IMG/VR virus record: IMGVR_UViG_3300029258_003221 | Span: 170,632-234,631 of that record | Strand: one strand, 5' to 3' | Length of the DNA stretch: 64,000 nt | Part shown: in pieces, positions 1 to 64,000 of the stretch | How positions within the stretch are numbered: position 1 is the first letter of the stretch | How the letters are laid out: each line of letters opens with the position of its first letter | Translations under genes and position numbers: made by a program | Notes under the pieces: model-generated | What the model was told of the DNA's origin: nothing | What the model saw: the letters and a program-made list of their open reading frames with translations, nothing else | Database searches by the model: none

Positions 1-222
1 TGGTTGAATTTCGGATGGCCAAAACTCTGGTTTATCGGGCCAAGTTGTCTTACAAATCTCTGACCAGACTCTGAGTATTGCTTGATAAAGCGGTTCTCCG
101 TCCTTCGGCTTGTGCCAGTTGTTGTAGTCAAGCACAAATCTGAATCGATCTTCTTCAAGAAGATAATAGACCGATTCAGTTCGTCCGTCGTTGTATTTAA
201 TTCGGGTTGTGTGTTGAATCAT
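1..222 (-). CDS. hypothetical protein (runs off window start)
   Basis: ATG at 222 overlaps the upstream stop; open frame MIQHTTRIKY... to the window edge. Confidence 0.7.
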   Translation of the reverse strand, partial: MIQHTTRIKYNDGRTESVYYLLEEDRFRFVLDYNNWHKPKDGEPLYQAILRVWSEICKTTWPDKPEFWPSEIQP

Positions 223-497
223 GCTTCACTCACAGGTGGGTTCCGTCTTGAGATAAGTCTCATTTCAGATATGTGGGTGTCACAAGTGACATCACCCCAC
301 CAAACCACATAACAATCGGGATCACCTTCCCGTGGTCCGTCTCCGTCAACAAAGGTCACATCAGGATTGTAATAATCAACATCGCTTCGTCTTCGGACTT
401 CGCCCAGTGTTCCCAACGGAACTTCCATGTCAGAATTAGGGTCTTCACTGACCAACCTTTGTGTGGCTTTGACGATATCGCCAATTTGGTATTGCAT
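219..497 (-). CDS. hypothetical protein
   Basis: 92-aa ORF in the packed minus-strand array. Confidence 0.75.
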   Translation of the reverse strand: MQYQIGDIVKATQRLVSEDPNSDMEVPLGTLGEVRRRSDVDYYNPDVTFVDGDGPREGDPDCYVVWWGDVTCDTHISEMRLISRRNPPVSEA

Positions 498-499
498 AT

Positions 500-736
500 T
501 TATCCCTCTGCTGGAAAACCCTGAGCCAACAAAACTTCAGCTACTTTTTTAGAGATCCTCAAGCCTTTGGATTCACCATCATGGTAAACGACATTAAGTC
601 GGCAACCATTGAATCCGGGCGGGAGACCCACTGTCACATGCTGCATTTTTGGAAGAATGCGAACGCCATCTGTGTGACAGGCATGTTCTGAGCTTGTTGA
701 AGGGAGGTTTTCATTCGGTTCAAACATTTGAAACAT
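500..736 (-). CDS. hypothetical protein
   Basis: 78-aa ORF with GGAG SD. Confidence 0.75.
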   Translation of the reverse strand: MFQMFEPNENLPSTSSEHACHTDGVRILPKMQHVTVGLPPGFNGCRLNVVYHDGESKGLRISKKVAEVLLAQGFPAEG

Positions 737-771
737 TTTTACTTCTCCAAAGGTAGAAGGGTGTCAAGAAA

Positions 772-1311
772 TTAAATTGCTACTTTGTCCCACCATTGAA
801 CATAAGTGCCATCAAGCATAGCGTTCCAGTCACGCCATGCAGCAGGATCAATTCTTTTGGACCATGCCATGCTTTCAGGTCCAGTTTTGAGAAAAGCCCG
901 GTACTTGGCGTAATTGTACTTCTCCTGTGCCAATTCCTCAACAGTTTTGTTGAGTGCTTTTTTGGCACCCTGTACTGAGATTGTGCAGGCCCGACTTTTC
1001 CAATTTGGATCAGCAAGATTGGTTTTAGATAATTCGATTTCTCGTTCAGCACGTTCAACAAAGTAATGCCAGACCTTTGCTTTATCGGCAGCTTGCTTAT
1101 CTGCTTCGGCAATTGCTTCACGAACTGTTCGGAATGCACCGATTGTTGACATTCCTTCACGGAGGACACAACGCTGATCTTCAGTCAGATGCCAGAGTTT
1201 ACGTTTGTCAGATAGTTTCGGTGTAATGATCGTGAAGTTTTCACATTCACTACGTCGAATGACGATCTCACAATTCTTTGTTTTCTCTTTCGCAGGCTGA
1301 CTGAATTTCAT
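772..1311 (-). CDS. hypothetical protein
   Basis: 179-aa ORF with GGAG SD. Confidence 0.8.
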   Translation of the reverse strand: MKFSQPAKEKTKNCEIVIRRSECENFTIITPKLSDKRKLWHLTEDQRCVLREGMSTIGAFRTVREAIAEADKQAADKAKVWHYFVERAEREIELSKTNLADPNWKSRACTISVQGAKKALNKTVEELAQEKYNYAKYRAFLKTGPESMAWSKRIDPAAWRDWNAMLDGTYVQWWDKVAI

Positions 1312-1339
1312 GTCAAAAGTTCTCCATTTGTTGCCAAGG

Positions 1340-1436
1340 GACCGGGTGCGAGCCGGACTGACTTCCCTACTCCCCCCCTGTCTGGGGGAGAGTCATCCCT
1401 ACCATAGTCAGCAATGGTCGCACTAAGGAAGCGGTC
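1340..1436 (-). ncRNA. candidate structured RNA (nested rod-like hairpin)
   Basis: nested stems GACCG/CGGTC, GTGCGA/TCGCAC, CTGACT/AGTCAG and 10-bp ACTCTCCCCC/GGGGGGGAGT; GC-rich intergenic with no ORF. Confidence 0.5.
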
Positions 1437-1651
1437 TATGCCTCATTCTCAGTGCTTAGGGTTTGTATCTTTTTCTGAATAGCTTCAACCACCTGATCCA
1501 TTGTTGGTGGAAGTGAGTCTTTGTGTTTTGTTGTTATGAAGGTGTCCACAGATGCAACCCATGTCTTCACAGTCCAACCTCCGGTTTGACCATCAGCTCG
1601 AAAGTGAACATCACCCACATTATCTCGTATCCAATCAGAGTGTTTCATCAC
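1436..1651 (-). CDS. hypothetical protein
   Basis: 71-aa ORF, ATGA overlap. Confidence 0.7.
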   Translation of the reverse strand: MMKHSDWIRDNVGDVHFRADGQTGGWTVKTWVASVDTFITTKHKDSLPPTMDQVVEAIQKKIQTLSTENEA

Positions 1652-1995
1652 TTTGCCTCTGGTTTCAAAATCACTTCAAAGTGCTTCAGAACATCTTTCA
1701 CCTTTTCAGGTGTCAAACCTGTCTTCTCAGCGACTTTGTTGATTCTTTTGTCATGAATTTCATTTAGGCTATTCATGTAGCCTTCATCAATGATGGTTTC
1801 AACATCAATGTCTTCTCCACCATATTCAGTTGGATGGTGAACAGAAGATGAATTCATCCACTGTTGAACTCCAGCATCACAAAGTGTTTTACCCATATTC
1901 AGACAACCCTCACGAGTGCAAGGGAATACCAGCTCAGGTTCACCACAATGGATTTTACCATCTTCAACGTCAAGGTAAGAAAACATATCACTCAT
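1648..1995 (-). CDS. hypothetical protein
   Basis: 115-aa ORF. Confidence 0.75.
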   Translation of the reverse strand: MSDMFSYLDVEDGKIHCGEPELVFPCTREGCLNMGKTLCDAGVQQWMNSSSVHHPTEYGGEDIDVETIIDEGYMNSLNEIHDKRINKVAEKTGLTPEKVKDVLKHFEVILKPEAK

Positions 1996-2004
1996 ATCAC
2001 TATC

Positions 2005-2562
2005 CTAATCCCGTGTTTGTTCTGAGACATATACGTGGGCACGTCGCCCAACGATGATGCGTTCGTTCTTTCCCGGAAATCTCAACGGAGGATGTGTTTC
2101 GTGAAAGATGAACTGCTTGTCATGATCTATCAGGTGTCCTTGAGGAAGTTCAGGGAACTTCGGTCCACGACCTTTAACAAGGGCAATGTCCCCCTGTCGC
2201 TGAACGATGTTGTTTGCTCGACCATTCCAAATCCATTGAAGAGCCGAAAACACTTGTCTACAATCAGAGGGAACACAATGTGAAAAGTAAGTCCCTGCCT
2301 CGTTTCTCCCAACGAGAAATACAGACTGTGAATGGTGAGGGCCGAACTTATAACTTCTGGCATAAATCCTCTTGCGATGAACGGCAATGAGACCTAACCC
2401 TGCGCCGCCCATATCACAAAATGGTGCCGACTCCGCTTTCTTGGGGGCAACAAAGTCAAGAGCCTTGGTTGTGTGATAATCACCCTTTGCACTTCCATGT
2501 TCATCATAGAATTGTTCTGCAAGACGAGCCAGCTTTAGTGTCCGTTGAACAGCAGTTGCCAT
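2005..2562 (-). CDS. hypothetical protein with RQGD motif (paralogous domain in 12349..13488)
   Basis: FLVGRNEAGTYF...QRQGDIALV aligns with YLIGQDE-GTYF...LRQGEWFFV. Confidence 0.75.
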   Translation of the reverse strand: MATAVQRTLKLARLAEQFYDEHGSAKGDYHTTKALDFVAPKKAESAPFCDMGGAGLGLIAVHRKRIYARSYKFGPHHSQSVFLVGRNEAGTYFSHCVPSDCRQVFSALQWIWNGRANNIVQRQGDIALVKGRGPKFPELPQGHLIDHDKQFIFHETHPPLRFPGKNERIIVGRRAHVYVSEQTRD

Positions 2563-2612
2563 GATATTTCCTTAGACAAAAATTTTGATTAGTCACTGAA
2601 TGATGATTTCCA

Positions 2613-2849
2613 TCATTCTCTTGACAAAATGAGATCCGTTCCATCATCCACCAATACGGTGTCTTTGCCATACTTAGCTTGGAGTCGTTCTTTAACTTCA
2701 TCAAAGTCTAAGTGAACACACATCTCTGCGGTAAATCCACCAGTGTAGCCAGTAACGAACTGGTATTTCCCATTGTTTCTGTAGTCAGGAGTAATCCGGG
2801 TCAATTCGCCGCCGAATAGACGGTCCATCGTGAGTTGTCTTTCACTCAT
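2613..2849 (-). CDS. hypothetical protein
   Basis: start moved to ATG 2849 (MSERQL...) after GGAG SD, which avoids overlap with the upstream gene. Confidence 0.7.
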   Translation of the reverse strand: MSERQLTMDRLFGGELTRITPDYRNNGKYQFVTGYTGGFTAEMCVHLDFDEVKERLQAKYGKDTVLVDDGTDLILSRE

Positions 2850-2850
2850 A

Positions 2851-3438
2851 TCACTCTCCAAGAATGAGCATTTTGTTGTCGATAGGAATAAATCCGGGAA
2901 TACCAACATCTTCAGCAACCCACCTGTAAATGGGTTCTGCCAGATTTCCCAGATGGTGAAGAGGCTGACTGGCAATCCAGCCAACACGTTGAGCACACAG
3001 GGTGTCATCATCTGTTTCAAACACAGACTGACAGTATGCTTTAACTGGCCCTTCAGGCAGCTTGTATTGATTTTGTTCCGGTGCGTGTGGTGGTGGAGGG
3101 AGCATGAATACTTCTTTCAGCCTATTACTTCCAAAGTCGTAGTTGGTATTGTTGGCTGTGTCCACAAAGATGTAGGGTTCAACATCCTCAAAGACCCATC
3201 GTGTAGGATCAACAAGGGTGTCCCCATCGATGATCCAACCATGATGATGAAACTCAAACCTGCCAAATCGGGAAGTTGGAGCAATCGGCCCACAATACTG
3301 ACCATAGACTGCCTTGCCGGGAATCAACTTGTGTTTGACCAGTTGACAGGCAATGCCGTAGCAATTGCCTGCCCACTCATCTAATGGCCAGCCGATAAAC
3401 TCAGCAGCTTTAGCTGGATTCAATGGGTGCTTTGACAT
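2851..3438 (-). CDS. hypothetical protein
   Basis: 195-aa ORF. Confidence 0.8.
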   Translation of the reverse strand: MSKHPLNPAKAAEFIGWPLDEWAGNCYGIACQLVKHKLIPGKAVYGQYCGPIAPTSRFGRFEFHHHGWIIDGDTLVDPTRWVFEDVEPYIFVDTANNTNYDFGSNRLKEVFMLPPPPHAPEQNQYKLPEGPVKAYCQSVFETDDDTLCAQRVGWIASQPLHHLGNLAEPIYRWVAEDVGIPGFIPIDNKMLILGE

Positions 3439-3441
3439 AAC

Positions 3442-3624
3442 TCAGATTCCATCTTCTTTTAGAGTTTCGTAATCTTTTCGCAAATTTTCTGCGTCTGTTT
3501 CAAAACCGTTTTTCAACGATGGAACTTTGAACTTGCGTCTTTGTTTTGGAGGAAACAACGTAAATGTTGCCATGCCCTCCATAATCGAAGCCATGCCTTT
3601 GAGGATGAACCGAAACCAATTCAT
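3442..3624 (-). CDS. hypothetical protein
   Basis: 60-aa ORF, ATGA overlap. Confidence 0.6.
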   Translation of the reverse strand: MNWFRFILKGMASIMEGMATFTLFPPKQRRKFKVPSLKNGFETDAENLRKDYETLKEDGI

Positions 3625-4208
3625 GCAATTGCCTTGCCGTCATGAAGTTGTTGAACATGAGCAGCAAATCGGAACTGATAATCATCAACCTGAATCAGAA
3701 CCAGATCAGCCGGGTTTTCAGCACTGTCGGCACAATACTTTTCACCCAAACAAAGTTCAGCATACTTTTCAGCAACTTGTTCGTCGTTCAACTTAGTGAT
3801 ATTGGGAATGAAAGAATCCAATTTTCCACAACGAACAACCTCAAGAGTGTTCTGTGGATCGTTGACAAGAACATCTCGCCAAAACTCAACCAACTCTGTT
3901 TTTGCCTGAGTAAGTGTGAGGATCTTGGTGTTTTTGAAGGATCGTCTTTCCTGAGCTTTCAGGAATTCATCCCAATTGTCGTAGTCTTCCAGTTCGATCT
4001 GGAAGGGGCCATCCCAGTCACGTATCCACTGAGGGGTGCAACCTTCGTTACGAAGAGCATTACGCCGCTCATGTTCTTCGTGAAAATCGAAGTCGATAAC
4101 ATTGACTGGCACAGACCAGATCAGGCATCTGTCGCCACCGGGGGAGACAATAGCCTTGTTTTCGGTCTCCCATGCTTGGGGAATGAATCGAAGTCGGATG
4201 GTGTTCAT
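3621..4208 (-). CDS. hypothetical protein
   Basis: 195-aa ORF. Confidence 0.8.
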   Translation of the reverse strand: MNTIRLRFIPQAWETENKAIVSPGGDRCLIWSVPVNVIDFDFHEEHERRNALRNEGCTPQWIRDWDGPFQIELEDYDNWDEFLKAQERRSFKNTKILTLTQAKTELVEFWRDVLVNDPQNTLEVVRCGKLDSFIPNITKLNDEQVAEKYAELCLGEKYCADSAENPADLVLIQVDDYQFRFAAHVQQLHDGKAIA

Positions 4209-4260
4209 GTTAATTTATCCTTTTGATAAAAGTGATTCGATGTTTGTTAGATGGGTGTCA

Positions 4261-4533
4261 TCAATAGTCGCTGGGCATCAAAATCGTAGTCACGCTTCGA
4301 TCCCATTCTGTGATGATCCATAGAGTGCCACCACTGGTATCAAAAGATGACATGACACGTGACCCATTTTCAAGAGCAGCATCGTTTAGCTTGATATCGC
4401 CTGTACTTTGATTGCCCCAATCACCAGCAAAATGACGATTGAGAAGTTCCCTTCCATCAATGCTGTGTTCTTCCATGAAGTCAACAGCATTGGATGTTGC
4501 CACAGTTTGTTCGGATGTGAATTTTGGAATCAT
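4261..4533 (-). CDS. conserved plasmid/phage small protein (RH..GDWG...WIITE.DRS.TTIL.P.DY family)
   Basis: LLNRHFAGDWG...LWIITEWDRSVTTILMPSDY matches a widespread mobile-element family of unknown function. Confidence 0.8.
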   Translation of the reverse strand: MIPKFTSEQTVATSNAVDFMEEHSIDGRELLNRHFAGDWGNQSTGDIKLNDAALENGSRVMSSFDTSGGTLWIITEWDRSVTTILMPSDY

Positions 4534-4590
4534 GCTGCTTTTTCCGCTGCTTTAGTTCTTTCAAGTCGGTGAAAAACTTTGATGTGCATT

Positions 4591-4848
4591 TTAGTTCACC
4601 AAAATAGCGTTACAGAAATTGAGAGCAACTCGTTGTTGGGTGTCCGTTTCCGGTGCATGGTAGTCAACAACAAGAAATTCATCCTTGCCATCAAACTCTG
4701 GTCCTTTGACCTTGCAGACCTTTGGTGCAATGCTGGTGACTTTACCAACCATACCGGGCTGGAACACGATTTTGGGAGTGATCCCATAACCGCTGTAATA
4801 TCCTTCCACGGGCAGCTTGCATGTCACTTTGTCACCAACACCAATCAT
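4591..4848 (-). CDS. hypothetical protein
   Basis: 85-aa ORF. Confidence 0.7.
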   Translation of the reverse strand: MIGVGDKVTCKLPVEGYYSGYGITPKIVFQPGMVGKVTSIAPKVCKVKGPEFDGKDEFLVVDYHAPETDTQQRVALNFCNAILVN

Positions 4849-5351
4849 TATTCTGCCTTTATCAAAGTTTTGATGTCATCGGGAACGTGCTGGATTTCTT
4901 CATCAATCCAAACAGACAATGACCATTCAGGCATTGTCGCTTTCACGTATTCTTCATAGGTGTCGTAACTGTTCGTTTTAGGCTTTGTTTCACCAACACC
5001 ATCATCGATGATTCTGGCATCAAAATGAACAGCCAGTGGTTCCCTTAGCTCACGTTCAACCCACCATAGAAAATTCCAGTTGTGACCATGCTGGAATTCA
5101 ATACAGGGCATCTCTGTGTAATCCTCAGCTTCCTGATATTCTTCATCAGGATTGAATGTCTTGCCTGTCCAGAACTGGAGAGCGATATGCTGTTCCAGCT
5201 TGTGTCGGAGGGTCCAGATTGTATAGGTTGGTTTCTCGTGACGAACCAACATGAATTGAGGGAACTTCTTACGAACGATGCCCTCGATGAATGAGTGAAT
5301 TTCATCATCAGAGGGCATCGTTTTTGGAATCACAGCAGCAAGATTTGCCAT
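4848..5351 (-). CDS. hypothetical protein
   Basis: 167-aa ORF. Confidence 0.8.
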   Translation of the reverse strand: MANLAAVIPKTMPSDDEIHSFIEGIVRKKFPQFMLVRHEKPTYTIWTLRHKLEQHIALQFWTGKTFNPDEEYQEAEDYTEMPCIEFQHGHNWNFLWWVERELREPLAVHFDARIIDDGVGETKPKTNSYDTYEEYVKATMPEWSLSVWIDEEIQHVPDDIKTLIKAE

Positions 5352-6119
5352 TTAGATATTCAGATCGAAGCCTGAAAACTCCTCAGAGTAAACTTCGTTT
5401 CCGTCCTTTCCTTCTTTTTCCTGTTCGGCGAGATACTGATCTCGTGCCCAGATGACGAACCAACTCTGAGCAATATCGGTCAGTCTCATCTCAAAGTAGT
5501 TCTCACCGTCGATGACAAAACTCACCAGTCGCTTTTTGACCTTAGCAATTCGTTCATCATCAACGAACTCATTACCTTTCATCTGGGTGTCAACAACTTG
5601 TTCCAAGGTGTTCTTGACGGCTTCTCGGAACTCTTCGTTATCGCCGTAATCACGGTCGTGACAAGCATTGTGAACAACCTGACCTGCCAATGGCAAAGAA
5701 TCCAACAGGTCACCATAACCATCGTCACCTTTGTCCTCGACCACATTAAACAGAGGCTTGTACAAAGCTCGTTTGTAATGCTCCCATGTCTTAGCGAAGC
5801 GAAGTGCTTCATCAAAGGTGTAGGGGCATTCTTCGTAGCGATAGCCGCCTCTGGAATCCCAGACCTGAACCTTGCCAGCAGCACTCTGCACTCGGAAAAA
5901 CTCTGAGATAGCATCCTTTGCTGCATCCTGTCGGGTGATTCGTTCGACAACGAGCGGTCGGAAATACTTCTCAAGGATTTCCCAAAACCGATCACCATCC
6001 AACACAGGCAGTTCTTCCATGTAGTGGCGAAAGGCTTTACCAAACTTGGCACCGACACGGTTGTATTCCAGTGCCAGTTCCTGTGCATCGATTGTTTCCA
6101 TATCAAACAGTTTGGTCAT
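5352..6119 (-). CDS. hypothetical protein
   Basis: 255-aa ORF. Confidence 0.8.
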   Translation of the reverse strand: MTKLFDMETIDAQELALEYNRVGAKFGKAFRHYMEELPVLDGDRFWEILEKYFRPLVVERITRQDAAKDAISEFFRVQSAAGKVQVWDSRGGYRYEECPYTFDEALRFAKTWEHYKRALYKPLFNVVEDKGDDGYGDLLDSLPLAGQVVHNACHDRDYGDNEEFREAVKNTLEQVVDTQMKGNEFVDDERIAKVKKRLVSFVIDGENYFEMRLTDIAQSWFVIWARDQYLAEQEKEGKDGNEVYSEEFSGFDLNI

Positions 6120-7089
6120 TGTTTTCCTCTCTTAGTTTGAATCGTGAATAGATGAATTCGCTGCCACTAAGCTTTTCATAATCAGGAAAATCATAGTAGT
6201 GCTCGAAATCCCAAGTGCCATGAGGAACATTCAGCTTCACAGTGTCCTGTTTGCTCTTCACTTCCTTGTACCGGGTGTCACCAATAGTATTGAGATCAGC
6301 GGCTTCCCATCGCCAGACATCAAGACAAAGTTCGCCAATCTTCTCATGCCCTTCAATCAGTCCGTATTCTTCCTTTTGATCTTCTGTAAGATCATTATAT
6401 TCCTCTTGAGACATATTATCGAAGATTTGATCCTGTTTGTAACAACACCCCATAATAATTGATGTAGAGTCATTAGGGTGCGTATAGATACCAACACTCA
6501 TGTTGCCCATTTGACCACAGGCTACATTTTGATCGGCTTTGTATTTTGTGACATTGATTCGGCCACGGATTGCGTTAAGAGACCAATCCTCAGTGTATTT
6601 CTTGTCCTTCGGACAATCATCAACGATTCTGAAAATGTTAGCAAATATCAACGGACTCTGAACATTGATGCTGCCAGTGAGTGGTCTTGGCTCATGCAAT
6701 TCACAAAGGGTGTCTAAAGGCACCTTCAGATGCTCTCTCTTTTCTGGATCGAAGTAACCACGAAGAGTCAATCTATCGCCATCAAAAACCCATTTGAGAT
6801 GACGCCCACAGTTAAAGCAAAAAACGCCATCTGAAGCCCAGTTTTCCTTAACTTCATCTCCCTCTTGCACCTGCTTGTCTAAAAGAAGCTGATAGTGTGA
6901 ACGCATCTGAGCATCAGATACATTTCTCCAATTGCCATCATTAGATCCATTTGCTAAAGCTACAGTGTCATCACAGTCTTCAATGAACCGCAATGGATTG
7001 ATGTTGTGACCTTGGGTGTCAAGAACAATAGAACCATCCTTGACTTTCTCAGCTATTTCCTGAAACCTCATACAAGCCTCGCTTTTCAT
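6103..7089 (-). CDS. hypothetical protein (CxxC-containing)
   Basis: ~328-aa ORF with FCFNCG; start set at ATG 7089. Confidence 0.8.
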   Translation of the reverse strand: MKSEACMRFQEIAEKVKDGSIVLDTQGHNINPLRFIEDCDDTVALANGSNDGNWRNVSDAQMRSHYQLLLDKQVQEGDEVKENWASDGVFCFNCGRHLKWVFDGDRLTLRGYFDPEKREHLKVPLDTLCELHEPRPLTGSINVQSPLIFANIFRIVDDCPKDKKYTEDWSLNAIRGRINVTKYKADQNVACGQMGNMSVGIYTHPNDSTSIIMGCCYKQDQIFDNMSQEEYNDLTEDQKEEYGLIEGHEKIGELCLDVWRWEAADLNTIGDTRYKEVKSKQDTVKLNVPHGTWDFEHYYDFPDYEKLSGSEFIYSRFKLREENNDQTV

Positions 7090-7097
7090 TTTCCATG

Positions 7098-7619
7098 TTA
7101 CCAATCCTCGTGATAGTCGTAATCACATTCGAGTTCAATGTCGTGAATCTGATCAGTGTAGAAGTCAAACAACTGCTCACCGACCTCCTTTGTCAGTTGA
7201 AGGGTGTCCCCATCGCATGTCGTGACATACGCATCGTCATACAATCTCTCATCATCCCCTTCTGGTGGATAACCTAGATTATCTGGACCACCATACATAC
7301 TTCCGGGATCGTTGAACCCGGAACTCAGAAAGTCGATGGTCAGTTCACCTTCAACAACAGGTGTGTGACAACGAAGTAGAGAGTTGGCGAGTCGCCTAAT
7401 CCAACTTTTGGATTGGAGGCAAGGTGACACAAAGTTGATTTCATTCCCATCAACATCGAACACCTTACCGTTGCCAATCATAGTGATTTCGATATTGAAC
7501 TGTCCCGATACGTTACGCCATTGAGTTTTCATCTTCCTGTCCTTTCGTAGTAGGATAGGATTGTATTGGGTGTCTTGTTTTAGGAACAGTTCTATTGTTG
7601 ATGGCATAAACTCACCCAT
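7098..7619 (-). CDS. hypothetical protein
   Basis: 173-aa ORF. Confidence 0.75.
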   Translation of the reverse strand: MGEFMPSTIELFLKQDTQYNPILLRKDRKMKTQWRNVSGQFNIEITMIGNGKVFDVDGNEINFVSPCLQSKSWIRRLANSLLRCHTPVVEGELTIDFLSSGFNDPGSMYGGPDNLGYPPEGDDERLYDDAYVTTCDGDTLQLTKEVGEQLFDFYTDQIHDIELECDYDYHEDW

Positions 7620-8238
7620 TAGGGTGATAGATGACTTGAAGAGCCTCCAGAATCTGTGTGCCTGTCAGTACGTCACCATAGTTTGCTCCGGTGACTTCAC
7701 GAAAAGACTTACAAGACCCTGATTCGTATCGTTCGCCCCATACTTTGAGTTCATATTGTGACTCTTTGCCCCAAATAGGACTTTCAGCAAGACTAAACTT
7801 ACCATTTCCTTCAAGAGAAATCACTTCAAACATATACAAAAATATACCATCGCCTGAGACAGCAACATAATTGTCGCCCAACTCATAACGAATAGCAGAA
7901 GCACATGGATAGGAGATTGACCAAATGCCAATCTTCTCAGAAGTAGAGATCGTCTCGTGCCACTGTTTCAGGATTGATGGATAATTGTTTACCCTTTCTT
8001 TGAACCACTTATCGTGGTCATCCATTCTTTGTTTGAAAGCAAGTTCTTTTTTGGCACTCAACCCAAAGTCTGGATCATCTTTGAGTTGTTCCAGAAGATC
8101 ATAGCGATCTGCCAAACCAAGTTGATCTGTGATTTCTTCAACGAAATCTTGAGGCGTTCCAGCAAGGTCCATGACTTTCTGTAAAGTCAAAGATTCGTCG
8201 CTGTAAATCGCATCAATAAATTCTTGGTTCAACTCCAT
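7612..8238 (-). CDS. hypothetical protein
   Basis: 208-aa ORF. Confidence 0.8.
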   Translation of the reverse strand: MELNQEFIDAIYSDESLTLQKVMDLAGTPQDFVEEITDQLGLADRYDLLEQLKDDPDFGLSAKKELAFKQRMDDHDKWFKERVNNYPSILKQWHETISTSEKIGIWSISYPCASAIRYELGDNYVAVSGDGIFLYMFEVISLEGNGKFSLAESPIWGKESQYELKVWGERYESGSCKSFREVTGANYGDVLTGTQILEALQVIYHPNG

Positions 8239-8266
8239 TTTTCAACTCCATTTTTCAACTCCAAAA
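8228..8266 (-). repeat. 13-bp tandem repeat x3 spanning SD and start codon
   Basis: TTCAACTCCATTT, TTCAACTCCATTT, TTCAACTCCAAAA on +. Confidence 0.9.
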
Positions 8267-8451
8267 ATGACACTGGCAGGACTGGTTACCTGCAATGCTT
8301 CTGGTGGACGTAGCTATCGTCATGTATATACCCTCCAGCTCCGCCTGTCATTGACGTTCTGGATTGTGGGGCAGCGACCCCCTTTGCACCTCCACAAACC
8401 TCTTCTCTGGATTTCTCCTCCAAGTGCGTTAGGTTTCCGCCACAGTGTCAT
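8267..8451 (-). ncRNA. candidate ~185-nt multibranch structured RNA
   Basis: 9-bp closing stem ATGACACTG/CAGTGTCAT; internal stems GGTTTGTGG/CCACAATCC, GCAGG/CCTGC, TGGA/TCCA, GACG/CGTC; followed by T-run. Confidence 0.55.
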
Positions 8452-8458
8452 GTACGCA

Positions 8459-8702
8459 TTATGTCGAATGAACGATTGCGATGCAACCCTCTCCGATCTC
8501 CATCACCCCATCATCAAGGGCAATTTCCAATTCATCTTCAGTCACATCAGGATTAACTGAACGGCACCACTGTCGAAACAGTGCTTGTGCCACCTGCACG
8601 TTTTCCGGGGTGTCCTCATAGGACACAAGTTCATCGATCAAAAAAATTCTCACTGTTCCTACAGTCAATAACATTGACTGTGCTGATTCGCTTGGCTGTC
8701 AC
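8459..8702 (-). pseudogene. small gene frameshifted at a T7 run (or programmed slippage)
   Basis: AGGAG + GTG at 8702 reads VTAKRISTVNVIDCRNSENFFDR*; one T fewer joins the 8459..8674 frame (ENFLIDELVSYEDTPEN...). Confidence 0.55.
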
Positions 8703-8755
8703 TTGATTGTCTCCTGATTCACTTCTTGGATTGAGAGCAATATCCCACAAAACAT

Positions 8756-9163
8756 TCATGAAACGATCTCCTGAACTCGTCTACCTGAAACAAGGTAGTC
8801 TTTCTTGTAGTAACGGACATACTGTCGTCGGTTATGACGAACACGCTGGTCTGCAATTTTGATGAGTGATTGCAGTTCGTTGATTCTATCTGAATCAATT
8901 TCAAACTCAATATGACAACCACCCATCATCAAACCAGAAGTTGCCTCAACTCGTATGCCATGTTCTTTAAGAACTTCATCCCGAAACATGGCTTCCAGCA
9001 TGTTGTCAACTGATTCAGTAGTGGGTGTTCTTGTTTTGGCAATACGATCACCTTGGAATGATGAACCAAGCTCCGTATACACCACATCCACGTCGGATTC
9101 AGGCCAAATCACATGCAGCTTGAAACCGATGTTGCCGAGTGTTGTTTGAACTGGTTTAGTCAT
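8756..9163 (-). CDS. hypothetical protein
   Basis: ATGA overlap start at 9163. Confidence 0.75.
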   Translation of the reverse strand: MTKPVQTTLGNIGFKLHVIWPESDVDVVYTELGSSFQGDRIAKTRTPTTESVDNMLEAMFRDEVLKEHGIRVEATSGLMMGGCHIEFEIDSDRINELQSLIKIADQRVRHNRRQYVRYYKKDYLVSGRRVQEIVS

Positions 9164-9750
9164 GCTGCGAAATCCAATGGGAAGTAGTATCGATGACAAG
9201 GATTGCCCCAGTCAAACCTCTGACGAGGGAGTTTGTATTTAGCTTTCAGCTTCCTGAACAACACTTTGTTGGGCGCTGTCCTCATGTTAGACAGATAAAA
9301 CTTCATGCCTTTGTTGCGATAGTATTCCGCAGCATAAAGCAACATCTGTTCCGCCAGTCCCTGACGACGAAATGGCTCATCGACACTGATGAATTCTTCA
9401 AAAGGTTTGTCCACGAAAAAATTCTGGAATGAACGAAAGTCATCTTGATGATGTTTGTTCATGTAAGCTAATGCTTCTTCACGGGACAGTTCCTTCCTGT
9501 GGTTAATCCATCCCCAGTATTCCGGCTTTCCACTTTCAAACTTTTCGACAGCACCACACCAGCCATTGACCTTATCCAAAAAGCTGACAATTCCAAGAGG
9601 ATAAAACTTGGGAATGTTCTCGTGAGGAATGTATGAGCACTTCAGATAGGCAATTTCTTCACCTTCATGGTGAACACTAACCCGATCCACAACCCAACCT
9701 CGATTGGGACGTTCTGTATCAAGTTTTATTGAGAAGTCATACATCAACAT
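9160..9750 (-). CDS. GNAT-family acetyltransferase
   Basis: motif A FISVDEPFRRQGLAEQML; LFRKL helix. Confidence 0.65.
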   Translation of the reverse strand: MLMYDFSIKLDTERPNRGWVVDRVSVHHEGEEIAYLKCSYIPHENIPKFYPLGIVSFLDKVNGWCGAVEKFESGKPEYWGWINHRKELSREEALAYMNKHHQDDFRSFQNFFVDKPFEEFISVDEPFRRQGLAEQMLLYAAEYYRNKGMKFYLSNMRTAPNKVLFRKLKAKYKLPRQRFDWGNPCHRYYFPLDFAA

Positions 9751-10301
9751 TTCCTCAGTGGAAAAAGTGAATAATCAACATCAACCCAAGTGATTTCGAT
9801 ATGAGGCACAAAGAACTCAGTTTCATGAGGGAAGATTTTGATCAATTTTCTCCACAGTGCTTGTGCTTCTGTTGTGGCACTGTGATATGATGTTTTCAGT
9901 TTGCCGTACTTTTTCAGTATGGTGCTGTAAGCCTTTGTTCCAATCCCACGACCAATTAGTCGGGTGTCATAAATGTCTGAGTGAATAAATCCACCACACA
10001 CTTCAAACAGACCAACCACGGATCGAAATCCTTTCGGGCATTTACCATCCTGAAACTGAAGCTGGAAAGACTCTTCATCTTCATGGTCAAGTTGAACCAA
10101 CTCTAACCGTTCCATGAAATCGTCCACCAAAGGCTTATACCTCACCTTTGGTGGACGCAATGAAGTGAAGCGGATTTTTTGACTCTTCAACCATTGACGG
10201 CACTCTGCTTTTGTGAAGAAGTACCTTGGTTGATCTTCAGTGACAAACCAGTCTTTGCCTGATTTGTATGACCAAAGATGTGATTCTCGAAAAGCCTTCA
10301 T
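9744..10301 (-). CDS. GNAT-family acetyltransferase-like protein
   Basis: motif A-like RLIGRGIGTKAY; TTEAQALWRKL. Confidence 0.6.
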   Translation of the reverse strand: MKAFRESHLWSYKSGKDWFVTEDQPRYFFTKAECRQWLKSQKIRFTSLRPPKVRYKPLVDDFMERLELVQLDHEDEESFQLQFQDGKCPKGFRSVVGLFEVCGGFIHSDIYDTRLIGRGIGTKAYSTILKKYGKLKTSYHSATTEAQALWRKLIKIFPHETEFFVPHIEITWVDVDYSLFPLRKC

Positions 10302-10310
10302 GATCCACCT

Positions 10311-10961
10311 TCAACAAAAGTCATTGATGTACTGGCAGATGGTCCATCCTTCAGCGCCTTTCAACGGGAAGTATTCATCGTAGGCATGAGTTTGCGTTCC
10401 GAATCCTTCTTCCCATGTGATGTTGCCGCCATCTTCAATAAACTTTTCAACAGCAGCAACAACCTCTTTAGGAGGCAGGTCTTCATCGGGCCATCTTATA
10501 TCGCCCCACGTATTGTGAAATCCCCAAGATTCGCCCTCTGGACTTTTGAGACAAAACCAATCGGAATTGTCACGCTCCCAGAGATAAGCAGCCTCTTGGT
10601 TTACTGCTTCAACCAAATCCCAGAAGTCTTTGGTTGTCGCATTATCATGTAGGGTGTCACCGGGAACTTCGGCATCCGATCCCTCGACAATTGAGGAAAC
10701 AGAAACACCCACTATTTCTTGTCCAGCGGCACGCATATCATCAAATGACCCAAGTTTCCCAAGATCATCGCAGTACAACCATATCGGATCATCTGCTTTC
10801 GGTCCATCACTGTAACACGGTCGTGCTGGGTGATCTCCCGGAAGGTTCTTGATCAGAAATCCGATACTTGGTCCACAGTCTGTGTATTTGTAGACCGTGC
10901 GGTAAATGTACCAAAGGTTGTCTGCACCAAATTCTTCAGCTAAATCCTGTACAAGTTTCAT
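10311..10961 (-). CDS. hypothetical protein
   Basis: 216-aa ORF with GGAG SD. Confidence 0.8.
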   Translation of the reverse strand: MKLVQDLAEEFGADNLWYIYRTVYKYTDCGPSIGFLIKNLPGDHPARPCYSDGPKADDPIWLYCDDLGKLGSFDDMRAAGQEIVGVSVSSIVEGSDAEVPGDTLHDNATTKDFWDLVEAVNQEAAYLWERDNSDWFCLKSPEGESWGFHNTWGDIRWPDEDLPPKEVVAAVEKFIEDGGNITWEEGFGTQTHAYDEYFPLKGAEGWTICQYINDFC

Positions 10962-10974
10962 GTCTTTTCTCCAA

Positions 10975-11160
10975 TGTTAGGTGTTGAGCCTAACGGTGGA
11001 GAACCGCTATTAACATTAGCAGCGACCCACAAACTGTACCGTGGTCCGTCCTTGCAAGCAGAGGGACTGCAACCATTGATCGGCCTTTATTTGCTCACCG
11101 GACTTTGGACTCTTTCGTTCCGATTTCCAGTGAATCCCCACCGATTCGGCAGGGACGGGA
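10975..11160 (-). ncRNA. candidate structured leader RNA
   Basis: long-range stem CCGTCCCTGC/GCAAGGACGG; hairpins GAATC/GATTC, GCAG/CTGC, GCTA/TAGC and GTTAGG/CCTAAC just before the SD. Confidence 0.5.
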
Positions 11161-11163
11161 AGA

Positions 11164-11190
11164 CTAGCGAGTGCGAGTGATCATAGTCAT
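11164..11190 (-). CDS. candidate leader peptide MTMITRTR
   Basis: AGGAG SD, 7-nt spacer, ATG, 8 codons, TAG, directly upstream of the structured region. Confidence 0.5.
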   Translation of the reverse strand: MTMITRTR

Positions 11191-11254
11191 GGCATGTCTC
11201 CTATGGGTTTGAGTTTGGAAGTTGATCAATATCTGGTTTGTTGTTGGGTGTCGC

Positions 11255-11443
11255 TTATTGCACTTTTCTGGCAATAGAAACAGCTACTTGTCGATTGGCC
11301 TCGGCAAGATTGTTCAATGATTCACTTATTTGCGAACCAGCCACAAGTAATGCTGCCGCTATGATCCTTGAATCTGATGACGCTATCGAAATTTTTTCAG
11401 AGACATGCTGATATGCCTCATCGAAATCATCTTTTTTAATCAC
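11255..11443 (-). CDS. hypothetical protein
   Basis: GGAGG SD + GTG start at 11443. Confidence 0.65.
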   Translation of the reverse strand: MIKKDDFDEAYQHVSEKISIASSDSRIIAAALLVAGSQISESLNNLAEANRQVAVSIARKVQ

Positions 11444-11930
11444 TATCAACCTCCCCTTCGATCTCTGGAACACCAACAAGCAACTCCCTGATTTGTTCCT
11501 GAGAGACTTTGATGTCAATTACCTTGAAAACCCCTTCCCCTTCCAGCTTTTCCTTTTCTTGTTTTTGCTTTTCAATGAACCACTCGGGACTTTCTTCATT
11601 AGTGTATTCATCAACGACAGCAAGTGCTTCAGGAGCATATTCGCCATCGTATGATTCATTGCGTTGGAAAAACAGAACGTGGAGTTTCATTGTTGGTTCC
11701 TCGTCTTCTTCGATAGGCGTTAGAAACGGGTCTTCTGTGTAAGCATGTTGCTCTCCCTCATCCAACAATGCTATCATGCCAACCATAAGAGCATGAAGAG
11801 CATGATGCTCTGGCTCCCTTTGTTTCCTAGTGAGTTGATCAAAAACCTCTTTCATTTGCACCAAATGATCATGGGCATCATGTTGGGTTTTGACGTACCC
11901 CATTGGAGTTTTAAGAAGTCTTGATTTCAC
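11436..11930 (-). CDS. hypothetical protein
   Basis: 164-aa ORF. Confidence 0.75.
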   Translation of the reverse strand: MKSRLLKTPMGYVKTQHDAHDHLVQMKEVFDQLTRKQREPEHHALHALMVGMIALLDEGEQHAYTEDPFLTPIEEDEEPTMKLHVLFFQRNESYDGEYAPEALAVVDEYTNEESPEWFIEKQKQEKEKLEGEGVFKVIDIKVSQEQIRELLVGVPEIEGEVDSD

Positions 11931-12349
11931 ACCATGACTCCACTTGGGATGTATCTGTCACAAACATCAGAAAGCATTGATGCCCAGCGTGCAGCCTCCA
12001 TCTCATCTGCACGTTCATTTGCGTTTTGACGTTGCAGGATTTTAAGCTGCACTTCCTCAAGTTCACGTCTGCGTTCTGAATCCGAAACAGCAAACTTTGA
12101 TTGATCTCTTGAGATCTCAAGCTGTACACGTTCCTGATCTTCTCTGAGTTGCTGAAGGGTGTCTATTTGTTTAAGACGCCTTTGAACCAGCTCATTTAAC
12201 TCAGATTGAATCTGTTGACAGGCATCATGCCAATGTCCTGCCTCACGAACAAGTCGAAGATTTGCTCGAATGTATTTGACCTGTGGATAGAAGGTCAAAT
12301 TTTCAAAAGCTATCCGATCCTGTTCGTCTTCCAGTTCTTCTTCTGTCAT
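11927..12349 (-). CDS. coiled-coil protein
   Basis: heptad-rich Q/E/L/R sequence. Confidence 0.7.
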   Translation of the reverse strand: MTEEELEDEQDRIAFENLTFYPQVKYIRANLRLVREAGHWHDACQQIQSELNELVQRRLKQIDTLQQLREDQERVQLEISRDQSKFAVSDSERRRELEEVQLKILQRQNANERADEMEAARWASMLSDVCDRYIPSGVMV

Positions 12350-13488
12350 CAATCAACTCCATCAACACTCACGCTACGAAGTGCAGTATTTTTGTGCAAA
12401 GCATACCAACCTTCAGGCTTCACGGTTGCATGATCATCGTGTTCCATCCTTGGATCGTGACAATAAATCGTGCCTTCATGAACCATGCCTTCGCCGAAAA
12501 GATAATGCCTGTTCGCATTTTCATCATCAATTGGCATAATGATGCTTTCTTCAAATAGAGCATCGCAACCAACTTCAGATGGCAAATTCTTTCTGGAAAC
12601 AGGAACAAAGAACCATTCACCTTGCCTCAGAACATTTCCTTTACGTGCTTCCGGTGGTTTCAAACACTCATAGGCATCTTCAACAGATGTAACTCGCTCA
12701 GGCAGAACACAACCGAAGTAAGTCCCTTCGTCCTGACCAATCAAATAAGTTTCGTCATTTTTGTTATTGTAAAGAACGACTGTTGCTGAACAGTGCCAAC
12801 AGTGACTAAGCAATGTAAAGCCCTGTTTAGGTGGCTTTAATTTGTATTCTGGCTTACCTGCTTTTAGATGTTCCTTGTCAGATTTACGGAGGTCAATTCT
12901 CTGATCAGGGATGTATGCAAGAATTGTCAATTCCATTGACCGCAACATCTTAACAACATCTTCAACATGGGCACCTGTCAGTTCGGAAAGACAACGAAAA
13001 CTAACAGTGGGCATAGCTTCCAATCCACTGTCTTCGGCAATGGGGTACTTACAGGAATTCTCTTCCATAGCCCCATCCCAACCTTCTTCTTCAGCGTCCC
13101 CATTGAGAACAACAACATGCTTGTGTTTCTTGTTGAATTTATTGACGGGGTATTCTTTGAGCAAAACAGCACTCGGGACTTGATCAAAAGACAATTCAAA
13201 GTCGCCATATTCAAATCCATAGAAAGCCCCATCGTACAATGCAACCAAATAATTGTCAGTAAGGTAAACAGGATAAACTGGTCCTTTTTGTTCTCGGTAG
13301 GGCCTCATTGCTAAATTGGTTGAAATATCTTCCAGCAGAAATCGCCCAAGATTCGTTCTCTTGTAAAGTTCCCTTCTCATGTCATCTGTGATATTACGAT
13401 AAACAAGCATCATCCCTTTATCACTGAGAACAAAAGGGTTTGATGTGAAAATGTCATGTTGTTTTTCGGCTTTTGTCAGACGTGGCAT
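12349..13488 (-). CDS. hypothetical protein with C-terminal RQGE domain
   Basis: 379-aa ORF; C-terminus homologous to 2005..2562. Confidence 0.8.
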   Translation of the reverse strand: MPRLTKAEKQHDIFTSNPFVLSDKGMMLVYRNITDDMRRELYKRTNLGRFLLEDISTNLAMRPYREQKGPVYPVYLTDNYLVALYDGAFYGFEYGDFELSFDQVPSAVLLKEYPVNKFNKKHKHVVVLNGDAEEEGWDGAMEENSCKYPIAEDSGLEAMPTVSFRCLSELTGAHVEDVVKMLRSMELTILAYIPDQRIDLRKSDKEHLKAGKPEYKLKPPKQGFTLLSHCWHCSATVVLYNNKNDETYLIGQDEGTYFGCVLPERVTSVEDAYECLKPPEARKGNVLRQGEWFFVPVSRKNLPSEVGCDALFEESIIMPIDDENANRHYLFGEGMVHEGTIYCHDPRMEHDDHATVKPEGWYALHKNTALRSVSVDGVD

Positions 13489-13499
13489 GATGAATGTCC

Positions 13500-14168
13500 T
13501 TAAAGTTGAATGTTTTTTGAATTTCCAATGAGTTCAAACGGCATAACCACGTTATCCGTCCACCCTTTGAGTTCACGCTCGGTGTCCAATAACAATTGGT
13601 CAAAAGAATAAGCTTCAAACCTCAGAGTTTTTTCTCCTATGAAACTCTGTCCGCTGTTATTTTTTGTGCATTTTATAGACGTGCCTCTTCCCCCGCTTCC
13701 GGGAAAGATAAGAAGACTGGACTCATAGAAGTCATATCGTTCACCGACCTTTGATTTCCAAAAGACAGTAACTCCTCTGTCAGTGACATAATCATCAATT
13801 CGTTGATCAGGCACAAATTGAACAAACGCATCCGAATAAAAAATGAACCATCCATGTTCAACAAAAATGTCGAATGAATTTCCTCTGACAATCAAGCTGT
13901 CAATGCCTCTGGACTCATCCCCATATTCACCAGTGAGATAATGAGTTTCAATTTTCCCATAGACATCTTTGTATGCACGACCACCGGCTTTTACATCATC
14001 TTCAAGAATGCGTAACGCTTCCTCAAAGTTAATGGATTCCCCATAGTATTTTTCTGATTCTCCCTCTTTCTCCAAAGAAAGGACACGAAGACCTCCACCA
14101 GAGCGGAATCCGTGCAACTTAAAGCCATCAAAGAGAGCGACTTGAATTGATTCACGCTTCGATTGCAT
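13500..14168 (-). CDS. hypothetical protein
   Basis: start set at ATG 14168 (MQSKRE...). Confidence 0.75.
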   Translation of the reverse strand: MQSKRESIQVALFDGFKLHGFRSGGGLRVLSLEKEGESEKYYGESINFEEALRILEDDVKAGGRAYKDVYGKIETHYLTGEYGDESRGIDSLIVRGNSFDIFVEHGWFIFYSDAFVQFVPDQRIDDYVTDRGVTVFWKSKVGERYDFYESSLLIFPGSGGRGTSIKCTKNNSGQSFIGEKTLRFEAYSFDQLLLDTERELKGWTDNVVMPFELIGNSKNIQL

Positions 14169-14580
14169 CAAGTTCAAAATCCTCCAGAACGTGTTCATCC
14201 ACAGCATCAGTGCGGATTTGTCCATTTGGGAACACGTTCAAAATGTAGAAGGTGTCTTCTTTGTGCAATTCTGATTGCATTAGATATGCCACCTGCTTGA
14301 CTGCATCTTCGTAGGAAAGGTGAGGGTATTCAGTGTCACCATCAATGCCCCACTGCATCAACTCACCAGAGCCACAGGCAGCAGCAACCCAAAATCCAAC
14401 CTGACCACAATCAGTCTGGTCAAGACAATCTTCTTCAAGATTGTGAGCAAAGACTTCTTCACAGTGGCCTTGATCTTCCCTGATCTCAATACAGGGAGCA
14501 ACTGTACTAAACTGAATGCCTTCGTCAACATCAATGTATGCCAAAAGGTGACCTGTATTGGTGCAAATCTTGAGTTTCAT
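14152..14580 (-). CDS. hypothetical protein
   Basis: 142-aa ORF. Confidence 0.75.
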   Translation of the reverse strand: MKLKICTNTGHLLAYIDVDEGIQFSTVAPCIEIREDQGHCEEVFAHNLEEDCLDQTDCGQVGFWVAAACGSGELMQWGIDGDTEYPHLSYEDAVKQVAYLMQSELHKEDTFYILNVFPNGQIRTDAVDEHVLEDFELDAIEA

Positions 14581-14852
14581 GCTACTGCCTTTTTGGTCAA
14601 AAGTTCAGCCACACCATAAGCGTATTTTGAAGTGTAATCAACGTGGCCTGATGAAGTGGTTTCAATGCGAAACAAATCTTCGACAGATGGGGGTTTCACC
14701 CCATTTTGTTCTGCCCATTTAATCGCAGCTTGATGAATGGCGTTTCTTTCATTTTCAATCCATTCATCGGACTCACATACTGAACGATACTCCTGTTCCG
14801 CAACAAGAGCATCGTACAAAGTCCGTGCTGGTTCAAAATGAGGACGGAACAT
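14577..14852 (-). CDS. hypothetical protein
   Basis: start set at ATG 14852 (MFRPHF...). Confidence 0.7.
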   Translation of the reverse strand: MFRPHFEPARTLYDALVAEQEYRSVCESDEWIENERNAIHQAAIKWAEQNGVKPPSVEDLFRIETTSSGHVDYTSKYAYGVAELLTKKAVA

Positions 14853-14862
14853 AGTTTTTCTT

Positions 14863-15237
14863 TCAGGCAACTTTGTCGTAAACGGCATCCAAAGCAGTTT
14901 CGATAGCCTCTTCGACAACCAGTTTGATATGACCTTCAACGGGTGTCCCCTTTTGTTCAAAAGCATTTACTAAAGCAAGAGTGAAACTCTCAATGGTGTT
15001 GAGAGCCGTGTTGTATTCAGCACGGGCGATAATTTCATCTTCAGATTCACTTGCTGAAGGATTGTATGCGTCGTGGGTATATTCAGCTTTTGATCCATCA
15101 CAACTGTAAAAACAATTTGATGTATCACAATGAGGGCAAACTTCACGATCCAAATCACTGACGATGGAACCGCCACCTTCGCCATCAGTGTCAATTGTCA
15201 GAGTCATGCCATGGCAGGAAAGGTTAATGATCTTCAT
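14863..15237 (-). CDS. hypothetical protein (CPHC..CFYSC zinc-binding-like)
   Basis: 124-aa ORF with GGAG SD. Confidence 0.75.
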   Translation of the reverse strand: MKIINLSCHGMTLTIDTDGEGGGSIVSDLDREVCPHCDTSNCFYSCDGSKAEYTHDAYNPSASESEDEIIARAEYNTALNTIESFTLALVNAFEQKGTPVEGHIKLVVEEAIETALDAVYDKVA

Positions 15238-15288
15238 GTTGTACTCCTTGTGAGAATTAAGTCATCAAGATCCATTAAATGGGTGTCT

Positions 15289-15729
15289 TCAAGCGTTGTT
15301 CACAATGTCGAGCAGCGGATTCTTCAACGGTTCAATTTCACGAACATCCTTCAGGTAATCCAACCACTCTGGTCGGTCATGGTTTCGGACATTCAGTTTG
15401 TTGTCTACCCATTTGGCAGCATCTTCCAATACCTGTTCTTTTGTGTCTACGAGATTCCATCCGGTGTCATGAATGAGACAATTGCTTTTGAAACGCCAAC
15501 CCCAACAGGTTTTGCGTTCTACGACCTGCGGGACAGAATCCCCAATGGATCGCTTGGGCAACTTAAAGTCAATTTGACAAACTTCGTCGCCAGCAGCGAT
15601 GACAATAAATGCTGGTTCAATGTGAATCCCAACTTGACTCTTTCGCTCATCGCTCATGTCAGCATCGACATAACCCCAGCGAACCCATTCACCATGTTTG
15701 ATCTGGATGTGCCAACCGTCTTCATTCAT
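15289..15729 (-). CDS. hypothetical protein
   Basis: 146-aa ORF. Confidence 0.75.
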   Translation of the reverse strand: MNEDGWHIQIKHGEWVRWGYVDADMSDERKSQVGIHIEPAFIVIAAGDEVCQIDFKLPKRSIGDSVPQVVERKTCWGWRFKSNCLIHDTGWNLVDTKEQVLEDAAKWVDNKLNVRNHDRPEWLDYLKDVREIEPLKNPLLDIVNNA

Positions 15730-15793
15730 GGTTTTTCCACGTTTCCTCGTCGAAAGATTGCATCAACTTTTTCATCATCGACGAAAGTTTTGG

Positions 15794-15952
15794 TCACTGA
15801 AATGCCACGTTGTTTTCGGTATTCCTGAATGTCAAGAACAGCCTGTCGCCAACGTGGATAAAGTGGATCGGGGCGGCATAGCCTATCTTGAGCATCGTGC
15901 CAATAAACGCTGTTGCATTGGCACAGGCTGAAATGAATGTTCTTCGTTTCAT
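15794..15952 (-). CDS. small ORF with twin-arginine-like N-terminus
   Basis: ATGA overlap; MKRRTFISACANATAFIGTMLKIGYAAP..., 52 aa; a competing open frame lacks a start. Confidence 0.35.
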   Translation of the reverse strand: MKRRTFISACANATAFIGTMLKIGYAAPIHFIHVGDRLFLTFRNTENNVAFQ

Positions 15953-16230
15953 GTCACGATTTCCTTAACTTGTTCCCAGTTGTATGGGGAGTCGCCAATA
16001 AAAATTGTCAATTCATCTTCCTGAATTTGACACAAAAGATTGTCAAGAACGATGTTATTACGACGATCTTCCATGATCAACCGAAGAACATCAAGATCAT
16101 CATCTGGAATTGAATCCCAGAGATTTCCATAGGCTGATCCGTAGTCATCGTAAATCCGATAACCAAAGGAAACATGCCCTGTTCTCACGTCTTCAAATTT
16201 AGTTGGCTCAATGCAAAGTCGGTTACTCAT
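15949..16230 (-). CDS. hypothetical protein
   Basis: 93-aa ORF. Confidence 0.75.
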   Translation of the reverse strand: MSNRLCIEPTKFEDVRTGHVSFGYRIYDDYGSAYGNLWDSIPDDDLDVLRLIMEDRRNNIVLDNLLCQIQEDELTIFIGDSPYNWEQVKEIVT

Positions 16231-16246
16231 TCAGATAGCTCCTGAT

Positions 16247-16519
16247 TTAGATTTTAGGCGAACGAGTTGTTACAGGAACACCTTTGAATTTCTTCTCAGT
16301 GTTCTTTGGAAGAATACCTGAAGTGATCAACTGATCTTCAATGTCTTCAAGCATGGAATCTATTTGATCGTCCATGTCGTTGTAGAAGAGAACACCACTC
16401 TCAATAACATCATGATTCAGATTGCCATGAATCTCTTCAATTTGATCTTGCGAGAGATTTAAACCATGTGCATCAGTGACAATCTGAATATCATCGATTG
16501 TAGTTTCCCAAGCTGACAT
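16247..16519 (-). CDS. hypothetical protein
   Basis: 90-aa ORF with AGGAG SD. Confidence 0.75.
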   Translation of the reverse strand: MSAWETTIDDIQIVTDAHGLNLSQDQIEEIHGNLNHDVIESGVLFYNDMDDQIDSMLEDIEDQLITSGILPKNTEKKFKGVPVTTRSPKI

Positions 16520-16537
16520 AAATTTCTCCTATTCTGA

Positions 16538-16693
16538 TTATCTGATCCCATCAAGCTTTTCTTGAAGAATGATTCTTTCTTTTTCGTATTCACCAATAGT
16601 CGCTTTATGTGATTGAGTTTTCACAAACAGCAACACAATGATTACAGCCAGCACAAGGATGAACAGGACATTTGATTTCAGCCAATTCCACAT
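16538..16693 (-). CDS. small single-pass membrane protein (below ORF-track cutoff)
   Basis: AGGAG SD; MWNWLKSNVLFILVLAVIIVLLFVK..., 51 aa. Confidence 0.75.
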   Translation of the reverse strand: MWNWLKSNVLFILVLAVIIVLLFVKTQSHKATIGEYEKERIILQEKLDGIR

Positions 16694-16702
16694 TGTTTTC
16701 TC

Positions 16703-16966
16703 CTATGCAACTGCGAGTTTTCTTACAAACTCTTCACGGGTGTCCCCAACTGTTTCCCAAAAAGACCGACCTTCAAATGAATCAAGTCTTTCTTTGACAC
16801 TGACGTTCTCAACATCAGACATCTTCAACCAACGACCGACAACATTTGCGTGTTCTTCAGATCGTGTCACAACACAAACAAAACGATCATTTGTGATATT
16901 GACAGCAACAACTGGAACACAGTTATCCAGCAAACATTTAAGTTTCAGCTCTGCAACCTGTGGCAT
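16703..16966 (-). CDS. hypothetical protein
   Basis: 87-aa ORF. Confidence 0.7.
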   Translation of the reverse strand: MPQVAELKLKCLLDNCVPVVAVNITNDRFVCVVTRSEEHANVVGRWLKMSDVENVSVKERLDSFEGRSFWETVGDTREEFVRKLAVA

Positions 16967-17009
16967 CTTGCCTTCTTTCAGTTAAAGTTTCCAAAACAAA
17001 AGGAATAGA

Positions 17010-17108
17010 CAACCGATGGCTTTGTTCTACCCGCTACGGCAGTTTTAACTATCTGGACTAGCCCTTTAGCATCAGGCACTGCTTACTTCATCCAGTTTTG
17101 CACGGTTG
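17010..17108 (-). ncRNA. candidate three-way-junction RNA
   Basis: P1 CAACCG/CGGTTG, P2 CTGGA/TCCAG, P3 CTGCC/GGTAG with A-rich joiners. Confidence 0.45.
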
Positions 17109-17117
17109 CTGATTCCA

Positions 17118-17855
17118 TTACGATTCTTCATCAGGTGTCTCATTTGGACCTTCCAGCTTCCCCTGATCATCGACATGAGGAAGCAGGAATTGCTCCAACT
17201 GATCTTTCAGGGCCTCAAGACCGAGTGCTTCAACCTTGCTGGTAAAGAACCCTTCAACCTCACCTTTTGCTTCAGTTACAGTTCGATCAATCGCCTCATT
17301 GAACTGACTCTGAATGAAAGGAACAGTTGATCGCAGCTTAGAGACAACAGCACCAACCATTCTGCGAAGTTCTTCTTTGTCTGCCTTCTTGATGGTGCCT
17401 TTTCGCTCCAGCAATTCAGCAATCTGAACCTCAAGTTCCATGGCCTGTTGTGTTGCTTCCTTAACGGTTGCGTCAAACTCGTCCTCGAATTTCTTACGCT
17501 GATTGGTGTCAGGACAATCATCAATCTTTTCACCATTCAGCCGATGAATGGTGCAGGGGATTCCATCTCCCATGTTGGGAGAGGTAATCAGGTCAATCAA
17601 CTGAGTGCCACTGATCAGCACTTCAATGTGAGGGTTCCGTTCGCCATAGTACCTGTCACTATTGAGATTTCGATACTTTGATGCAGGACGAATGGTCAGG
17701 CTGAAGACATTGGAGTGAGGAATAGACGATCCGAAAAGAATCGTTCCACCGGGATGAGTCTGGCGATTCAGACCGATCATCCCATAACATGGATGAGTCT
17801 CTTTAACACCCAACACATCAGCGTCTTCCTGAACCGGATCAATCTTGTTCGCCAT
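17118..17855 (-). CDS. conserved large-phage hypothetical protein
   Basis: HPCYGMIG...LFGSSIPH...NMGDGIPCTI motif pattern; C-terminal coiled coil. Confidence 0.8.
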   Translation of the reverse strand: MANKIDPVQEDADVLGVKETHPCYGMIGLNRQTHPGGTILFGSSIPHSNVFSLTIRPASKYRNLNSDRYYGERNPHIEVLISGTQLIDLITSPNMGDGIPCTIHRLNGEKIDDCPDTNQRKKFEDEFDATVKEATQQAMELEVQIAELLERKGTIKKADKEELRRMVGAVVSKLRSTVPFIQSQFNEAIDRTVTEAKGEVEGFFTSKVEALGLEALKDQLEQFLLPHVDDQGKLEGPNETPDEES

Positions 17856-19353
17856 CGCTATCATCACCTTCCTGATAACAAGCCCCAATGGACTCATAAA
17901 TCAAATCTTTGTTGTTTTGGATATGTTCCTTGGCCAGATCGTAATCTTCCGAGAAAACATCGTAAAAATGACTAACAAAGTAATTCAAAGCTGTTGGTGC
18001 CATCAGTCGATCTGATGTGAAACACGTTTCCACAACCTTCGTAGCCCAATCGACTACAGCATCTTCTTGGGTGTCTGAAAGTTTATGAGGGCATGAACCA
18101 GCAGGAGCGAGCACAAAATATGTCCCTCTGGTGGGACGTGGCACCCCTGCATTCAACGGGTCAGGCCGATCATAAATGTTCGGTTCGTGATTTTCTTCAG
18201 ATTCACTGCGTCTACGTCGCTTCTTGACCTTGGTTTCAATACCAAGTCGTTCAGCCTGTTTAGCAGCAGTCTGTGCTTTGAGTGGACGTGGCTGGAGATT
18301 CTTGGCCCAGTCTGTCTCCTCAATAGCAGCCCACAATTCACTCTGCCTGTTGAATTCCTGCTTGCTCTCAAGGTCATTGACAACCTGCTGAAACTCATCT
18401 TTGTCAACTTCGACTTTGGTGATGCCTTTGGTGCCTTTTGTCTTGACTTCAATGCCAAGTTCTCGGGCACGCTGATAAGCTACACCAGCAGTCAAAGGAC
18501 GTGGCTTGAGGTTCTTGGCCCAATCTGTTTCTTCAACTGCTTTCCAAAGACTTGAAAGCTTTTTGAATTCACGCTTGCTTTCAAGATCATTGACAACCTT
18601 CTGAAACTCATCTTTGTCAATGACGAGTTTTTCTTTAACGCCTCTGCCCTTGGAACTTTTGGTTTTGGTTTCAATGCCAAGTTCTCGGGCACGCTGATAA
18701 GCCACACCAGCAGTCAAAGGACGTGGCTTGAGGTTCTTGGCCCAATCAGAGTCTTCAACGGCCTGCCAAAGATCTGAAGCTTTGGTAAAGCTATGCTTAT
18801 CTTCCAGATCGTTGACGACCTGCTGAAACTCATCTTTATCGAGGACCAATTTTTGTTTTCCCCGACCAGCACCACCTTTACCTTTGGCACTTTTGGTTTT
18901 GGTTTCAATATCAAGCTCTCTTGCTCTCTGAATAGCAACGGCAACAGTCAACGGACGTGGCTGGAGATTCTTCGCCCAGTCTGTTTCTTCAACTGCTTTC
19001 CAAAGATCTGAAAGCCTTGTGAATTCCTGTTTGTCTTCCAGATCATTGACAACCTTCTGGAATTCATCTTTGTCGATGACGAGTTTTTGCCTTCCACGAG
19101 ACATGGAGTTTTTATTCTCGCCATTTCTCGGCTTAGCACTTTTGGTTTTAATCTCAATGCCAAGCTCCTGTGCTCGTTGAGAAGCAACAGAAGCAGTCAA
19201 CGGACGTGGCTCAAGATTTTTAGCCCAGTCTGTTCCTTCAACTGCTTTCCAGAGTTTGGAGAGCGTAGAAAAATTCTCAGACGATTCCAGATCACTGACG
19301 ACTTTCTGAAATTCATCTTTGTCAATAACCAGTTTTTGTCTTCCACGAGCCAT
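17839..19353 (-). CDS. protein with five tandem ~73-80-aa repeats plus a unique C-terminal domain; putative nucleic-acid binder
   Basis: repeat KLVIDKDEFQxVVNDLE...LWxAVExTDWAKNLxPRPLT...QRARELGIExKTK with basic linkers. Confidence 0.9.
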   Translation of the reverse strand: MARGRQKLVIDKDEFQKVVSDLESSENFSTLSKLWKAVEGTDWAKNLEPRPLTASVASQRAQELGIEIKTKSAKPRNGENKNSMSRGRQKLVIDKDEFQKVVNDLEDKQEFTRLSDLWKAVEETDWAKNLQPRPLTVAVAIQRARELDIETKTKSAKGKGGAGRGKQKLVLDKDEFQQVVNDLEDKHSFTKASDLWQAVEDSDWAKNLKPRPLTAGVAYQRARELGIETKTKSSKGRGVKEKLVIDKDEFQKVVNDLESKREFKKLSSLWKAVEETDWAKNLKPRPLTAGVAYQRARELGIEVKTKGTKGITKVEVDKDEFQQVVNDLESKQEFNRQSELWAAIEETDWAKNLQPRPLKAQTAAKQAERLGIETKVKKRRRRSESEENHEPNIYDRPDPLNAGVPRPTRGTYFVLAPAGSCPHKLSDTQEDAVVDWATKVVETCFTSDRLMAPTALNYFVSHFYDVFSEDYDLAKEHIQNNKDLIYESIGACYQEGDDSDGEQD

Positions 19354-19364
19354 GGTGTTTTTCC

Positions 19365-19592
19365 TCAAATTGGAAAGTCATTGAATTCAGAACGAGTTTC
19401 ATCCTGAACATCAAGAACTTCAATGTGATTGTGACCTGTTGATTCAATACAGATGCAAGTGCCATCAGTGAATCGAATGTTCAAACAATTTGATGACCGA
19501 TCAGTAGCTTCAATTGTTTTCCCTTCAAGGAAATCAATGGTGTCTGAACTGTACGGAACCATCTTGTATTTGTAAAATTCTGAGGGTTTCAT
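19365..19592 (-). CDS. hypothetical protein
   Basis: 75-aa ORF. Confidence 0.7.
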   Translation of the reverse strand: MKPSEFYKYKMVPYSSDTIDFLEGKTIEATDRSSNCLNIRFTDGTCICIESTGHNHIEVLDVQDETRSEFNDFPI

Positions 19593-19670
19593 TTAAGCTT
19601 CCTGATGACCACATGAATTACAGAAACCATCATCATCACAACTGGTCAAATGTTGATTTGATGTGCGACA

Positions 19671-19850
19671 TTAACTAATGTCCATGTAGCTGTCACAACC
19701 GGTTTCTTCCTCTGCCTGTGTTCTGAGAAAATCCTCAAAGGCAGAGTCAGAGTTTTGGTTTTCGATATACTGAAGACACAGTGACAGCTTAGAACTGTCA
19801 TTCCAGCCCTGTTCTTCGCCGATCTCATCAAGAATTGTTTCAGCGGACAT
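19671..19850 (-). CDS. hypothetical protein (below ORF-track cutoff)
   Basis: AGGA SD; MSAETILDEIGEEQGWND..., 59 aa. Confidence 0.7.
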   Translation of the reverse strand: MSAETILDEIGEEQGWNDSSKLSLCLQYIENQNSDSAFEDFLRTQAEEETGCDSYMDIS

Positions 19851-19861
19851 AGTGGTTCCTT

Positions 19862-20452
19862 TCAGCAGGTTTGTAGTTGTCTCTTCCCAGTAAGGTGTCT
19901 AAGACGGTCAAACCATGCTTTTTGAAAAGCATCAAAAGAGTGAGTAGTTTGGCTCAAGCCATCGACTTCTTCTGCCAACGCAGAAAGTCTGGACTTGTCA
20001 TCGCCTATTTTTAAAGATGATCGTTTGTAGATAGTGAATGCTGGCAGCCAAACAGCAGAAGCTACCACTTCAGAAACATTTGTTTCCAGTCCATAGTGAC
20101 GCATCAGAGAAATCTGGTACGCCCAACATCGTCCTTCACGAACCACGGATTGATCTGTTTGTGGCTCGTAACCCCAACTTGTCCCAATTTGCCAGAATTG
20201 GCCCTGTCCATAGCCCCAGCCACCATTGGGAAATTCTTCCAGCTTATCTTTTTCACGGTCAGCAAAGTGTCCCATTTCATGGAACAAATTTGGCATCTCT
20301 GGCTCTGGCCCAGCCCAAGGGCCAATAATGTAACGACCTTCATCATCAATTTCCTGTCCCTCAATCGATAAATCAATCTGAATTGCTGAATCAGATGGAA
20401 AGAAATCTCGTTTCACTTGAGAGACAAGAGGATGATTGAATGAGCGTGTCAT
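19862..20452 (-). CDS. HExxH putative zinc metallopeptidase
   Basis: LFHEMGHF with downstream E (VREGR). Confidence 0.55.
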   Translation of the reverse strand: MTRSFNHPLVSQVKRDFFPSDSAIQIDLSIEGQEIDDEGRYIIGPWAGPEPEMPNLFHEMGHFADREKDKLEEFPNGGWGYGQGQFWQIGTSWGYEPQTDQSVVREGRCWAYQISLMRHYGLETNVSEVVASAVWLPAFTIYKRSSLKIGDDKSRLSALAEEVDGLSQTTHSFDAFQKAWFDRLRHLTGKRQLQTC

Positions 20453-20727
20453 GATGTTTCATATATGTTGTTTAGTTGAATTGGAAAGGGACAAAACTCT
20501 TTGATGTGTTTCCACACACGTTCGGCATCAGTTTTGTTTCTAAACTTATACTGGACATCACGGCGTCCAAACCCCATTCCCGAACCAAGTCTTTCTGGTT
20601 CAGGAAACAAATCATCGACTAAACTATCAATGATCTGGTCTGGATGATCTGATTGATGGGTGTCTATATCTTCACCGGGATTACCATAGTACAGTTCAGC
20701 TTCGTAGCTGACAGATAGAGTAGCCAT
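20449..20727 (-). CDS. hypothetical protein
   Basis: 92-aa ORF. Confidence 0.75.
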   Translation of the reverse strand: MATLSVSYEAELYYGNPGEDIDTHQSDHPDQIIDSLVDDLFPEPERLGSGMGFGRRDVQYKFRNKTDAERVWKHIKEFCPFPIQLNNIYETS

Positions 20728-20735
20728 GTTTGCTC

Positions 20736-20909
20736 TCAGTGGGTGTCACCAAATGTTCTTGTTGCTTCGATCTTAAATTTCGTATTCATATCAGGGTTGA
20801 TGTGACTATCGATCATCCAGTCTTTTTCGACATAAACTCCGGTAGTCACAGTGCAACCCTGCATCATAGCAATAAGCATTACGCCGCCACAAAACATCCT
20901 TGAGAGCAT
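20736..20909 (-). CDS. small putative lipoprotein (below ORF-track cutoff)
   Basis: MLSRMFCGGVMLIAMMQGC lipobox-like signal, 57 aa. Confidence 0.6.
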   Translation of the reverse strand: MLSRMFCGGVMLIAMMQGCTVTTGVYVEKDWMIDSHINPDMNTKFKIEATRTFGDTH

Positions 20910-20918
20910 GTTGTTTCC

Positions 20919-21425
20919 CTACGAAAAAGGTTTATCGAGCAAGATACCAAAGAATTCTTTGATCTCTTTGTAGACCTTGCCGCTGGTACTGAAGCCAAAT
21001 CGACCAGTGGCTCGCTTTTTCACCCAATCCATTACATCACTGCCAAATTCAGATGATCTGGCTTTCCAGTCACAAACCATTTCAGCAACATAAACACGGG
21101 GCATTTCTTCAATGCCGTTCCATGCTTCTGGATGATGAAGGTTTGTAGTTGCATGAGACAACCAAGCAGCTTTAAATTCAGGAGTTCCCACCTGATCGTC
21201 ACGCAAGTGTTTGAATTCAAGCTGATTGTGGATTTTACTGGCATCATGGATCAACCCAAGTCCAATCAGGTCGATCCCCAATTGTGTTTCCCCGCCTTCA
21301 ATCAAACGAGTTCCCAACAGGTATGTGTCTTCACGAACACGATTGATGTGACGTAATACATTATGCAGGTGTCGAACATCTTCGACCGATTGATCGATCA
21401 GTTCTTCTTGAATGTCAGTTGTCAT
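20919..21425 (-). CDS. HD-like protein (DUF5662-type)
   Basis: IHDASK...HATTNLHHPEAW...AEMVCDWKARS; start set at ATG 21425. Confidence 0.6.
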   Translation of the reverse strand: MTTDIQEELIDQSVEDVRHLHNVLRHINRVREDTYLLGTRLIEGGETQLGIDLIGLGLIHDASKIHNQLEFKHLRDDQVGTPEFKAAWLSHATTNLHHPEAWNGIEEMPRVYVAEMVCDWKARSSEFGSDVMDWVKKRATGRFGFSTSGKVYKEIKEFFGILLDKPFS

Positions 21426-21762
21426 TAGATTTCTCCGACCAAGGATGAGGGGAATCAAAATGCCTTTCCCACCATTCCTTACCACGAATATCAAAGCCAA
21501 GGATGCTGTTGTCGTCCAAAACAACCTGTGCTTCTTCACAAAGTTCAACGAGCGATTCGTATTCCTCAACAAGTTGTTTGCCAATATCATCGGCAATTAA
21601 AGACTTGTCTTTCTCTGTTGCCTTCATGAAGGGTGTCAACTCTTTGATTCGATGGCGTGCAAATCCAGTAAAGCTACGGAGACTTGATTTGTCCCCGTAG
21701 CCTTCATTGGTGCCATTGCGAACACTGTCAATTCGATAGCGAAGTTCTTCAGGCATTGTCAT
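21415..21762 (-). CDS. hypothetical protein
   Basis: start set at ATG 21762. Confidence 0.7.
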   Translation of the reverse strand: MTMPEELRYRIDSVRNGTNEGYGDKSSLRSFTGFARHRIKELTPFMKATEKDKSLIADDIGKQLVEEYESLVELCEEAQVVLDDNSILGFDIRGKEWWERHFDSPHPWSEKSNDN

Positions 21763-21925
21763 AGCAAGGTTCTTTGACATCCTGAAGCTCCTTTCTCATA
21801 ACAGTTACATTCTTTGGTGCTTCAATGCCAATTTTTACCTGACTGTTTGTTGATCGAATCACAGTGATGACAATATCATCACCAATGACGATCCTTTCTC
21901 CGGCTTTTCTTGAAAGAACGAGCAT
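21749..21925 (-). CDS. csrA: carbon storage regulator CsrA
   Basis: MLVLSRKAGERIVIGDDIVITVI...QVKIGIEAPKNVTVMRKEL; AAGGAG SD. Confidence 0.95.
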   Translation of the reverse strand: MLVLSRKAGERIVIGDDIVITVIRSTNSQVKIGIEAPKNVTVMRKELQDVKEPCYDNA

Positions 21926-21958
21926 TTGTGATCTCCTTATCCAAAGGAAGTTGTTCAC

Positions 21959-21991
21959 CAAAAAATAAGGCCCGGTTTTGACGCCGGGCCT
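21959..21991 (-). terminator. intrinsic terminator
   Basis: AGGCCCGG/CCGGGCCT stem followed by T-run on minus strand. Confidence 0.75.
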
Positions 21992-22077
21992 CTGATGCGA
22001 TGGGCAAAGTTCCAATCCATCGCACATGACCCTATTTATGCTTCAGTCAGCCAACTTATCGGCTTTACAACCAAAAG

Positions 22078-22869
22078 TCAAGAATCTGTTGCACCATTCA
22101 CAACCGTTTCTCGCTGTTCTGCAAGAATCGTGTCAAGAATCGGCAATTCATTTGGTGGGTGTCCAATTCGGTTTTCAACATAAACCTTACCTTTGCTGCT
22201 CACATCCTTTTCGTAAACAGCACCTTCTGCCCCATTTTCCTGTTTGGCAAAAATGGTCACAGAGTATCCACCTGATGCTTGTGGGCATCCTTTGACAAAT
22301 TCCTCAGACGCACTGATCGCTGCATCTAAATCAGAAAATTCTTTAGTATTCTTTTCAGGTGGAGGACCAACCATTTCATGTTGACGACGTTCCATTTCTG
22401 CATAATCAACATCTTTGTAGTCAACACCTTCCCACAGCTTATCAGAAGCTTCTTCTGCTCGCTTCTTCCAAGCCTCCTGATCCTGCCAGCCTGTTGGAGT
22501 CAGATACCACTCATATTTTTGACCAAGTTCCATTGGATCATCGGACTTATCACGAACAATGATTCTGATCATGTCCACAATGTACGGCTGTTCTGGATCG
22601 TACTTTTCAACAAACTCCAGCTTGGTTGCACCAAAACCCTGATTAGGAGCATGTTCACTCGGAGTTTCATCCAGACGTTCTTCTGGCGTAGCTTTGAGGT
22701 AGCAAGAATTGTGCCATGCAGATGGGTCATACACGTCGCTGTGTCCAGCGTCAAAACCACCAGCGCAGCCAAACCCATCATAAGTACCACGGCAACCATT
22801 TAGACGAACTTCTTCACCTTCACAAAGTTCATGTCCACAACCTTTGCATTTCCAACTGAAGTAACCCAT
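22078..22869 (-). CDS. hypothetical protein (N-terminal CKGC zinc-binding-like)
   Basis: 263-aa ORF. Confidence 0.8.
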   Translation of the reverse strand: MGYFSWKCKGCGHELCEGEEVRLNGCRGTYDGFGCAGGFDAGHSDVYDPSAWHNSCYLKATPEERLDETPSEHAPNQGFGATKLEFVEKYDPEQPYIVDMIRIIVRDKSDDPMELGQKYEWYLTPTGWQDQEAWKKRAEEASDKLWEGVDYKDVDYAEMERRQHEMVGPPPEKNTKEFSDLDAAISASEEFVKGCPQASGGYSVTIFAKQENGAEGAVYEKDVSSKGKVYVENRIGHPPNELPILDTILAEQRETVVNGATDS

Positions 22870-22920
22870 GATATTTTCCTTAGAAAGAAGATTCGAGTTT
22901 TAATGCTTGGTCACAGGGTG

Positions 22921-23418
22921 TCAGATATTGGCCATGCAACCAGTTTTCAGCCATGTTCTCATATAAGTAACAAGCAAAGAGACTTCAGCTTTGTTAAGAG
23001 AGACTTCTCTCGTCCCAATTAACATTGCATCACCCTGTTGCCGAAGAATGTTTTGTGTTCCATGTTTTGGCAAATAACAACGCCATTCAAGAGCTTGGTT
23101 ATCTGACCAATTCCATTTTTCCAAAGCATCAACAAGTTCTGCAATTTCTTCACGATTCAAATGATGATCGTCGCCAACCCACAAAAAACTACTACCGGGT
23201 CTATCAAAAGAATCTTCGTAATCACCGATAGCAGAAGATTGTGCAACAACACGCCACCCATCAAAGCCATCACCTTTCATGAGGTACTCGAAATGACGAT
23301 CACTTTCGAGAAGAACCATGTCTATTTCAAGTTCTGTTGTTTCGGTATTGCGTGTTTTTGCAGCAGCAACGACACACAACAAAACTATCATGGCAACAAT
23401 AAGTGGTTCAATCGACAC
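22921..23418 (-). CDS. hypothetical protein with N-terminal membrane anchor
   Basis: PLIVAMIVLLCVVAAA hydrophobic segment. Confidence 0.75.
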   Translation of the reverse strand: MSIEPLIVAMIVLLCVVAAAKTRNTETTELEIDMVLLESDRHFEYLMKGDGFDGWRVVAQSSAIGDYEDSFDRPGSSFLWVGDDHHLNREEIAELVDALEKWNWSDNQALEWRCYLPKHGTQNILRQQGDAMLIGTREVSLNKAEVSLLVTYMRTWLKTGCMANI

Positions 23419-23429
23419 AATAATTCCCT

Positions 23430-23630
23430 TCAGAACATAGAGTGCATTGGATTTCGACTGCGATTAGATTCTGCCGCAGACAGAAATTTATTGATTGCTT
23501 CATCAAAGTCTGCTTGACTCACTCCCAAGTCTGCACAGATATCTGCTGCCCGATAACATGACAGAGCAATCAAATCACCGCTCATCACATTCTCTGTTAA
23601 ACCTTGCAGGAGGGACAAAAGGATCACCAT
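23430..23630 (-). CDS. hypothetical protein
   Basis: start set at ATG 23630. Confidence 0.55.
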   Translation of the reverse strand: MVILLSLLQGLTENVMSGDLIALSCYRAADICADLGVSQADFDEAINKFLSAAESNRSRNPMHSMF

Positions 23631-23931
23631 GTTTGTCCGCATTTTCTCGGAGGATTGCTCGTCGATCAGCGTTGAAAAGGGTGCTGGTACATCCCTGTCC
23701 AAACGCTGGACAGAGGTACCAGAGTGGTTGCTTAACGATCTCGTCGTAGATTCCGCATCCGAATCTGGGGTTTTCTTCTTCATCGGATGTGATCTCCACC
23801 AAATGCTTGCAAGCTGATTTATCCTCATTCCACTCACCGTATGGACATGGTGCTGTACGACAGCACATCCCTGATCCAACACATGACTGGACGAGGACAT
23901 CAAGATTCAAGGGATTCCTCGAACTGGTCAT
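23575..23931 (-). CDS. cysteine-rich metal-cluster protein (YkgJ-like)
   Basis: SCVGSGMCC...PC...C...CGIY...CP...GC. Confidence 0.6.
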   Translation of the reverse strand: MTSSRNPLNLDVLVQSCVGSGMCCRTAPCPYGEWNEDKSACKHLVEITSDEEENPRFGCGIYDEIVKQPLWYLCPAFGQGCTSTLFNADRRAILRENADKHGDPFVPPARFNRECDER

Positions 23932-24439
23932 ATTGTGCCTCAAATTCCAAAGGAGTCAGTGCAGCAGCCCATTGCGGCATTCCCTCCCAAGAATAAGTGC
24001 AAGGCCATGGCATTCCTTTGCCGTTCTGAATTCCCTCTATTCCATGAATGAACAAATTATCAGTATCGTATTGTGTCCCACAACCACTGGTTTGTGGCTC
24101 TGGAAGTTTGGGGTCGGTGTCATAGAATTTGCCATTCAGATCTACCCAACCTGCCCGATCAAATTCTTCACCGCCAATCATATCGCCTTTACCAACAGCA
24201 AAGGCATAGTCTCTATACTCACGTTCCTCGATTTTAACAAGGTGTCCGTAAGTATCGTTGTCAGCAAATTCATCAATTGCATCACTGGGTGAATCAGCTT
24301 CAACAACAAAGTATGAAGCTTCAAAACCCATGCTTACGGCAATCAACCATGTTTTGCCAAACCAGTCACCGGGGTTGATGACTGGAGCTGTAATCTTCTG
24401 GCCGTTGAGCGTGCCGTGGGCTGTAACTGGTCGAGACAT
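23900..24439 (-). CDS. hypothetical protein
   Basis: 179-aa ORF. Confidence 0.75.
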   Translation of the reverse strand: MSRPVTAHGTLNGQKITAPVINPGDWFGKTWLIAVSMGFEASYFVVEADSPSDAIDEFADNDTYGHLVKIEEREYRDYAFAVGKGDMIGGEEFDRAGWVDLNGKFYDTDPKLPEPQTSGCGTQYDTDNLFIHGIEGIQNGKGMPWPCTYSWEGMPQWAAALTPLEFEAQYDQFEESLES

Positions 24440-24641
24440 TGGGCTTCCCTTTCCATCCTTCCAATTGACGCTTCAACTGCATTTTGAGTGCAAACAGTTG
24501 CTTGTCGTCAAGCATGTTAGATTGGTCAATAGCAAAGACCAATTTCTCTGCCATCTCATAGTTGAGTGAAAGATTGATATCGAGTGGTGTTTCGATATTG
24601 AACCTTGGATTTTCTCGATCTCTATCGGTAGTCATAATCAT
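24366..24641 (-). CDS. hypothetical protein
   Basis: 91-aa ORF. Confidence 0.6.
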   Translation of the reverse strand: MIMTTDRDRENPRFNIETPLDINLSLNYEMAEKLVFAIDQSNMLDDKQLFALKMQLKRQLEGWKGKPNVSTSYSPRHAQRPEDYSSSHQPR

Positions 24642-24643
24642 TT

Positions 24644-24993
24644 TTAGCTTTCAAGGGATCTTTGTACTGCTCCGGGAGTCAGTTGATCGGAATTGGAATC
24701 GAGTACCAGTCCCTCAGTGTACCCGAATGGAAATTTGTGTTGGGTGTCCTTGATGACAAAAAGATGATACTGATTTGAAGTGTCAACTACCCGACTTTGT
24801 GCCGGGTACAATTCAACAGCTTCATTCTCTTCGCCAATCAACTCATTCTTGATTTTCATCATATGCCGCCAATCATGTCGTGGATGACGATCCATTGACT
24901 TAATTGACAACCACCACATTTCAGGCCAACCCTCCGAGATCGGCTGAAGAACACTGGCACACCGTTTGAACACTCCGTAGAGACCATTTTCAT
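24644..24993 (-). pseudogene. 3' part of IS-interrupted gene (WLSIK...HDWR...KNELIG...AVELYP...YHLF family)
   Basis: frame is open up to the IS left end with no native start; joins 26406..26523 in frame. Confidence 0.8.
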
Positions 24994-26405
24994 CTAATTT
25001 GCGGGCAGGAAACCCCTACGGCGAAGCCGCTAGGTTGCAAAGCGAGTGAGCGTAGCGAACGAGACTGCAACCTAGCCTCTTTAGGGTAGTGGGAGGAATG
25101 CCCGCCTCCAAAATAATTAGGACAAAATTGAAATAATTTACGGCAAAATCTGTTTCTACCTACTCTATATAAGAGTGGTATATGAAACAGATAAGAACCG
25201 TTAAACTGCAATTGAAAGTTGATAGCACAATGTTCAAGCCAACGCTTGAGGCATACACCAATGCTTTCAACTATGTATGTCAAACTGCTTGGGACAACCA
25301 AGAGTTTAACGGAGTTCGTCTGCACCACCTGACCTATCACCAAGTCCGTCAAAATACAGGACTTAAAAGCCAACTTGCCATTTCTGCCAGAGTCAAAGCA
25401 ACTGAAGCACTTGCGGCAGTCCAAGCAAGAAAGAAGAAAGGAAAGAAAGTTTCCTGTCCTCAAAGTAAATGCTCGGCAATTCGCTATGATGACCGAAGTT
25501 TGACGATTGACTTTGCTAAACGAACCATCAACATCTTGACGCTGGACGGCAGAGTCAGACTTCCCATCTTTGTTCCCAAATACTTTGAGCAATATCTTAC
25601 TTGGAAACGCTGTTCGGCAGACCTTTTCCAAGTCAAAGGTAAAACATTTTTGCATATTGTATTTGAGAAAGAAACCGAAGATGTTGTGCCTAACGGGAAG
25701 TTCGTGGGGATTGATCGTGGCATTAAAAAGATTGCTGTGGTTAGTGATAATAGGTTCTTCGGTGGTAGAAGAATTAAACAATTGAGTGAACGATATGAGA
25801 GGTTGAGGGGACAACTTCAAAGCAAGAAGTCCCGATCCGCAAAAAGACACTTGGCTAAAATCAGTCGAAGCGAACGGCTTATGCGGAAGGACATCAACCA
25901 TTGCATTACCAAACAAATTGTTGAAGGTCTTGAAGAAGGAACAACCATTGTTCTTGAAAAACTGACTGGTATTCGTGGTGGAGCAAGGAAACTTAACCAA
26001 GAACAAAGACTTGAAGGTAAAAAAACTTTGCGAAAACCACAACGCAAGGAAGTGAACAAGTGGAACTTCTTTCAGTTTGAGCAATTCCTTGCTTACAAAG
26101 CGATGGCTAAGAATTGCCAAGTTGTGTTTGTTGACGCACGATACACCAGCCAACGCTGTAGCAAGTGCGGACACATACACAAAGGCAATCGCCATAAGCA
26201 AAGTAAGTTCAAGTGCAGGAATTGTGGTTTCCAACTGAATGCAGACCTCAACGCTAGTAAAAATATCGTACTCAAATATCTGGACGCTACAAGCTATCCA
26301 GATTGGGCAACTGTCAATTTGCCTAACGGCGGCTTAACGGCTGCTAATGTTCCCGCTTAAAGTGGTGCAACAAGCCCCGCCGTCTTTAGCGGCGGGGTAA
26401 TTGAC
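24994..26405 (+). mobile_element. IS200/IS605 family, TnpB-only (IS1341-like) element
   Basis: left-end hairpin GCGGGCA...TGCCCGC (25001-25105); right-end hairpin CCCCGCCG/CGGCGGGG ending TTGAC at 26405; no tnpA; left boundary after (T)TCAT inferred. Confidence 0.9.
25182..26360 (+). CDS. tnpB: RNA-guided endonuclease TnpB
   Basis: RuvC-I GIDRG, RuvC-II VLEKL, zinc finger CSKCG/CRNCG, RuvC-III NADLNAS all intact. Confidence 0.95.
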   Translation: MKQIRTVKLQLKVDSTMFKPTLEAYTNAFNYVCQTAWDNQEFNGVRLHHLTYHQVRQNTGLKSQLAISARVKATEALAAVQARKKKGKKVSCPQSKCSAIRYDDRSLTIDFAKRTINILTLDGRVRLPIFVPKYFEQYLTWKRCSADLFQVKGKTFLHIVFEKETEDVVPNGKFVGIDRGIKKIAVVSDNRFFGGRRIKQLSERYERLRGQLQSKKSRSAKRHLAKISRSERLMRKDINHCITKQIVEGLEEGTTIVLEKLTGIRGGARKLNQEQRLEGKKTLRKPQRKEVNKWNFFQFEQFLAYKAMAKNCQVVFVDARYTSQRCSKCGHIHKGNRHKQSKFKCRNCGFQLNADLNASKNIVLKYLDATSYPDWATVNLPNGGLTAANVPA

Positions 26406-26421
26406 AATACTCTACATCATC
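26200..26421 (+). ncRNA. TnpB omega/reRNA (5' end approximate); guide = flank AATACTCTACATCATC
   Basis: TnpB reRNA is known to derive from the element right end plus ~16 nt of flank. Confidence 0.6.
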
Positions 26422-26523
26422 TGGCAGGATCATAGGGTTGCCATCAAGATAAACAACCCTTTCCCTTTCAAACAGTTTCCAATGAAGTCCTTTGGGTTTT
26501 TTCTTTTTGCCACGACGTGTCAT
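26406..26523 (-). pseudogene. 5' part of IS-interrupted gene
   Basis: AGGA SD; MTRRGKKKK...DDVEY runs into the IS right end. Confidence 0.8.
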
Positions 26524-26531
26524 GTTGTTCC

Positions 26532-26903
26532 TCAATAAAAAAGTACAGCAATCAGAACCATGACAATGCAACCAAAAAAACAAACAGAAAACACCATTTT
26601 TGAATCAGAGTCTATTTCAAACTTAGAAACTGTTTCAGAATTAAACGAAGCTGTTTGGTAGCCTCTTTCCAAAAGCTGTTTGAATTTTATCGTGCGAATT
26701 TCTTCTTCTGGAATTCGAGAAATGATATGAGCATTGTGTGCTGGTGCGTCCCAGTCAGGAACAGGTGACCAAAGTTGAGTTTTTAAATAAATGTCCCACC
26801 AAGGATATTCAAATGGATCATAATCAGTGAGATCTTCAGGAACTTCAATCAATGCTGCTTCAGCATGAGGCACCAATAATTCCGGGTGCGTGATCATTGT
26901 CAC
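26532..26903 (-). CDS. hypothetical protein with C-terminal membrane anchor
   Basis: hydrophobic C-terminus VFSVCFFGCIVMVLIAVLFY. Confidence 0.7.
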   Translation of the reverse strand: MTMITHPELLVPHAEAALIEVPEDLTDYDPFEYPWWDIYLKTQLWSPVPDWDAPAHNAHIISRIPEEEIRTIKFKQLLERGYQTASFNSETVSKFEIDSDSKMVFSVCFFGCIVMVLIAVLFY

Positions 26904-27499
26904 TCCTTAGTAGGTGTAACAACACGAACTCCCTTCCGGGTTGAATGGTAGTAAATTGATTCTGCAAATTCCTTTGCTGTGTAGTCTGTGAAAGTGCCCC
27001 CTGCTTTCTGTAAAAAATTCCTTGCCATGGTTAAACTCGGCATTGGTTCAGTACCTTCAGTCTCAGTGGCAAGAATACAAACGATTTCCCATTCACAATC
27101 AGTAGATCGCTCACCGCCATTTTCCACAAGGGCCTTAGCACTGTAACAAACGATTTCACAGAACTTAGCAGGTGTCCCCGTGAAACCAAGTGCCTTTGCA
27201 TCATCAAGGGTGATGTATGTTTCAATATACGGATCTTCCCCTTTCTGTCGATAGGTCACCCGTGCTTGAACAGGCATTCCTTCCCGAAGGGGCATACTTG
27301 GAGGACAGAAAAACCCATCAGCTTCAATAGGCACAAGCACCTTTCGGTGTATGCCAGTTTCACCTGTACCGGGAATTCTCTTATCGAAATTCTGCTGAAT
27401 TCGATCAATGACTTCATCTTCTGAGATAGTGAAGTAAGAATGACCTGAACTCGGCTGATGTCGATCACGAGCAAATTGTGACCATCCGATAGTTTGCAT
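26900..27499 (-). CDS. DUF3228-like protein
   Basis: VCYSAKAL...EWEIVCI...EPMPSLTMARNFL..AGGT resembles the DUF3228 pattern. Confidence 0.55.
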   Translation of the reverse strand: MQTIGWSQFARDRHQPSSGHSYFTISEDEVIDRIQQNFDKRIPGTGETGIHRKVLVPIEADGFFCPPSMPLREGMPVQARVTYRQKGEDPYIETYITLDDAKALGFTGTPAKFCEIVCYSAKALVENGGERSTDCEWEIVCILATETEGTEPMPSLTMARNFLQKAGGTFTDYTAKEFAESIYYHSTRKGVRVVTPTKE

Positions 27500-27515
27500 A
27501 TTTTTCTTTCGTGTT

Positions 27516-27549
27516 AAACAAAAGGGGGCAGGCTGCCTGCCCCCTTTGT
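27516..27549 (-). terminator. intrinsic terminator (possibly bidirectional)
   Basis: AAAGGGGGCAGG/CCTGCCCCCTTT stem with T-run. Confidence 0.85.
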
Positions 27550-27567
27550 ATGACCAACCGGCAAATG

Positions 27568-27984
27568 TCAGGCAACTCCCTTGAGCTGTTCCTGAACAGA
27601 TTCCACCGTCTCAATGAGACCCTGAAGCTCAGTGATCCGTGAGCGGACAGCACTGATGCCACCCATGCTCTTGACTTCGGCCAGAGCCTTGCCGAAATCA
27701 GTCACGGGATTTGTTGCAACAACCTGACGCCGACGACGAGTGGTCGTTGTCTTGGTTGACTTACCCGGCTTCCTGCCACGCTTGCCAATTGGCATGTTGC
27801 GTGACTTCTTCCAGTCGTTCTTGAACGAATTGAAGCGATTTGTTCCCTTTCCATGGTCACCATAGAAATACTCGTAAACAGTCTTGCCCTTCTTCTTCAG
27901 ATGGGATTCTGCTTCACTGCGGGTCAGATCGCCCTGAGCATCGAGTACGTCGAACAGAGCTTGCGTTGTTGGGCCTTTGGCCAT
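27568..27984 (-). CDS. small basic putative DNA-binding protein
   Basis: K/R/T-rich linker GKRGRKPGKSTKTTTTRRRR; start set at ATG 27984. Confidence 0.6.
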   Translation of the reverse strand: MAKGPTTQALFDVLDAQGDLTRSEAESHLKKKGKTVYEYFYGDHGKGTNRFNSFKNDWKKSRNMPIGKRGRKPGKSTKTTTTRRRRQVVATNPVTDFGKALAEVKSMGGISAVRSRITELQGLIETVESVQEQLKGVA

Positions 27985-28079
27985 AATTACACCTTCGCTT
28001 TCTGATGCGAATTTTCGTGGAACCGCCACGATAAACGGGCCGCTGTCCAACATTGGTCACGGCGTCAGGTTCTCTCAAC

Positions 28080-28109
28080 ATTCTACGATAGTGGTTTTGA
28101 TTGTAAAGC
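28080..28109 (-). promoter_or_regulatory. sigma70-like promoter, GCTTTACA-N14-CGTAGAAT
   Basis: TTTACA-16-TAGAAT; same extended motif at four other sites. Confidence 0.75.
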
Positions 28110-28206
28110 AAAACTCACTAAGATTTTCACCAAGAAGACATAAGTTGTAATTCTACAAGAACTTACAGGAGTAAGAATTCTTAGTGATTTTCTCTTGTGT
28201 TAGATT

Positions 28207-28602
28207 CTACAAGGGTGTCTTATATGGGAAAGTTTCATCGTCCCAAGTATTTGTTCCGTAAATGATTCCCTGATGAAACTTTTCGATAGCCCACGCACTC
28301 CATCTTTGGAAATAAGCAAACGCTTCTTCCATCGAATCATAGCGACAGCTTTCAATGAATTCATCAGTCCTCGACGAAGGCATTGGCTCATATTCCCAAC
28401 ACCCATCTTTGGCAAGACAAAGACTACCATACTTTTTGATAGCCCAAAGATCATCGCCTTCACGTTGTTTGTAGCGATCAATCGTCACCTCTTCACGATA
28501 CTCTTCTGAACATTCAGTGGCGAGCTTTCCGTGCGTCACAGGCATATGGCCTGCTATGAGGCTTTTGATTCGATCTTCAATGTTGGGAATCATCAAAATC
28601 AC
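28207..28602 (-). CDS. hypothetical protein
   Basis: 131-aa ORF. Confidence 0.75.
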   Translation of the reverse strand: MILMIPNIEDRIKSLIAGHMPVTHGKLATECSEEYREEVTIDRYKQREGDDLWAIKKYGSLCLAKDGCWEYEPMPSSRTDEFIESCRYDSMEEAFAYFQRWSAWAIEKFHQGIIYGTNTWDDETFPYKTPL

Positions 28603-28810
28603 CTCCAGAGACTTTCTTTGTAACCAATCTCAATCCAATCAATGCGACTGAAAGAAAGATTAGAAAAGAGTCAAAGAGAAAAACAAAACCCAAAATCGCT
28701 TTATCTTGTCGAGATTGAATTTTGATCTCTTCGACATTGACCTGCATATAAAAAAGCAAGCCAATCATAATGAACACGGAAATGCCCAGAATGGCAAACA
28801 GTTGTTTCAT
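28577..28810 (-). CDS. two-TM membrane protein
   Basis: two hydrophobic segments. Confidence 0.75.
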   Translation of the reverse strand: MKQLFAILGISVFIMIGLLFYMQVNVEEIKIQSRQDKAILGFVFLFDSFLIFLSVALIGLRLVTKKVSGGDFDDSQH

Positions 28811-29337
28811 CGGTCAAGCTCCCAAACAGTCACATTAACGATGTCGGAAACCCATTGGTCTTGAACCATTTCTTCTATGATCGCCCAGTCGCCTCCCGCA
28901 AGGCCACTCCCAAATTTGGGAGTGATGACCTCGATGTTGTGAACTGGGTAATGCTGATTGGAGAAGTTTCTCAGCATCATTCCAATCCCTTCGATACACT
29001 TGTAGAGCGGACCATATTTCACTGGCTTAGGATTGTCAGAGCTGACCGTGTCCCGTTGACCAATCATGTTGATGGCATAAGTCAGCGAGAACAAATCATC
29101 TCCACGCACCTTGACGGTCTGAAACTGTCCCAGCTTAAAAGGCTTACCGCTTTCAATGTCGATGCCCAAACGATGCCAATCATGATATCGTTGCTTGACC
29201 TGTGGCCAATGCTTAGCAACTGCACCAGCAAAGCCTGAGCCAAATCGGTCAACGTCATTACAACAATGAGGAACCAGTTTAATTGTTGGCGTGGTCCAAT
29301 CTGTTGAAAACAGATCGCCTTGTTTGTATTCAATCAT
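28807..29337 (-). CDS. macrodomain protein (ADP-ribose binding/hydrolase, Poa1p/TARG-like)
   Basis: MIEYKQGDLF...HCCN...FGSGFAGAV...PKFGSGLAGGDW. Confidence 0.9.
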   Translation of the reverse strand: MIEYKQGDLFSTDWTTPTIKLVPHCCNDVDRFGSGFAGAVAKHWPQVKQRYHDWHRLGIDIESGKPFKLGQFQTVKVRGDDLFSLTYAINMIGQRDTVSSDNPKPVKYGPLYKCIEGIGMMLRNFSNQHYPVHNIEVITPKFGSGLAGGDWAIIEEMVQDQWVSDIVNVTVWELDR

Positions 29338-29906
29338 CAGCTTTCTCTCCGTTCCATGGGCATTGTGGGTTGATGAGGATCTCCCGACCAATCAGGATCA
29401 TTATAATCCTCATCATACCCTTCGTCATAATCGTCGTAGTCATCATAATGGATGGGAACGCCATTTTCATCATAATCAACATAGTCACAGCCACCCCATC
29501 TTACGATTTTGGAATCCGGGTTAAAAGGCCAAGGTAAGTAATGGTCCCAAAATGGAGACCCACCTTCTTCCAGAAACTGTTGCCACCCGGCATCGTTTTT
29601 CATTTCAACAGTCGATACCAGATGAAAGAAAAACCATGGAATGGTAAGTGTCAAAAACGAACCAATCAGAGGGGCAATAATGCCAACGCCGATAACCATG
29701 TCAATTTGATCTTCCAGAGTACAAACCCCATCAGTATAGCTCCAACCGACTTTTCCCTGTGGGGGCATAATCATGTAAGTCCAAAGTCCACAAATTAGAA
29801 ATCCGGGCACACAACATCGCAGGAACATCACGATACGTGGTGTCCGATTGCGACGACCAGAATAACCATTGTGGTGACCATAGTCACGTTGATTAAGCCA
29901 AGACAT
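29337..29906 (-). CDS. membrane protein with acidic D/Y-rich tail
   Basis: two TM segments; YDDYDDYDEGYDEDY. Confidence 0.7.
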   Translation of the reverse strand: MSWLNQRDYGHHNGYSGRRNRTPRIVMFLRCCVPGFLICGLWTYMIMPPQGKVGWSYTDGVCTLEDQIDMVIGVGIIAPLIGSFLTLTIPWFFFHLVSTVEMKNDAGWQQFLEEGGSPFWDHYLPWPFNPDSKIVRWGGCDYVDYDENGVPIHYDDYDDYDEGYDEDYNDPDWSGDPHQPTMPMERRES

Positions 29907-30262
29907 TATGATACCTCTTTTAACTCCGACCAATCAATACCCAAAAGTGCAAAGTTCTGAGTATTGTTTTGATTGTAATCCAAATACAAACGAGCAGCTT
30001 TCATCATGAAGACTTGAAGTCCGATCAAATCCACTGGATCATCACCGAAAACTTCTACTTCAACTGGTGCTACAAACTTACGAGGTGTCCCATTTGGATT
30101 GATGATTTCTTTTAAATCGATAGTTCTTGGATCTGAAATGAGCATTGCGTCGTCTTCATTCATAGACCAACCATGACCAGTCCAAAACTCATTTTCATTT
30201 GCTGCAAGAATGAATCGACGATGCTGCAAACTTCCTTTAGGGACCAAAGACAGTGATTTCAT
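29906..30262 (-). CDS. hypothetical protein
   Basis: 118-aa ORF. Confidence 0.75.
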   Translation of the reverse strand: MKSLSLVPKGSLQHRRFILAANENEFWTGHGWSMNEDDAMLISDPRTIDLKEIINPNGTPRKFVAPVEVEVFGDDPVDLIGLQVFMMKAARLYLDYNQNNTQNFALLGIDWSELKEVS

Positions 30263-31761
30263 ATGTTGTTCCTTCTTTCAAATCTTGATGCGAAACCATG
30301 GAATTTCTCTGGTTGGTCGAGTGCCAGACGCTTGAGCTTAGCTCCCAGAGAGCAACACTCCTCGTGAAAATCATCTGTTGCATGATTTTTCACCTTGTCA
30401 TGTGCAAGCTCATGAATAATAAGCCCGTCAAGACGAGGCGTGAAGCCTTCTTCAAAGAACTTGTTGCCCATGGTGAACTTGTTGTAGTCCAGCACATTAT
30501 CGCCATAACAGGCAATCCATGATCTGCCAACAAAACTATGACACATCACAAACCGAACAATGATACCATGGTCCAGCAATTCTGAACCCAACCATCGAGT
30601 GTATTCCTCGATTAAACCCATAGCAGGTGTCCACTTTTCCCTTGGGATCACTTCCACTGGGGTTGCATTTGGGTCATCACTGTACGCTCCTTTGCCCTCC
30701 ATGGGAAAAGCCTGAGAACTGCTGAAAAGGGCACCTGCCATCTTGGCATTAGCTCGCTGACCTTTTGTCAGTCCATGTGACGAAATCATATTGTATCCAG
30801 CCGTAATGGCTGCACCGTTTGCATCCGGGTTAGTTGGGTCAATCGATACCCTCTTAGGCCCAAACCGTTTAGTCATAAACGAATGTGTGGCCTCATCTGA
30901 ACACCGTTCATCACTGGACGCTTCATTGACCCAAGCTTCAGTGGTATCATCCTGTTCAATTTTTTCATGCATTTCATTGAGCACATGAGTACGAACAGCT
31001 TTAAGATAAGAAGGGGTCACATTGTCACGATCTACATTCAGAGGAACTTTCTGCTGAATGCTGTAATGCCATTTATCCCCAGTTTCTACAACCGGAATAC
31101 CCAATTCATAGAGACTCGGCACCTCATCAGGAAGAACATCAAAAATCTGAATTTCACACTTTCGTGCAGATGTACGAAGATCTTCACCGATCTCAGTGAA
31201 AAGAGTTTGCTCAAAAGTGTGAATTGGCTTTCTGCCTTTGATTTCATCACCATTAACAAACAGTTTTAGACCGGGACGAACAATGATTTTGTTCATGTAC
31301 TCAATAAGTTCAGTGTACTGCTGACGAGTACATTCCATGAGTGCCCAGAACTCTGTTCCATTGTCTCGCTTCCGACGAGGGTATTCATGTCGCCCTTCAT
31401 CATTGAATTCAACTGTGCCGCTTGTTGTGTGAACACGAGCTTCTTTGCAGAAAGCCAGAGCCATCTTACAGCCGACATTGAACCGACCAGCTTTAGTAGG
31501 ATCATCTTTCTTCTCAGATGGAGCATAGACTGTCCAAGCATGAGACAGATCAGTGTAACCCGGACCATTGTCAATGACGCTGATTTCAATCAATGGCTTT
31601 CCGGGGATTATCGCCACCTTGATATGACATTCAGTTGCCTCTGTGTCCATGACGTTTTGATAAAGTTCTGCCCCGATGATCCCAAAAGAACGTCTTTCAA
31701 CGAGTCGCTTGGCGACCATACGAAGACCATCTTTGTGTGCCGTAAACCAATTCTTACTCAT
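30259..31761 (-). CDS. GHKL (Hsp90/MutL/MORC-like) ATPase fused to C-terminal HExxH domain
   Basis: ELYQNVMD, IDNGPG, GRFNVG motifs; IIHELAH near the C-terminus. Confidence 0.8.
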   Translation of the reverse strand: MSKNWFTAHKDGLRMVAKRLVERRSFGIIGAELYQNVMDTEATECHIKVAIIPGKPLIEISVIDNGPGYTDLSHAWTVYAPSEKKDDPTKAGRFNVGCKMALAFCKEARVHTTSGTVEFNDEGRHEYPRRKRDNGTEFWALMECTRQQYTELIEYMNKIIVRPGLKLFVNGDEIKGRKPIHTFEQTLFTEIGEDLRTSARKCEIQIFDVLPDEVPSLYELGIPVVETGDKWHYSIQQKVPLNVDRDNVTPSYLKAVRTHVLNEMHEKIEQDDTTEAWVNEASSDERCSDEATHSFMTKRFGPKRVSIDPTNPDANGAAITAGYNMISSHGLTKGQRANAKMAGALFSSSQAFPMEGKGAYSDDPNATPVEVIPREKWTPAMGLIEEYTRWLGSELLDHGIIVRFVMCHSFVGRSWIACYGDNVLDYNKFTMGNKFFEEGFTPRLDGLIIHELAHDKVKNHATDDFHEECCSLGAKLKRLALDQPEKFHGFASRFERRNNI

Positions 31762-32134
31762 TTTCAATCCTTTTCCAATCATCTGGACCTAATGCCTTGA
31801 TTTCTTCAAGCAGTGTCAACACTTGTTCGTTGACGCTTTTGTAACATCCGGTGTCATGTTTCCACTCAAAGATACACATTCCATACACTGTGGAACAATG
31901 ACCTTCCTCATCAATTGAACCTATGACATATGGATGAATCTTAATTGATCCGACATACAAAATATCATAGGGTTCTCCGATACACAGCATCAATCTTTTA
32001 ATGTATCTCAGAGCGTCCATGACCACATCATTCAATTCATCAGAATTTGTGGCGTAGAGCTGATCAAATGATCTCCCACGAAGCCCCATATCTGTTTGAT
32101 GCACAGCCTCAACGCTGAGTTCGTATGTGTTCAT
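31754..32134 (-). CDS. hypothetical protein
   Basis: 126-aa ORF. Confidence 0.7.
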   Translation of the reverse strand: MNTYELSVEAVHQTDMGLRGRSFDQLYATNSDELNDVVMDALRYIKRLMLCIGEPYDILYVGSIKIHPYVIGSIDEEGHCSTVYGMCIFEWKHDTGCYKSVNEQVLTLLEEIKALGPDDWKRIENE

Positions 32135-32145
32135 TATTGGGTGTC

Positions 32146-32814
32146 CTAAACAGTTTCAGCTAAACAGATCGAAAACCCTTCGTAACAGTATCCATTCCGA
32201 CCTTCCAAAAAGACCTTGGCACCATGGTAGTCCTGATCAGACAGGATGCGTTCTAACTCTTCTTCCTGTCTCATACTTTCCCTGTGTGAAGCTAATTTTT
32301 GGCGGTAATCACCCCACTGCTCTTCCACAGTCTTCTTGAGATGAGGATCATCCTCAAATTCATCTGGCCTGTGTTTTGGTTGCTCTGGTTCTTCGCTATA
32401 AGATTCGTAGTACCCTTCTTCTTTTCTCTCCTGAATTACTTTCAAGCAAGCACGACCAATATGCTCAGTGGTGTTCGCTGCAAAGTATCGTTCGCCATGT
32501 TTTTCTCGCAGAACGATAATGTACTGTCGATGCAAAGCCGAAACCAAATTGTCCCACTTCTTCTGAGAGAGAACCAACTTATCATCTGTAAGCGGATCTT
32601 TATTAGAAGATTGAAAATTAAGGAGTGAAGGGACAGGAACACATATGCGTACCCACTTGTCTGCTATTGGACAAAATTGCTCAAGCTTAAACCGACGAAC
32701 GTGATGTTTGTTATGTCGAACGTATGGATCAATTTCAACAAGACGAAACTTACCACTTTGATTTTCATTAAATTCACTGATCGTCATTCCAGCACTCCTA
32801 AAGGCATTCGCCAA
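32146..32814 (-). CDS. hypothetical protein
   Basis: 222-aa ORF. Confidence 0.75.
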   Translation of the reverse strand: MANAFRSAGMTISEFNENQSGKFRLVEIDPYVRHNKHHVRRFKLEQFCPIADKWVRICVPVPSLLNFQSSNKDPLTDDKLVLSQKKWDNLVSALHRQYIIVLREKHGERYFAANTTEHIGRACLKVIQERKEEGYYESYSEEPEQPKHRPDEFEDDPHLKKTVEEQWGDYRQKLASHRESMRQEEELERILSDQDYHGAKVFLEGRNGYCYEGFSICLAETV

Positions 32815-32840
32815 TTTACTTCGATTTCATTGGGTGTCCT

Positions 32841-32871
32841 AAAAGAAGGGGCAGGTTTCCCTGCCCCTTAA
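32841..32871 (-). terminator. intrinsic terminator
   Basis: AAGGGGCAGG/CCTGCCCCTT stem + T-run. Confidence 0.85.
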
Positions 32872-32872
32872 A

Positions 32873-34033
32873 TCATGCAGAATGTTTGGCGTATCGCCGC
32901 TCATCCATATATTCTGCTGTCACCTGATCACCGGCATGTTCAATGCCACGTCGATCCAGTTCGGCAAGCCCCGCTCTTGTTAGTGTGATACCACGACTGG
33001 TAGATACAACATACGGACCATTGCCTGCAACAGACATCAATGGAGGCAGAATCACACGCTCTAACGCCTCTGCCTTACAGTTTGCCACTCTTTGGAGATT
33101 ATCCTTGGAGATTGGACGACTGCCCAATGCTTCAAGAATCTTGACTTCTCGACGGTCCATGCCGAACTCATCAAGTCCCAGATTGTCAGCAACGATTCTG
33201 GCAGCAGTCTGCCAATCATTGCCGTGCTGATTTTTAGTCATCTCCATAAGTCGAGCGAAATCCTTCGCCAAACGAGGAACAATTCGATATTTGGCAACTG
33301 CGTTACACGCTTCTTCGGAGAAGTGCGGGTAATTAAGCTTGATGATCTGAGCGATCTCTTTCTTACCAGCAGGTTGCCATCTCAAAGTTGTACCCAATCG
33401 CTGTGCGAAAGCATCGAACAACTTACCTTCCTCAGTGGTAGCACCGACCCAACAAATTTCTCGGCAGTCCACTTTGAAAGTTCTAGTTTTCTTTCCTGTG
33501 CCGGTCGTGATCTTCATCCAACCGTCACCATACTCCATGCCGTTCAGAAGACCACCCTGCATGAGTGATTTACTTAAAGCATGTGCCTCATCAAAGAACA
33601 GAATACACGGAGGAATCTGATACTCATCTTTGGCAACTTCAACGATCTTGATGCCCTTCTTAGCAAAGGTTTCACAGATCAATTGAAACAAGTTGTAGGT
33701 GCTGGAAAGAGCATCCGCCTGTACAAAGACAAACGGAATACCAATAGTTTCGGCAAACTGCCGAACAATAAAAGTCTTACCTTGGCCAGATGTCGCATAA
33801 ATTGCAAATGACATCCCACGACAACTGTGATTCGGAAGACCAAATGCGTTGAATGCAAATGTCTTGAGGGTGCTCATATTACCCTCATTTTCCTTACTCA
33901 CAATTACTTTGTTGAGTGGACATTTTGGATGAGCCAAGGCTTCACGGATTTCTTCATCAGTTGGCCTATCTGGAAAGCCGCCCGGATTGAAGAACTGAAT
34001 TTGAAGCTGCTTAGCATATTTTTTCATTAACAT
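32873..34033 (-). CDS. ruvB: RuvB-like AAA+ ATPase
   Basis: Walker A ATSGQGKT, Walker B FFDEAH, VGATTEEGKL, PRLA, GLDEFGMD...E.VILPPL...TSRG winged-helix tail; start uncertain. Confidence 0.75.
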   Translation of the reverse strand: MLMKKYAKQLQIQFFNPGGFPDRPTDEEIREALAHPKCPLNKVIVSKENEGNMSTLKTFAFNAFGLPNHSCRGMSFAIYATSGQGKTFIVRQFAETIGIPFVFVQADALSSTYNLFQLICETFAKKGIKIVEVAKDEYQIPPCILFFDEAHALSKSLMQGGLLNGMEYGDGWMKITTGTGKKTRTFKVDCREICWVGATTEEGKLFDAFAQRLGTTLRWQPAGKKEIAQIIKLNYPHFSEEACNAVAKYRIVPRLAKDFARLMEMTKNQHGNDWQTAARIVADNLGLDEFGMDRREVKILEALGSRPISKDNLQRVANCKAEALERVILPPLMSVAGNGPYVVSTSRGITLTRAGLAELDRRGIEHAGDQVTAEYMDERRYAKHSA

Positions 34034-34089
34034 CCCTTTCTGTCGTTGAAACTTTCTTGTTACGACTTTGATGGGTGTCAACTATAGAT

Positions 34090-34983
34090 TTAGGCCACTT
34101 TCTCCTTAGCAAACACGTCTTTCACTTTTTTCAGTGCTCGATCATAGGCGTAAGTTGATGCCATGCGGCTCACAGAATGCTTCTTGGATACTTCTGATTT
34201 TTTGCCGCCACCCAGAACAGTATAAAGAACATCACGCTCCAGTTCTGACAAACCGACTTCTTCAATCACAGCTCGGACCTGATCGATTTCCATGGTCACT
34301 TCGCCATCGAAACTGCTGTAACTGTAACTTGATACAAAATCTTCCCAAGCTACCTCTGGCCCATCAACTGCCACGGCTAACGCTGAAAAGCATTCTTCAC
34401 GATCAGAATCATTGATCTCCAGTTTATTTGCGGCCTGCTCAAAAGAAAGACCTTTAGACATAAGGTCTCGCAGATCTGGGAGCATACGAAGAATTCGTTT
34501 TTTGACGCTTGAAAGGAAATGATCAGTGCGAATGTAATCGATCATTCGATTCCGAATGGCATTACAGGAATATGTATCAAATTTCGCATTGCCGCTATAG
34601 GCAAACATCGAATCGGAGATTGCCCAAATCCCCTCTTGAATGAAATCTTCAATATCGACAGCACGATGACGTAATCTGTGTGCTTTGTAGAAAGGCAGAA
34701 CAATACCGGGCACAAGGCGACAATAACCCTGAAGGACAGGATACTCAATTTCTTTGACAGAGTCCATCGTCTGTTTGACGTAATCTGTCAAAGTCTGAAG
34801 AGTTCCATTGTGATATCTACGCCGAAACTCTTTGATAGAGGGATTTTCGGTGTCAAATTCTTTTTCTGCCGCCGCACGAATAATTGGCTGTGCGTCAGCC
34901 ATAATTGAAGAATATTTCTGTTCTTCTTCTTCTGAGAGAGTACGAGGTTTAATACACCCAATCATGAGGAGATTCCCTTTCAT
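34090..34983 (-). CDS. sigma-70 family sigma factor
   Basis: region 2 EDFIQEGIWAI...KFDTYSCNAIRNRMIDYIR; region 4 LSELERDVL...SEVSK...ALKKVK. Confidence 0.8.
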   Translation of the reverse strand: MKGNLLMIGCIKPRTLSEEEEQKYSSIMADAQPIIRAAAEKEFDTENPSIKEFRRRYHNGTLQTLTDYVKQTMDSVKEIEYPVLQGYCRLVPGIVLPFYKAHRLRHRAVDIEDFIQEGIWAISDSMFAYSGNAKFDTYSCNAIRNRMIDYIRTDHFLSSVKKRILRMLPDLRDLMSKGLSFEQAANKLEINDSDREECFSALAVAVDGPEVAWEDFVSSYSYSSFDGEVTMEIDQVRAVIEEVGLSELERDVLYTVLGGGKKSEVSKKHSVSRMASTYAYDRALKKVKDVFAKEKVA

Positions 34984-35112
34984 CGATTACGGAAGTTATT
35001 TTCTTGATGGGTGTCTGACATGACAAACGCTGGCCATGTTCACATGGATCACCACATTCATAGAAAACTGTCTTCGAGTCGATTTACAGGGTGTCCTCTT
35101 TTGCACCAAATA

Positions 35113-35147
35113 GAAAAAGCCGCCAACCAGTTTCCCAGTAGACGACT
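35113..35147 (-). terminator. intrinsic terminator
   Basis: AGTCGTC/GGCGGCT G-U-containing stem, GAAA loop, T5 run. Confidence 0.6.
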
Positions 35148-35169
35148 TTTTCTCGGGGTGACGTTCCCT

Positions 35170-36363
35170 TTATTTCTTACGAACCCGAAGAGTTTTCGCT
35201 TCTTCCGCCTGAATCCTTTTTTCGGATTCTTCGCAAGCCTGTTCATACGTGATGTTCATACAGGCTGCCACACCTTTGCGGAATTCAGCATTGTCTTCAT
35301 CTGTCTGGTCGAACAATTTTTGCATTTCCTTGAGCGGAATCGGTTTCGCACGAGTTGATTGGCGTGCAGTTGATTCGCTGTAATGCTGCTCACCCAGAGC
35401 TTTTCGTGTAGCAGCAGTTAAGGTCATGCGACCAGATTCCAAATCAGCCCGGTCTTTATCTGTAAGACCAGTTGCTGGTTTGATGACTTCACCTGTTTCT
35501 TCGTCGATCCTTGCTTCTTTTCGAGGACGAAGCAGAGCCTCACGGTTTCTGACCGTGCCTTTCTTCTTCTGTCCGGGATAAAGATACTCAGCAATTTCTG
35601 TTAGGGTCCACTTCTTACCAGAAGCAGGATTGATTCTGGATCGGAAGTTTTTGTAGATCGCCGCTTCCTGAAGAGCAGTCAATCGTTTGTTGCTGAGATT
35701 TTCTTCGACTGAAATCAGGAAGCCTTCATCATCATTCACCTGTTTATTGGTGGCGATGACTTCTGCTGGATAAATTTTGGCACCTTCAACTTCATCCGCA
35801 ACATCAACACGACTTTTTGCGTGGTTGTACAAAGTTGCTGATGTTCGTCGATTTCCTGCCAACAGAGTGAAGTTGTAATTACCATCACTCAGTTTATTGC
35901 CTTTACGCACCATTACCGGATGGAACTGCCCATAACGGGCAAGACGACGTGCAAATGCAACAATAGATGAAGCAGGTGGGGTCACCTGTTTGGAATCTTC
36001 GTCCTCTACCGTTGCCACGTCCAGTTCCATTGGCTCACATTCATGTGTTTCAAACAGACTGACAACTTGTCGAACCACTTCAATGTCTTCTGACAGAGCC
36101 ATGTGGATCAGTGAATGTTCTTTGTCTGAAGAATCAACCAGCTTGTAACCAAGAGCAAACAGATTTTCTGGTTCATTCCGACAGTTATCCACTGCTGTGA
36201 TTCTTGACAGTGGAATCGTCCAATGGTCAATTTTGACCTGCTTGGCCTTTGGACGATTGTCAGATTTCTTTGTTCTTGTCTTAGCTGGCTTCTTCGTTTC
36301 GTCAGCTTGTTGGGTGTCAACAACTGTTTCTTCAGCAGGAGCTTCAGCGGTTTCGGCAGCCAT
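35170..36363 (-). CDS. ParB/Srx-family (ParB-like CTPase) protein with HTH
   Basis: GQFHPVMV...LLAGNRR (GxRR) and VEENLSNKRLTALQEAAIY...TLTEIAEYL; GGAG SD before ATG 36363. Confidence 0.8.
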   Translation of the reverse strand: MAAETAEAPAEETVVDTQQADETKKPAKTRTKKSDNRPKAKQVKIDHWTIPLSRITAVDNCRNEPENLFALGYKLVDSSDKEHSLIHMALSEDIEVVRQVVSLFETHECEPMELDVATVEDEDSKQVTPPASSIVAFARRLARYGQFHPVMVRKGNKLSDGNYNFTLLAGNRRTSATLYNHAKSRVDVADEVEGAKIYPAEVIATNKQVNDDEGFLISVEENLSNKRLTALQEAAIYKNFRSRINPASGKKWTLTEIAEYLYPGQKKKGTVRNREALLRPRKEARIDEETGEVIKPATGLTDKDRADLESGRMTLTAATRKALGEQHYSESTARQSTRAKPIPLKEMQKLFDQTDEDNAEFRKGVAACMNITYEQACEESEKRIQAEEAKTLRVRKK

Positions 36364-36418
36364 TGCGGCAAATCTCCATGAGATGTTTTGATGAAAACTA
36401 CACAGTGCCACAAAAAAC

Positions 36419-36437
36419 GACACACCGTGTCACACGG
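36419..36437. promoter_or_regulatory. overlapping inverted repeats at the ParB-like gene transcription start (candidate operator)
   Basis: GACAC-ACC-GTGTC (36419-36431) and CCGTGT-C-ACACGG (36425-36437), immediately downstream of the -10. Confidence 0.55.
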
Positions 36438-36442
36438 CTGTT

Positions 36443-36472
36443 ATTCTACGTCAGTTCCGTGGTCTGTAAAGC
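36443..36472 (-). promoter_or_regulatory. sigma70-like promoter GCTTTACA-N14-CGTAGAAT
   Basis: TTTACA-16-TAGAAT. Confidence 0.75.
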
Positions 36473-36654
36473 GTAAATCCAAAATTACTTGGCAGATTTG
36501 ACCCGAAGTTTGTATCCAGAGCGTTTCACCCCTTTGGAGACTGTGCCCAAAAGCCTCAAAACAGCCATGGCTTCATGACGTTTCATTTGACGTAAATCTA
36601 GGGTGAACTTGGACTTTTCTTTTTGCAGTGGATTTTCCCTCGCAATAATTTGCA

Positions 36655-37410
36655 GTGAGTATGTATGTTAAAACAATGGAGAATACAGTGAAAAACAAGC
36701 CCCTTGTGAGATTTACGATAGGATCAGTCACTAAATTTGGTTTTGACTGCTTAAAAAGAGCAATAAAACAAATACAAAAGTTGTATCCATGCGATATCAC
36801 TGTTTGTTTCAACTGTGATAAAAAACACGTTAAATATTTAAAAAAAGAATTAAACGTCTTTCTTTTTGATCAATCCGTACACCTAAACGATGACCTCACC
36901 CCAATGGGGGTAGCTTGGAAACTTTATCCTCCAAGGCTTGATATCAACCGTCATGAGATCATTATTGATAACGATATCATTTTGGAGTCAACAATCGATG
37001 AAATCGATGATTTTCTCTCTTGTGACGATCATTGTCTCATGCTTCAGGGAATCTCACGTACCTACGGGAGATTTGAAAAACACGTACCTGCCAATCTGAT
37101 GATCAACAGTGGTTTATTTGGTTTGCCGCCCGGATTCGATTTTGCGACTTATGTAAAAAATCACGCAGGAAATAATTGGGAAGAGAATGCTACGGGAATT
37201 CACTCTGAAAGTGTGACTTTTGACGAACAGGGACTTGTTGCTCTGATTTTATCAAACCAGAAACATTTTCTGATTCCCAACACAACAATTACAAATTGCG
37301 AAAGAAAACTTATGAGAGGAAAGGGAATGCACTTTATCGGTCTCAATAGATGGAAACGACATGAGCCATATTCAGAATGGCTCATGTCGCAACAAAAATT
37401 TCACCTTTAG
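36655..37410 (+). CDS. GT-A fold glycosyltransferase-like protein
   Basis: HEIIIDNDIIL DxD motif; INSGLFGLP, DEQG; the only non-IS plus-strand gene. Confidence 0.7.
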   Translation: MSMYVKTMENTVKNKPLVRFTIGSVTKFGFDCLKRAIKQIQKLYPCDITVCFNCDKKHVKYLKKELNVFLFDQSVHLNDDLTPMGVAWKLYPPRLDINRHEIIIDNDIILESTIDEIDDFLSCDDHCLMLQGISRTYGRFEKHVPANLMINSGLFGLPPGFDFATYVKNHAGNNWEENATGIHSESVTFDEQGLVALILSNQKHFLIPNTTITNCERKLMRGKGMHFIGLNRWKRHEPYSEWLMSQQKFHL

Positions 37411-37988
37411 GGCTTCTTGACAAATTCGTGGATGCGATCCAAATCTTTCTGTGAAAATCGAATGTTGTCCGGTCTTTTATCAAGTTTCCAAGGACTGCCT
37501 TCAACATACACATAACGATTTACTCGCTGACCTTTATGGAACTGACGATCTGCCTCTTTGTTAATAGAAGTATTTTGATTTGCCTGAAGGCCCAAGACAT
37601 GAGTTCGATGCATCAATTCTTTGTACCCATCTTCAAGGGCACCAATTCTTTTCTCGGTTTGAGCATCAATACTTGGTCTCAAATCATAACTTTCAGGTTC
37701 TGAATATGGCTGTGTGTATGATTGAGGTGGTTGTTGTGCATACAATTCATTTGAATTGTCTTTGTTCATGAGTGACCAAATTCCAAAAATGGTCGCCAAA
37801 GACAACATGGTTGCAAATGCTCCCAAAAACACTGTTGCACTATTGGACCCACTAGACCCACTAGACCCACTCTGTTCTGGCTGTGATTGTGCATAAACAG
37901 GTGCCGTAAACCTACGTGGCTGACTTGGCCTCGTTCCTGCTCTCACACCATTTTTGATCGTTTCTAAATCTTGTTGACTAAGTTTCAC
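37407..37988 (-). CDS. single-pass membrane protein
   Basis: TM VFLGAFATMLSLATIFGIWSL; GTG start with GGAGG SD. Confidence 0.75.
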   Translation of the reverse strand: MKLSQQDLETIKNGVRAGTRPSQPRRFTAPVYAQSQPEQSGSSGSSGSNSATVFLGAFATMLSLATIFGIWSLMNKDNSNELYAQQPPQSYTQPYSEPESYDLRPSIDAQTEKRIGALEDGYKELMHRTHVLGLQANQNTSINKEADRQFHKGQRVNRYVYVEGSPWKLDKRPDNIRFSQKDLDRIHEFVKKP

Positions 37989-38654
37989 CTATCCTCCTTT
38001 GGTCATTTCTTCTCGCCTAGTATTTATGAGATCTCGAAGCTCTTTTCTTGGCAACTTATCGTGATTGTTATGAAGACGCCTCAATTCCCTGCAATTTTCT
38101 AAACTTATGTCGTAAGCTCCCTTGAGGTTATTACAAACACTACACATTGTTTGGTAATTTCGTAATTCATCTTTGCCACCACGACTTTTTGCAAGAATAT
38201 GATCTTTTGTCATCAGGACCAATCGACTATTCTCTTCAGCATACAAATTAAAATGTGGAGATTGGTCACCGGGATTAATATCCAAGATCATTTTTGTGCC
38301 TTCCAAACCACATGAAACACATGAAGTATTGTCTCTAAACACAAAATAACGATCTGAATTCATTCGCACTTGGTAGATTTGTCCATCTACTTCGTACTCT
38401 TTTTTTACATCTTCTTCGGTAATGTAGGGAAAGACTTCATCGACACTGTAAGTCGCCAGATGTTCCAGCTTCTTACGTTCCTTCATCTTTGCTATGTCGA
38501 GTTGAACACCAAAACCTTCAAAATCATCCCCGTGTGGTTCACATTCGAGTATGCTTTCAAGTAATTTTTTGGCGTGCTTGAGACATTCAGCACGAGGTTT
38601 GTCTGAGTCGAATCTCCACGTTATCGTAGCTATAGCCTTGTAACTGGTCATCAC
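37989..38654 (-). CDS. HNH endonuclease-domain protein
   Basis: CVSCG...TKDHILAKSRGGKDELRNYQTMCSVCNNLKG. Confidence 0.85.
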   Translation of the reverse strand: MMTSYKAIATITWRFDSDKPRAECLKHAKKLLESILECEPHGDDFEGFGVQLDIAKMKERKKLEHLATYSVDEVFPYITEEDVKKEYEVDGQIYQVRMNSDRYFVFRDNTSCVSCGLEGTKMILDINPGDQSPHFNLYAEENSRLVLMTKDHILAKSRGGKDELRNYQTMCSVCNNLKGAYDISLENCRELRRLHNNHDKLPRKELRDLINTRREEMTKGG

Positions 38655-38696
38655 TACTATCTATTCCATTAGAAAAATATTTGCATCCTTGCGAAC

Positions 38697-38725
38697 AGTA
38701 TATACAAAAACTTAGTTTTGAGCAA
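38697..38725 (-). promoter_or_regulatory. sigma70-like promoter
   Basis: TTGCTC-17-TATACT upstream of the HNH gene. Confidence 0.6.
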
Positions 38726-38726
38726 A

Positions 38727-38760
38727 TAAAAAGCACCGGATGACTTGCACCCGGTGCTTT
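38727..38760 (-). terminator. intrinsic terminator
   Basis: AAAGCACCGG/CCGGTGCTTT + T-run. Confidence 0.85.
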
Positions 38761-38885
38761 CAACTTCTTTTGTGTTTGACACACATTCCGGGTCAAGCCC
38801 GTCCCGAGTGAAGTGGCCTCGGGGGAAGCGTGGTCCGAAGACCATCACCGCACCGCCACTCTGTGAGAAGGCACAGAGAACCTAA
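38727..38885 (-). ncRNA. candidate stand-alone small RNA with possible pseudoknot
   Basis: hairpins CTCTGTG/CACAGAG, TGGTC-UUCG-GACCA, CCCGAG/CTCGGG, GGG/CCC, TGTGT/ACACA; GTGGC can pair with loop GCCAC; upstream promoter and own terminator. Confidence 0.6.
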
Positions 38886-38890
38886 TTACA

Positions 38891-38919
38891 ATAGTAATCA
38901 CCAAGCATAATCTTGATAA
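38891..38919 (-). promoter_or_regulatory. possible sigma70-like promoter for the sRNA
   Basis: TTATCA-17-TACTAT. Confidence 0.45.
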
Positions 38920-39129
38920 TTAAGTCATTGCAAGAGCGTTAGAAGGAATTATAGCTGGAGTTTTGGGCCTTACGAAAAGACCAAAAGCTGCATGTGCAAC
39001 CACGCCACTTAAACAAGGTGTGGGCTCCCAATTTCGACTTACAGACGAGTAATAAACATCGCCCATTTGAATCATTTCGCCAACATTCAGAACTCTGAAT
39101 CCTTCCGGGCATTCTGGCACTTGGCTCAT
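38920..39129 (-). CDS. hypothetical protein
   Basis: 69-aa ORF. Confidence 0.7.
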   Translation of the reverse strand: MSQVPECPEGFRVLNVGEMIQMGDVYYSSVSRNWEPTPCLSGVVAHAAFGLFVRPKTPAIIPSNALAMT

Positions 39130-39138
39130 TTTGTTCCT

Positions 39139-39624
39139 TTACGTGTCAATGATTTTTACTCCGGGGAAAATTCCACCCAGAGAAATGTTGGAGATACATC
39201 TTGGAAATTCACCATGCATAACGCCCTCATAAAGAACTTTATGCATTTGACTTGCCGCAACTATGGCAGGAAGATTTTTACTTCGAGCCGATATCTGAAA
39301 TCCACCCCAAAAGCTGAATTTCCCCACAGAAACTTTATCTTCTACAACATCCATGTTCTCTTGGTTGGCATTGATGGACCAATTAAGAGAATTTTTATCT
39401 TCACTGTTCGTTGGAAAGAACACATGAAGATTGTCTTTGGGACTGTAAACACACGTCATGCCACTCTCTTCAATAGTGGCAATCATTCCATGTGTCAAAA
39501 TCTGGTGTCTTCGCAATGGCCATCCGCAACCGGGAATGAAAGACAGAAGCTTATAGAATCTGCCAATCAAATACCAAGTTGCAAAGATGGCATATGCAGC
39601 GGAATACTGTAGAAGTTTCTTCAT
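39139..39624 (-). CDS. hypothetical protein
   Basis: 161-aa ORF. Confidence 0.75.
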   Translation of the reverse strand: MKKLLQYSAAYAIFATWYLIGRFYKLLSFIPGCGWPLRRHQILTHGMIATIEESGMTCVYSPKDNLHVFFPTNSEDKNSLNWSINANQENMDVVEDKVSVGKFSFWGGFQISARSKNLPAIVAASQMHKVLYEGVMHGEFPRCISNISLGGIFPGVKIIDT

Positions 39625-39627
39625 GAT

Positions 39628-40188
39628 TTACTTCTTGTTGTAAATTCTTGAAGCACGATCCATCATCTCATGAATTGCTGGAACCATCGTGTGAGGAATG
39701 GATTTGTTGTTCATCAAATTCTTCTGAACTACCCTTACGGACTCAGCATGATCAATTGCCTTCCTGATGCCAACATGTCGGCTGAACTTGTCGTTCGGAT
39801 GGCACATGCTCCATCCAATAACAGCATCTATTTCAGACGGACCTGTATTGATGGAAATGACCACGCCAACAATTGGGGATCGACGTGAACGCCAATTTCG
39901 CCTGACAGAAGTGAAAGCCTTATTGAAGGCTGCTTCGTCTTTGAAGCTATCTTCACCAGACAGAATGGGTTCGAGAAGACGTTGAGCCACAGCGACACTC
40001 AAAGTGTCACCAAAAGAATTCAAAATCCCCCTGATGGCTTGTGTTTGTGCTGCATTGCAACCTTCAATTGGCCTTGATCGTTTTGCACGAACATAATTCA
40101 CGAGCATTCGTTTGCTCTGTGAATCAAAATGTTCACGAACAATGCGGCGACAATCTTCGATGTACTCTGAACGTGTATTTTGCGTCAT
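39628..40188 (-). CDS. hypothetical protein
   Basis: 186-aa ORF; IGWSMCHPNDKFSRHVG motif common in phage proteins. Confidence 0.8.
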   Translation of the reverse strand: MTQNTRSEYIEDCRRIVREHFDSQSKRMLVNYVRAKRSRPIEGCNAAQTQAIRGILNSFGDTLSVAVAQRLLEPILSGEDSFKDEAAFNKAFTSVRRNWRSRRSPIVGVVISINTGPSEIDAVIGWSMCHPNDKFSRHVGIRKAIDHAESVRVVQKNLMNNKSIPHTMVPAIHEMMDRASRIYNKK

Positions 40189-40227
40189 TAGGATACCCTT
40201 CCTCGAAAAAAGAAAAACACGCAGAGC

Positions 40228-40500
40228 TTAACCGGCCTTGCGTTTAAATTCTGCTGGCGAGATCAACTGATAGTTGAGGCCAACAGCTTTAGCCATTTTC
40301 CAGATAGTCATGTGTCTCGGATAACGAGTCTCACGTTTACCCAGTTTGGCCACAGTTGAATATGAGAGACCTGCTGCTTTTGCAAGTTCGCCCCATGTCC
40401 AATCTTTTACATCACAAGCTGCGATGAAGATTTCATCTGTCTTTTTGTGCAGGTCACGAAACTTTTTGTCCTGAACACTTCCAACAACTCGAAGAGTCAT
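40228..40500 (-). CDS. XRE/Cro-type HTH transcription regulator
   Basis: TWGELAKAAGLSYSTVAKL...P...TIWKMAKAVG. Confidence 0.85.
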   Translation of the reverse strand: MTLRVVGSVQDKKFRDLHKKTDEIFIAACDVKDWTWGELAKAAGLSYSTVAKLGKRETRYPRHMTIWKMAKAVGLNYQLISPAEFKRKAG

Positions 40501-40541
40501 GTCGTCTCCTTGGTAATCAAACGGACTTCACACCATCACAA

Positions 40542-40570
40542 ATAGTAACGATGCTTTTTTGATTGTGCAA
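40542..40570 (-). promoter_or_regulatory. sigma70-like promoter
   Basis: TTGCAC-17-TACTAT. Confidence 0.7.
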
Positions 40571-40585
40571 CCGAGTTTTGATAAA

Positions 40586-40653
40586 TGCTCGTGAGGGGAA
40601 TCGAACCCCTTGACTACACGAATTTAGAATTCGCTGTCTATCCATCCACGAGC
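40586..40653 (-). tRNA. atypical 68-nt tRNA-like element, anticodon CUA, no D-stem
   Basis: acceptor GCTCGTG/CACGAGC + A73; anticodon arm GCGAA-TTCTAAA-TTCGT; T-arm AGGGG-TTCGATT-CCCCT; only 12 nt in the D region; no encoded CCA. Confidence 0.7.
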
Positions 40654-40658
40654 TAAAA

Positions 40659-40698
40659 CTCCCTGCCATCTCATCGTCCGTATAGAAATGGCAGGGAG
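40659..40698 (-). terminator. 11-bp hairpin + T-run directly upstream of the tRNA-like element
   Basis: CTCCCTGCCAT/ATGGCAGGGAG. Confidence 0.65.
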
Positions 40699-40712
40699 CG
40701 GGCCGAATGCCA

Positions 40713-41021
40713 TTAGTTTTCCAATACTTCGATCACCTCAGATCGAGAAAATTCGACAATGTCACAACAAGTAATATCCATTTCAAATCGAGGGATATTG
40801 TCCAAAATTCCACGCAGTTCTTCGTCGTTGTTTTCAGCTATGCTAGTGACAAGCACCCACATGTATTCACACTTACCACATTTCGTCGGAAACGAAAGTT
40901 TAACATGCTTACCGGCAAAGAAATCCAAAGATTGTTCAACAAAGCGAGGATCAGGTGGCCTTGTGCCTTCAGAGACAATTCCAATATTGAATGCTGGTTC
41001 AATCAAGGGAACCTCCTTCAA
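40713..41021 (-). CDS. DUF2314-like protein
   Basis: EYMWVLV...GILDNIP...IVEF. Confidence 0.6.
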   Translation of the reverse strand: MKEVPLIEPAFNIGIVSEGTRPPDPRFVEQSLDFFAGKHVKLSFPTKCGKCEYMWVLVTSIAENNDEELRGILDNIPRFEMDITCCDIVEFSRSEVIEVLEN

Positions 41022-41779
41022 TCAATCAGGTGAGAACTGGCAATGCGACGACCACGAAGAAGAATGTCCACAAGGCGATCATCTCCCATTGCCCTAACAC
41101 GACTGATGATTTCTTCCAGATCACGTTCGATAGCAAGGTAGCCATCTGTATCTGATTCGTTGTGAATCAGTGATCGACCAGAAATTCGTTTGCTTTTACC
41201 AGCACCGGCTCTTGGCCCTGTATGCTGATTGGGATCAGGAGAATCCTTCATCTTTGAACGAACGCCCCTGACCAACTCAGGCTTCACCTCAAGACCATCC
41301 AATGCACAATATTCAATGATCTTTTTGGTTGAAAGATTCGGCTTTATTCGCATAGCACGCTCAACCATCGCTGACAGATTCAGCTTGCCGTTGTGTTCAG
41401 GAATTGGATCGTTTCCGTATCGCTTCCTGATTTGATTCTTGGCAAGATAGATCTCCTGCTTCTTCAACGGATTATTTGCATTCAGTTCACTCCAAATGCT
41501 GATCAATGTGTCATTGTCAGCATGAAGATTGTGAAGAACAAGATATCGAACCAACTTCGATTTGCTGTCTTTTCCTTTAGTCTTTCTCCCTGACTTGTTC
41601 AAAGAAGCTGCCGCACGATGCACGGTAGAAATATGAACTTTGTAAAACATAGCCAATTTTTGGCGACTGACTTCGGGAGTTTTCTTTAGGACATCCCGAA
41701 TCAACTGGGTTTTATTAGCACCCGGCTTTGCCTCTGGAAAGAAAAACCCAGTTTCATTGTCGTCTTTTGGGAAATGCAT
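41018..41779 (-). CDS. putative DNA-binding protein with repeated helical modules
   Basis: ANKTQLIRDVL...LAMFYKVHISTVHRAA (HTH-like); second module NLSAMVERAM. Confidence 0.6.
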   Translation of the reverse strand: MHFPKDDNETGFFFPEAKPGANKTQLIRDVLKKTPEVSRQKLAMFYKVHISTVHRAAASLNKSGRKTKGKDSKSKLVRYLVLHNLHADNDTLISIWSELNANNPLKKQEIYLAKNQIRKRYGNDPIPEHNGKLNLSAMVERAMRIKPNLSTKKIIEYCALDGLEVKPELVRGVRSKMKDSPDPNQHTGPRAGAGKSKRISGRSLIHNESDTDGYLAIERDLEEIISRVRAMGDDRLVDILLRGRRIASSHLID

Positions 41780-41793
41780 TTAAACACCTTTCG

Positions 41794-41970
41794 TTACATG
41801 CACCATTGACTATTGGCGTAAAATGTAGGCGATTCAATCCAACAACAAGCTTCCTCTCCAAGAATCTTGCGTTGTTGATCAGTCAGGTTTATTTGGTCAT
41901 ATAAACCCTGTTTCCGAAGCTGCCTCTGTTCCTCTGTCAACAAAGACAGTGCCTGTTGCTTGTCGAACAA
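41794..41970 (-). CDS. hypothetical protein (below ORF-track cutoff)
   Basis: AGGAG SD + TTG; LFDKQQALSLLTEEQRQ..., 58 aa. Confidence 0.6.
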   Translation of the reverse strand: MFDKQQALSLLTEEQRQLRKQGLYDQINLTDQQRKILGEEACCWIESPTFYANSQWCM

Positions 41971-41981
41971 TCGACCAACTC

Positions 41982-42857
41982 CTAAGCAGCGACAGTCAGG
42001 AATTTCTTGACTGACTCTTCCATACGTGCAGCACGCTTTTCTGGCTCTTCGCCAATAGCGAACTCAAAGTTCTGACACACGATGGTGATTTTGACAAATC
42101 GCAGCAGGTTTCGCAACTGTTCGACATTCTCACAGTAGCTGCAAGCTCGCTCCATGAAACCGTCCTTGATTTTCAGGACTTTATCCATAACGAGCAACCC
42201 ACGCTCTTCATCTGTGATAGGAGGCAGACTGACATTCTTTCTGCCTTTAGCGGGACTGGCATTAAAGTAACCAAGCAGTTTTTTTGCAAGGCCCTTCTCT
42301 GTCTCATCTTTGCTGTAGTAAAGCTTGTCGAAGCTTTTGATGAGATTAAGCTGACTTTCAATGATGAACTCAGCATCGCTTTCATCACCAGATTCAGCAA
42401 CGATCTTTTCAGCAGTCTTCTGAGAAAGACCCACAAGATCACTGGTGAGAGCAGCAATCACCACACTTTCAGGTGTTTCATCTTCCTGAAGTTCATCAGG
42501 TTTAGGGATGAAAGACGCAAGAGCGTTAGTTCGAAATTTCACCATGAAGAGAAACGACATGTCTCTCACCACGGCAGAATCTTTTTGAACGACAATTCGA
42601 GGATTTGGTGGAAGCTGTTTGTCATTCCACATAGCCTGCGTCCATCTTTCAAAAAGCTTGTTGCCAACAACAGCTTTCTTTTGCTTGACCACAGGATCAA
42701 TGACTTCTGCCACTGCTGCCGAACTGATCAGATCCCTGACATCATCAATCAATTCTGTGTCTGGGTTCCAAACAGTCTCGTTCTTCTTTTTAACGTCTGA
42801 AGACTTCTTCTTTGTTGCTTTGGAAGCAACCTGTTGCAGCAAATCCGGCTTTGCCAT
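41982..42857 (-). CDS. hypothetical protein
   Basis: 291-aa ORF downstream of a promoter. Confidence 0.85.
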   Translation of the reverse strand: MAKPDLLQQVASKATKKKSSDVKKKNETVWNPDTELIDDVRDLISSAAVAEVIDPVVKQKKAVVGNKLFERWTQAMWNDKQLPPNPRIVVQKDSAVVRDMSFLFMVKFRTNALASFIPKPDELQEDETPESVVIAALTSDLVGLSQKTAEKIVAESGDESDAEFIIESQLNLIKSFDKLYYSKDETEKGLAKKLLGYFNASPAKGRKNVSLPPITDEERGLLVMDKVLKIKDGFMERACSYCENVEQLRNLLRFVKITIVCQNFEFAIGEEPEKRAARMEESVKKFLTVAA

Positions 42858-42902
42858 TTTTCAACCCTCTTTCGTGAATGTTTGAAACTTGTTTACCCCA
42901 AC

Positions 42903-42933
42903 ATTCTACGGAAGATTTTTTGGGTTGTAAAGC
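42903..42933 (-). promoter_or_regulatory. sigma70-like promoter GCTTTACA-N15-CGTAGAAT
   Basis: TTTACA-17-TAGAAT. Confidence 0.8.
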
Positions 42934-42938
42934 AAATG

Positions 42939-43406
42939 TCAATTTTCAGACAAGAATTTTTGGTAATGATCCCAAACGCCCAAGTCTTTGATGAAGTGTT
43001 CGGCAAGATCCAAACTTTTCTTTGCTTCACTTTCGGGGACTTCTGTCTTTGGTGTTACATCCTTTTCTTTCTTGGGAGCAACCTCTTCGGTTGTTGTATT
43101 GGATGCAAAATCAAAGAGTTGATCAATTGCCAATTCCTGTCTGGCCAACATCAGTTTGGCTTTCAACATAACCGCTCTTTCCTGACACAGTTTACGTGTG
43201 TCAATGATGTCACGTTCACGTTGACGGAATTGATTTTTGATATCAAGCATCATGTCATAAGCTTCATGATCTTCAGGTGGCATTGGTGCCGACTTGATCA
43301 TTTCCATGAGATGATATTCTTGATTCCGACTGAGTTCCCAGTCGGTCAATGAATCAATGAGAGTTTCAATGTCTTCTCTTGAAAATGTAGATTCAAGCGA
43401 GGCCAT
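42939..43406 (-). CDS. hypothetical protein
   Basis: start set at ATG 43406. Confidence 0.75.
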   Translation of the reverse strand: MASLESTFSREDIETLIDSLTDWELSRNQEYHLMEMIKSAPMPPEDHEAYDMMLDIKNQFRQRERDIIDTRKLCQERAVMLKAKLMLARQELAIDQLFDFASNTTTEEVAPKKEKDVTPKTEVPESEAKKSLDLAEHFIKDLGVWDHYQKFLSEN

Positions 43407-43427
43407 CCTTGGTCCTTTCAAAAATAT

Positions 43428-45128
43428 TTAAGCAGCACCGAAACAACGAGTCACAGTCATGTCTTTAGACTGCAAATGGTGCTTTTCTGCAAAGTCATGT
43501 AGGTCGTAAGCGTGATTCAGTCCCTCCTGCTCTTTGTAGGCTTCCTGAACAGCTTGTCGGAAGTCCATGATGTCCACACCAGTTGATGTGCCTTCAAGAA
43601 CATCCCGTTTCAAAGCAATCATCTTGGCACTTTCTGAAATCTGCTTCAGCATAGCACCATTGATCGTATCGGCAAATGAGAAGTCATGTTCATTGTTGAT
43701 ACGATACAACAATCGACTTCTACTAAAGATATCAGCAACTGTTACTGCTAATACCTGCTTCTTATCACCTTTGAACGGTGTATTAGAAGTATGAATCGCC
43801 ATTATGTCAAGAGCAGCATCTTCATCAGGACGATCAATTTTGATGTGATGAGAAATTCTTTCAGCACGAATCACTGCCGGGTCCAAAATATCGATTCTAT
43901 TCGTCATCAAAATGACAATTGGATTTTCTTTTGTTTGCTCTTCGTCCACGCCATCCATCTCACCCAAAAACATGGGGACCAATGTGTCGGCAATATCACT
44001 GGAACGACGTGTACCACGTTGTGGCATAATTGCATCAGCTTCATCAATGGCCAACAAAGCTGGATAACCATGTTGCCTGTAATGTTCACGTCCTCTGGCA
44101 AACAATCCACGAATTTCACCTTCAGAATTCCCCACATACATGTCAAGGATTTCCGGGCCTTTGACAAACAGATAACCTGTATCGATCACCTCTTTGCCAT
44201 GCACTTCAGCAATCAACCAAGCACAAAGACGAGCCAATAAAGTTTTTCCACAACCCGGTGGCCCATGCAAAACTGCACCTTTGGGTCTGCTCATCCCATA
44301 ATGTTCAAAAAGCTCAGGCTGAGAATAAGGCAACTCCAAAAACTCTCTGATCATTTCTTTTGGACGTTCCAGCCCACCAATACTGTCCCAATTGATGTTT
44401 GACTGATGGCCAAGCGTATATCTTTTTCGATTGTCTTTATTGAGCTTTTTGACAACCATCAAATAACCAGAGTCAACAGCTATTTTATCTCCATCTTTCA
44501 GTTCAATACCTTGTGGATTATACACAAGGTAGCGTTCACCTTTGTTGTTTATTTCGACACACTGATCAACCACGCCTTCAACAGTGCATATGGGACCACT
44601 GTTGAGATCATATTCAGCATGACCCACAATTTGGTTTTTTTCGTTTACTTTAACGAAATCACCGGGAGACAGGTCATAAGCAGGATGTTCCAACTCCCAA
44701 AGTTTCCCATCAACAATAGCAACAACAAACCGCCCATCTGATTTTTCTGCTAGATGAATTTGCTGAGGCTCATTGAGACCTATGCTGTATTGACCTGAGC
44801 CATCTTCAAAAGCAACAGTGGCTATTCCATCATTAACCTCTGTAATAGAACCAACTTTTTTGTAGTTGGGAGCTTCCTCATCGATAACCATCACTCGATC
44901 ATCTGGTTGGAAGGCAGTAACATCTACTTTGTTGTGAACAGTATGAACAACAGCGTAGCGATAAGGAACAGAACCCAATTGTTGGATAACTTCATGTTGT
45001 TCAATTAGCTTATCTTGCTGTTCCTTCAAAATAGCTCTTAAAGAGGCGACTTCTTCATTATGACGCCTTCGTTCGCTGGAGAGCTTTCTCTGTACTTCAC
45101 GTTCAATATGTTGCTGTTGTTCGTCCAT
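43428..45128 (-). CDS. ARC/Mpa/PAN-like proteasomal AAA+ ATPase
   Basis: N-terminal coiled coil + OB-like region; GPPGCGKT, VKGPEILDMYVG, IDEAD, TNRIDILDPAVIR; C-terminus CFGAA lacks HbYX. Confidence 0.85.
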   Translation of the reverse strand: MDEQQQHIEREVQRKLSSERRRHNEEVASLRAILKEQQDKLIEQHEVIQQLGSVPYRYAVVHTVHNKVDVTAFQPDDRVMVIDEEAPNYKKVGSITEVNDGIATVAFEDGSGQYSIGLNEPQQIHLAEKSDGRFVVAIVDGKLWELEHPAYDLSPGDFVKVNEKNQIVGHAEYDLNSGPICTVEGVVDQCVEINNKGERYLVYNPQGIELKDGDKIAVDSGYLMVVKKLNKDNRKRYTLGHQSNINWDSIGGLERPKEMIREFLELPYSQPELFEHYGMSRPKGAVLHGPPGCGKTLLARLCAWLIAEVHGKEVIDTGYLFVKGPEILDMYVGNSEGEIRGLFARGREHYRQHGYPALLAIDEADAIMPQRGTRRSSDIADTLVPMFLGEMDGVDEEQTKENPIVILMTNRIDILDPAVIRAERISHHIKIDRPDEDAALDIMAIHTSNTPFKGDKKQVLAVTVADIFSRSRLLYRINNEHDFSFADTINGAMLKQISESAKMIALKRDVLEGTSTGVDIMDFRQAVQEAYKEQEGLNHAYDLHDFAEKHHLQSKDMTVTRCFGAA

Positions 45129-45169
45129 CCTTGGACTCCTTTAGAGAGTGGACTTTATTAGACAACAGC

Positions 45170-45198
45170 ACTCTAAGTTTGATACTTAAAAAGGTCAA
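45170..45198 (-). promoter_or_regulatory. sigma70-like promoter
   Basis: TTGACC-17-TAGAGT. Confidence 0.65.
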
Positions 45199-45212
45199 GA
45201 TGAATCTTAGAA

Positions 45213-45249
45213 CAAAAAAAGGGAATAGGCCAAAAACCTATTCCCTTTT
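45213..45249 (-). terminator. intrinsic terminator (bidirectional-looking)
   Basis: AAAAGGGAATAGG/CCTATTCCCTTTT. Confidence 0.85.
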
Positions 45250-45265
45250 GAAAACTCATTGAAAT

Positions 45266-46000
45266 TTACGGCTCGGTGATTTTTACACCATTGTCCGTAT
45301 TTTCAATATTGAATGAATCACCAGTCATATTGGCTTCATGGAGAGTCCTACGAGCAAGTCGAAGATCACCATTTCTTTCAATCTTTCGCTGATCAATAGA
45401 AAGGTAACCCTGAAGCCCACTTGTGATGTTTGTCAGCAGGATTTCACCGTCGTTGATCACAACATTGACAGTGTCATTTGGCTCAATTTCAGCTTCACGC
45501 AGAAATTGCGTTCGGATGAACAAACCACCTCGGCAATTGGTCTTATAGGTGCCATCATCCTGCTCACCGCCAACATCATCTGCATCGTCATCAGAACCAA
45601 GCGGGCTGCTACCGCTGATTCCTGCTGGTGCAGACGTACAAACTGTCGGTGAGGAAGTTTGAGCTGCGACAGGTGATGAAGTTGATTGACCTTTGGAGTA
45701 TGAATCGGCCATTGGCTCATACTGTGAAAGATCATAGCCATTTGGGTGATAAACAAGGACTTGCGTGCCATTATGCAGCGAAGTCAGTGTTTTGTCCCAA
45801 TCACCGAAATCATCACAAAGTTCAATGAGACTGGGAATTTCATGAATCCCCTGACGATTGGGACCATGACGCATTTGAACACCTTCCCGACGACGAGTCT
45901 CAACAGTGAGATCGTAACCACTGAAAGGTCTGCCCTGCTCAACAAAGGCATCGATTGTTTTTTCGTACAAAGCTTCAATATTTGAATCTAAACGGCACAT
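45266..46000 (-). CDS. protein with two C-terminal AbrB/SpoVT-like modules
   Basis: RGGLFIRTQFLREAEIEPNDTVNV and NGDLRLARRTLHEANM swapped-hairpin-like repeats. Confidence 0.55.
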   Translation of the reverse strand: MCRLDSNIEALYEKTIDAFVEQGRPFSGYDLTVETRRREGVQMRHGPNRQGIHEIPSLIELCDDFGDWDKTLTSLHNGTQVLVYHPNGYDLSQYEPMADSYSKGQSTSSPVAAQTSSPTVCTSAPAGISGSSPLGSDDDADDVGGEQDDGTYKTNCRGGLFIRTQFLREAEIEPNDTVNVVINDGEILLTNITSGLQGYLSIDQRKIERNGDLRLARRTLHEANMTGDSFNIENTDNGVKITEP

Positions 46001-46066
46001 TTGGTTTCCTCCATTAGAGTTTCTTTGTTATCGACAAGAGCAGGCAATTTCTGTAGGACTTCTTAC

Positions 46067-46097
46067 ATTCTACGACCAAAAAATTAAATTGTAAAGC
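46067..46097 (-). promoter_or_regulatory. sigma70-like promoter GCTTTACA-N15-CGTAGAAT
   Basis: TTTACA-17-TAGAAT. Confidence 0.8.
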
Positions 46098-46106
46098 AAC
46101 ATAGAT

Positions 46107-46379
46107 TCATTTAGATGATTCTACAACAAACTGGAGAGCATCTAACGCCTTTTGTTTGTTGCCTTCACAAACCTCAATTAACCGTTCTGCCGCTTTAATT
46201 CGTCGATTATGGGGCGTTGCACCCACCCCTCTCATTTTACTCCAAGCAACCTGAAAAGCTCGTTTACGTCCTATAAACTGAGGGTATGTTTGCACAAGGC
46301 AATTCCAAGCATCATTGGCATGAATAATTGATTTGTCTTTAAGGATATTTCTCAACCCTTCAGCAACACTCTTTGCCAT
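46107..46379 (-). CDS. small basic hypothetical protein
   Basis: start set at ATG 46379. Confidence 0.7.
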   Translation of the reverse strand: MAKSVAEGLRNILKDKSIIHANDAWNCLVQTYPQFIGRKRAFQVAWSKMRGVGATPHNRRIKAAERLIEVCEGNKQKALDALQFVVESSK

Positions 46380-46927
46380 CACTGAATCCAATTCATTTGA
46401 TTCACTAAATCATCAAGTTCCATACCAGCAGTTGCTTTGAAGTTATTCTGACGAAAAGCCTCAAAACCGCTATTTGGACCATAGTTCATGATATGAACAA
46501 GCACACTCCCCGAATTCTCTGAATCAATGTGTTCGCCGGTCAAAGAACACATGCGAATTCTCTTGAGTTCTTCGTATGGAACATGAATCCCAAAACAATG
46601 CTGACACATCTTACGCTCTTTGGTGCTGTAAGAGCCAACAAGATGCACTTTGTCGATAAGGTGCTGAATGTTATAATTGACTTCCTCTTGCACTTCCCGC
46701 ACCAAAGCTTCCCGCAAAGTCTCTTCCCCATCGACTTTGCCACCGGGAAAACCAAACGTGCCATCCCACCGCAACTGCATCATCACCGTGGGAATAACTG
46801 TATTTCGGTGGTTCTCAGAAACATCTTTGTAGTTCCTGTAAGGTTTGCCATCTTCTGCATAGAAGGCTGCAAAGACACAATGAAATGCACCGGGAACCAT
46901 TTCTTCATTGCCAATCCTTATGTACAT
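46379..46927 (-). CDS. Nudix hydrolase, NUDT16/U8-decapping-like
   Basis: MMQLRWDGTFGFPGG (NUDT16 has MQMRFDGxxGFPGG); intact Nudix box GKVDGEETLREALVREVQEEV. Confidence 0.85.
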   Translation of the reverse strand: MYIRIGNEEMVPGAFHCVFAAFYAEDGKPYRNYKDVSENHRNTVIPTVMMQLRWDGTFGFPGGKVDGEETLREALVREVQEEVNYNIQHLIDKVHLVGSYSTKERKMCQHCFGIHVPYEELKRIRMCSLTGEHIDSENSGSVLVHIMNYGPNSGFEAFRQNNFKATAGMELDDLVNQMNWIQ

Positions 46928-47289
46928 CAGAAATTTGCTCCGCTACGGTGAAGTTTGTCGTAGAGATCGTTCCAGTCAATTTTATGAAACCGCTCCAAAT
47001 GATCGACAACACCATCACCCAATTTTTCCATATCGGGCATTTCACCATTGCGAATTCGATAAGCAGGTGTAGCCACAAGGCTGCAAACTTCAGCAAGTGC
47101 CGTTTGCTGATAAGAAGACAGGATCAATTGTCCAGCCAGAGCCATTTTGATCTCACGAGCAAAAGCGTTCAACACAGCCATTGCCGTGCGGAGTTCTTGT
47201 GCCTCCATCTCACCTGCATGAAGCAAGACCTCCTGCTCATTGGTCCATCGTTCAATGACTTTGTCGATCTCAGTTATGTCTTTTGACAT
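46927..47289 (-). CDS. hypothetical protein
   Basis: 120-aa ORF. Confidence 0.7.
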   Translation of the reverse strand: MSKDITEIDKVIERWTNEQEVLLHAGEMEAQELRTAMAVLNAFAREIKMALAGQLILSSYQQTALAEVCSLVATPAYRIRNGEMPDMEKLGDGVVDHLERFHKIDWNDLYDKLHRSGANF

Positions 47290-47361
47290 CGAAGCACCTG
47301 TAGAAAAGATTGACGGGGTGTTGGGGTTTTTTAGTTACACAAGCGAAGCAGCAACCCCTAA

Positions 47362-47757
47362 CTAAAAACTACTCTGATTAGTCAAACCCGCCAATCTCAA
47401 AGTTTCATTGATTTGAAAAAAGCTGTTTCTGAAATTGATTGACTCTATGGGAAATGCCAACTCTCTCAAATCGATACCGACTGTTTTCTTATCTTGTGAG
47501 ATTGACACTTTCCGAAAAACAAGATGCAACTCAGTTTCCTGTGGCAAACAGGCCACAACTCCACGAGGTGGTTTTTTGAGAAAACCTAAGAACAATCCAC
47601 GAAATGTCACAGTCTTTGAATCATCAAAACCAAACTGTTCTCTAAACCATGGGATGATCGTATTCTCTTCGTTGACAACTTCAAACTCAGCCCACTTGTT
47701 GATGTACTTCTTATAATGACCATATAGCCAACCAAGAGATGGAGCATTAAAAGTCAT
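47362..47757 (-). CDS. hypothetical protein
   Basis: 131-aa ORF. Confidence 0.7.
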   Translation of the reverse strand: MTFNAPSLGWLYGHYKKYINKWAEFEVVNEENTIIPWFREQFGFDDSKTVTFRGLFLGFLKKPPRGVVACLPQETELHLVFRKVSISQDKKTVGIDLRELAFPIESINFRNSFFQINETLRLAGLTNQSSF

Positions 47758-47978
47758 TCGGCGTTTAACTTTCTACTTGTCCAATCATGGAGCCAAAAGG
47801 TAAATCGATGAGGAAATAGACCAATACACATGTGTGCAAAACAGTTGTGAAACAACCACCAACAGTGGTGTTGGATCAGTGGAAACCGTTTCCCTTTGGC
47901 TCTGAATTTGTCGATACGTTTGTAGAAACGGCCCCAACTGCCGAGTTCTTCCGCTTCTTCTTCCTCAAACCCAAACAT
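47754..47978 (-). CDS. hypothetical protein
   Basis: 74-aa ORF. Confidence 0.7.
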   Translation of the reverse strand: MFGFEEEEAEELGSWGRFYKRIDKFRAKGKRFPLIQHHCWWLFHNCFAHMCIGLFPHRFTFWLHDWTSRKLNAE

Positions 47979-48156
47979 TGATTTTTCCCTTCACCGATTT
48001 TCCTGATTGCAATCGACTTTCGAGTCGCTTGACAACACAAGTGCCACAAAGTGGACCACCATCTGATGTTTTGATTCTATTCCATGTCTCATCAGAAACA
48101 ACAACGCTGACTTTGTAAGTCTTGCCACAGTTCTCGCATCGATGATCACTCATCAA
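47965..48156 (-). CDS. small zinc-finger protein
   Basis: CENC...LCGTC. Confidence 0.7.
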   Translation of the reverse strand: MMSDHRCENCGKTYKVSVVVSDETWNRIKTSDGGPLCGTCVVKRLESRLQSGKSVKGKINVWV

Positions 48157-49809
48157 TTATCTCCAAGAAACTTCTGCAAGATATTTGATCATGTGACGAC
48201 CCTTTTTGTAGATAATGAACTCGTTATTGGCAAGGTAGCCACCACTCATGCCGCCCTTACCAAACACGTGGTGAGTTCCTTTGCTGGCTGTCATACTTCT
48301 GCCGCCACCTGTACCTGCAATATCCGGCATTCCAAGACAAACATCACAAAGCATCATAAAAGAATGACGACCAGAAATTCCACCATCACCAGCATACATT
48401 GAACCCGATGCTGAACAATACTGCGAAGATTTCTGCCAGTCGTCAGCAAAGTAAATTCCCTGACCAAATGCAGCACCATTTGTAGCTACATTGACAAGTT
48501 CCTGTGGGAATCGGAAATTCTCTCTCAAGATACCAGCAACATTTACCGAACGAGTTCCGTGGAACAAAGCGGCAGTATTGGTTTCCCAATACTTTCTCCG
48601 TTGAGCTGGAGTCAAATCAGGACGCTTTTTGTCCTGATGTAACGGACGATCACCATCAGAAAGCTTTTTCATTTCTGATTTAATTTGATCCTGTGACTTT
48701 GTGAAAGTCTTGTCATCGCCATGACGAAGGACTTCCCAAAGATGATGAACGGTCAAAGAACCACGACCACCATATCTATTTTTGGTAGCTTCTTTCCACC
48801 AAGCATAAAGATACTTGCCAATTTCTGAAGTCTTAGAAATATGCTTCATATCCAAAGGCATTCCCGCCATCGGATCATTACCATCATCTTCAATGGTGAA
48901 ATCGCCAGTCTTCAAAGCAGATTCAAAAGCATCAATTTCAAGTTCCCACTCATTGATGTTATTCGCTGAAAGAATCCATGAGCTTTCATGTGCATTGAGC
49001 GGTTTGATTTTAGGAATCAACCCATACAAAGCATAAGTGATCTGCTTCAATTCCTGATCATTGACCTGATTGTCAACATCACCACCAACTTTGCCAACAC
49101 GTTTAAGTGCAGCCTGAAGCAAATCTCGACCCTGATCCAGTGCTTTCTGTGACGGAACAGTGCCTCCTTGAAGTGTGGTACGAGCGTGCTGAATCGTACC
49201 GCCAAGAAGATCACGCATTAGTTTTGAGGTTTCAATATCGCAGCGATTTTTGCTCTTGGCTTTGGTTTTCTTTTTAGAACCGTTAGATGAAGCAGAAGAT
49301 TGAGTAGAACCATCGTCAGCAGAAAGATTACGGGCATCTGGAAGACCCGTATCACGTGAGACGAGCGGCCTCACAGCGTACAGATCTTTCAGCTTACCCT
49401 TGCTATCTTTCTTTGGCACGAACATATCGATGCCGCCAACTTTATCCCATACACCTCGGGATGTATTCTTGGATTTACACTGCTTGACAAAAGCAGCCAT
49501 TGCCTCATCTTTGCTGGAGCATTGCGTAAACTGGAATGTAGGATTATTTCCCACACGACCAAACTCAACATAAAGATACCAGTCCCCATCTGGATCACTC
49601 ACCACAGCAGCGTGATAAAATTTATTTGAATCAACCTTACGAGCGCTGCCATCTTTGGAAACACCCTTTTCTTCCTGCTGAAAACAGCCCATATCGGCCA
49701 GCATACAGCCTTCAAACTTTGTATCTTCAGTGGCGACAGGACCATGACACTTAAAGTCATCAGGACCAAGACCTTTTGGGTATTCTTTTTTGTCGAGTTT
49801 AGTAGCCAT
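48157..49809 (-). CDS. poly(ADP-ribose) polymerase-like protein (WGR + helical + ART domain)
   Basis: WGR-like YVEFGRVG; helical domain ...LYGLIP; H-Y-E triad LFHGT / FGQGIYFA / NNEFIIY. Confidence 0.9.
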   Translation of the reverse strand: MATKLDKKEYPKGLGPDDFKCHGPVATEDTKFEGCMLADMGCFQQEEKGVSKDGSARKVDSNKFYHAAVVSDPDGDWYLYVEFGRVGNNPTFQFTQCSSKDEAMAAFVKQCKSKNTSRGVWDKVGGIDMFVPKKDSKGKLKDLYAVRPLVSRDTGLPDARNLSADDGSTQSSASSNGSKKKTKAKSKNRCDIETSKLMRDLLGGTIQHARTTLQGGTVPSQKALDQGRDLLQAALKRVGKVGGDVDNQVNDQELKQITYALYGLIPKIKPLNAHESSWILSANNINEWELEIDAFESALKTGDFTIEDDGNDPMAGMPLDMKHISKTSEIGKYLYAWWKEATKNRYGGRGSLTVHHLWEVLRHGDDKTFTKSQDQIKSEMKKLSDGDRPLHQDKKRPDLTPAQRRKYWETNTAALFHGTRSVNVAGILRENFRFPQELVNVATNGAAFGQGIYFADDWQKSSQYCSASGSMYAGDGGISGRHSFMMLCDVCLGMPDIAGTGGGRSMTASKGTHHVFGKGGMSGGYLANNEFIIYKKGRHMIKYLAEVSWR

Positions 49810-49866
49810 AGTAATTCTCCTTTGTCGCCATTATCGAATGATCAGGTGTCAAACTTTACTGGTTTA

Positions 49867-50334
49867 TCAAGAAACCCGATCAACCGCCTGCTCAATAAGT
49901 GCTTTTAAAGTGTTACAAGGTGTCTCGTTCGTTCTTTTTTCATACATGCGATCAAGATACCTTGTTTTAGGAGCACCATCAGGGCGACCATAAACAAATC
50001 GACCACAATTCAAATACATGCCAAATTCCACATTGGTAGTGAAAGCTGGCATGTTTTCCAATTCTCGTGGCACCCAAGCAGCAATGCAGCCTCTTTGAGA
50101 AGACAAAACCAGTGCCGCATCTTCCCAATCAACTTGGTCAATGTAAGTTTGAACAACCATTCCAAAAACCTCTGGGACAAACACGGTTCCCTTGAACCCC
50201 GTTTCTTCCAAAAGTTTAATTGCCTCTGGTCTCCATGATGGCACGCTTGGGCTTCTTGGTGTTGGCCCTACCAAGAAGATACAAGGCATCTGTTCGTCGT
50301 CAACCAAATCGCCGGGACAGATAATTCTCATCAT
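49867..50334 (-). CDS. nucleoside 2-deoxyribosyltransferase-like (NDT/TIR-like fold) protein
   Basis: IFLVGPTPR...SWRPEA...VFVPE...QVDWE...WVPR...TTNVEFG. Confidence 0.8.
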   Translation of the reverse strand: MMRIICPGDLVDDEQMPCIFLVGPTPRSPSVPSWRPEAIKLLEETGFKGTVFVPEVFGMVVQTYIDQVDWEDAALVLSSQRGCIAAWVPRELENMPAFTTNVEFGMYLNCGRFVYGRPDGAPKTRYLDRMYEKRTNETPCNTLKALIEQAVDRVS

Positions 50335-50957
50335 GATCCACCACCCACATTCCCATCGACATCAAGGTAACGACCGGGTTTGCCACGTTTGCCCTTGAAG
50401 TGTTCATTGATTTCACGATAAGCCACCCAAACATCCTGATCGTAGAATTCAGTTATCGCTTTGTGAAAGAAGGGAACAGCTTTGTTTAACACATGTGGTC
50501 GAAAGTGGTTGACATCCACTCCTACGTTGAATGAGTTCAATTGAACTTTCCAAGCTGAATGAATGTGTCCAACGAGATTGAAACGGTCGGCTCGGCCCTG
50601 TGTTGGATAGTGCGTAATCCAACAAGGAACACCTTCTACATCAATTTCAAGACCATCGCCTTCAGCAACGATTTCATCGAAATATTTTGATAGCTGTTCG
50701 TCGGTAAACACTCGGTCATGATTTCCTCGAAAGAGGATTTTCCGACCATTGAAATGACTCACCTGTGAGAGAAATTCAGGCGTGTTTAGATTTACAGCAT
50801 CGCCAACGACGTAGACTGTATCATCAGGTTCAACGAGTTCATTGTGCAGGAAAATAAATTCATCAACCATGTGCTGGGCACTTACAAAACCCGGACGCCC
50901 CATGATTTCAAATCGATCTTCGCCAAGATGCCAGTCAGAAGTAATGAAATCTGTCAT
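50331..50957 (-). CDS. calcineurin-like metallophosphoesterase
   Basis: SDWH, VGD, GNHD, THYP, GHIH, NVGVD. Confidence 0.9.
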   Translation of the reverse strand: MTDFITSDWHLGEDRFEIMGRPGFVSAQHMVDEFIFLHNELVEPDDTVYVVGDAVNLNTPEFLSQVSHFNGRKILFRGNHDRVFTDEQLSKYFDEIVAEGDGLEIDVEGVPCWITHYPTQGRADRFNLVGHIHSAWKVQLNSFNVGVDVNHFRPHVLNKAVPFFHKAITEFYDQDVWVAYREINEHFKGKRGKPGRYLDVDGNVGGGS

Positions 50958-50958
50958 A

Positions 50959-51165
50959 TCAACCCCGATAATCCCATTCCCATCGTTCATCTACGAGTTG
51001 ATTGCCATCCTTGCGACAGGAGTAACAAGCCATGGCACCATAGTCTCCTTTGAGACTTTTGGCTTCTTTGTTGCTGTCGGCAGTGTCGAAAACAGATGCA
51101 TCTTCTGTCCCCTGATCACCGCAAGCACGACTGTCATACAGAATGTATGTTCTTTCTTCAGGCAT
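50959..51165 (-). CDS. hypothetical protein
   Basis: start set at ATG 51165. Confidence 0.65.
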   Translation of the reverse strand: MPEERTYILYDSRACGDQGTEDASVFDTADSNKEAKSLKGDYGAMACYSCRKDGNQLVDERWEWDYRG

Positions 51166-51388
51166 GTTTTGATCTCGGTTCCTCAAACTTGTTGCGAAAC
51201 TCTTCATACTCACGGTAGAGCGTTTCGTGAATTTCATCGTGCCTATCGGTGTTGCGATAGACATCCATATACCATTCGTCAATCTTCTCTGGAGTGGGGT
51301 CAAACTCCGAATCGAGATTGTAGAAAATCCACCATGTGACCAGATCACGTATCTGTGGCCAAAGCTTCATCTTTGCTGCTACTGCCAT
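51158..51388 (-). CDS. hypothetical protein
   Basis: 76-aa ORF with AGGAG SD. Confidence 0.7.
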   Translation of the reverse strand: MAVAAKMKLWPQIRDLVTWWIFYNLDSEFDPTPEKIDEWYMDVYRNTDRHDEIHETLYREYEEFRNKFEEPRSKHA

Positions 51389-51410
51389 GATATCTCCTAC
51401 AAACTTGAAG

Positions 51411-51791
51411 TTAAATCCAAGAACATTTTACGAACGAAAAGTTGGCTTGTAAAGCAAACTGAAGCGTCACATTCCATTTTTCATCACATGAAGCCTCATG
51501 AGTGATTCGCAGATGAAGATCGCTGCCTCTTTTGTGAACTACCCCGACCCTAAAGAGGTCGGGGTAGTTCACCCAATCCGGCCTCATATCAGGCTTGCCA
51601 TCTTCAATCCATAATGACAAAGCAAAACAAATGCCTTCACCAAAATCACCATCGCCACCAAATTTGATATCGAATTACGGCTCAAGATATCTGGCTAATG
51701 CATAAGCAATGTGCATTGCTTCTTCATTGTGTTCAACTCCATTTTCCCAACGATCTTCAATGCGTTTAGCATAAGATTCTTTTTTAGCCAT
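51411..51791 (-). pseudogene. 126-codon gene with an internal TAA
   Basis: MAKKESY...YLEP*FDIKFGGDGDFGE...; TAA at 51675-51677 is in frame. Confidence 0.65.
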
Positions 51792-52377
51792 TATGATACC
51801 AATCAGTGTATGCTTTGATTGTTGTGTTCTTTGTGTTTCTTACAGAAGAAAGTCCTCTACATGGCATTTCATCATCATTATGACAAGATAAAGAAACGCC
51901 TTCTTCATCGAACAGTTTGATCATATTTCTTGCAGATGGCAAACAACCTAAATTTTGAGCCACTGTCGCATCTTTGTTTTCACCATCTCTAAAAGGACAA
52001 GCTTGACATCGCCTTAATGAAAATCCCTTGGATTCAATACGTTCAATAATAAGACGACGAGCTTCTGTGGTTGGTGACCAATTGTTCATTTGTTTATCAG
52101 GAATTTCACGAAAAGCACCGCCCATCCATGTTACATTGAAATCACGATCTTCACATTCAAGAAAAATTTCTAAGTAACGTGTGAGCAAGTAACCAATTTT
52201 ATCGTAAAAAAACCGTACATGTCCGGTGCCAAGCGTGAAATCCTTTGGAATTTTTCCTTCAAGGACTGCACGTCCTGAACGCACAGCATTTGGAATACGA
52301 ACAATTTCACGATGTTCTGCAAGAAGCAATTTATCTGGAAGTTCAAAAGGATGAACCCCAGCATTGATGCGTGTCAT
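51784..52377 (-). CDS. denV: pyrimidine-dimer DNA glycosylase (T4 endonuclease V-like) with Cys-rich C-terminal extension
   Basis: MTRIN...LLAEHREIVRI...FTLGTGHVRFFYDK; catalytic Thr2 and Glu retained. Confidence 0.9.
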   Translation of the reverse strand: MTRINAGVHPFELPDKLLLAEHREIVRIPNAVRSGRAVLEGKIPKDFTLGTGHVRFFYDKIGYLLTRYLEIFLECEDRDFNVTWMGGAFREIPDKQMNNWSPTTEARRLIIERIESKGFSLRRCQACPFRDGENKDATVAQNLGCLPSARNMIKLFDEEGVSLSCHNDDEMPCRGLSSVRNTKNTTIKAYTDWYHNG

Positions 52378-52387
52378 GACTTCCCTT

Positions 52388-52657
52388 TCATGTCACAGAG
52401 AGAATTTCCTCAATCGCCTGTTTGTGGTTCATTGCATTTTTCCACTCAGTGCGAACGAACTCTTTGTTTTCTTCTCGTTTAGTGGGTGTCACATTTTGCC
52501 GACCTCCACAAAAAGACCAGCCACACCCTCCACAAATCCATGTGGAGGGGTGCCAGCCATATACTTTCACCAAAAATCGCCTTTTCTTTCTACATGTCGT
52601 GCATTTGCGAACAGCACGAGCCACAAAAGATTTTGGGCGATAAATGTAAAGATTCAT
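52388..52657 (-). CDS. small zinc-finger protein
   Basis: CTTC...CGGCG. Confidence 0.7.
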   Translation of the reverse strand: MNLYIYRPKSFVARAVRKCTTCRKKRRFLVKVYGWHPSTWICGGCGWSFCGGRQNVTPTKREENKEFVRTEWKNAMNHKQAIEEILSVT

Positions 52658-52929
52658 GCCTGTTCCTCGATAACCAAAGATTCGGATTGCTCTTCGGCCT
52701 CATTTGCCCAAGAATGTAAATTCTCAGCAAAATTTCTAGCTGTCTCAGTTGTCATCTGAAAACGAATTGTATTCGTGCGTTCAACATTCACCATGCTTCC
52801 ACCATGAAATTCCATTGCTTTATCAAATGTCGTGAGCACAGCTTCAATTTCTGGAACAGTCTTTTTGCCTTCTTTCGTCTCAATCATTGTGTGACGAATA
52901 TTTCTGGCAACAGTCATCAAAGATTCCAT
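52654..52929 (-). CDS. hypothetical protein
   Basis: 91-aa ORF. Confidence 0.75.
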   Translation of the reverse strand: MESLMTVARNIRHTMIETKEGKKTVPEIEAVLTTFDKAMEFHGGSMVNVERTNTIRFQMTTETARNFAENLHSWANEAEEQSESLVIEEQA

Positions 52930-52939
52930 TAGTCGTCTT

Positions 52940-53227
52940 TCATTCTTCAGTTTCGTCTTTGTCGTCTTCCAGTGGAATGTATTTGCTCAAGTTATACTTG
53001 CGATATGCAAAACAAAAGATCACTGCACCGATAATCGAAAACAGCAATCCTGCTGGACCAAATGAACCACCAGCAATCAACCAGTTAATCATACCACCTA
53101 TGAAACTTCCTGCAACCCCAATCACCAGAGTAGCAATTAAGCCACCCGGCTCAGGCCCCGGATGTATAGCTTTCCCAATCAGGCCCGCTACGAAACCAAT
53201 CACCAAAATCCAAATCAAATAAAACAT
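52940..53227 (-). CDS. GlsB/YeaQ/YmgE (transglycosylase-associated) membrane protein
   Basis: IWILVIGFVAGLIGKAIHPG...TLVIGVAGSFIGG...SIIGAVI. Confidence 0.85.
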   Translation of the reverse strand: MFYLIWILVIGFVAGLIGKAIHPGPEPGGLIATLVIGVAGSFIGGMINWLIAGGSFGPAGLLFSIIGAVIFCFAYRKYNLSKYIPLEDDKDETEE

Positions 53228-53319
53228 ATTAACTCTCCTTGTTGTTTTGAACCACTTTATTTTTGGTCCATGTATATAGATCTTTCGCCACCGCACAGCA
53301 TACAACGAGAACCATGCCT

Positions 53320-53988
53320 TTAACTATGTCTCTTATCATATGCTCTCCTTGGGGCTATCAAAGTGAACTCAAAAACATCTGATATTTTGAGTGCCCACTT
53401 CCAGTGATCCGAGCCAAACTCATTGCCACGTAAATCACCTGTGAAAGACCATGCTTTCATGAATATATCTAGGGCTACTATTCTCTCTTTGCCATATCCG
53501 GGATCTGCCAATGTGATTTTTTGCTCGTCATAACCAACAACCACAACATAATGCCATGTGTTCAAGCCACTCCTCACAAGTACAATAGTTGGACGATTTT
53601 GACTGACATAGTATTTCAAGTGGCCAATGTTGGATCTTTGAAGTTTGGCAGGTACACCAAAATCCTTAACTGTTCTTTCAACAAAGTCTGGAGAAGTCAT
53701 TCCTACAGACTTTTCTCCATATTTAAACCACTCTGTCTTGGCGTTTTTTGCTGCATCTTCGATGCTGACATCTTTGCCATAATATTGCAACAACATAGCA
53801 CATGAAGTTGGGCCACAGGTAATCCCATCAGGTTGTTTAAAAATCGGCGAAAAATCAATATGATGAGATGATGGATAATCAACTAAAACAAACTGTTCGT
53901 AATTTATTAAGACCACAAAAAACAAAAGCATTGTAGCCAATATGCTCCATTTCTTTCGTTTGAAAAAGTCTATAAAAAAAGCGTTCAT
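53320..53988 (-). CDS. C39-like cysteine peptidase with N-terminal anchor
   Basis: Q...TCGPTSCAMLL (C), HYVVVVG (H), LADPG (D). Confidence 0.85.
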   Translation of the reverse strand: MNAFFIDFFKRKKWSILATMLLFFVVLINYEQFVLVDYPSSHHIDFSPIFKQPDGITCGPTSCAMLLQYYGKDVSIEDAAKNAKTEWFKYGEKSVGMTSPDFVERTVKDFGVPAKLQRSNIGHLKYYVSQNRPTIVLVRSGLNTWHYVVVVGYDEQKITLADPGYGKERIVALDIFMKAWSFTGDLRGNEFGSDHWKWALKISDVFEFTLIAPRRAYDKRHS

Positions 53989-54033
53989 TCCTTATTTAGA
54001 AACGAACGCTTTTATTCCCCCGCCACCATTGAT

Positions 54034-54360
54034 TTAATCAGGCATATCTATGTCTTTTGTTGAAATCGAATTGTAAACTTCATACATCATAGATGATACT
54101 ATTTTCGACATACGATAAATTTCCGGGTCCATCAAAATTGCTGGGTGATTTTGAACATAATGTTCCCAGTTTTCTGCAACCATAAAACTTCTGTCAACTG
54201 CCTCGTGACAACCGAAAGTGTTTTTGCCAAAAAGCCTTTTGATTTCATCTTCTGAATCATATGTCTCCAGAGCTTTCTGGAGATCTTCCATTCGTTCCGC
54301 TTCAGCGTATTTAATTGCGGATTGTATAACTGATTGTTCTCGTTGAGAAAGTTCCATCAT
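54034..54360 (-). CDS. hypothetical protein
   Basis: 108-aa ORF. Confidence 0.75.
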   Translation of the reverse strand: MMELSQREQSVIQSAIKYAEAERMEDLQKALETYDSEDEIKRLFGKNTFGCHEAVDRSFMVAENWEHYVQNHPAILMDPEIYRMSKIVSSMMYEVYNSISTKDIDMPD

Positions 54361-54629
54361 TCACTTCCTAATGATTCTGTTGTTTTCAAATCCATTGTGC
54401 CCAATTTTTGCAAATCACCACATTCAGGACAATACATTTCAACTTTAGTATGCGGAAGCATGTAGTGTCGAACTCGCACATGAGTGTGCTTAATGTAATA
54501 AACAAGCAGTTCATTTTCAATAAAAGCAGGCTCTATTTTTTCATGTCTTGCTTTGATTTCAAAATGACCATAAGCATTGATGCCAATCAATGCAAAAATG
54601 AGCATAACTGAAATAATATATTTAACCAT
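54357..54629 (-). CDS. membrane-anchored protein with CPEC motif
   Basis: N-terminal hydrophobic segment; H..H...CPEC. Confidence 0.7.
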   Translation of the reverse strand: MVKYIISVMLIFALIGINAYGHFEIKARHEKIEPAFIENELLVYYIKHTHVRVRHYMLPHTKVEMYCPECGDLQKLGTMDLKTTESLGSE

Positions 54630-54638
54630 ATGACCTCC

Positions 54639-54917
54639 TTAGTCATTGTTTTCGACATAATCCTTTATGTCAGCTTGAAATCTCATGTATTCTTCTTTGC
54701 ATCTTTCGCACTCAGGAAACAACCCTTCATGTTTAGCAGCAAGATGCCAAGTAATCATCTCTGTTTGCATTACTGTGCCAAATTGATTGTTTGAAACCGT
54801 GATGAAATCTTCAATGAAATCTTCACGTTCAAGTTGCTGGTGTAAATTCCAGCCAGTCCATGCAACAGCAGTTATCTGCAAACAAATAAACAACAACCAT
54901 CCTATGGTTTTCTTCAT
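54639..54917 (-). CDS. membrane-anchored protein with CERC motif
   Basis: N-terminal hydrophobic segment; H...H...CERC, similar layout to 54357..54629. Confidence 0.7.
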   Translation of the reverse strand: MKKTIGWLLFICLQITAVAWTGWNLHQQLEREDFIEDFITVSNNQFGTVMQTEMITWHLAAKHEGLFPECERCKEEYMRFQADIKDYVENND

Positions 54918-54970
54918 GTTTACCTCCGTGTAAACTTAAATTTTAGTTAACTGTGATTAGAAGATCAAGA

Positions 54971-55570
54971 TCAATAAGAAACAGATTTCAGAACCGTTTC
55001 GATTCTTTGTCTGATTTTTTCAAACACAGGTCTTCCAAACTCAGCAATGATTTCGTCTTTTCTTGCCTCAAAAGCTTCAAACAGACCCTTTGCTCTGTAG
55101 AAATACTTTCGTGCATAACGCTTATCGCCAGAATTCAAATAATCTCTGACATTGCAAAGTCTGTCAGCAATCTTCACAACTAATGCAACAAGACTCTTGT
55201 TGATAAAATCTGCAAGATGCTCTGACTTTTCTTTCTGATAATCCTGTGGCGATTCATCAGGAAGACGATCTCGAAAAGTAAGCTCACCAACGTAATCAGC
55301 CACTTCTCTATTAAGCAAATCAGCTATCACTGATAGATCTTGATCTGTACCCTCATCGACATCGTGATTAAGAGCAGTAAGCCAAATATTGAGGTGCCGA
55401 GCATCTCTGATTCCGAAATGAAAAATCTCACGCATCACATCAAGCGGATGAATAAGATACGGAACCCTTAAATCGCCTTCACCGTTTCTGAAATCGCCAC
55501 CATGCGCTTTGGCAATAAAATCAATTGCAAAGGAAATGGCATCTTGTGGTGTGTTAAACTCTGTACTCAT
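54971..55570 (-). CDS. HD-domain hydrolase, SpoT/MESH1-like
   Basis: AH...R...PYLIHP...ALNHDVDEG...VKIADRLCN. Confidence 0.8.
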   Translation of the reverse strand: MSTEFNTPQDAISFAIDFIAKAHGGDFRNGEGDLRVPYLIHPLDVMREIFHFGIRDARHLNIWLTALNHDVDEGTDQDLSVIADLLNREVADYVGELTFRDRLPDESPQDYQKEKSEHLADFINKSLVALVVKIADRLCNVRDYLNSGDKRYARKYFYRAKGLFEAFEARKDEIIAEFGRPVFEKIRQRIETVLKSVSY

Positions 55571-55606
55571 GTTTGCATGGTACGGCAAAAAGATTTGGCT
55601 GTAAAG

Positions 55607-56722
55607 TCAGGACTTCAAAGAAATTTGAACCAATTCATTTGGCGATCTGGCATTTTCCACTGGAGGAGGAACGCAATTGAATGGCTTTGGGTAAGTAAGA
55701 GGAACATTCAAATCAATTGCTCTCTGCATCGCCTTATCTGCATTTCGTTCGAAAATCTCCACATTTTTATGGTTCAAAAGAATCTCGCCAAGAGAAACAT
55801 TGCCATTCTGATCATGTGTTGGAAGCATCACCATCTTGTCCACACCCAAATCAGCGGCAGTTTCCACCATATCTGTCATCTCGGAAACATTCAACAAATT
55901 GATGTTATTCCAAATTGTAGTGATATGTCTCTCTTTGCCTCCATGTTCTTCACGAAGTTCCATATAGTTTTTGATATTTTTGATGATGTTGTTGTAAGCA
56001 TCAATTCGACGTATCTTAATGAAAGTATCTGGTGTCGCTGCATCAATTGAAAAACTGATATCTGACCAACCAACTTCTGCAAAGAATCGTTCATTTATTT
56101 TTGGAATCAACAGAGTTGCATTAGTGTTAGTTTCAAACCTGATTTGATCACGATAACGTGGAAACTCCAACCATTCAAAAACCTGAAAAACCTGATCTTT
56201 CCAAAATGGCTCAGCGATACCCAAAACACACAGGTGCTTAAGAAAAGGCATAATCGGCCTTGCTTTATCACAAAGAAAACCAGTTAAATCTTCTTGCTTA
56301 GGTTTTCGATGGTTTCTGATGCACATAATGCAAGCCGGTTTTTCATCTGATGGAATCAACCCACCGATGTTGCAATGTGAATCGGGAAGACAAATTTCAA
56401 GATATGTTGGATAAGTAAACTTCTTGTAAGCTTTGAATGGCACTGGTTCCTTTTCTCTAACAAGAAAAGGACAAACATTCCAACTCTTGCAGATTGAATG
56501 CAATTCACCTTTCATTGTAGATTCACGAATGGCCTGAGCACGAGGGCTGTTCCAAATGTCTAAAATTTCATCGTCTATCAAACTACCAAGTTGTTCCAAT
56601 TGATAGCAACACGTTGAAACATTCCCATCTGCATTCAATATGCATTTCGTAAAAGGCAACCCACAGAAAGCTTGATGCTCAACAATATCTTCATGATGTA
56701 CTGGGTTTATTTTGAAGGTCAT
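55607..56722 (-). CDS. SPASM + radical SAM protein
   Basis: N-terminal C..PF...DGNV..CC...GSL...IWNS; cluster motif C-X13-CIMC; GIAEP. Confidence 0.85.
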   Translation of the reverse strand: MTFKINPVHHEDIVEHQAFCGLPFTKCILNADGNVSTCCYQLEQLGSLIDDEILDIWNSPRAQAIRESTMKGELHSICKSWNVCPFLVREKEPVPFKAYKKFTYPTYLEICLPDSHCNIGGLIPSDEKPACIMCIRNHRKPKQEDLTGFLCDKARPIMPFLKHLCVLGIAEPFWKDQVFQVFEWLEFPRYRDQIRFETNTNATLLIPKINERFFAEVGWSDISFSIDAATPDTFIKIRRIDAYNNIIKNIKNYMELREEHGGKERHITTIWNNINLLNVSEMTDMVETAADLGVDKMVMLPTHDQNGNVSLGEILLNHKNVEIFERNADKAMQRAIDLNVPLTYPKPFNCVPPPVENARSPNELVQISLKS

Positions 56723-57450
56723 ATGAACAAGGTGTCCTCAAAATAATGTGCCAAATCTGGACGATTTTCCATAACATATGAATACAACTCACGATAATTA
56801 CTGATCACTTCGCTTTGTCTTTTAGTTTGCTGTTTCACCATTGGTATCTTCAAAGCCTTGGGTTTTACTTCAAGAAAATACTGAACTTCATTGAAAATAC
56901 CTTGTGGAGATTCATCCATGTCTTCGTAAGTCACTTCCAATATCGGCACACCCTTCATCTCTTCACGTAAGTTTTGTTGCCATTCTCTGCTGCGATTCCA
57001 CGCAAACAAAAAATGCTCTGGAGTAATTTCAACAGTTGTTTTGTATTCTTGAAAACTCCAATTGTTCTCCTGATCAGCTAACAGTTGTGATGTCATTCTG
57101 TTTAACAAATTATTACGTGTGAGATGAATTACACTCCATTGTTCTTCACGCACGTGATCCCATAAACAACGCCAATCGGGTTTTCTCGCACAAACGTAAT
57201 TCAACTTAAACCCAACCGCTCTCAAGCCTTTGTTTTTTGCGTATGTAGACAGAACGTTTTTTATGTAATTGACAGGGTTACCATTGTCTTCCAAAACAGG
57301 TATTTGCTGATTGAATAAGCTCTTTTTTCTTATTGCTTTGTCGCTACCAAATATTTCTCCAAAACAAAAAATACCGGGATGAGAGTTTAAAGATGTCGCT
57401 AACATCTGATAACCCGAACGCAATTCAGCAACAATAACAAAATTTTTCAT
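56719..57450 (-). CDS. Stf0-like sulfotransferase
   Basis: RSG..L...LNSHP....GEIF; IHLTR.N....S; YED. Confidence 0.8.
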   Translation of the reverse strand: MKNFVIVAELRSGYQMLATSLNSHPGIFCFGEIFGSDKAIRKKSLFNQQIPVLEDNGNPVNYIKNVLSTYAKNKGLRAVGFKLNYVCARKPDWRCLWDHVREEQWSVIHLTRNNLLNRMTSQLLADQENNWSFQEYKTTVEITPEHFLFAWNRSREWQQNLREEMKGVPILEVTYEDMDESPQGIFNEVQYFLEVKPKALKIPMVKQQTKRQSEVISNYRELYSYVMENRPDLAHYFEDTLFI

Positions 57451-58520
57451 AACGTAATCTGAACCAATCTATCAGTCAGTCCCATATCCAGTGGTCTTAA
57501 AAAGTTGTACGGCACACCTAGTTTTTCACACTTCTCAATGATGTCTTCCTGTGCCTTTTTGAATTTGCCGCAATTCTTTTCGTTAACGAGAATAACGTGA
57601 TTAAAACCATCTGTGGGATTAAATTCTATGTATTCTACATTAGCCTTGGCAGCGATGTTAACCATATCCAAAACCTCATGTAAATTCATGACGTTGATAT
57701 TATTGTGGATTCTAAGGAACTGCCGCTCTCTGACACGAGCTTTTGAAAAAGCATAAAGGTGTTCCAACACAGTGTCAAAAACAGGAAGAATGCGAATCCC
57801 TTGATATGTTTCAGGGCTGGCTGCATCTATTGAAAAATTGGTGATAGAATATGGAGCACGTTTCAACCACTCTTCTCTTCTTTTTTTATTGAGGGGTATT
57901 CCATTGGTCGTTGTGCTCATTGTGATGCCATCAGAATATTTGTCATATTCAATTGCATCCATCATTTCGAAAATCATATCTTTCCAAAATGGCTCAGCAA
58001 TTCCTTGTATGTGTATTTGGTGTAAATTTGGAACAATGTGTTTAATTCGTTCCATCACTTCCATGATCCGATTTTCTTCGGGCTGGAACAAAGGGTTAGC
58101 ACGCTCGCACATTACACATGCTGGATGTTCTTCATTTGGATTTTGAAGCCCAACATTACAGTGTGTATTTGGAAGATCCACTTCAAGAAAATTTGGATAT
58201 TCATTGTACGTTATATTTTCTTTCGGATAAGGCAACTTCATCTTAGTGAACGGACAACCGGGAACCTGACAAAGAGAATGCAATTCTCCTTCCAGCGTTT
58301 TCTCCCTTATTTCTTCCGCTAAATCACCAAACCAAATTTCATCAAATGGTTGATCAAATACATTTCCAATATAAGGCGATTGAGGCGCATTGTTTGTTTT
58401 CAAATGCACTAAACCAGCATCAACACTGGGAGGACGCTGAAAACAACAAAAGGCCACATTGCCTTCGGCTGTGACTCTTGCACGATTAAACGGATATGGG
58501 CAGTAAGCTTCTACATACAT
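57447..58520 (-). CDS. SPASM + radical SAM protein (paralog of 55607..56722)
   Basis: YCPYPF...EGNVAFCC...IGNV; C-X13-CVMC; GIAEPFWK; FSIDAA. Confidence 0.85.
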   Translation of the reverse strand: MYVEAYCPYPFNRARVTAEGNVAFCCFQRPPSVDAGLVHLKTNNAPQSPYIGNVFDQPFDEIWFGDLAEEIREKTLEGELHSLCQVPGCPFTKMKLPYPKENITYNEYPNFLEVDLPNTHCNVGLQNPNEEHPACVMCERANPLFQPEENRIMEVMERIKHIVPNLHQIHIQGIAEPFWKDMIFEMMDAIEYDKYSDGITMSTTTNGIPLNKKRREEWLKRAPYSITNFSIDAASPETYQGIRILPVFDTVLEHLYAFSKARVRERQFLRIHNNINVMNLHEVLDMVNIAAKANVEYIEFNPTDGFNHVILVNEKNCGKFKKAQEDIIEKCEKLGVPYNFLRPLDMGLTDRLVQITL

Positions 58521-58542
58521 GCTTTAATATAGATATCCATAT

Positions 58543-58911
58543 TCAAAACTGAACTTCTTCTTTGGGCACTTCCAAGCCACAATATGGACAATGCTTCCAA
58601 TCCAATTCAATTTCCCCTTCGCAGCCTGAACAAGTCGGGTCGGCATCATCGTGCCAATGATCTTTTCGATGATAGAATATCTGGAGCAAAATAATTAAAA
58701 CTGGAACAAAAGAGGCAACTTGCTTCACGATAAAAAGAGTTGATGAATCATGCCAAGCTCTGATAAACAACAGAGAAAACCCAATCAAAAGAAAGATGTG
58801 GTATGTTATGGAAAGGTCACGAACTTCTCGATGTACGTGAATCTTCCAAACCTGCATGAAATAACCACCTGACAAAAATAATATTGCTAACCAAGGTAAG
58901 TATTCCCACAT
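58543..58911 (-). CDS. PQ-loop/SemiSWEET-like membrane protein with C-terminal zinc ribbon
   Basis: three TM segments, YFMQVWKI...VRDLS; CSGC...CPYCG. Confidence 0.7.
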   Translation of the reverse strand: MWEYLPWLAILFLSGGYFMQVWKIHVHREVRDLSITYHIFLLIGFSLLFIRAWHDSSTLFIVKQVASFVPVLIILLQIFYHRKDHWHDDADPTCSGCEGEIELDWKHCPYCGLEVPKEEVQF

Positions 58912-58925
58912 CTTATCCTCCTGAA

Positions 58926-59687
58926 TCATTCTCGCATGTTTTGCAAGAAGTCTTTATCTAAATCTATATGCTTCATTTTATCCACGCATATGTAACGAGT
59001 GTAATATTTCTTGTCTTCTGGAAGACAATCATCTGGCATCACTTCGCCATTGGTTGCATCAACATAACAATCAAAATCAACGTGATAATGACCAAAGAAA
59101 TGAATTTTAGGACGATGAAACGCAGCCATTACCTGTAGCAATTGAGCTGTTTTGGTTTTAATTACTGAATTAGAAAAGCCGAAATTAAATGCTATTCTGG
59201 GATTCGTCACATAAGGCACGACATTCAAAGGAGCATCATGTGAGATAACAAAATCAGGTTTGACTTCTTTGTAAAGCTTTAAAGCTTCCTCTCCCTGCTC
59301 TACAGTCAATTCTTCTTCTTCCCACCAATCAACACCAAGACTACGATTTACTTTATCTATGCTAAATGCACCTCGAATAAAAAACACATCACCAAATTCA
59401 GGGATTGTATGAACTCCAAAATCCCCCAAGAAATGAGGATAGTTTCCCATGATAGCATAGTTATCATGGTTGCCAGCTAACACTTTATGGTGCTGTGGAT
59501 CAAGTTCATCCAAAACATTATACATAAAACCCAAATCACCTATCTGAATGGTGTATTCGGGTTCGGATAAACCACTGGGGCTATGTCCTTTTGTTAATCT
59601 TCTATACCACTTATGATAGCCATGAATATCCCCGACGATGCGGAGAAAAGAAGTCTTATCATGGCTGAGAGTTCGATTGATTGTCAT
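58926..59687 (-). CDS. calcineurin-like metallophosphoesterase
   Basis: GDIHG, IGD, GNHD, ISHDAP, FGHYH. Confidence 0.9.
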   Translation of the reverse strand: MTINRTLSHDKTSFLRIVGDIHGYHKWYRRLTKGHSPSGLSEPEYTIQIGDLGFMYNVLDELDPQHHKVLAGNHDNYAIMGNYPHFLGDFGVHTIPEFGDVFFIRGAFSIDKVNRSLGVDWWEEEELTVEQGEEALKLYKEVKPDFVISHDAPLNVVPYVTNPRIAFNFGFSNSVIKTKTAQLLQVMAAFHRPKIHFFGHYHVDFDCYVDATNGEVMPDDCLPEDKKYYTRYICVDKMKHIDLDKDFLQNMRE

Positions 59688-59977
59688 TTTTTCCTTTTCA
59701 CAGTTCTCTGTGTTGCCTTTCTTTTCTTCTTAGTTGGTTTTTCTTCTGGTTCATCAATTTTAGCATCTTCTAATGGTTTGAGTCTATACGGATCGCTTAG
59801 ACCATTTTCACGATCAATAATATGAACCATACGTTTCTTTCCATGTTGTTCAAACATTTCATCTGCTTTAGATTTTGCCTCGGCCAGCTTCTCTGTTTCA
59901 AATTCATACGTTGAACAACACAAATCATCCAATTTCTGTAAACAGACAACGTATCGAGGCCCATCCTGAGTAGCCAT
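59684..59977 (-). CDS. hypothetical protein with basic tail
   Basis: GGAGGA SD + ATG 59977. Confidence 0.7.
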   Translation of the reverse strand: MATQDGPRYVVCLQKLDDLCCSTYEFETEKLAEAKSKADEMFEQHGKKRMVHIIDRENGLSDPYRLKPLEDAKIDEPEEKPTKKKRKATQRTVKRKK

Positions 59978-60032
59978 GATTCCTCCAAAAGAAAAGCCGC
60001 CCAATGGACGGCTTTTAGCGTCAATTGACAGT

Positions 60033-61295
60033 TTAAGCAGCCTTGGTTTTCTTGAGCAACGGTTTGTCACCCTTCACATGAGCAGCAGTGACACGTAAAG
60101 TTTTATCACCTGTGTACTCAGGAAGTTCAAACAGCCAATCGTTCATTAGTCCTTCAATGACAGACCTGAGTGCTCTTGCACCAGTTCCCTTTTCTTTGGC
60201 AACTCGTGCAATTTCCTCAAGAGCACCATCTGTAAAACTCAAATCAGCACCTTCATAAGCAAATCGCTTTCGATATTGCTTGATCAATGCATTCTTGGGT
60301 TCTGTCATGACTCTAATTAAATCAGCTTCAGACATTTCCTGCAAAGATGTGATCACAGGAAGTCGTCCGATTAGCTCGGGGATCAAACCGAACTTCTCAA
60401 GATCTTCTGGCTCAACTTGCGACATCAAACCAGTAATCTCTTCCTTTTCTGTCTTTGCCTCCTGATTGAAGCCAATGTTCCCACCGCCAACTCGGCGTTG
60501 GATAATTTCTGGAAGATGAACGAATGATCCACCACATATAAACAGCACATTCGATGTATCAAACTGAATGTATTGCTGCTCTGGATGCTTTCGCCCACCT
60601 TGAGGAGGCACATTGGCTACAGTTCCCTCAATGATCTTAAGCAAAGACTGCTGCACGCCTTCTCCGCTCACATCACGTGTGATGGAAACGTTATTATGTG
60701 TACTTCCAATCTTATCGATCTCATCGATAAAAATGATCCCTCGTTGGGCTTTATCGATATCGAAATCGCAAGCATGAAGAAGTTTGAGAAGAAGGTTTTC
60801 AACATCTTCTCCGACATAACCTGCTTCGGTTAATGTCGTTGAATCACCAATCGCAAGAGGAACATCCAGAAACTCTGACAATGTCTTTGCCAATAGTGTC
60901 TTTCCTGTTCCTGTTGGACCCATGAGAAGCACATTGGATTTTTCAATCTCAACATCTCGCAGTTCTTTGTCGGTAATTGTATTCGAATCAAGGTCTCGCA
61001 ACCTTCTGAAGTGGCTTGTTACAGCCACGGAAAGAACACGCTTAGCGTCTTCCTGACCGACAACGTACTGACTGAGGTGATCGTATACTTCTTTGGGCGT
61101 TGGAACGGTGAGAAGTCGGTTTCGAGCAACTGCTCTCTTCCTTAACTCTTCATTCAACACTTCTTCACACTGCTCAACACAATCTGCGCAAATGTGCACA
61201 GATTTCTCTTTTGCAACCTTTGTGCCAAAAATCCCCTCGATCATTGGCTCGTTGGGTTTGCCACAAAAATTGCAATGTTTTACTCGACTTGACAT
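60033..61295 (-). CDS. clpX: ATP-dependent Clp protease ATP-binding subunit ClpX
   Basis: C4 zinc domain, [12 protein letters not shown] pore loop, IDEIDK, RKH loop, IGF loop, GARALRS. Confidence 0.97.
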
Positions 61296-61329
61296 GTAAC
61301 CTCCTTTTGGGAAACCCCTGTATGCCTAC

Positions 61330-61360
61330 ATTTTACGTCAAAAATGGGTCTCTGTAAAGC
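61330..61360 (-). promoter_or_regulatory. sigma70-like promoter GCTTTACA-N15-CGTAAAAT
   Basis: TTTACA-17-TAAAAT upstream of clpX. Confidence 0.75.
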
Positions 61361-61377
61361 AGATTCTAAAATCCGAA

Positions 61378-62130
61378 TTAATCAAATTTTTTGTTGTGTT
61401 TATCGATTTTAGCTTGGAGGCTCTCCAGTGTATCTACGGAATTCGATAGAAGATTGACATTTTCGTTCTTCTCTTCGGCCTTTTTCACAGCTTCCAGTTC
61501 ACTTTGTCCAGCTAATGCAATGAAAATTGAAATCGCAATGAGCATCACATGGCCCATCATGAAACCAAAACCGGCAAGCAACACACAGCAAACCTGACCA
61601 ATTCGTGTTGCGTACAGAGTGGCTTTCAAACGAGGCAACTTAAACTGCAATGTTGCCCTCAACAATCTACCTCCATCCATGGGAAATATTGGAAGAAGAT
61701 TAAAGAACAAGATAACGATATTTACTGCTGCAATTTTGACCCAAATGGGTTCTGGTATAAATGGTATCGTTAAAAAAGAGAAAAATGGAATCAACAACAC
61801 GTTAACCAATGGACCCGCCGCAGAAACAACCAACTCCTCTTTTGGAACTGGTTGAAATTCCATGTAAGCTGCTCCCCCAATGGGGTAAAGGTAAATATGA
61901 TGAACTTTCCAGTGATAGTATTGAGCAGCTATACAATGGCCAAATTCATGAAGAATGACAATTAAGAACACGCCCAACAAAATGACTGAATTACTGGAAC
62001 TACTTTTCAAATCCACGAACAACAACAACCCAAAGAAGATGGTCCAGCTCCAATGCAAATAAACCGGAACTTTAAACCACTTCCCAAGAGGGATGGTAAG
62101 GTAATCAAAAATGTTCTTTTTAACTTCCAT
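61378..62130 (-). CDS. M50 site-2 membrane metalloprotease (SpoIVFB-like)
   Basis: HEFGH, IGG, AAGPLVN, NLLPIFPMDGG. Confidence 0.92.
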   Translation of the reverse strand: MEVKKNIFDYLTIPLGKWFKVPVYLHWSWTIFFGLLLFVDLKSSSSNSVILLGVFLIVILHEFGHCIAAQYYHWKVHHIYLYPIGGAAYMEFQPVPKEELVVSAAGPLVNVLLIPFFSFLTIPFIPEPIWVKIAAVNIVILFFNLLPIFPMDGGRLLRATLQFKLPRLKATLYATRIGQVCCVLLAGFGFMMGHVMLIAISIFIALAGQSELEAVKKAEEKNENVNLLSNSVDTLESLQAKIDKHNKKFD

Positions 62131-63112
62131 GTCTCACTCTTCCTTTTTCGAGATAATCTTTCCATCTGACCTGCATGTATTGATGGTTGAGATCAAACGT
62201 CTTCTTGACATCGATCTCACCTTCCTGTGAAACCTGCTTAATTGTCTTGTTGCCATAATGATGAACCAAAGGTGCGTGCAGGGCATACACTTTCAATCCA
62301 GCTTCTTTGAGCCTCAGACTCAAATCAGCATCCTCACAATATGCAAAAGTCAATTGCTTATTGAATAGACCATGCTCTTCGTAAGTGTCTCTGCTGAGAC
62401 AAAGACACCAACCCATGATGTAATCAACATCATAACCAAAACCAGAATCTACTCCCAATCCTGTTTCATTCAACATTCCGCCAAGCTGGCCCACAACTCC
62501 TACGTCTTCGTGTGTTTGAAGGAAAGCAATCATTGCCGAATCCCAACCTTCAAACACAACAGTGTCGCTGTTGAGAAGAATGATATAATCTCCATCTCCC
62601 CAACCAGCCAATTCATTGTTCGGCTTTATGAAGCCAATATTTTTCTCACTTCGCAACAGCTCGATTTCACCACTGACACTCAATTGTTCAAGATACTCAC
62701 GTGTAGGGGTGTCTGAACCGTTGTCCCAAACAAACAAACGATACTCAACAGTGTGTTCTTTGATGGACTTCAAACAATTTTGAACATATTCCAGTTGATC
62801 TTTGACAACAACAATGATGTCTTTAGTTGCAACATTATTATCCATCCACTCTGCTGTCAGGTCTAATTCTTCTCTAATTTGGCGTCCGTACAGAGCATAA
62901 GTGTTTTGTCTGGTTATTTCAGGCGATTCCGCAGCATTATCTTTCCACAAAGCTGTCCCGCACTCTTCACTACAAACTAATTTGTTGAGGACTTTATCTT
63001 TCCAACGTGTAAAACTTTGGCAATGATCACAAGCTCCCAAATCGCCTCTGACCATTACCGTATGACCAAAATCATGTGAACCTCCATCGGGATATCTCTG
63101 TTCAAACTTCAT
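62120..63112 (-). CDS. GT2 glycosyltransferase with N-terminal zinc-finger-like domain
   Basis: WDNGSD, NIGF...N, LLNSD, GWCL, EDADLSLR; N-terminal CDHC...CSEEC. Confidence 0.88.
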   Translation of the reverse strand: MKFEQRYPDGGSHDFGHTVMVRGDLGACDHCQSFTRWKDKVLNKLVCSEECGTALWKDNAAESPEITRQNTYALYGRQIREELDLTAEWMDNNVATKDIIVVVKDQLEYVQNCLKSIKEHTVEYRLFVWDNGSDTPTREYLEQLSVSGEIELLRSEKNIGFIKPNNELAGWGDGDYIILLNSDTVVFEGWDSAMIAFLQTHEDVGVVGQLGGMLNETGLGVDSGFGYDVDYIMGWCLCLSRDTYEEHGLFNKQLTFAYCEDADLSLRLKEAGLKVYALHAPLVHHYGNKTIKQVSQEGEIDVKKTFDLNHQYMQVRWKDYLEKGRVRHGS

Positions 63113-63884
63113 TGTTCCTCCAACTAAACCACTTTCCTTTTCCCTTACGCTGTTCTCTCACCTTTTTGAATTCTTCAAGTGGATCAATGTTTGGGTCGAT
63201 TTCCTCTTCTATTGTCTTATCGAAAGCATTTGTGATGGCAGAAAAACAAGCCATAAAAATAGCCAAGCCAACAACCATAAAGCCCATCACAATCAAACGA
63301 CCACCAACTGTAGCTGGAGAATGATCTCCATACCCAACAGTCGTTGCTGTTGTTTCCAAGAAGTAAAGCACAGTGAATAAATCACGAAACTCTTCCTGAT
63401 GTGGTCCTTCCACTTCATAAAGAGCAAACATGGTAAACATCACGACAATAAAAGTAGTGAACAACAGAGGCTTTAAATTAAACCACGATCTGTAAAACCC
63501 GAGAGCCATCAATTGAAGTGATCGGCTGTAACGGAAGAACTTGAGCATTCTCAGACATCTGAGTGTACGCACTAAGTGCAAAGAGCTTTGTGATGCAAGA
63601 AAGAATCCTGCCCAGAATGGCACAATAGATATCAGATCAATGATTCCAAAAGCAGAAAGCGGGTATTCAAGAAATTTCCCGCTTTTCTTCCATCGTAAAA
63701 CATATTCAATAGTCATTACACCTGCGACAAATCGCTCTGACCAAAGAAAAAACCAGTGTGATTCATGACTTGTTTCAGCACCGGCGTGTATTTCCAAGAA
63801 AAGCATGATGACTGAATACCAAACCAATGGCTTAGTCACTAATGCGATGTAATCAATAACCTTATCTCTTTTAGAAGTAGTCAT
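63102..63884 (-). CDS. 6-TM potassium channel / ion transporter
   Basis: selectivity filter TTVGYGD; S4-like RTLRCLRMLKFFR. Confidence 0.92.
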   Translation of the reverse strand: MTTSKRDKVIDYIALVTKPLVWYSVIMLFLEIHAGAETSHESHWFFLWSERFVAGVMTIEYVLRWKKSGKFLEYPLSAFGIIDLISIVPFWAGFFLASQSSLHLVRTLRCLRMLKFFRYSRSLQLMALGFYRSWFNLKPLLFTTFIVVMFTMFALYEVEGPHQEEFRDLFTVLYFLETTATTVGYGDHSPATVGGRLIVMGFMVVGLAIFMACFSAITNAFDKTIEEEIDPNIDPLEEFKKVREQRKGKGKWFSWRNNEV

Positions 63885-63999
63885 GATCTATTTCTGTCTC
63901 CGTGCCGGAATACAACATGTTCCCGGCTTTGTGGAATTTGACTTTAGAGAAAAACACATCGTCATCTTCATGTTTTTCACACCAATGTTTGTATTTTCG
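63872..63999 (-). CDS. 3' end of a gene entering from beyond the window
   Basis: open frame ...KYKHWCEKHEDDDVFF...HDYF* overlapping the channel start. Confidence 0.55.
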
Positions 64000-64000
64000 A

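What the first reader, a model, noticed from the sequence alone, without database searches (positions are those of the whole stretch)
275..36318. Strand-polarised GACACCC motif at ~1/kb over a 36-kb domain with a sharp boundary
Seen: 34 copies of GGGTGTC on + (GACACCC on the coding strand) in 1-36.3 kb, only 2 in the last 27.7 kb, and none seen in the opposite orientation (manual scan). A simple base-composition model at roughly 41% GC (my estimate) predicts about 1 copy in 36 kb. The base following the motif on the coding strand is A in 18 and T in 11 of 34. Copies lie inside unrelated ORFs in all three frames (mostly as GAC-ACC-C, D-T-x) and also at gene junctions or just after stops or terminators (759, 4253, 11246, 15281, 22916, 32139, 32832, 35009, 35089). 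The foreign IS has none. Established: oriented short motifs embedded in coding DNA are known for Chi, KOPS/SRS and Noc/ParB-type sites. Inference: this marks a functional genome domain. It could be (a) loading or binding sites for the ParB-like protein at the boundary, (b) a Chi/KOPS-like polar signal that protects or translocates the first-entering DNA, (c) an RNA signal (antitermination, processing or decay) on the early transcript, or (d) a promoter element for the phage sigma. I know of no described phage system like this.
Basis: partly seen in the sequence, partly recalled or inferred. Interest (0 to 1): 0.92.

Follow-up and report, generated by a model that had tools for sequence, protein, structure and literature searches.

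The report
Per-gene promoter motif of a jumbo phage
The strand-polarised GACACCC motif is real, and it is most likely the core of a phage-specific promoter, probably read by the phage's own sigma factor, repeated about once per gene across a 78-kb one-directional block of small genes in an uncultivated jumbo phage.

Summary
GGGTGTC occurs 36 times on +, never on -, with 34 copies left of 36.3 kb. The core is the hexamer GACACC on the coding strand.

The window is the last 64 kb of a 234,631-bp phage contig. Walking left shows the domain is 78 kb, not 36 kb. It holds 179 co-directional sites and none opposite, and it ends where the gene block meets convergent genes.

A synonymous-codon shuffle does not remove the excess (165 observed, 67±4 expected). 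The sites behave like promoters:
- About one site per gene.
- A peak 40-70 nt upstream of start codons.
- Placement directly after stop codons and terminators.
- A shared flank, GACACC-Y-NN-tAA...yA(+18), even inside ORFs.

A sigma-70-family gene lies 1.3-2.2 kb inside the boundary. Three other lineages with its orthologue (47-57% identity) carry the same motif at the same intergenic positions. The motif-poor right side uses sigma-70-like promoters instead.

It is a new member of a known kind. Its density, strictness and rising gradient are unusual. No transcript data exist.

The parts
1..36318 (-). Window part of the GACACC array. It holds 55 GACACC sites on the coding (-) strand, 34 of them GACACCC, and none in the opposite orientation. 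The array continues left of the window to contig position 128,752.
   Evidence: Searches give the full coordinate lists. Searches show the extension.
36312..36318 (-). Most upstream site of the domain. It lies in frame 0 within the first ~20 codons of the ParB-like ORF.
35089..35095 (-). First of a tandem pair of sites upstream of the sigma gene. It follows the terminator-like GC stem and T-run after the ParB-like gene.
   Evidence: The same arrangement is seen in L015, L018 and L019.
35009..35015 (-). Second site of the tandem pair, 50 nt upstream of the conserved MIGC start of the sigma gene.
34090..34965 (-). Sigma-70-family factor (291 aa from the conserved start). It is the candidate reader of the motif.
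   Evidence: Pfam Sigma70_r2 scores 30.7 bits against a cutoff of 24. NCBIfam TIGR02937 covers regions 2-4, and the nearest families are FliA/WhiG. The AlphaFold model (pLDDT 74) matches sigma chains of RNAP initiation complexes at probability 1.0.
34073..34079 (-). Site 10 nt after the sigma stop codon and 46 nt upstream of the ATG of the AAA gene.
   Evidence: Conserved in all four lineages.
32873..34027 (-). AAA+ ATPase (RuvB_N/AAA). It is a conserved neighbour of the sigma gene.
32841..32867 (-). Terminator-like hairpin and T-run after the AAA gene. It abuts the next site.
   Evidence: L018 and L019 have the same layout.
32832..32838 (-). Site directly after that terminator, 51 nt upstream of the next start codon.
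32139..32145 (-). Site abutting a stop codon, 11 nt before the next ATG.
22916..22922 (-). Site overlapping a TGA stop codon, 53 nt upstream of the next start.
15281..15287 (-). Site 1 nt after a stop codon, about 50 nt upstream of the next start.
11246..11252 (-). Intergenic site.
8608..8614 (-). Intergenic site by my gene calls, 15 nt from the next start.
7568..7574 (-). Intergenic site by my gene calls, 42 nt upstream of the next start.
4253..4259 (-). Site 1 nt after a stop codon, 51 nt upstream of the next start, followed by a CA-rich leader.
759..765 (-). Intergenic site 29 nt upstream of the next start.
35170..36363 (-). First gene of the domain. It has a weak ParB/Noc-like N-terminal match and is transcribed from the sigma-70-like boundary promoter.
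   Evidence: One search gives E 1.5e-4, below cutoff. Pfam finds nothing. The orthologue in L015 is at 8147-9346.
36443..36470 (-). Sigma-70-like promoter (TTTACA-N16-TAGAAT, within GCTTTACA...CGTAGAAT) at the domain boundary.
   Evidence: The same element stands upstream of the L015 orthologue.
42903..42931 (-). Sigma-70-like promoter of the same class, in the right domain.
46067..46095 (-). Sigma-70-like promoter of the same class, in the right domain.
51425..51453 (-). Sigma-70-like promoter of the same class (TTTACA-N17-TAAAAT).
61330..61358 (-). Sigma-70-like promoter of the same class (TTTACA-N17-TAAAAT).
28080..28107 (-). The only sigma-70-like promoter of this class inside the window part of the GACACC domain.
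25182..26360 (+). TnpB (IS605 OrfB / Cas12f-like TNB) insertion. It has no site and lies in the 24748-28213 gap between sites.
52484..52490 (-). Isolated heptamer inside an ORF in the right domain. Counts there are near chance.
   Evidence: The right domain has 7 GACACC against 3.2 expected.
62707..62713 (-). Isolated heptamer inside the GT2 ORF in the right domain. Near chance.

Best explanation
GACACC is the core of a single-block promoter. The extended form is K-GACACC-Y-NN-tAA, with a pyrimidine-A step about 18 nt after the G.

The promoter defines one temporal class of genes in an uncultivated jumbo phage. That class is a 78-kb, one-directional block of about 180 small genes, most with no Pfam match.

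The most likely reader is host core RNA polymerase carrying the phage's own FliA/WhiG-like sigma factor (window 34090-34965). That gene sits 1.3-2.2 kb inside the boundary.

Proposed sequence of events (inferred):
1. Host sigma-70 holoenzyme uses GCTTTACA-N15-CGTAGAAT promoters in the right domain, including the one at 36443-36470.
2. Some sigma gets made, either by terminator read-through or by basal use of its tandem GACACC promoters.
3. Sigma then fires its own promoters and the roughly 180 downstream ones.

What is shown:
- The motif statistics.
- The phasing of sites with genes and terminators.
- The shared flanks.
- The sigma fold.
- Conservation of motif, position and sigma together in four lineages.

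What is inferred:
- That transcription starts at these sites.
- That this sigma reads them.
For: 1. Strength and polarity. There are 179 co-directional sites and 0 opposite in 78 kb. The synonymous shuffle gives 67±4 against 165 observed. 71 of 112 Asp-Thr dipeptides are written GACACC against 11.2 expected.

2. Gene phasing. 110 of 183 inter-start intervals hold exactly one site, against a null of 59.5±6.3. 44 sites lie 40-70 nt upstream of a start codon, against 12.4 expected.

3. Placement. 13 intergenic sites begin 0-1 nt after a stop codon and 4 overlap a TGA. A conserved CA-rich leader, then GGGAGAG and ATG, follows many of them. Two of the four strong terminators in the domain are followed by the motif at 9 nt.

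4. Flanks. Sites inside ORFs keep the same flanks in all three frames, beyond what codon-position composition predicts: A+10 p=2e-5, A+11 p=3e-6, A+18 p=7e-7, K-1 p=8.5e-8. TAA at +9..+11 followed by A at +18 matches the usual spacing from a -10 element to the start site.

5. Antisense depletion. The opposite orientation is at 0 against 10.9±3.2 expected, as expected if a bare hexamer can fire.

6. The sigma gene.

7. Footprint in relatives. The only sigma orthologues found (57%, 48% and 47% identity) lie on contigs L018, L019/L020 and L015. All three carry GACACC-N3-TA(A/G), co-directional only inside the domain. The positions match: after the terminator behind the ParB-like gene, in tandem before sigma, just after the sigma stop, and after the AAA terminator (three of four lineages). 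The domain boundary and the sigma-70-like promoter upstream of the ParB-like gene are also conserved.

8. Relatives that share the 507-aa and AAA genes but have no sigma nearby (L003, L004, L005, L013) lack the motif.

9. Sigma-70-like promoter matches inside the domain are at chance: 20 found against 21.8 expected. The right domain has its own promoter class.
Against: - There are no transcript 5' ends, no cultured phage and no known host.
- The sigma gene itself lies behind a terminator and its own GACACC sites, so its first expression needs read-through or another factor.
- No -35-like element was found, although the protein seems to have a region 4.
- The hexamer is almost invariant. One-mismatch variants are not enriched, which is stricter than typical sigma promoters.
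- About a third of sites (59 of 179) lie more than 200 nt from the next start. Some genes hold 2-4 sites.
- Sites per gene rise from about 0.6 to 1.5 along the block. Simple gene expression does not require that.
- The four lineages are related, so motif and sigma occurring together may reflect shared descent.
- About 113 kb of the genome was not read, so a phage RNA polymerase cannot be excluded.
Confidence: 0.55

Rival explanations
1. The motif is a promoter, but it is read by something other than the neighbouring sigma. Candidates are a phage-encoded or virion-delivered RNA polymerase, a host alternative sigma, or host polymerase redirected by another early phage protein. In that case the sigma gene is simply a member of this regulon and directs a later class.
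For: All the promoter evidence applies equally. In every lineage the sigma gene lies downstream of a terminator and of GACACC sites. In SPO1-type cascades that layout is typical of a gene expressed by the preceding class (established knowledge). The near-invariant core and the AT-rich positions at -5/-4 recall single-subunit polymerase promoters. SP6 promoters contain GACAC (from memory, not tested).
Against: No polymerase gene was seen in the roughly 130 kb read. No second conserved motif was found upstream of the adjacent opposite-strand block that a late sigma could read. Motif and sigma occur together wherever they could be checked.
Confidence: 0.2
2. The motif acts in RNA. It could be a cleavage, stability or translation signal placed ahead of each cistron of long polycistronic transcripts, read by a phage or host RNA-binding protein or nuclease.
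For: It is on the coding strand only, at about one per gene, 40-70 nt before start codons, and followed by a conserved CA-rich leader. The block has few terminators, about 4 strong ones in 78 kb, so long transcripts are plausible. A few sites overlap GAGGA-like ribosome-binding sequences 10-20 nt before the ATG.
Against: Sites sit immediately after strong terminators in four lineages, where little RNA would reach them. The pyrimidine-A step at +17/+18 and the TAA at -10-like spacing fit transcription initiation. The motif has no secondary structure. Depletion of the reverse complement is not predicted for an RNA signal.
Confidence: 0.1
3. The motif is a polar DNA signal unrelated to transcription. 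It could be a Chi-like site for a host RecBCD/AddAB enzyme, a KOPS/SRS-like guide for a translocase or packaging motor, or a preferred T7-type primase site. The template strand 5'-GGGTGTC-3' contains GTGTC.
For: Orientation purity is absolute, sites are embedded in coding sequence through codon choice, and density rises toward one end. The spacing of 250-700 bp and the presence of GTC fit priming sites (from memory of T7 primase specificity).
Against: None of these predicts one-per-gene phasing, fixed distance to start codons, abutment to stop codons and terminators, downstream A-rich flanks, or conserved intergenic positions. Orientation does not flip at the convergence point, and the neighbouring block has no array. 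The motif is absent from the right 38 kb of the same one-directional region.
Confidence: 0.07
4. The motif is a loading or binding site for the ParB-like protein encoded at the boundary.
For: A ParB/Noc-like N-terminal match exists in the first gene of the domain, and the gene is syntenic in the relatives.
Against: The match is below the curated cutoffs and Pfam finds nothing. ParB sites are roughly 16-bp palindromes present in a few copies. Here there is an asymmetric hexamer in 179 copies, strictly co-oriented with genes.
Confidence: 0.03

Closest known systems
Phage sigma cascades: Bacillus phage SPO1 gp28 and gp33/34, T4 gp55 late promoters (TATAAATA), and the phiEco32 ECF-like sigma
   Same: A phage-encoded sigma-70-family protein redirects host core polymerase to a phage-specific promoter class that marks a temporal gene block. 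As with T4 gp55, the element is a single short, nearly invariant block with no -35 element, and many copies lie inside upstream coding sequence.
   Different: The sequence (GACACC-Y-NN-TAA) is unrelated to any of those promoters. The copy number (about 180) and the roughly one-per-gene density over 78 kb are much higher. The sigma gene sits inside its own presumed regulon. Sites per gene rise along the block. None of this has been tested experimentally here.
Sigma-28 (FliA/WhiG) promoters, consensus TAAAGTTT-n11-GCCGATAA (PMC2859248)
   Same: The phage sigma's nearest curated families are FliA/WhiG. The sigma-28 -10 region is a long block with CC a few bases before TAA, as in the ACC-Y-NN-TAA part of this motif.
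   Different: No TAAA-type -35 element is present. The GACA part has no counterpart. The CC-to-TAA spacing agrees only if the seventh base is counted. The similarity is suggestive, not a match.
Early and late promoter motifs of jumbo phages with their own polymerases (AR9, phiKZ; PMC5312081, PMC7598289)
   Same: These are short, phage-specific consensus elements repeated in front of many genes of one temporal class in a genome over 200 kb.
   Different: Those phages use multisubunit phage polymerases without sigma, and their motifs are AT-rich. This phage encodes a sigma, and no phage polymerase was seen in the part read.
Chi and KOPS/SRS polar motifs
   Same: Short oriented motifs, over-represented, written into coding DNA through codon choice.
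   Different: Those are not phased with genes, stop codons or terminators, and they switch orientation with replication arms. This motif follows gene structure and stops at a transcription boundary.

Membership tests
Sigma-70 family factor (gene 34090-34965) | Sigma region 2 domain | tested here: met
   Pfam PF04542 scores 30.7 bits against a cutoff of 24. The orthologues carry the same precomputed domain.
Sigma-70 family factor (gene 34090-34965) | C-terminal region 4 and overall multi-domain sigma fold | tested here: met
   TIGR02937 aligns residues 101-288 to model positions 18-162 of 165. It scores 41.3 bits here (cutoff 42.9) and 52.6 bits for orthologue P0004. Foldseek's top 30+ hits are sigma chains of initiation complexes at probability 1.0, though TM is only about 0.3 because the domains are placed differently.
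Sigma-70 family factor (gene 34090-34965) | Binds core RNA polymerase and directs initiation | not testable with these tools
   Needs biochemistry.
Temporal-class promoter | Co-directional with genes and depleted in antisense | tested here: met
   179 co-directional against 0 opposite. The shuffle expects 10.9±3.2 in antisense.
Temporal-class promoter | Fixed position relative to gene starts, about one per transcription unit | tested here: met
   The 40-70 nt peak holds 44 sites against 12.4 expected. 110 of 183 intervals have exactly one site against 59.5±6.3. Gene calls were my own crude ones.
Temporal-class promoter | Conserved at orthologous intergenic positions while the surrounding sequence diverges | tested here: met
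   Four lineages and three intergenic positions.
Temporal-class promoter | Melting element and start site at proper spacing | tested here: inconclusive
   tAA at +9..+11 and yA at +17/+18 are enriched. Only 22 of 165 sites have the full TAA.
Temporal-class promoter | Primary transcript 5' ends map just downstream | not testable with these tools
   No transcriptome is available.
Sigma-28/FliA-type promoter | -35 TAAA element about 11 nt upstream of the -10 block | tested here: not met
   There is no positional information upstream of -8, and no enriched positioned 4-mer.
Chi-like site | Distribution independent of gene structure, and recognised by a host RecBCD/AddAB enzyme | tested here: not met
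   Sites are phased with starts, stops and terminators. Host recognition could not be tested because the host is unknown.
KOPS/SRS-like | Orientation converges on a dif-like or terminus point, with the mirror orientation on the other arm | tested here: not met
   Beyond the convergence point at contig 128,299 there is no mirror array (0 mirror-orientation copies in 15 kb). Only 3 chance-level copies remain in the same absolute orientation.
ParB parS/NBS site | Palindromic site of about 16 bp, in few copies | tested here: not met
   The motif is an asymmetric hexamer in 179 copies on one strand only.
T7-type primase recognition site | Template 5'-GTC-3' trinucleotide with a preferred extension | tested here: inconclusive
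   GGGTGTC contains GTGTC (seen directly in the sequence). The gene phasing and downstream flanks are not expected for priming sites. No primase gene was identified.

The most novel reading that the evidence does not exclude
The array may be more than a set of gene promoters. It could be a genome-scale lattice of co-oriented polymerase-loading sites, one every 250-700 bp. The sites are written into ORFs by codon choice and rise in density toward the distal end of an almost terminator-free 78-kb block. Such a lattice could drive transcription-powered entry of the genome (as in T7, but sigma-based). It could instead sequester host core polymerase for host shut-off, or keep sigma engaged with elongating polymerase.
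Probability: 0.12. Interest if true: 0.75.

Novelty: new member of a known kind. Interest (0 to 1): 0.45.

Why it matters
If confirmed, this gives an uncultivated jumbo-phage lineage a readable transcription programme. Sigma-70-like promoters mark one region. A strict, easily recognised hexamer marks about 180 genes of another. A dedicated sigma gene sits at the switch point.

The pairing is compact and testable: one protein and a 12-nt element. It could serve as an orthogonal sigma/promoter pair.

The array also shows how strongly a promoter can shape codon choice. 63% of Asp-Thr dipeptides in the block are written as the motif. The unexplained density gradient and the extra sites inside genes deserve a transcriptome.

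Tried and rejected
- Megablast of window 1-20000 against GenBank phages found no match.
- A literature search for GACACCC/GGGTGTC found only unrelated primer sequences.
- Distant relatives found through the 507-aa protein (L003, L004, L005, LR745208.1 = L013) lack the motif and lack a sigma orthologue nearby. Their own skewed k-mers (GGCAAAAA, CGGTGTAT) are either shared coding positions or a different, sparse element.
- Searches for more sigma relatives in IMG/VR and JGI metagenomes returned only the same lineages.
- Other contigs of the same phage match this one with no substitutions over the overlaps (one gap in L012), so site conservation could not be measured within the species.
- In-ORF sites are mostly not conserved in position between the window and L015. 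One of six is.
- A search for a -35-like element was negative.
- A sigma-70 -10 hexamer at 17-bp spacing after GACACC is absent.
- Primase, Chi, KOPS and ParB readings were considered and set aside, for the reasons given under the rival explanations.
- I did not read contig positions 1-113,091, so the polymerase gene content of the whole genome is unknown.

Full report
**1. Observation**

GGGTGTC occurs 36 times in the window, always on the + strand. 34 copies lie between 275 and 36318 and 2 lie to the right. Dinucleotide shuffles give 5.3 on average and never more than 12. All long ORFs in the window lie on the - strand, so the coding-strand motif is GACACCC.

The specific unit is the hexamer GACACC.
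- Window 1-36500: 55 copies on the coding strand and 0 on the other.
- Right part: 7 and 1.
- The seventh base is C 34, T 12, G 6, A 3.
- Single-mismatch variants are not enriched.

**2. Where the window sits, and the true size of the domain**

The window is bases 170,632-234,631 of a 234,631-bp metagenomic phage contig, IMGVR_UViG_3300029258_003221 = Ga0309772_1000111. Distant relatives are huge uncultured phages of 371-485 kb.

I walked leftward with the encoded proteins. The array continues for another 42 kb. It runs from contig 206,943 down to 128,752, a span of 78.2 kb.
- It holds 179 GACACC on the coding strand (113 GACACCC, 41 GACACCT).
- It holds none on the opposite strand.
- It stops where the one-directional block of about 180 small genes, nearly all without a Pfam match, meets convergent larger genes at contig 128,299.
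- The next 15 kb has no co-directional copy.
- To the right of the boundary, 27.7 kb of window plus 10 kb beyond it hold only chance-level copies.

Density is not uniform. It rises from about 1.2 per kb near the boundary to about 4.5 per kb at the distal end. Sites per gene rise from about 0.6 to about 1.5. Spacing is much more regular than random, with a coefficient of variation of 0.42-0.44.

**3. It is not a coding artefact**

I shuffled synonymous codons within each domain.
- The shuffle gives 67±4 copies against 165 observed.
- It gives 10.9±3.2 (minimum 4) in the opposite orientation against 0 observed.
- Of 112 Asp-Thr dipeptides in the domain, 71 are written GAC-ACC, against 11.2 expected from codon usage. 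In the right domain the figure is 2 of 21.

**4. Anatomy of the sites**

27% of sites are intergenic, where 13-14% of the sequence is non-coding.

Relative to start codons:
- 44 sites lie 40-70 nt upstream, against 12.4 expected.
- 110 of 183 inter-start intervals hold exactly one site, against a null of 59.5±6.3.

This per-gene pattern accounts for most of the regular spacing.

Intergenic sites typically begin 0-1 nt after the preceding stop codon or overlap a TGA. Many are followed by a similar CA-rich leader, a GGGAGAG-type ribosome-binding site and ATG. Strong terminators are rare in the block, with four found. Two of them are followed by the motif at 9 nt.

Aligning all sites shows weak but consistent flanks:
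- A/T at -5 and -4.
- G/T at -3 and -1.
- C/T at +6.
- tAA at +9 to +11.
- A pyrimidine-A step at +17/+18.

The same flanks appear in sites inside ORFs in each of the three frames. They exceed codon-position composition, with p values from 2e-5 to 7e-7 for the A positions. So sites inside ORFs are under the same constraint as intergenic ones.

There is no -35-like element upstream, and no sigma-70 -10 hexamer at 17-bp spacing. TAA at +9..+11 and A at +18 match the usual 7-nt step from the end of a -10 element to the start site. That spacing rule is established knowledge. Applying it here is inference.

**5. The surroundings**

The right, motif-poor domain uses a different promoter class that looks like sigma-70: GCTTTACA-N15-CGTA(G/A)AATG. 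It occurs on the coding strand at window 61358, 51453, 46095, 42931 and 36470, and once inside the domain at 28107. Each copy lies 26-79 nt before a start codon. The copy at 36443-36470 stands exactly at the boundary, in front of the first gene of the domain.

That first gene (35170-36363) has only a weak ParB/Noc-like match.

Next comes a terminator-like stem with a T-run, then two GACACCC sites at 35089 and 35009. After them lies a sigma-70-family gene (34090-34965).
- Pfam region 2 scores above cutoff.
- NCBIfam's sigma-70 superfamily model covers regions 2-4, and the nearest families are FliA/WhiG.
- An AlphaFold model (pLDDT 74) finds only sigma chains of RNA-polymerase initiation complexes as top structural matches.

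Inside the domain, sigma-70-like promoter matches are at chance level, 20 against 21.8.

**6. Relatives**

A search of 5.8 billion proteins found only three orthologues of this sigma, at 57%, 48% and 47% identity. Their contigs show the same gene order: sigma-70-like promoter, ParB-like gene, terminator, (Zn-ribbon gene), sigma, AAA ATPase, then onward to the 507-aa protein.

All three carry GACACC co-directionally at the same intergenic positions:
- after the terminator behind the ParB-like gene,
- in tandem upstream of sigma,
- just after the sigma stop codon,
- after the AAA terminator, in three of the four lineages.

The consensus there is gGACACC-N3-TA(A/G), while the rest of each spacer has diverged.

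In L015 the array starts at the same syntenic point. From there it has 12 co-directional copies and 0 opposite in 11.5 kb. One site inside an ORF is conserved in position and five are not.

Relatives that share the 507-aa and AAA proteins but have no sigma nearby have no such motif.

**7. Interpretation**

The evidence fits a promoter of one temporal gene class:
- polarity with genes and depletion in antisense,
- one site per gene and a fixed distance to start codons,
- terminator-then-motif cassettes,
- -10-like spacing,
- a phylogenetic footprint in four lineages,
- a separate promoter class next door.

The neighbouring sigma is the most economical reader. I put that at 0.55, and at about 0.75 for a promoter of any kind.

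Open points:
- The sigma gene lies behind its own sites and a terminator.
- The hexamer is unusually invariant.
- There is no -35 element.
- A third of sites are far from any start codon.
- Sites per gene increase along the block.
- 113 kb of the genome was not read.

Chi, KOPS, primase and ParB readings do not predict the gene-phased anatomy. An RNA signal is hard to reconcile with sites placed right after strong terminators.

**8. Comparison and novelty**

The system works like phage sigma cascades (SPO1, T4 gp55, phiEco32). Its single-block element is closest in style to T4 late promoters, with a loose resemblance to the long -10 region of sigma-28 promoters, TAAAGTTT-n11-GCCGATAA (PMC2859248). 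It is not a sigma-28 promoter, because the -35 feature was tested and not met.

I rate it a new member of a known kind. Three quantitative features are unusual: about 180 copies, 63% of Asp-Thr dipeptides recruited, and a density gradient. No paper in the library mentions the motif.

Noticed in passing
L011:18167-18307 (+), contig about 134.3 kb, inside the motif domain: A 141-nt element scores as tmRNA in Rfam (RF00023, 53.7 bits against a gathering score of 47) and in ARAGORN, which reports a tag peptide. A GACACCC site follows it directly. A second tRNA-like 3' end (GGTTCGAGTCCC) in L016 at about 8760-8790 was not called.
   Followed up: partly
window 53320-63112 (-): A cluster that looks like a peptide-maturation (RiPP-like) set. 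It has a peptidase C39, two radical-SAM/SPASM proteins, a sulfotransferase-like protein, a metallophosphoesterase, a ClpX-like ATPase, an M50 peptidase and a GT2 glycosyltransferase.
   Followed up: no
window 63102-63884 (-): A 260-aa ion-channel protein (Ion_trans at 4e-23, Ion_trans_2) encoded by the phage.
   Followed up: no
window 48157-49809 (-) and 46379-46927 (-): A PARP catalytic domain with a WGR domain, and a Nudt16-like NUDIX hydrolase, both in the sigma-70-promoter domain. They are possible modifiers of host proteins or RNA 5' ends.
   Followed up: no
L025:1-10000 (beyond the window's right end): A clear ParB_N protein (458 aa), a PRPP synthetase and a CsrA homologue on the opposite strand. 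The clear ParB of this phage is here, not at the motif boundary.
   Followed up: no
window 25182-26360 (+): TnpB (OrfB_IS605 plus a Cas12f-like TNB domain) is one of only two + strand ORFs that look like genes. It lies in a 3.5-kb gap of the motif array.
   Followed up: partly
window 36443-36470, 42903-42931, 46067-46095, 51425-51453, 61330-61358, 28080-28107 (-): A second, sigma-70-like promoter class with an extended consensus, GCTTTACA-N15-CGTA(G/A)AATG. It is conserved in relative L015 at 2989 and about 8060.
   Followed up: yes
window 36655-37410 (+): A 251-aa ORF on the opposite strand just outside the boundary, with no family match. L015 has two opposite-strand genes at the same place.
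   Followed up: no
contig about 128-147 kb (L011, L016): GC content rises from 0.44 to 0.49 along the motif domain toward its distal end, in parallel with site density.
   Followed up: no

What the first reader, a model, noticed from the sequence alone, without database searches (positions are those of the whole stretch)
17839..19353. Five-repeat protein with an unrecognised ~75-aa module and basic linkers
Seen: five tandem modules (conserved W..V...DWAKNL.PRPL...A..RA.ELGI) joined by K/R/G-rich linkers. Repeats 3 and 4 share a ~77-bp near-identical stretch, which suggests recent gene conversion. I do not recognise the module. Inference: a multivalent DNA/RNA-binding array. It lies mid-way in the GACACCC domain, so it is a second candidate reader of the motif or a genome-coating protein.
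Basis: partly seen in the sequence, partly recalled or inferred. Interest (0 to 1): 0.6.

Follow-up and report, generated by a model that had tools for sequence, protein, structure and literature searches.

The report
Five-module DNA-tether protein, huge phage
A gene of an uncultivated huge phage encodes five tandem copies of a small, uncatalogued helical domain joined by basic linkers and ending in a second uncatalogued domain; both domains are widespread in metagenomic phage-like DNA, most likely tether something to DNA, and show no link to the GACACCC motif.

Summary
Window 17839-19353 (-) encodes a 504-aa protein with five tandem ~75-aa modules, K/R/G-rich linkers and a 76/77-nt tract shared by repeats 3 and 4.

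The window is the end of a 234.6-kb fragment (44% complete) of a huge phage. Neither domain is in Pfam, NCBIfam, PADLOC or PDB sequences. PHROGs gave only short, weak matches to families of unknown function. A profile search found 797 clusters, all metagenomic. The usual form is one module plus a variable tail; arrays of 2-5 modules are rare and arose at least twice.

AlphaFold gives a confident four-helix module. Its only structural neighbours are DNA-binding HTH/Myb/winged-helix domains, and those matches are weak (Z ≤ 5.1). In relatives the CTD sits behind basic zinc-ribbon arrays, or in front of canonical AT-hooks, instead of behind modules. This is the best evidence for a modular DNA tether.

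The "GACACCC reader" idea is not supported. Relatives with near-identical modules use a different one-strand word (GGACC) or none. "Genome-coating" is not supported either: the protein has pI 6.6 and acidic module cores. In five relatives the gene directly follows a RuvB-like AAA+ gene, but not in this window. Function remains inferred.

The parts
17839..19353 (-). Whole gene, 504 aa (P0003). ATG at 19353 with a GAGGA ribosome-binding site; stop codon at 17839-17841.
19108..19353 (-). Module 1 (residues 1-82) with N-terminal basic arm MARGRQ and basic linker 1.
18862..19104 (-). Module 2 (residues 84-164) with linker 2. This is the module that was folded: four helices, pLDDT about 90 in the core.
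18634..18861 (-). Module 3 (residues 165-240). Contains the 77-nt tract 18671-18747, which is 76/77 identical to a tract in module 4.
18418..18633 (-). Module 4 (residues 241-312). Contains the matching tract 18449-18525. It is the only module with a basic core (net +3).
18190..18417 (-). Module 5 (residues 313-388), the most divergent, followed by the KKRRRR linker.
17872..18180 (-). C-terminal domain (residues ~392-494) with the conserved signature PxGxCPxKL...W. AlphaFold pLDDT is 89.5. No match to a known fold.
17842..17871 (-). Acidic C-terminal tail, EGDDSDGEQD.
32873..34081 (-). Context only. RuvB-like AAA+ ATPase. In five relatives its orthologue lies immediately upstream of the module gene; here it lies 13.5 kb upstream. 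A functional link is inferred, not shown.
34090..36423 (-). Context only. Sigma-70-like gene (34090-34983) and ParB_N-like gene (35170-36423). Together with the AAA+ gene they form the block conserved in relatives.

Best explanation
The gene encodes a modular DNA tether of an uncultivated huge phage.

Each of the five ~65-aa four-helix modules is flanked by Lys/Arg/Gly-rich arms. Across the family the N-terminal arm reads M-G/A-R-x-K and the tail after the module reads K-T-x-x-G-K-R-G-R(-P). I infer that the arms contact the DNA backbone or minor groove in the manner of AT-hooks. I infer that the helical core adds a helix-turn-helix-type contact. Five units on short linkers would then hold one contiguous stretch of duplex DNA with high avidity and low sequence specificity.

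The conserved C-terminal domain and the acidic tail would be the business end that the array positions on DNA. They are probably a protein-interaction surface. One candidate partner is the phage's RuvB-like AAA+ ATPase.

The array grew by internal tandem duplication of the middle module, and it is still being homogenised by gene conversion.

Shown here: the repeats, their selection and history, the size of the family, the architectures and the predicted folds. Inferred: nucleic-acid binding, its mode, and the role of the C-terminal domain.
For: - Repeats are real and under purifying selection: dN/dS between modules is 0.08-0.37.
- Large family: 797 clusters at E ≤ 1e-3 and 307 at E ≤ 1e-10. 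Among the best 150, 62 have one module plus another tail, 46 have one module plus the CTD, 21 have the CTD without a module, and 23 have 2-5 modules.
- Exchangeable tethers: the CTD is preceded by 1-5 modules or by 1-4 basic UPF0547 zinc ribbons of the form GRGRKxCPxC. In P0090 and P0112 it is instead followed by canonical AT-hooks, KRGRPPK and KKRGRKPK.
- Charge pattern over 149 modules: N-arm +1.9, core -1.4, tail +3.4. The tail consensus is KTxxGKRGR.
- Module model: pLDDT 83.8. The best structural rows are all DNA-binding: the R2 Myb domain (Z 5.1), AhrC/ArgR N-terminal domains, Myb/SANT, GT-1, Zeste, TRF1 and MntR. Atlas neighbours are HTH domains of transposases, recombinases and HNH endonucleases.
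- Module tree: modules 2-4 of the window protein form one clade (98/87). Modules 2-4 of the other five-module protein, P0010 on a 622-kb contig, fall elsewhere.
- Synteny: in five relatives the gene starts 6-22 nt after a RuvB-like AAA+ gene. A RuvB-family gene lies 2.7 kb from a distant one-module+CTD gene.
Against: - No binding was measured.
- All structural matches are weak: Z ≤ 5.1 and Foldseek E > 1. They could reflect only a common small helical arrangement.
- Module cores are acidic in 77% of cases and the whole protein has pI 6.6. This is unusual for a non-specific DNA binder.
- The window's linkers carry RGR or GRG but lack the Pro of a canonical AT-hook, and the protein does not hit Pfam AT_hook.
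- The WAK and PRP loop motif is specific to this clade and is not conserved across the family.
- Adjacency to the AAA+ gene is lost in the window (13.5 kb) and absent near three remote CTD genes.
Confidence: 0.5

Rival explanations
1. The protein is the sequence-specific reader of the one-strand GACACC(C) word that fills this part of the genome.
For: The gene lies inside the motif domain, which has 36 copies in the window, all on the - strand, against 5.3 expected. The whole record has 118 copies on one strand and none on the other. The protein is multivalent. One copy of the motif lies inside the gene, at 18069-18075.
Against: - Relatives whose modules have the same helix 4 (VAYQRA.EL) use a different word: GGACC occurs 48:0, 34:0, 25:0, 23:0 and 27:2 on the two strands.
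- The window itself has no GGACC bias, 26:25.
- LR756511.1 and a 159-kb IMG/VR phage carry modules 57-61% identical but show no GACACCC excess.
- Loci of remote family members show no outstanding one-strand word.
- Motif copies are 250-1000 bp apart and not clustered at the ~10-bp pitch that a short-linker array would need.
Confidence: 0.06
2. The protein is a RuvA-like adaptor. The module array binds DNA, possibly branched DNA, and the C-terminal domain loads or targets the phage's RuvB-like AAA+ motor.
For: - The gene sits 6-22 nt downstream of the AAA+ gene in five relatives that share 34-62% identity with the window protein, or lack a listed figure.
- The AAA+ protein's best PDB and NCBIfam hits are RuvB, at E 1.7e-10 and 4.6e-19, covering the lid and winged-helix regions.
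- No RuvA_N domain is found in the held genome.
- A genuine RuvB-family gene lies near a distant family member.
Against: - The adjacency is broken by 13.5 kb in the window.
- No AAA+ gene lies within 6 kb of the remote CTD gene on the 70-kb contig; the other two remote contigs are only 5.6 and 2.2 kb long and show none either.
- The synteny may be inherited gene order, because the whole block HNH...ParB-sigma-AAA-X...SprT is shared.
- The AAA+ protein scores far below the RuvB equivalog cut-off (68 against 282 bits).
- There is no sequence or fold similarity to RuvA.
- The genome is only 44% complete.
Confidence: 0.15
3. The protein binds RNA rather than DNA. RG/RGG-like linkers together with small helical domains would hold phage or host RNA.
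For: The linkers carry RGR, GRGK and KGRG. Genes close by in relatives encode T4-type RNA ligase and NYN nuclease. A phage CsrA gene lies 2.4 kb upstream in the window.
Against: The domains that replace the module in homologues include canonical AT-hooks of the RGRP type, which are DNA minor-groove motifs. The structural neighbours are DNA binders. No RNA-binding fold was recovered.
Confidence: 0.12
4. The protein does not bind nucleic acid. The acidic modules would be protein-binding units, forming a scaffold, decoy or DNA mimic against a host factor, and the basic linkers would be mere spacers.
For: Module cores are acidic (mean net -1.4; 77% are ≤ 0) and the tail is acidic. No significant match to any DNA-binding family was found. 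The gene lies among small genes of unknown function, typical of host-takeover regions.
Against: The basic arms are conserved across the family (KTxxGKRGR), which does not fit a mere spacer. The module array is exchanged for zinc ribbons and AT-hooks in homologues.
Confidence: 0.15

Closest known systems
Tandem Myb/SANT/homeodomain-like helical DNA-binding repeats (for example c-Myb R1-R3, the TRF/TEBP telomere binders, the Myb domain of the R2 retrotransposon)
   Same: Arrays of 50-70-aa helical domains on short linkers. These are the top structural neighbours of the module: 8ibw Z 5.1, 2yum Z 4.7, 1mbg Z 4.0, 1w0t Z 3.9.
   Different: There is no sequence similarity. The Z scores are low. The module has four helices, an acidic core and conserved basic arms. 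It occurs in metagenomic, phage-like DNA only and is usually a single copy.
AT-hook proteins (HMGA; Pfam PF02178)
   Same: Short K/R/G-rich segments between or after folded parts. The family's tail consensus is GKRGR(P). Some homologues carry true RGRP hooks. Like HMGA, the protein has an acidic tail.
   Different: The window's linkers lack the Pro of the RGRP core and do not hit PF02178. Here the hooks flank folded domains.
RuvA, the DNA-binding adaptor of the RuvB motor
   Same: About 200 aa in the one-module form. A DNA-binding N-terminal part is followed by a flexible linker and a small C-terminal domain. The gene is adjacent to a RuvB-like AAA+ gene in five relatives.
   Different: There is no sequence or fold similarity. 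The gene order is reversed compared with bacterial ruvA-ruvB (own knowledge). The adjacency is not kept in the window. The complex test gave no verdict.
UPF0547 zinc-ribbon arrays (PF10571) in homologues that carry the same C-terminal domain
   Same: They occupy the same position and also occur in variable numbers (1-4), in front of the same C-terminal domain, each preceded by GRGRK.
   Different: The fold is unrelated (a Cys4 ribbon). Their function is also unknown.

Membership tests
Any curated protein family (Pfam-A, NCBIfam, PADLOC, PHROGs) | A profile match above the curated or a significant threshold | tested here: not met
   Pfam: no hit over its cut-off, and the best hits are chance-level repeats of short matches. 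NCBIfam and PADLOC: none. PHROGs: only short matches of about 35 aa to families of unknown function (phrog_31379 at E 1.1e-6, phrog_18239, phrog_18403).
Helix-turn-helix / Myb-like / winged-helix DNA-binding domains | Fold match to a solved member that stands clearly above background | tested here: inconclusive
   The best Z is 5.1 and the top 50 rows are mostly DNA binders, but Z below 8 can be a common arrangement. Foldseek against PDB and BFVD gave E > 1. Atlas TM scores were 0.40-0.53.
AT-hook (PF02178) | An R-G-R-P core flanked by basic residues | tested here: not met
   The window's linkers have RGR (SRGRQK, ARGRQK), GRGK and KGRGV without Pro, and the protein does not hit PF02178. The core is met in some homologues: P0090 with KRGRPPK (Pfam AT_hook E 0.27), P0112 with KKRGRKPK (no Pfam hit, seen by eye), and one member at E 1e-4.
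RuvA | RuvA_N OB domain, HhH motifs and a RuvB-binding domain III | tested here: not met
   PF01330 has no match in the held genome, while the control genomes were positive. No RuvA chain appears among the PDB sequence or fold hits.
RuvA-like adaptor (functional analogy only) | Physical contact between the C-terminal domain and the RuvB-like AAA+ protein | tested here: inconclusive
   Complex prediction gave no verdict. That result is not evidence for or against binding.
H-NS/Lsr2-type nucleoid-associated silencers | An oligomerisation domain plus a C-terminal domain with a Q/RGR minor-groove loop | not tested
   This resemblance is recalled from memory only: a loop of K-P-R-P-L-T between two helices. 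No such chain is in the top 50 fold rows, and the loop is not conserved across the family.

The most novel reading that the evidence does not exclude
The C-terminal domain, tethered to DNA by interchangeable small units (modules, zinc ribbons or AT-hooks), is a new accessory factor of a DNA-tracking or priming machine in huge phages. The machine could be the RuvB-like AAA+ ATPase or a primase. The strictly one-strand words of this clade (GACACC here, GGACC in relatives) would then be the signals that orient that machine. Three weak fold rows link the C-terminal domain to primase helper bundles. The complements of both words contain GTC, the T7-type primase trinucleotide (own knowledge).
Probability: 0.06. 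Interest if true: 0.85.

Novelty: new variant of a known kind. Interest (0 to 1): 0.5.

Why it matters
Two confidently folding domains, found in at least 797 sequence clusters of metagenomic DNA, much of it phage-like, have no entry in Pfam, NCBIfam or the PDB, and no named function in PHROGs.

Their architectures look like a toolkit. One conserved C-terminal domain is hung on exchangeable, copy-number-variable basic units. In two separate huge-phage lineages the array has expanded to five units. If these are DNA tethers, they would be a new family of phage chromatin or DNA-transaction factors. They would also offer a compact natural scaffold for multivalent DNA binding.

The work also separates this gene from the GACACC one-strand word, which remains a separate and striking puzzle.

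Tried and rejected
- Sequence searches of the protein and of domain profiles against PDB: nothing below E 0.8.
- Foldseek of both models against PDB, and of the module against BFVD: no row with E ≤ 1.
- VIA-align wide: best Z 5.1 for the module and 4.9 for the CTD.
- ESM Atlas by features and by shape: no usable hit.
- Complex prediction of the window's AAA+ protein with the CTD: no verdict, score 0.00. This is not evidence either way.
- Word search with one module: no hit, because of the length filter.
The narrow alignment A1 found one IMG/VR locus.
- tblastn against 50,697 phage records: the module occurs only in the uncultured 595-kb phage LR756511.1. No cultured phage carries it at that sensitivity.
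- Megablast of 8 kb around the gene against the phage records: no match.
- Literature searches for the motif, the domain or the gene block: nothing relevant.
- Sequencing runs: only DNA runs kept as contigs hold the gene. No RNA run holds it, so expression could not be assessed, and contigs cannot show rare repeat-number variants.
- Small terminase was considered because of its size and N-terminal DNA-binding layout. It was dropped: nothing supports it, and the gene lies among early-type genes.
Full report
1. THE OBSERVATION

The - strand ORF 17839..19368 starts at a TTG. An ATG at 19353 lies 8 nt after a GAGGA, so 17839-19353 (504 aa, P0003) is the likely gene. A protein of exactly this length and sequence is on record from the same 234,631-bp contig.

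A direct-repeat search finds five in-register copies of 214 nt, spaced 213-249 nt apart and 64-81% identical to the reference copy. Tandem Repeats Finder reports periods of 234 and 249. A module HMM gives five domains, each with E between 1e-42 and 1e-46.

The linkers are K/R/G-rich with net charge +1 to +5. Four of the five module cores are acidic. The whole protein has pI 6.6.

Repeats 3 and 4 share 76 of 77 nt (18671-18747 and 18449-18525). Their cores are otherwise 81% identical, and no other pair exceeds 68 of 77. Contigs from public runs break at this tract, and a 78-nt unitig there has about double depth. The tract therefore exists twice in the natural population. A partial gene conversion or a recent unequal exchange is the simplest reading.

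dN/dS between modules is 0.08-0.37, so each copy is under purifying selection.

2. WHERE IT SITS

The window is the last 64 kb of an IMG/VR virus record of 234,631 bp that CheckV rates 44% complete. This is a huge phage of roughly half a megabase. Nearly all ORFs of 150 aa or more lie on the - strand, and the window has no tRNA genes. The gene occurs with no listed differences in contigs of sediment and seawater DNA runs from several studies.

Most neighbours have no known family. The exceptions are:
- a phrog_6452 gene that overlaps the 3' end;
- a DUF5662 gene;
- a phage CsrA gene at 21749-22027;
- further upstream, DUF3228 and HATPase_c genes, and further downstream a GNAT gene.

3. RELATIVES AND ARCHITECTURES

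No Pfam, NCBIfam, PADLOC or PDB-sequence match exists for either domain. PHROGs give only short matches to families of unknown function.

The word search found five relatives with three modules and the same CTD (339-347 aa, 34-62% identity), plus one protein with a single module and a different tail. tblastn against phage records and an IMG/VR scan found a 177-178-aa form with one module and a Cys-rich tail. It occurs in the 595-kb uncultured phage LR756511.1 and in a 159-kb IMG/VR contig.

The word search and the family scans had left the protein open, so I ran the exhaustive profile search with the last module plus the CTD. It returned 797 clusters at E ≤ 1e-3, 307 at E ≤ 1e-10 and 18 at E ≤ 1e-30. 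The best 150 divide as follows:

| Architecture | Count |
|---|---|
| One module + another tail | 62 |
| One module + CTD | 46 |
| CTD without a module | 21 |
| 2-5 modules | 23 |

Only P0003 and P0010 have five modules (P0001 is the same window protein read from the TTG). P0010 is 511 aa and lies on a 622-kb contig. Every member looked up is metagenomic and unnamed.

The architectures are the most informative result.
- In CTD-only proteins, the CTD is preceded by 1-4 basic UPF0547 zinc ribbons, each introduced by GRGRK.
- In others, the CTD is followed by canonical AT-hooks (KRGRPPK, KKRGRKPK).
- One protein combines a module, a zinc ribbon and the CTD.
- One module is joined to a stretch that ends in an NPPY motif and resembles Eco57I-type methylases. 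That match is far below threshold (E 0.11).

The same domain is therefore tethered by interchangeable small basic units of variable number.

Across 149 modules the flanks are conserved and basic. The N-arm reads M-G/A-R-x-K and the tail reads K-T-x-x-G-K-R-G-R. Mean net charges are +1.9 for the N-arm, -1.4 for the core and +3.4 for the tail.

4. STRUCTURE

AlphaFold2 with 149 module sequences gives a four-helix domain with pLDDT about 90 in the core and 83.8 overall, and flexible arms. With 78 sequences the CTD gives a small alpha/beta domain with pLDDT 89.5.

Foldseek finds nothing with E below 1 in PDB or BFVD. The exhaustive VIA-align search gives a best Z of 5.1 for the module. The top rows are almost all DNA-binding helical domains: R2 Myb, AhrC/ArgR, Myb/SANT, GT-1, Zeste, TRF1, MntR/IdeR, TetR and GcrA. 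At these Z values that is a hint, not a membership. Atlas neighbours of the module are HTH domains of transposases, recombinases and HNH endonucleases, at TM 0.40-0.53.

The CTD has no convincing neighbour; its best Z is 4.9. Three weak rows point to primase helper bundles. I record this only as a lead.

5. HISTORY OF THE ARRAY

In a maximum-likelihood tree of 40 modules:
- the divergent first modules of six relatives form one clade (100/100);
- several last modules group together (96/86);
- modules 2-4 of the window protein form their own clade (98/87);
- modules 2-4 of P0010 group elsewhere.

The two five-module arrays therefore arose independently by duplication of an internal module. Both arose in phages of half a megabase or more.

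6. THE AAA+ NEIGHBOUR

In five relatives (L004, L006, L007, L008, L014) the gene starts 6-22 nt after a ~390-aa AAA+ gene. That gene is in turn preceded by a sigma-70-like gene and a ParB_N-like gene.

The window has the same block at 32873-36423, but the module gene lies 13.5 kb downstream of it. The AAA+ protein is RuvB-like over its lid and winged-helix parts (PDB E 1.7e-10; NCBIfam RuvB E 4.6e-19). It scores far below the equivalog cut-off.

A true RuvB-family gene lies 2.7 kb from a distant one-module+CTD gene. The loci of three remote CTD genes show no AAA+ gene, although two of those contigs are short. The link may therefore be inherited gene order. The complex prediction gave no verdict.

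7. THE GACACCC QUESTION

The motif is real and striking.
- The window has 36 copies, all on the - strand, against 5.3 expected.
- The whole record has 118 copies on one strand and none on the other.
- The core is the hexamer GACACC, at 62:1 in the window and 55:0 in its first 36.5 kb.

The link to this protein fails the available tests.
- Relatives with the same block and closely similar modules have a different one-strand word, GGACC: 48:0, 34:0, 25:0, 23:0 and 27:2. The window has no GGACC bias.
- Two phages with modules 57-61% identical have no GACACCC excess.
- Loci of remote family members show no outstanding one-strand word.
- The putative recognition helix (VAYQRA.EL) is conserved across these phages.
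- Motif copies lie hundreds of bases apart.

8. VERDICT

The finding is real. It is a newly recognised pair of domains from metagenomic phage DNA, in an unusually expanded five-module form.

The best explanation is a multivalent, low-specificity DNA tether that positions the CTD (confidence 0.5). The rival readings are a RuvA-like adaptor, an RNA binder, a protein scaffold and a motif reader, in the proportions given in the report sections.

Tandem arrays of small DNA-binding units are a known kind, while the domains themselves are uncatalogued. I therefore rate it a new variant of a known kind, with interest 0.5.

Noticed in passing
window 1-36500 (G000 128.8-207 kb); loci L004, L006, L007, L008, L014: The one-strand word is really the hexamer GACACC: 62 on the - strand against 1 on the + strand in the window, and 55:0 in 1-36.5 kb. 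In the whole record GACACCC is 118:0. Its spacing grows from about 250 bp near G000 129 kb to about 1 kb near 207 kb. It stops sharply at 128.8 kb and is almost absent elsewhere, although genes stay on the same strand. Five related huge-phage contigs instead carry GGACC on the coding strand only (48:0, 34:0, 25:0, 23:0, 27:2). The complements of both words contain GTC. The cause is unknown; candidates are a polar signal for a DNA-tracking machine, primase sites, or one-orientation avoidance of Type III restriction.
   Followed up: partly
window 32873-36423 (-): A conserved block of a ParB_N-like gene, a sigma-70-like gene and a RuvB-like AAA+ gene is shared with five huge-phage contigs. The densest part of the GACACC domain begins inside the ParB-like gene: the last closely spaced copy is at 36312-36318.
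   Followed up: partly
window 21749-22027 (-): A phage-encoded CsrA homologue (Pfam CsrA E 2.9e-22; PHROG CsrA-like regulator).
   Followed up: no
L001 5010-5543 (LR756511.1); L003 3998-4534: A second common architecture has one module, a G/R-rich linker and a Cys-rich tail (LKCxEC...C....CPxYPxRP). In both phages it lies shortly downstream of a ~710-aa rIIA-like HATPase gene, after one or two small ORFs. Sixty-two of the best 150 family members carry one module plus a tail other than the CTD, and this Cys-rich tail appears among the examples read.
   Followed up: partly
alignment A8 (one-module+CTD proteins P0016, P0024, P0045, P0063): Many family members end in an acidic tail whose last residue is Phe (EDSESF, EEREYF, LEDEPF, ESIDF). 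This resembles the partner-binding tips of SSB and T7 gp2.5 (own knowledge). The window protein's tail is acidic but has no terminal Phe.
   Followed up: no
window 17872-18180 (C-terminal domain model m4b11cb302ba0): Three independent but weak fold rows point to primase helper helix bundles: RepB' 3h20 at Z 3.8, an Atlas RepB_primase_C cluster at TM 0.50, and an Atlas Prim-Pol cluster at TM 0.38.
   Followed up: no
window 17118-17897 (-): The downstream gene (phrog_6452, unknown function, E 2e-43) overlaps the 3' end of the five-module gene by 17-59 nt, depending on which start is used.
   Followed up: no
window 17500-19700: The gene occurs with no listed differences in contigs of sediment and seawater DNA runs from several studies, so the phage is widespread in marine or sediment samples. 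A low-depth 851-nt contig from a related organism also touches the repeats.
   Followed up: partly
window 26900-27499, 30259-31782 and 9160-9750 (-): The only other recognisable genes nearby are DUF3228 (also found near the remote CTD gene P0092), a 507-aa HATPase_c protein and a GNAT acetyltransferase. The rest of the 13.5 kb between the AAA+ gene and the five-module gene has no family match.
   Followed up: no

What the first reader, a model, noticed from the sequence alone, without database searches (positions are those of the whole stretch)
35170..36472. ParB-like CTPase gene closes the motif domain and has a GACAC inverted repeat at its own promoter
Seen: the last motif copy (36312) is inside this gene's 5' end. 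Between its -10 (36443-36448) and start codon lie GACAC-ACC-GTGTC and the overlapping palindrome CCGTGT-C-ACACGG, built from the same 5-bp core. The protein has the ParB GxRR motif (LAGNRR) and ENL...HTH. No parA is present in the window. Established: ParB/Noc/KorB proteins bind specific sites, clamp and spread using CTP, and often autoregulate. Inference: an orphan phage ParB could use non-palindromic GACACCC half-sites to coat, silence or position a 36-kb early region and repress itself through the palindromic operator.
Basis: partly seen in the sequence, partly recalled or inferred. Interest (0 to 1): 0.78.

Follow-up and report, generated by a model that had tools for sequence, protein, structure and literature searches.

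The report
Orphan phage ParB beside promoter array
The gene is a genuine but very divergent ParB/KorB-type DNA-clamp protein of a 235-kb phage, but the repeated GACACCC motif it was thought to bind behaves like the phage's own promoter signal, so the proposed "ParB coats the region" mechanism is probably wrong.

Summary
Window 35170-36363 (-) encodes a 397-aa protein. Pfam and a single-sequence PDB search miss it, but a family profile and an AlphaFold model place it in the ParB/Noc/KorB family, with the N-terminal CTP-pocket domain and an HTH domain. NPR, GxRR and the box III Asn are invariant. No ParA is present.

The gene is a self-contained unit. It has a host-type promoter (one of six of a class in the window), a leader carrying the palindromes 36419-36437, the gene, and a strong terminator.

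GACACCC occurs 36 times, all on one strand. Its core GACACC recurs in relatives with lineage-specific 3' extensions, sits about 8-60 nt before start codons, and restarts transcription after the ParB terminator in five genomes. It is therefore a core promoter. Its likely reader is the sigma factor encoded next door or another phage RNA polymerase, not ParB half-sites.

The array runs at least 9 kb past the window's left edge. In most relatives copies also lie upstream of ParB.

The palindrome is not conserved and is weak statistically. A GTGTC(G) leader element (antisense GACAC) does recur in 5 of 12 lineages, so a control site is plausible but its binder is unknown. ParB's role is inferred: most likely a KorB/BisD-like regulatory clamp.

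The parts
35170..36363 (-). ParB/Noc/KorB-family gene, 397 aa. It has a disordered basic N-tail (1-43), an N-terminal CTP-pocket domain (44-227) carrying a family-specific insertion of about 70 residues, an HTH DNA-binding domain (228-336) and three C-terminal helices (341-396).
   Evidence: PHROG 3264, E 1.8e-9. The family profile hits Spo0J, ParB and Noc at 3e-11 to 2e-7. AF2 mean pLDDT is 79.8. The top 31 Foldseek PDB hits are all ParB family. VIA Z is about 11, with 1.8-1.9 A rmsd over 95-98 residues.
36443..36470 (-). Host sigma-70-type promoter of the ParB gene: TTTACA, 16 nt, TAGAAT. It belongs to a class of six in the window.
   Evidence: A sigma-70-type promoter also lies upstream of ParB in L002, L003, L005, L010, L017 and L018.
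36419..36437 (.). Two overlapping palindromes in the leader, 5-3-5 and 6-1-6. On the sense (-) strand they include GTGTCG at 36423-36418.
   Evidence: GTGTC(G) recurs in ParB leaders of 5 (4) of 12 lineages, against 0.72 (0.2) expected.
36364..36442 (-). 79-nt leader, rich in sense-strand TGTG (4 copies), with SD GGAG at 36377-36374.
   Evidence: 11 TGTG and 0 CACA in 303 nt of ParB leaders from 5 genomes, against about 1.4 expected. Other early leaders in the window have 0-1.
36312..36318 (-). Right-most GACACCC copy of the array in the window, inside codons 16-18 of ParB.
35112..35153 (-). Intrinsic-terminator hairpin with a U-run, directly after the ParB stop codon.
   Evidence: dG -28.5 kcal/mol, z -3.8. 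Equivalent hairpins follow ParB in L002, L003, L005 and L010. G-U pairs make it strand-specific, so it acts as RNA.
35009..35095 (-). Two GACACCC copies (35089-35095 and 35009-35015) between the ParB terminator and the sigma gene. The second lies 50 nt before the sigma ATG.
   Evidence: The terminator-then-motif order is conserved after ParB in five genomes (with 36).
34090..34965 (-). Phage sigma-70-family factor (regions 2-4). It is the most likely reader of GACACC(C).
   Evidence: Pfam Sigma70_r2 2.7e-7. PHROG 351. The profile matches SigA, RpoD and FliA over regions 2-4. It sits next to or near ParB in 7 loci.
32873..34027 (-). RuvB-like AAA+ ATPase, syntenic with ParB and sigma.
   Evidence: Pfam AAA and RuvB_N. 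Same order in L002, L007, L003 and L005.
275..36318 (-). Array of 34 GACACCC copies (55 GACACC), all co-oriented with the genes. It is a phage-specific core-promoter class and continues beyond window position 1.

Best explanation
SHOWN. The gene encodes a divergent member of the ParB/Noc/KorB family, with the ParB N-terminal nucleotide-pocket domain followed by an HTH domain. It belongs to a roughly 235-kb phage known only from metagenomes, and no ParA partner is present. The gene is an isolated transcription unit: a host sigma-70-type promoter, a 79-nt leader, the gene, then a strong intrinsic terminator. GACACCC is not specific to this gene. It is the core of a phage-specific promoter class (GACACC plus a lineage-specific 3' extension), placed about 8-60 nt before start codons and directly after the ParB terminator.

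INFERRED. Host RNA polymerase makes ParB early. The GACACC(C) promoters are read by phage-directed transcription machinery. The best candidate is the sigma factor encoded just downstream, which would then also drive its own gene. An unseen phage RNA polymerase is the alternative. ParB binds CTP through the conserved NPR, GxRR and Asn residues. The two catalytic glutamates are not conserved across the family, so hydrolysis is probably slow. ParB most likely acts as a KorB/BisD-style DNA clamp that regulates or organises phage DNA around the early-to-middle switch. The leader element (palindromes and GTGTCG) is the likely site where the ParB promoter is shut off. Whether ParB itself or the GACACC-reading machinery binds there is unresolved.
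For: ParB identity. The invariant residues are N60, R62, G170, R172, R173 and N222.

Orphan status: and no ParA Pfam family in the flanks of relatives.

Promoter class: six copies of gcTTTACA-N16/17-TAGAAT. A sigma-70-type promoter is also found upstream of ParB in relatives.

Terminator after ParB in five genomes.

Motif as promoter:
- The strand bias is absolute.
- The core is conserved with different extensions: GACACCCGCTTGA, GACACCTGCTTG, GACACCGGGAAG, GACACCGTCGA and GACACCGCATAG.
- Spacings to the ATG fall in three classes, about 8-11, 18-23 and 40-60 nt. Only a start site about 8-13 nt from the motif's first base fits all three.
- An A is found at +11 in 25 of 36 copies.

Sigma is a complete sigma-70-family protein and is syntenic with ParB.

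Precedents for ParB-family clamps that control transcription are KorB (PMC11790492) and BisD (PMC12409273).
Against: - No transcript, binding or nucleotide data exist.
- Sigma sits behind the ParB terminator and behind GACACCC copies. Its first expression therefore needs read-through, or the weak TTGTCA-17-GAAAAT match at 35026-34998.
- A sigma with regions 2 and 4 would normally need two promoter blocks. Only one conserved block is seen.
- ParB's recognition helix and the motif's 7th base covary. Sigma covaries too, and phylogeny confounds both.
- No palindrome half-site is shared by three or more genomes, so no common parS-like loading site has been found.
- 19 of the 34 copies in the array are intragenic and far from the next start, which is more than a simple promoter role requires.
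Confidence: 0.5

Rival explanations
1. ParB recognises the non-palindromic GACACCC copies as half-sites, coats or silences the block, and represses itself through the GACAC palindrome.
For: ParB and the GACACC core are both conserved across the phage group. ParB is made from a host-type promoter, while sigma lies behind a terminator and GACACCC copies, so ParB is available first. An antisense GACAC (sense GTGTC) recurs in ParB leaders of 5 of 12 lineages. The recognition helix changes (RNRE to RNTH or RSYA) in lineages whose motif has G or A instead of C at position 7.
Against: The motif lies where a core promoter lies. The ATG is only 8-32 nt away in many copies, which leaves no room for a separate promoter downstream. 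It follows terminators. ParB dimers load on palindromic sites in all studied cases. The palindrome arms lack the invariant C6. The palindrome is absent in L002 although its recognition helix is nearly identical. In most relatives motif copies also lie upstream of ParB.
Confidence: 0.1
2. A BisD-like activating clamp. ParB-CTP loads at a palindromic site at the head of the block (36419-36437 in this phage). It slides in the direction of transcription through the 45-kb-plus array and cooperates with the promoter-bound sigma holoenzyme at GACACC(C) promoters.
For: BisD loads at two palindromic bisS sites and spreads about 50 kb along the direction of transcription. It accumulates at 11 promoters that a partner protein marks. 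Here there is an orphan ParB at the upstream edge of a co-directional promoter array, conserved synteny with sigma, a conserved family-specific insertion in the N-domain, and catalytic glutamates that are not conserved, which would give long-lived clamps.
Against: The palindrome is not conserved, and no shared loading site was found. In most relatives ParB is not at the edge of the array. No evidence for a ParB-sigma contact could be obtained with these tools.
Confidence: 0.15
3. A classical segregation or positioning ParB. It would maintain or position the phage genome (carrier state, plasmid-like prophage, replication focus), using a ParA encoded elsewhere in the 235-kb genome or the host's ParA or SMC.
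For: The ParB N-domain plus HTH architecture is complete. Only 64 kb of the 235 kb was inspected, plus about 9 kb more in L011.
Against: No ParA in the window or within 10 kb in relatives. No LG(R/K)GL ParA-interaction motif is seen in the N-terminal tail. No canonical parS. The gene lies among early and middle regulatory genes.
Confidence: 0.15
4. The leader inverted repeat is not a protein operator. It would be either chance or an RNA-level element, such as a 5' stem-loop or a weak attenuator (GACAC-GGU-GUGUC followed by a U6 run).
For: Palindromes of this size occur 1.5 times per kb. The repeat is followed by a T-run and is flagged as terminator-like. L005 and L010 have unrelated hairpins at the same place. 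TGTG enrichment is strand-specific, 11:0.
Against: The leader's RNA fold is not better than shuffled sequence, z -0.43. GTGTCG recurs in four lineages whether or not a hairpin is present.
Confidence: 0.3
5. A DNA-modification helper. Like the ParB-like activators of phage thymidine dioxygenases, this ParB would assist a DNA-modifying enzyme, perhaps the GT-A glycosyltransferase-like gene that diverges from it.
For: There is a precedent for phage ParB-like proteins activating 5mYOX enzymes (bioRxiv 10.1101/2025.08.14.668559). The divergent neighbour 36688-37410 is a conserved sugar-transferase-like protein.
Against: Those ParBs lack the DNA-binding domain, whereas this one keeps it. No TET/JBP family is listed in any flank. 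In L003 and L005 several genes separate the reverse-strand genes from ParB.
Confidence: 0.05

Closest known systems
KorB of plasmid RK2 (a ParB-family CTP clamp and transcriptional repressor)
   Same: ParB N-domain plus HTH, with structural alignment over 174 residues at 3.5 A (8qa9). It acts on transcription rather than only on segregation. Its operator OB is a 13-bp 6-1-6 palindrome, the same geometry as CCGTGT-C-ACACGG, which sits directly after the -10 of the gene's own promoter.
   Different: KorB has IncC (a ParA) and KorA partners and 12 conserved OB sites. Here there is no ParA and only one copy of the palindrome in the window, and the palindrome is not conserved in relatives. Sequence identity is only about 18%.
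BisD of ICEclc (a ParB-like CTP clamp that activates distant promoters together with BisC)
   Same: A mobile-element ParB-like protein without a partition role. It is associated with a roughly 50-kb co-directional block holding a repeated promoter motif that a second factor reads.
   Different: BisD loading sites are conserved 11-bp-arm palindromes, and BisD carries a dedicated activator domain. Neither was demonstrated here, and the partner here would be a sigma factor. This is a functional analogy only.
Chromosomal ParB/Spo0J and Noc
   Same: These are the best sequence and structure matches. Box I (NPR for QPR), box II (GxRR), the box III Asn and the HTH are all present.
   Different: The E of GERR is N171 here (G, A or Q in relatives). 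There is a roughly 70-residue insertion between boxes I and II. No LGxGL ParA-binding motif, no canonical parS and no ParA.
Phage 5mYOX-associated ParB-like activators
   Same: Phage-encoded orphan ParB-like proteins with a conserved nucleotide pocket.
   Different: Those lack the DNA-binding domain and sit next to a dioxygenase. This one keeps the HTH and sits next to a sigma factor.
Single-block phage promoters (the T4 late TATAAATA read by gp55; T7-, SP6- and Syn5-type promoters). This comparison is from memory and is only a lead.
   Same: GACACC(C) is a compact single block close to the start site, orientation-specific and restricted to one gene block.
   Different: No gp55-like or single-subunit polymerase gene was found in the 64 kb. 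The window has no ORF longer than 570 aa. The candidate reader is an ordinary-looking sigma with regions 2-4.

Membership tests
ParB/Noc/KorB (ParB-CTPase) family | ParB/Srx-type N-terminal domain fold | tested here: met
   Foldseek probability is 1.00 for the top 31 PDB hits, all from this family. VIA Z is about 11, with 1.8-1.9 A rmsd over 95-98 residues on Myxococcus and Bacillus ParB bound to CDP or CTPgS.
ParB/Noc/KorB (ParB-CTPase) family | Nucleotide-pocket motifs: box I (Q/N)PR, box II GxxRR, box III (E)NLxR | tested here: met
   N60, R62, G170, R172, R173 and N222 are invariant in 18 family members. They align to GERR and ENLQR of Spo0J and ParB.
ParB/Noc/KorB (ParB-CTPase) family | Catalytic glutamates for CTP hydrolysis (B. 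subtilis E78 and E111) | tested here: inconclusive
   The E78 equivalent is N171 here and G, A or Q in relatives. The E111 equivalent is E221 here but I, A or L in relatives. CTP binding is plausible. Hydrolysis is doubtful.
ParB/Noc/KorB (ParB-CTPase) family | HTH DNA-binding domain after box III | tested here: met
   The profile alignment runs through the Spo0J HTH. Model residues 44-336 align to the N-domain plus DNA-binding domain of Noc and KorB.
ParB/Noc/KorB (ParB-CTPase) family | CTP binding and parS-stimulated clamp closure | not testable with these tools
   Needs ITC or DRaCALA and cross-linking assays.
ParB/Noc/KorB (ParB-CTPase) family | C-terminal dimerisation domain | tested here: inconclusive
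   There are three confident helices at 341-396. No significant structural match was found, with Z about 4 to homeodomain-like folds.
ParABS partition system | Cognate ParA (deviant Walker A ATPase) and the N-terminal ParA-stimulating LG(R/K)GL motif | tested here: not met
   No KGGxGK[ST] in any frame of the window. No ParA Pfam family in the flanks of relatives. No LGxGL motif is seen in the N-terminal tail.
ParABS partition system | Conserved palindromic centromere (parS) | tested here: inconclusive
   No canonical parS. One 13-bp palindrome lies in the leader. No half-site is shared by three or more relatives.
KorB-type autoregulated repressor | Operator palindrome at its own promoter, conserved with the protein | tested here: not met
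   The palindrome is present here, but it is absent in L002 despite a near-identical recognition helix. Other relatives have none, or unrelated inverted repeats. Only a GTGTC(G) element recurs.
Phage-specific promoter class (for GACACC(C)) | Orientation-specific, placed upstream of genes at a fixed range, follows terminators, conserved in relatives | tested here: met
   Actual start sites were not measured.

The most novel reading that the evidence does not exclude
An orphan phage ParB-CTP clamp, made early, loads at the head of a co-directional block of 45 kb or more. It slides with transcription and acts as a mobile co-activator, or switch, for a phage sigma factor at about 50 single-block GACACC(C) promoters. 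This would combine the BisD/KorB principle with the logic of T4 late transcription, where a sliding clamp couples to a sigma.
Probability: 0.15. Interest if true: 0.8.

Novelty: new member of a known kind. Interest (0 to 1): 0.45.

Why it matters
ParB-family CTP switches are now known to do more than segregate DNA. KorB silences promoters, BisD and VirB activate them, and phage ParB-like proteins switch on DNA dioxygenases. This family adds a conserved orphan ParB in very large phages. About 60 cluster representatives are found at E <= 1e-30.

The gene is hard-wired next to a phage sigma factor, at or inside an array of one phage promoter per kilobase. If the two are functionally linked, it would be a tractable example of clamp-coupled control of a viral transcription programme.

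Independently of ParB, the GACACC(C) promoter family gives a ready-made way to map the temporal gene classes of these uncultured phages. It has lineage-specific extensions and near-absolute strand polarity.

Tried and rejected
- Pfam on ParB gave no hit. tblastn against 50,697 phage records gave no match. Single-sequence phmmer against PDB gave nothing. Only the family profile and the structure model identify the fold.
- I looked for a MotA-box or -35-type architecture, with the motif upstream of a separate -10. No consistent TAnnnT lies downstream, and many copies are too close to the ATG, so I rejected it.
- Terminator hairpins directly upstream of every window copy: only 2 of 34 are below the 5th percentile. 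The terminator-then-motif order is firm only after ParB and in L010.
- Shared palindrome half-sites among genomes: none. Canonical parS: none.
- Rfam on the window and L003: no family.
- Covariation of the motif variant with the ParB helix versus sigma region 2: both covary, so it is uninformative.
- The sigma alignment was too divergent to scan viral contigs.
- Co-occurrence could not separate ParB from sigma, because every locus long enough has both.
- The T4-like idea that the AAA+ neighbour is a clamp loader was rejected. It is RuvB-like.
- Resemblances of the motif's reverse complement to T7 primase sites, and of the motif to T7, SP6 or Syn5 promoters, are from memory only and were not tested.
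Full report
WHERE THE WINDOW COMES FROM

The window is the last 64 kb of a 234,631-bp metagenomic viral contig, IMGVR_UViG_3300029258_003221 (also Ga0309772_1000111). Contig coordinate equals window coordinate plus 170,631. Nearly all genes lie on the - strand. The ParB protein has no tblastn match among 50,697 GenBank phage records.

CHECK OF THE OBSERVATION

Reading 35000-36700 on the - strand confirms every sequence statement.

- The ORF starts at ATG 36363, preceded by GGAG, and ends at 35170 (397 aa).
- The promoter match is TTTACA (36470-36465), 16 nt, TAGAAT (36448-36443). It is the best promoter match in the region, 10 of 12.
- The overlapping palindromes lie at 36419-36431 and 36425-36437. 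Each is the only exact copy of its pattern in the window.
- A GACACCC copy sits at 36312-36318, in codons 16-18.

GACACCC occurs 36 times, always on the - strand, and 34 copies fall between 275 and 36318. Shuffles give 5.3 +/- 2.0.

The palindrome by itself is not remarkable. The window holds 96 perfect palindromes with arms of 6 or more and spacers of 3 or less, and about a dozen overlapping pairs.

WHAT THE PROTEIN IS

Pfam gives nothing. PHROGs gives 'ParB-like partition protein', 1.8e-9.

Eighteen homologues at 35-79% identity were found, on contigs of up to 668 kb. Their alignment has these invariant residues:
- N60 and R62 (box I, NPR in place of QPR)
- G170, R172 and R173 (box II, GxRR)
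- N222 (box III, ENL)

The alignment profile hits Thermus Spo0J (3e-11), Helicobacter and Myxococcus ParB, and Noc. The match runs from box II through the HTH. The single sequence hits nothing in PDB.

An AlphaFold2 model has mean pLDDT 79.8. Its best Foldseek PDB matches are exclusively ParB, Noc, KorB, PadC and Spo0J, the top 31 hits at probability 1.0 or 0.99. VIA-align superposes residues 44-227 on CDP- or CTPgS-bound ParB at 1.8-1.9 A (Z about 11). It superposes residues 44-336 on Noc and KorB, including the DNA-binding domain.

So the ParB fold and the HTH are confirmed. 'CTPase' is only half supported. The review PMC10786196 states that GERRxRA contacts CTP and that B. subtilis E78Q and E111Q do not hydrolyse it. 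Here the E78 position is N171 (G, A or Q in relatives). The E111 position is Glu in this protein but Ile, Ala or Leu in most relatives. Binding is therefore likely and hydrolysis doubtful; both points are inference.

Other features:
- A conserved insertion of about 70 residues separates boxes I and II.
- The N-terminal 43 residues are basic and disordered, and no LG(R/K)GL ParA-contact motif is seen there.
- No deviant Walker A motif exists in any frame of the window.
- No ParA family is listed within 10 kb of the gene in relatives.

An exhaustive profile search finds 61 cluster representatives at E <= 1e-30 and 166 at <= 1e-10.

THE GENE'S OWN SIGNALS

The promoter belongs to a class. The pattern gcTTTACA-N16/17-TAGAAT occurs on the - strand at 61358, 51453, 46095, 42931, 36470 and 28107. 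Five of the six lie at or to the right of ParB, where GACACCC is almost absent.

A sigma-70-type promoter precedes ParB in relatives as well. The TTTACA form is seen in L002, L003, L005, L010, L017 and L018. L012 carries a TTGACG-N16-TACAAT version.

Directly after the stop codon there is a strong hairpin with a U-run (35153-35112; -28.5 kcal/mol, z -3.8). Equivalent hairpins follow ParB in L002, L003, L005 and L010. In each case a GACACC(C) copy comes next. ParB is thus a self-contained, host-transcribed unit.

WHAT GACACCC IS

Five lines of evidence point to a core promoter.

(a) Polarity. GACACC is 55:0 between strands in 1-36400. It is 18:0 in the 9.2 kb beyond the window's left edge, so the block is at least 45 kb long.

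(b) Conservation with lineage-specific extensions, almost always on the gene strand:
- GGACACCCnnTAA in L002
- GACACCCAATAG in L007
- GACACCCGCTTGA in L005, L017 and L021
- AACACCCGCTTG in L010
- GACACCTGCTTG in L018
- GACACCGGGAAG in L019, L020 and L023
- GACACCGCATAG in L016
- GACACCGTCGA in L008
- GACACCG in L012

(c) Position. In L005 and L010 nearly all full-length copies are intergenic. Pooled over genomes, the distance to the next ATG falls in three classes:
- about 8-11 nt, where the A of the ATG often sits at +11
- about 18-23 nt, where the SD follows at once
- about 40-60 nt, with a peak at 50-53
Only a start site about 8-13 nt from the motif's first base fits all three classes. An A is found at +11 in 25 of 36 window copies. 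No second conserved block or downstream TAnnnT exists.

(d) Copies follow terminators: after ParB in five genomes, at window 32838, and at several L010 sites.

(e) The invariant A at position 2 and the spacing to the presumed start are what a -10-like element would show. This last point is inference.

A protein bound here would sit on the melting region. That suits RNA polymerase or sigma and does not suit an HTH activator or a spreading ParB.

The natural reader is the sigma factor at 34090-34965. It has Sigma70_r2, and its profile matches SigA, RpoD and FliA across regions 2-4. It is next to or near ParB in seven loci and is itself preceded by two motif copies.

Caveats:
- Sigma lies behind the ParB terminator. 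Its first transcripts need read-through or the weak TTGTCA-17-GAAAAT match at 35026-34998.
- A phage RNA polymerase encoded outside the window is not excluded. The window itself has no ORF above 570 aa.

IS PARB LINKED TO THE MOTIF?

The two GACAC arms of the palindrome read GACACG and GACACA. They lack C6, which never varies in the array.

The palindrome is absent from L002, whose ParB recognition helix (STVRNREAL) differs in one residue from this one (GTVRNREAL). L003 has none. L005, L010, L013, L017 and L018 carry unrelated inverted repeats at or near the same place. No half-site is shared by three genomes.

In most relatives motif copies also precede ParB. So ParB 'closing the domain' is peculiar to this phage and L002.

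Two comparative signals do survive.
- ParB leaders are rich in sense-strand TGTG: 11 in 303 nt over five genomes against about 1.4 expected, with no CACA.
- GTGTC, which is GACAC on the antisense strand, lies 11-36 nt after the -10 in 5 of 12 lineages (0.72 expected). GTGTCG does so in 4 (0.2 expected).
This orientation is otherwise almost absent from these genomes. Both tests are post hoc and the lineages are related, so they are leads. They make a real control element in the leader likely. They leave open whether ParB binds it (in KorB fashion) or the GACACC-reading machinery does (promoter occlusion).

MOST LIKELY MECHANISM

Shown:
- an orphan ParB-family protein
- a host-type promoter, leader and terminator forming one unit
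- a phage-specific core-promoter array next to it
- conserved synteny with sigma and a RuvB-like ATPase

Inferred:
- ParB is made early.
- The array is the next temporal class, read by sigma.
- ParB binds CTP and acts on phage DNA as a KorB/BisD-type clamp around this switch.
- The leader element shuts its promoter off.

My confidence in this package is about 0.5.

Precedents:
- KorB is a clamp turned repressor, and its 13-bp 6-1-6 operator has the same geometry as the palindrome here (PMC11790492).
- BisD loads at palindromic bisS, spreads about 50 kb with transcription, and meets a partner at 11 promoters (PMC12409273).
- Phage ParB-like proteins that activate thymidine dioxygenases lack the DNA-binding domain that this protein keeps (bioRxiv 10.1101/2025.08.14.668559).

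VERDICT

The protein assignment is right. The proposed mechanism, ParB reading GACACCC, is probably wrong.

The gene is a new, divergent member of a known family in an interesting regulatory neighbourhood. The most novel reading still open is a ParB clamp coupled to a phage sigma over a promoter array, with a probability of about 0.15.

Noticed in passing
window 1-36400 (- strand genes): Intragenic GACACCC copies are almost all in one reading frame (17 of 19 as GAC-ACC-C, Asp-Thr). All 16 Asp-Thr-(Cnn) tripeptides in these genes are spelled GACACC-C. 25 of 40 Asp-Thr dipeptides use GACACC, against about 7% expected from codon usage (GAT is twice as common as GAC; ACC is 21% of Thr codons). Outside the block the figure is 2 of 20. 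The 29 Thr-Pro sites that could also carry the motif do so only once. Relatives show no such frame preference.
   Followed up: partly
L011:11312-20540 (contig 161403-170631, left of the window): The motif block continues past the window edge. There are 18 GACACC copies (9 of them GACACCC) in 9.2 kb, all on the gene strand, among small genes of unknown function. GACACCT copies sit 8-11 nt before ATGs, where they overlap the SD.
   Followed up: partly
window 61358, 51453, 46095, 42931, 36470, 28107 (- strand): A class of strong host-type promoters, gcTTTACA-N16/17-TAGAAT. It marks the right-hand 28 kb as the probable early region. One copy (28107) lies inside the motif block.
   Followed up: partly
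window 36688-37410 (+): The divergently transcribed neighbour of ParB looks like a GT-A (GT8-like) nucleotide-sugar transferase by Atlas features. It is 62% identical to the gene at the same place in L002. It has no Pfam or PHROG hit, and its substrate is unknown.
   Followed up: partly
window 48157-49809 (-): An intact 550-aa protein with a WGR domain and a PARP catalytic domain (Pfam 1e-9 and 2e-20). This eukaryote-like poly(ADP-ribose) polymerase architecture lies in the probable early region of the phage.
   Followed up: no
window 55607-58457 and 60033-61295 (-): Two adjacent radical-SAM/SPASM-domain proteins and a ClpX-like ATPase with a ClpX zinc finger. Further AAA+ proteins lie at 43428-45128, and a GHKL-ATPase-like protein at 30259-31782.
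   Followed up: no
L003:11352-11383, L005:11420-11453, L010:11203-11232: The hairpins after ParB in these relatives are perfect palindromes of 30-34 bp. They were read here as terminators, since a U-rich tail follows and then a promoter motif. As long perfect palindromes just downstream of a parB gene, they could also be looked at as candidate ParB loading sites.
   Followed up: partly
L013:483-564 and L005:9876-9937: Very long inverted repeats lie upstream of ParB in two relatives: 37-nt arms at 84% complementarity, and 23-nt arms at 91%. The L005 repeat covers the -35 and the spacer of the ParB promoter.
   Followed up: no
L003:9480-9930: A G+C-rich non-coding stretch of about 450 nt lies between a GACACCC copy and the ParB promoter in the 275-kb relative. 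It has no Rfam match.
   Followed up: partly
L014 (Ga0180432_10000069, 151 kb): The same ParB, 100% identical, occurs on a 151-kb contig from a different sample, so this phage has been sampled more than once.
   Followed up: no
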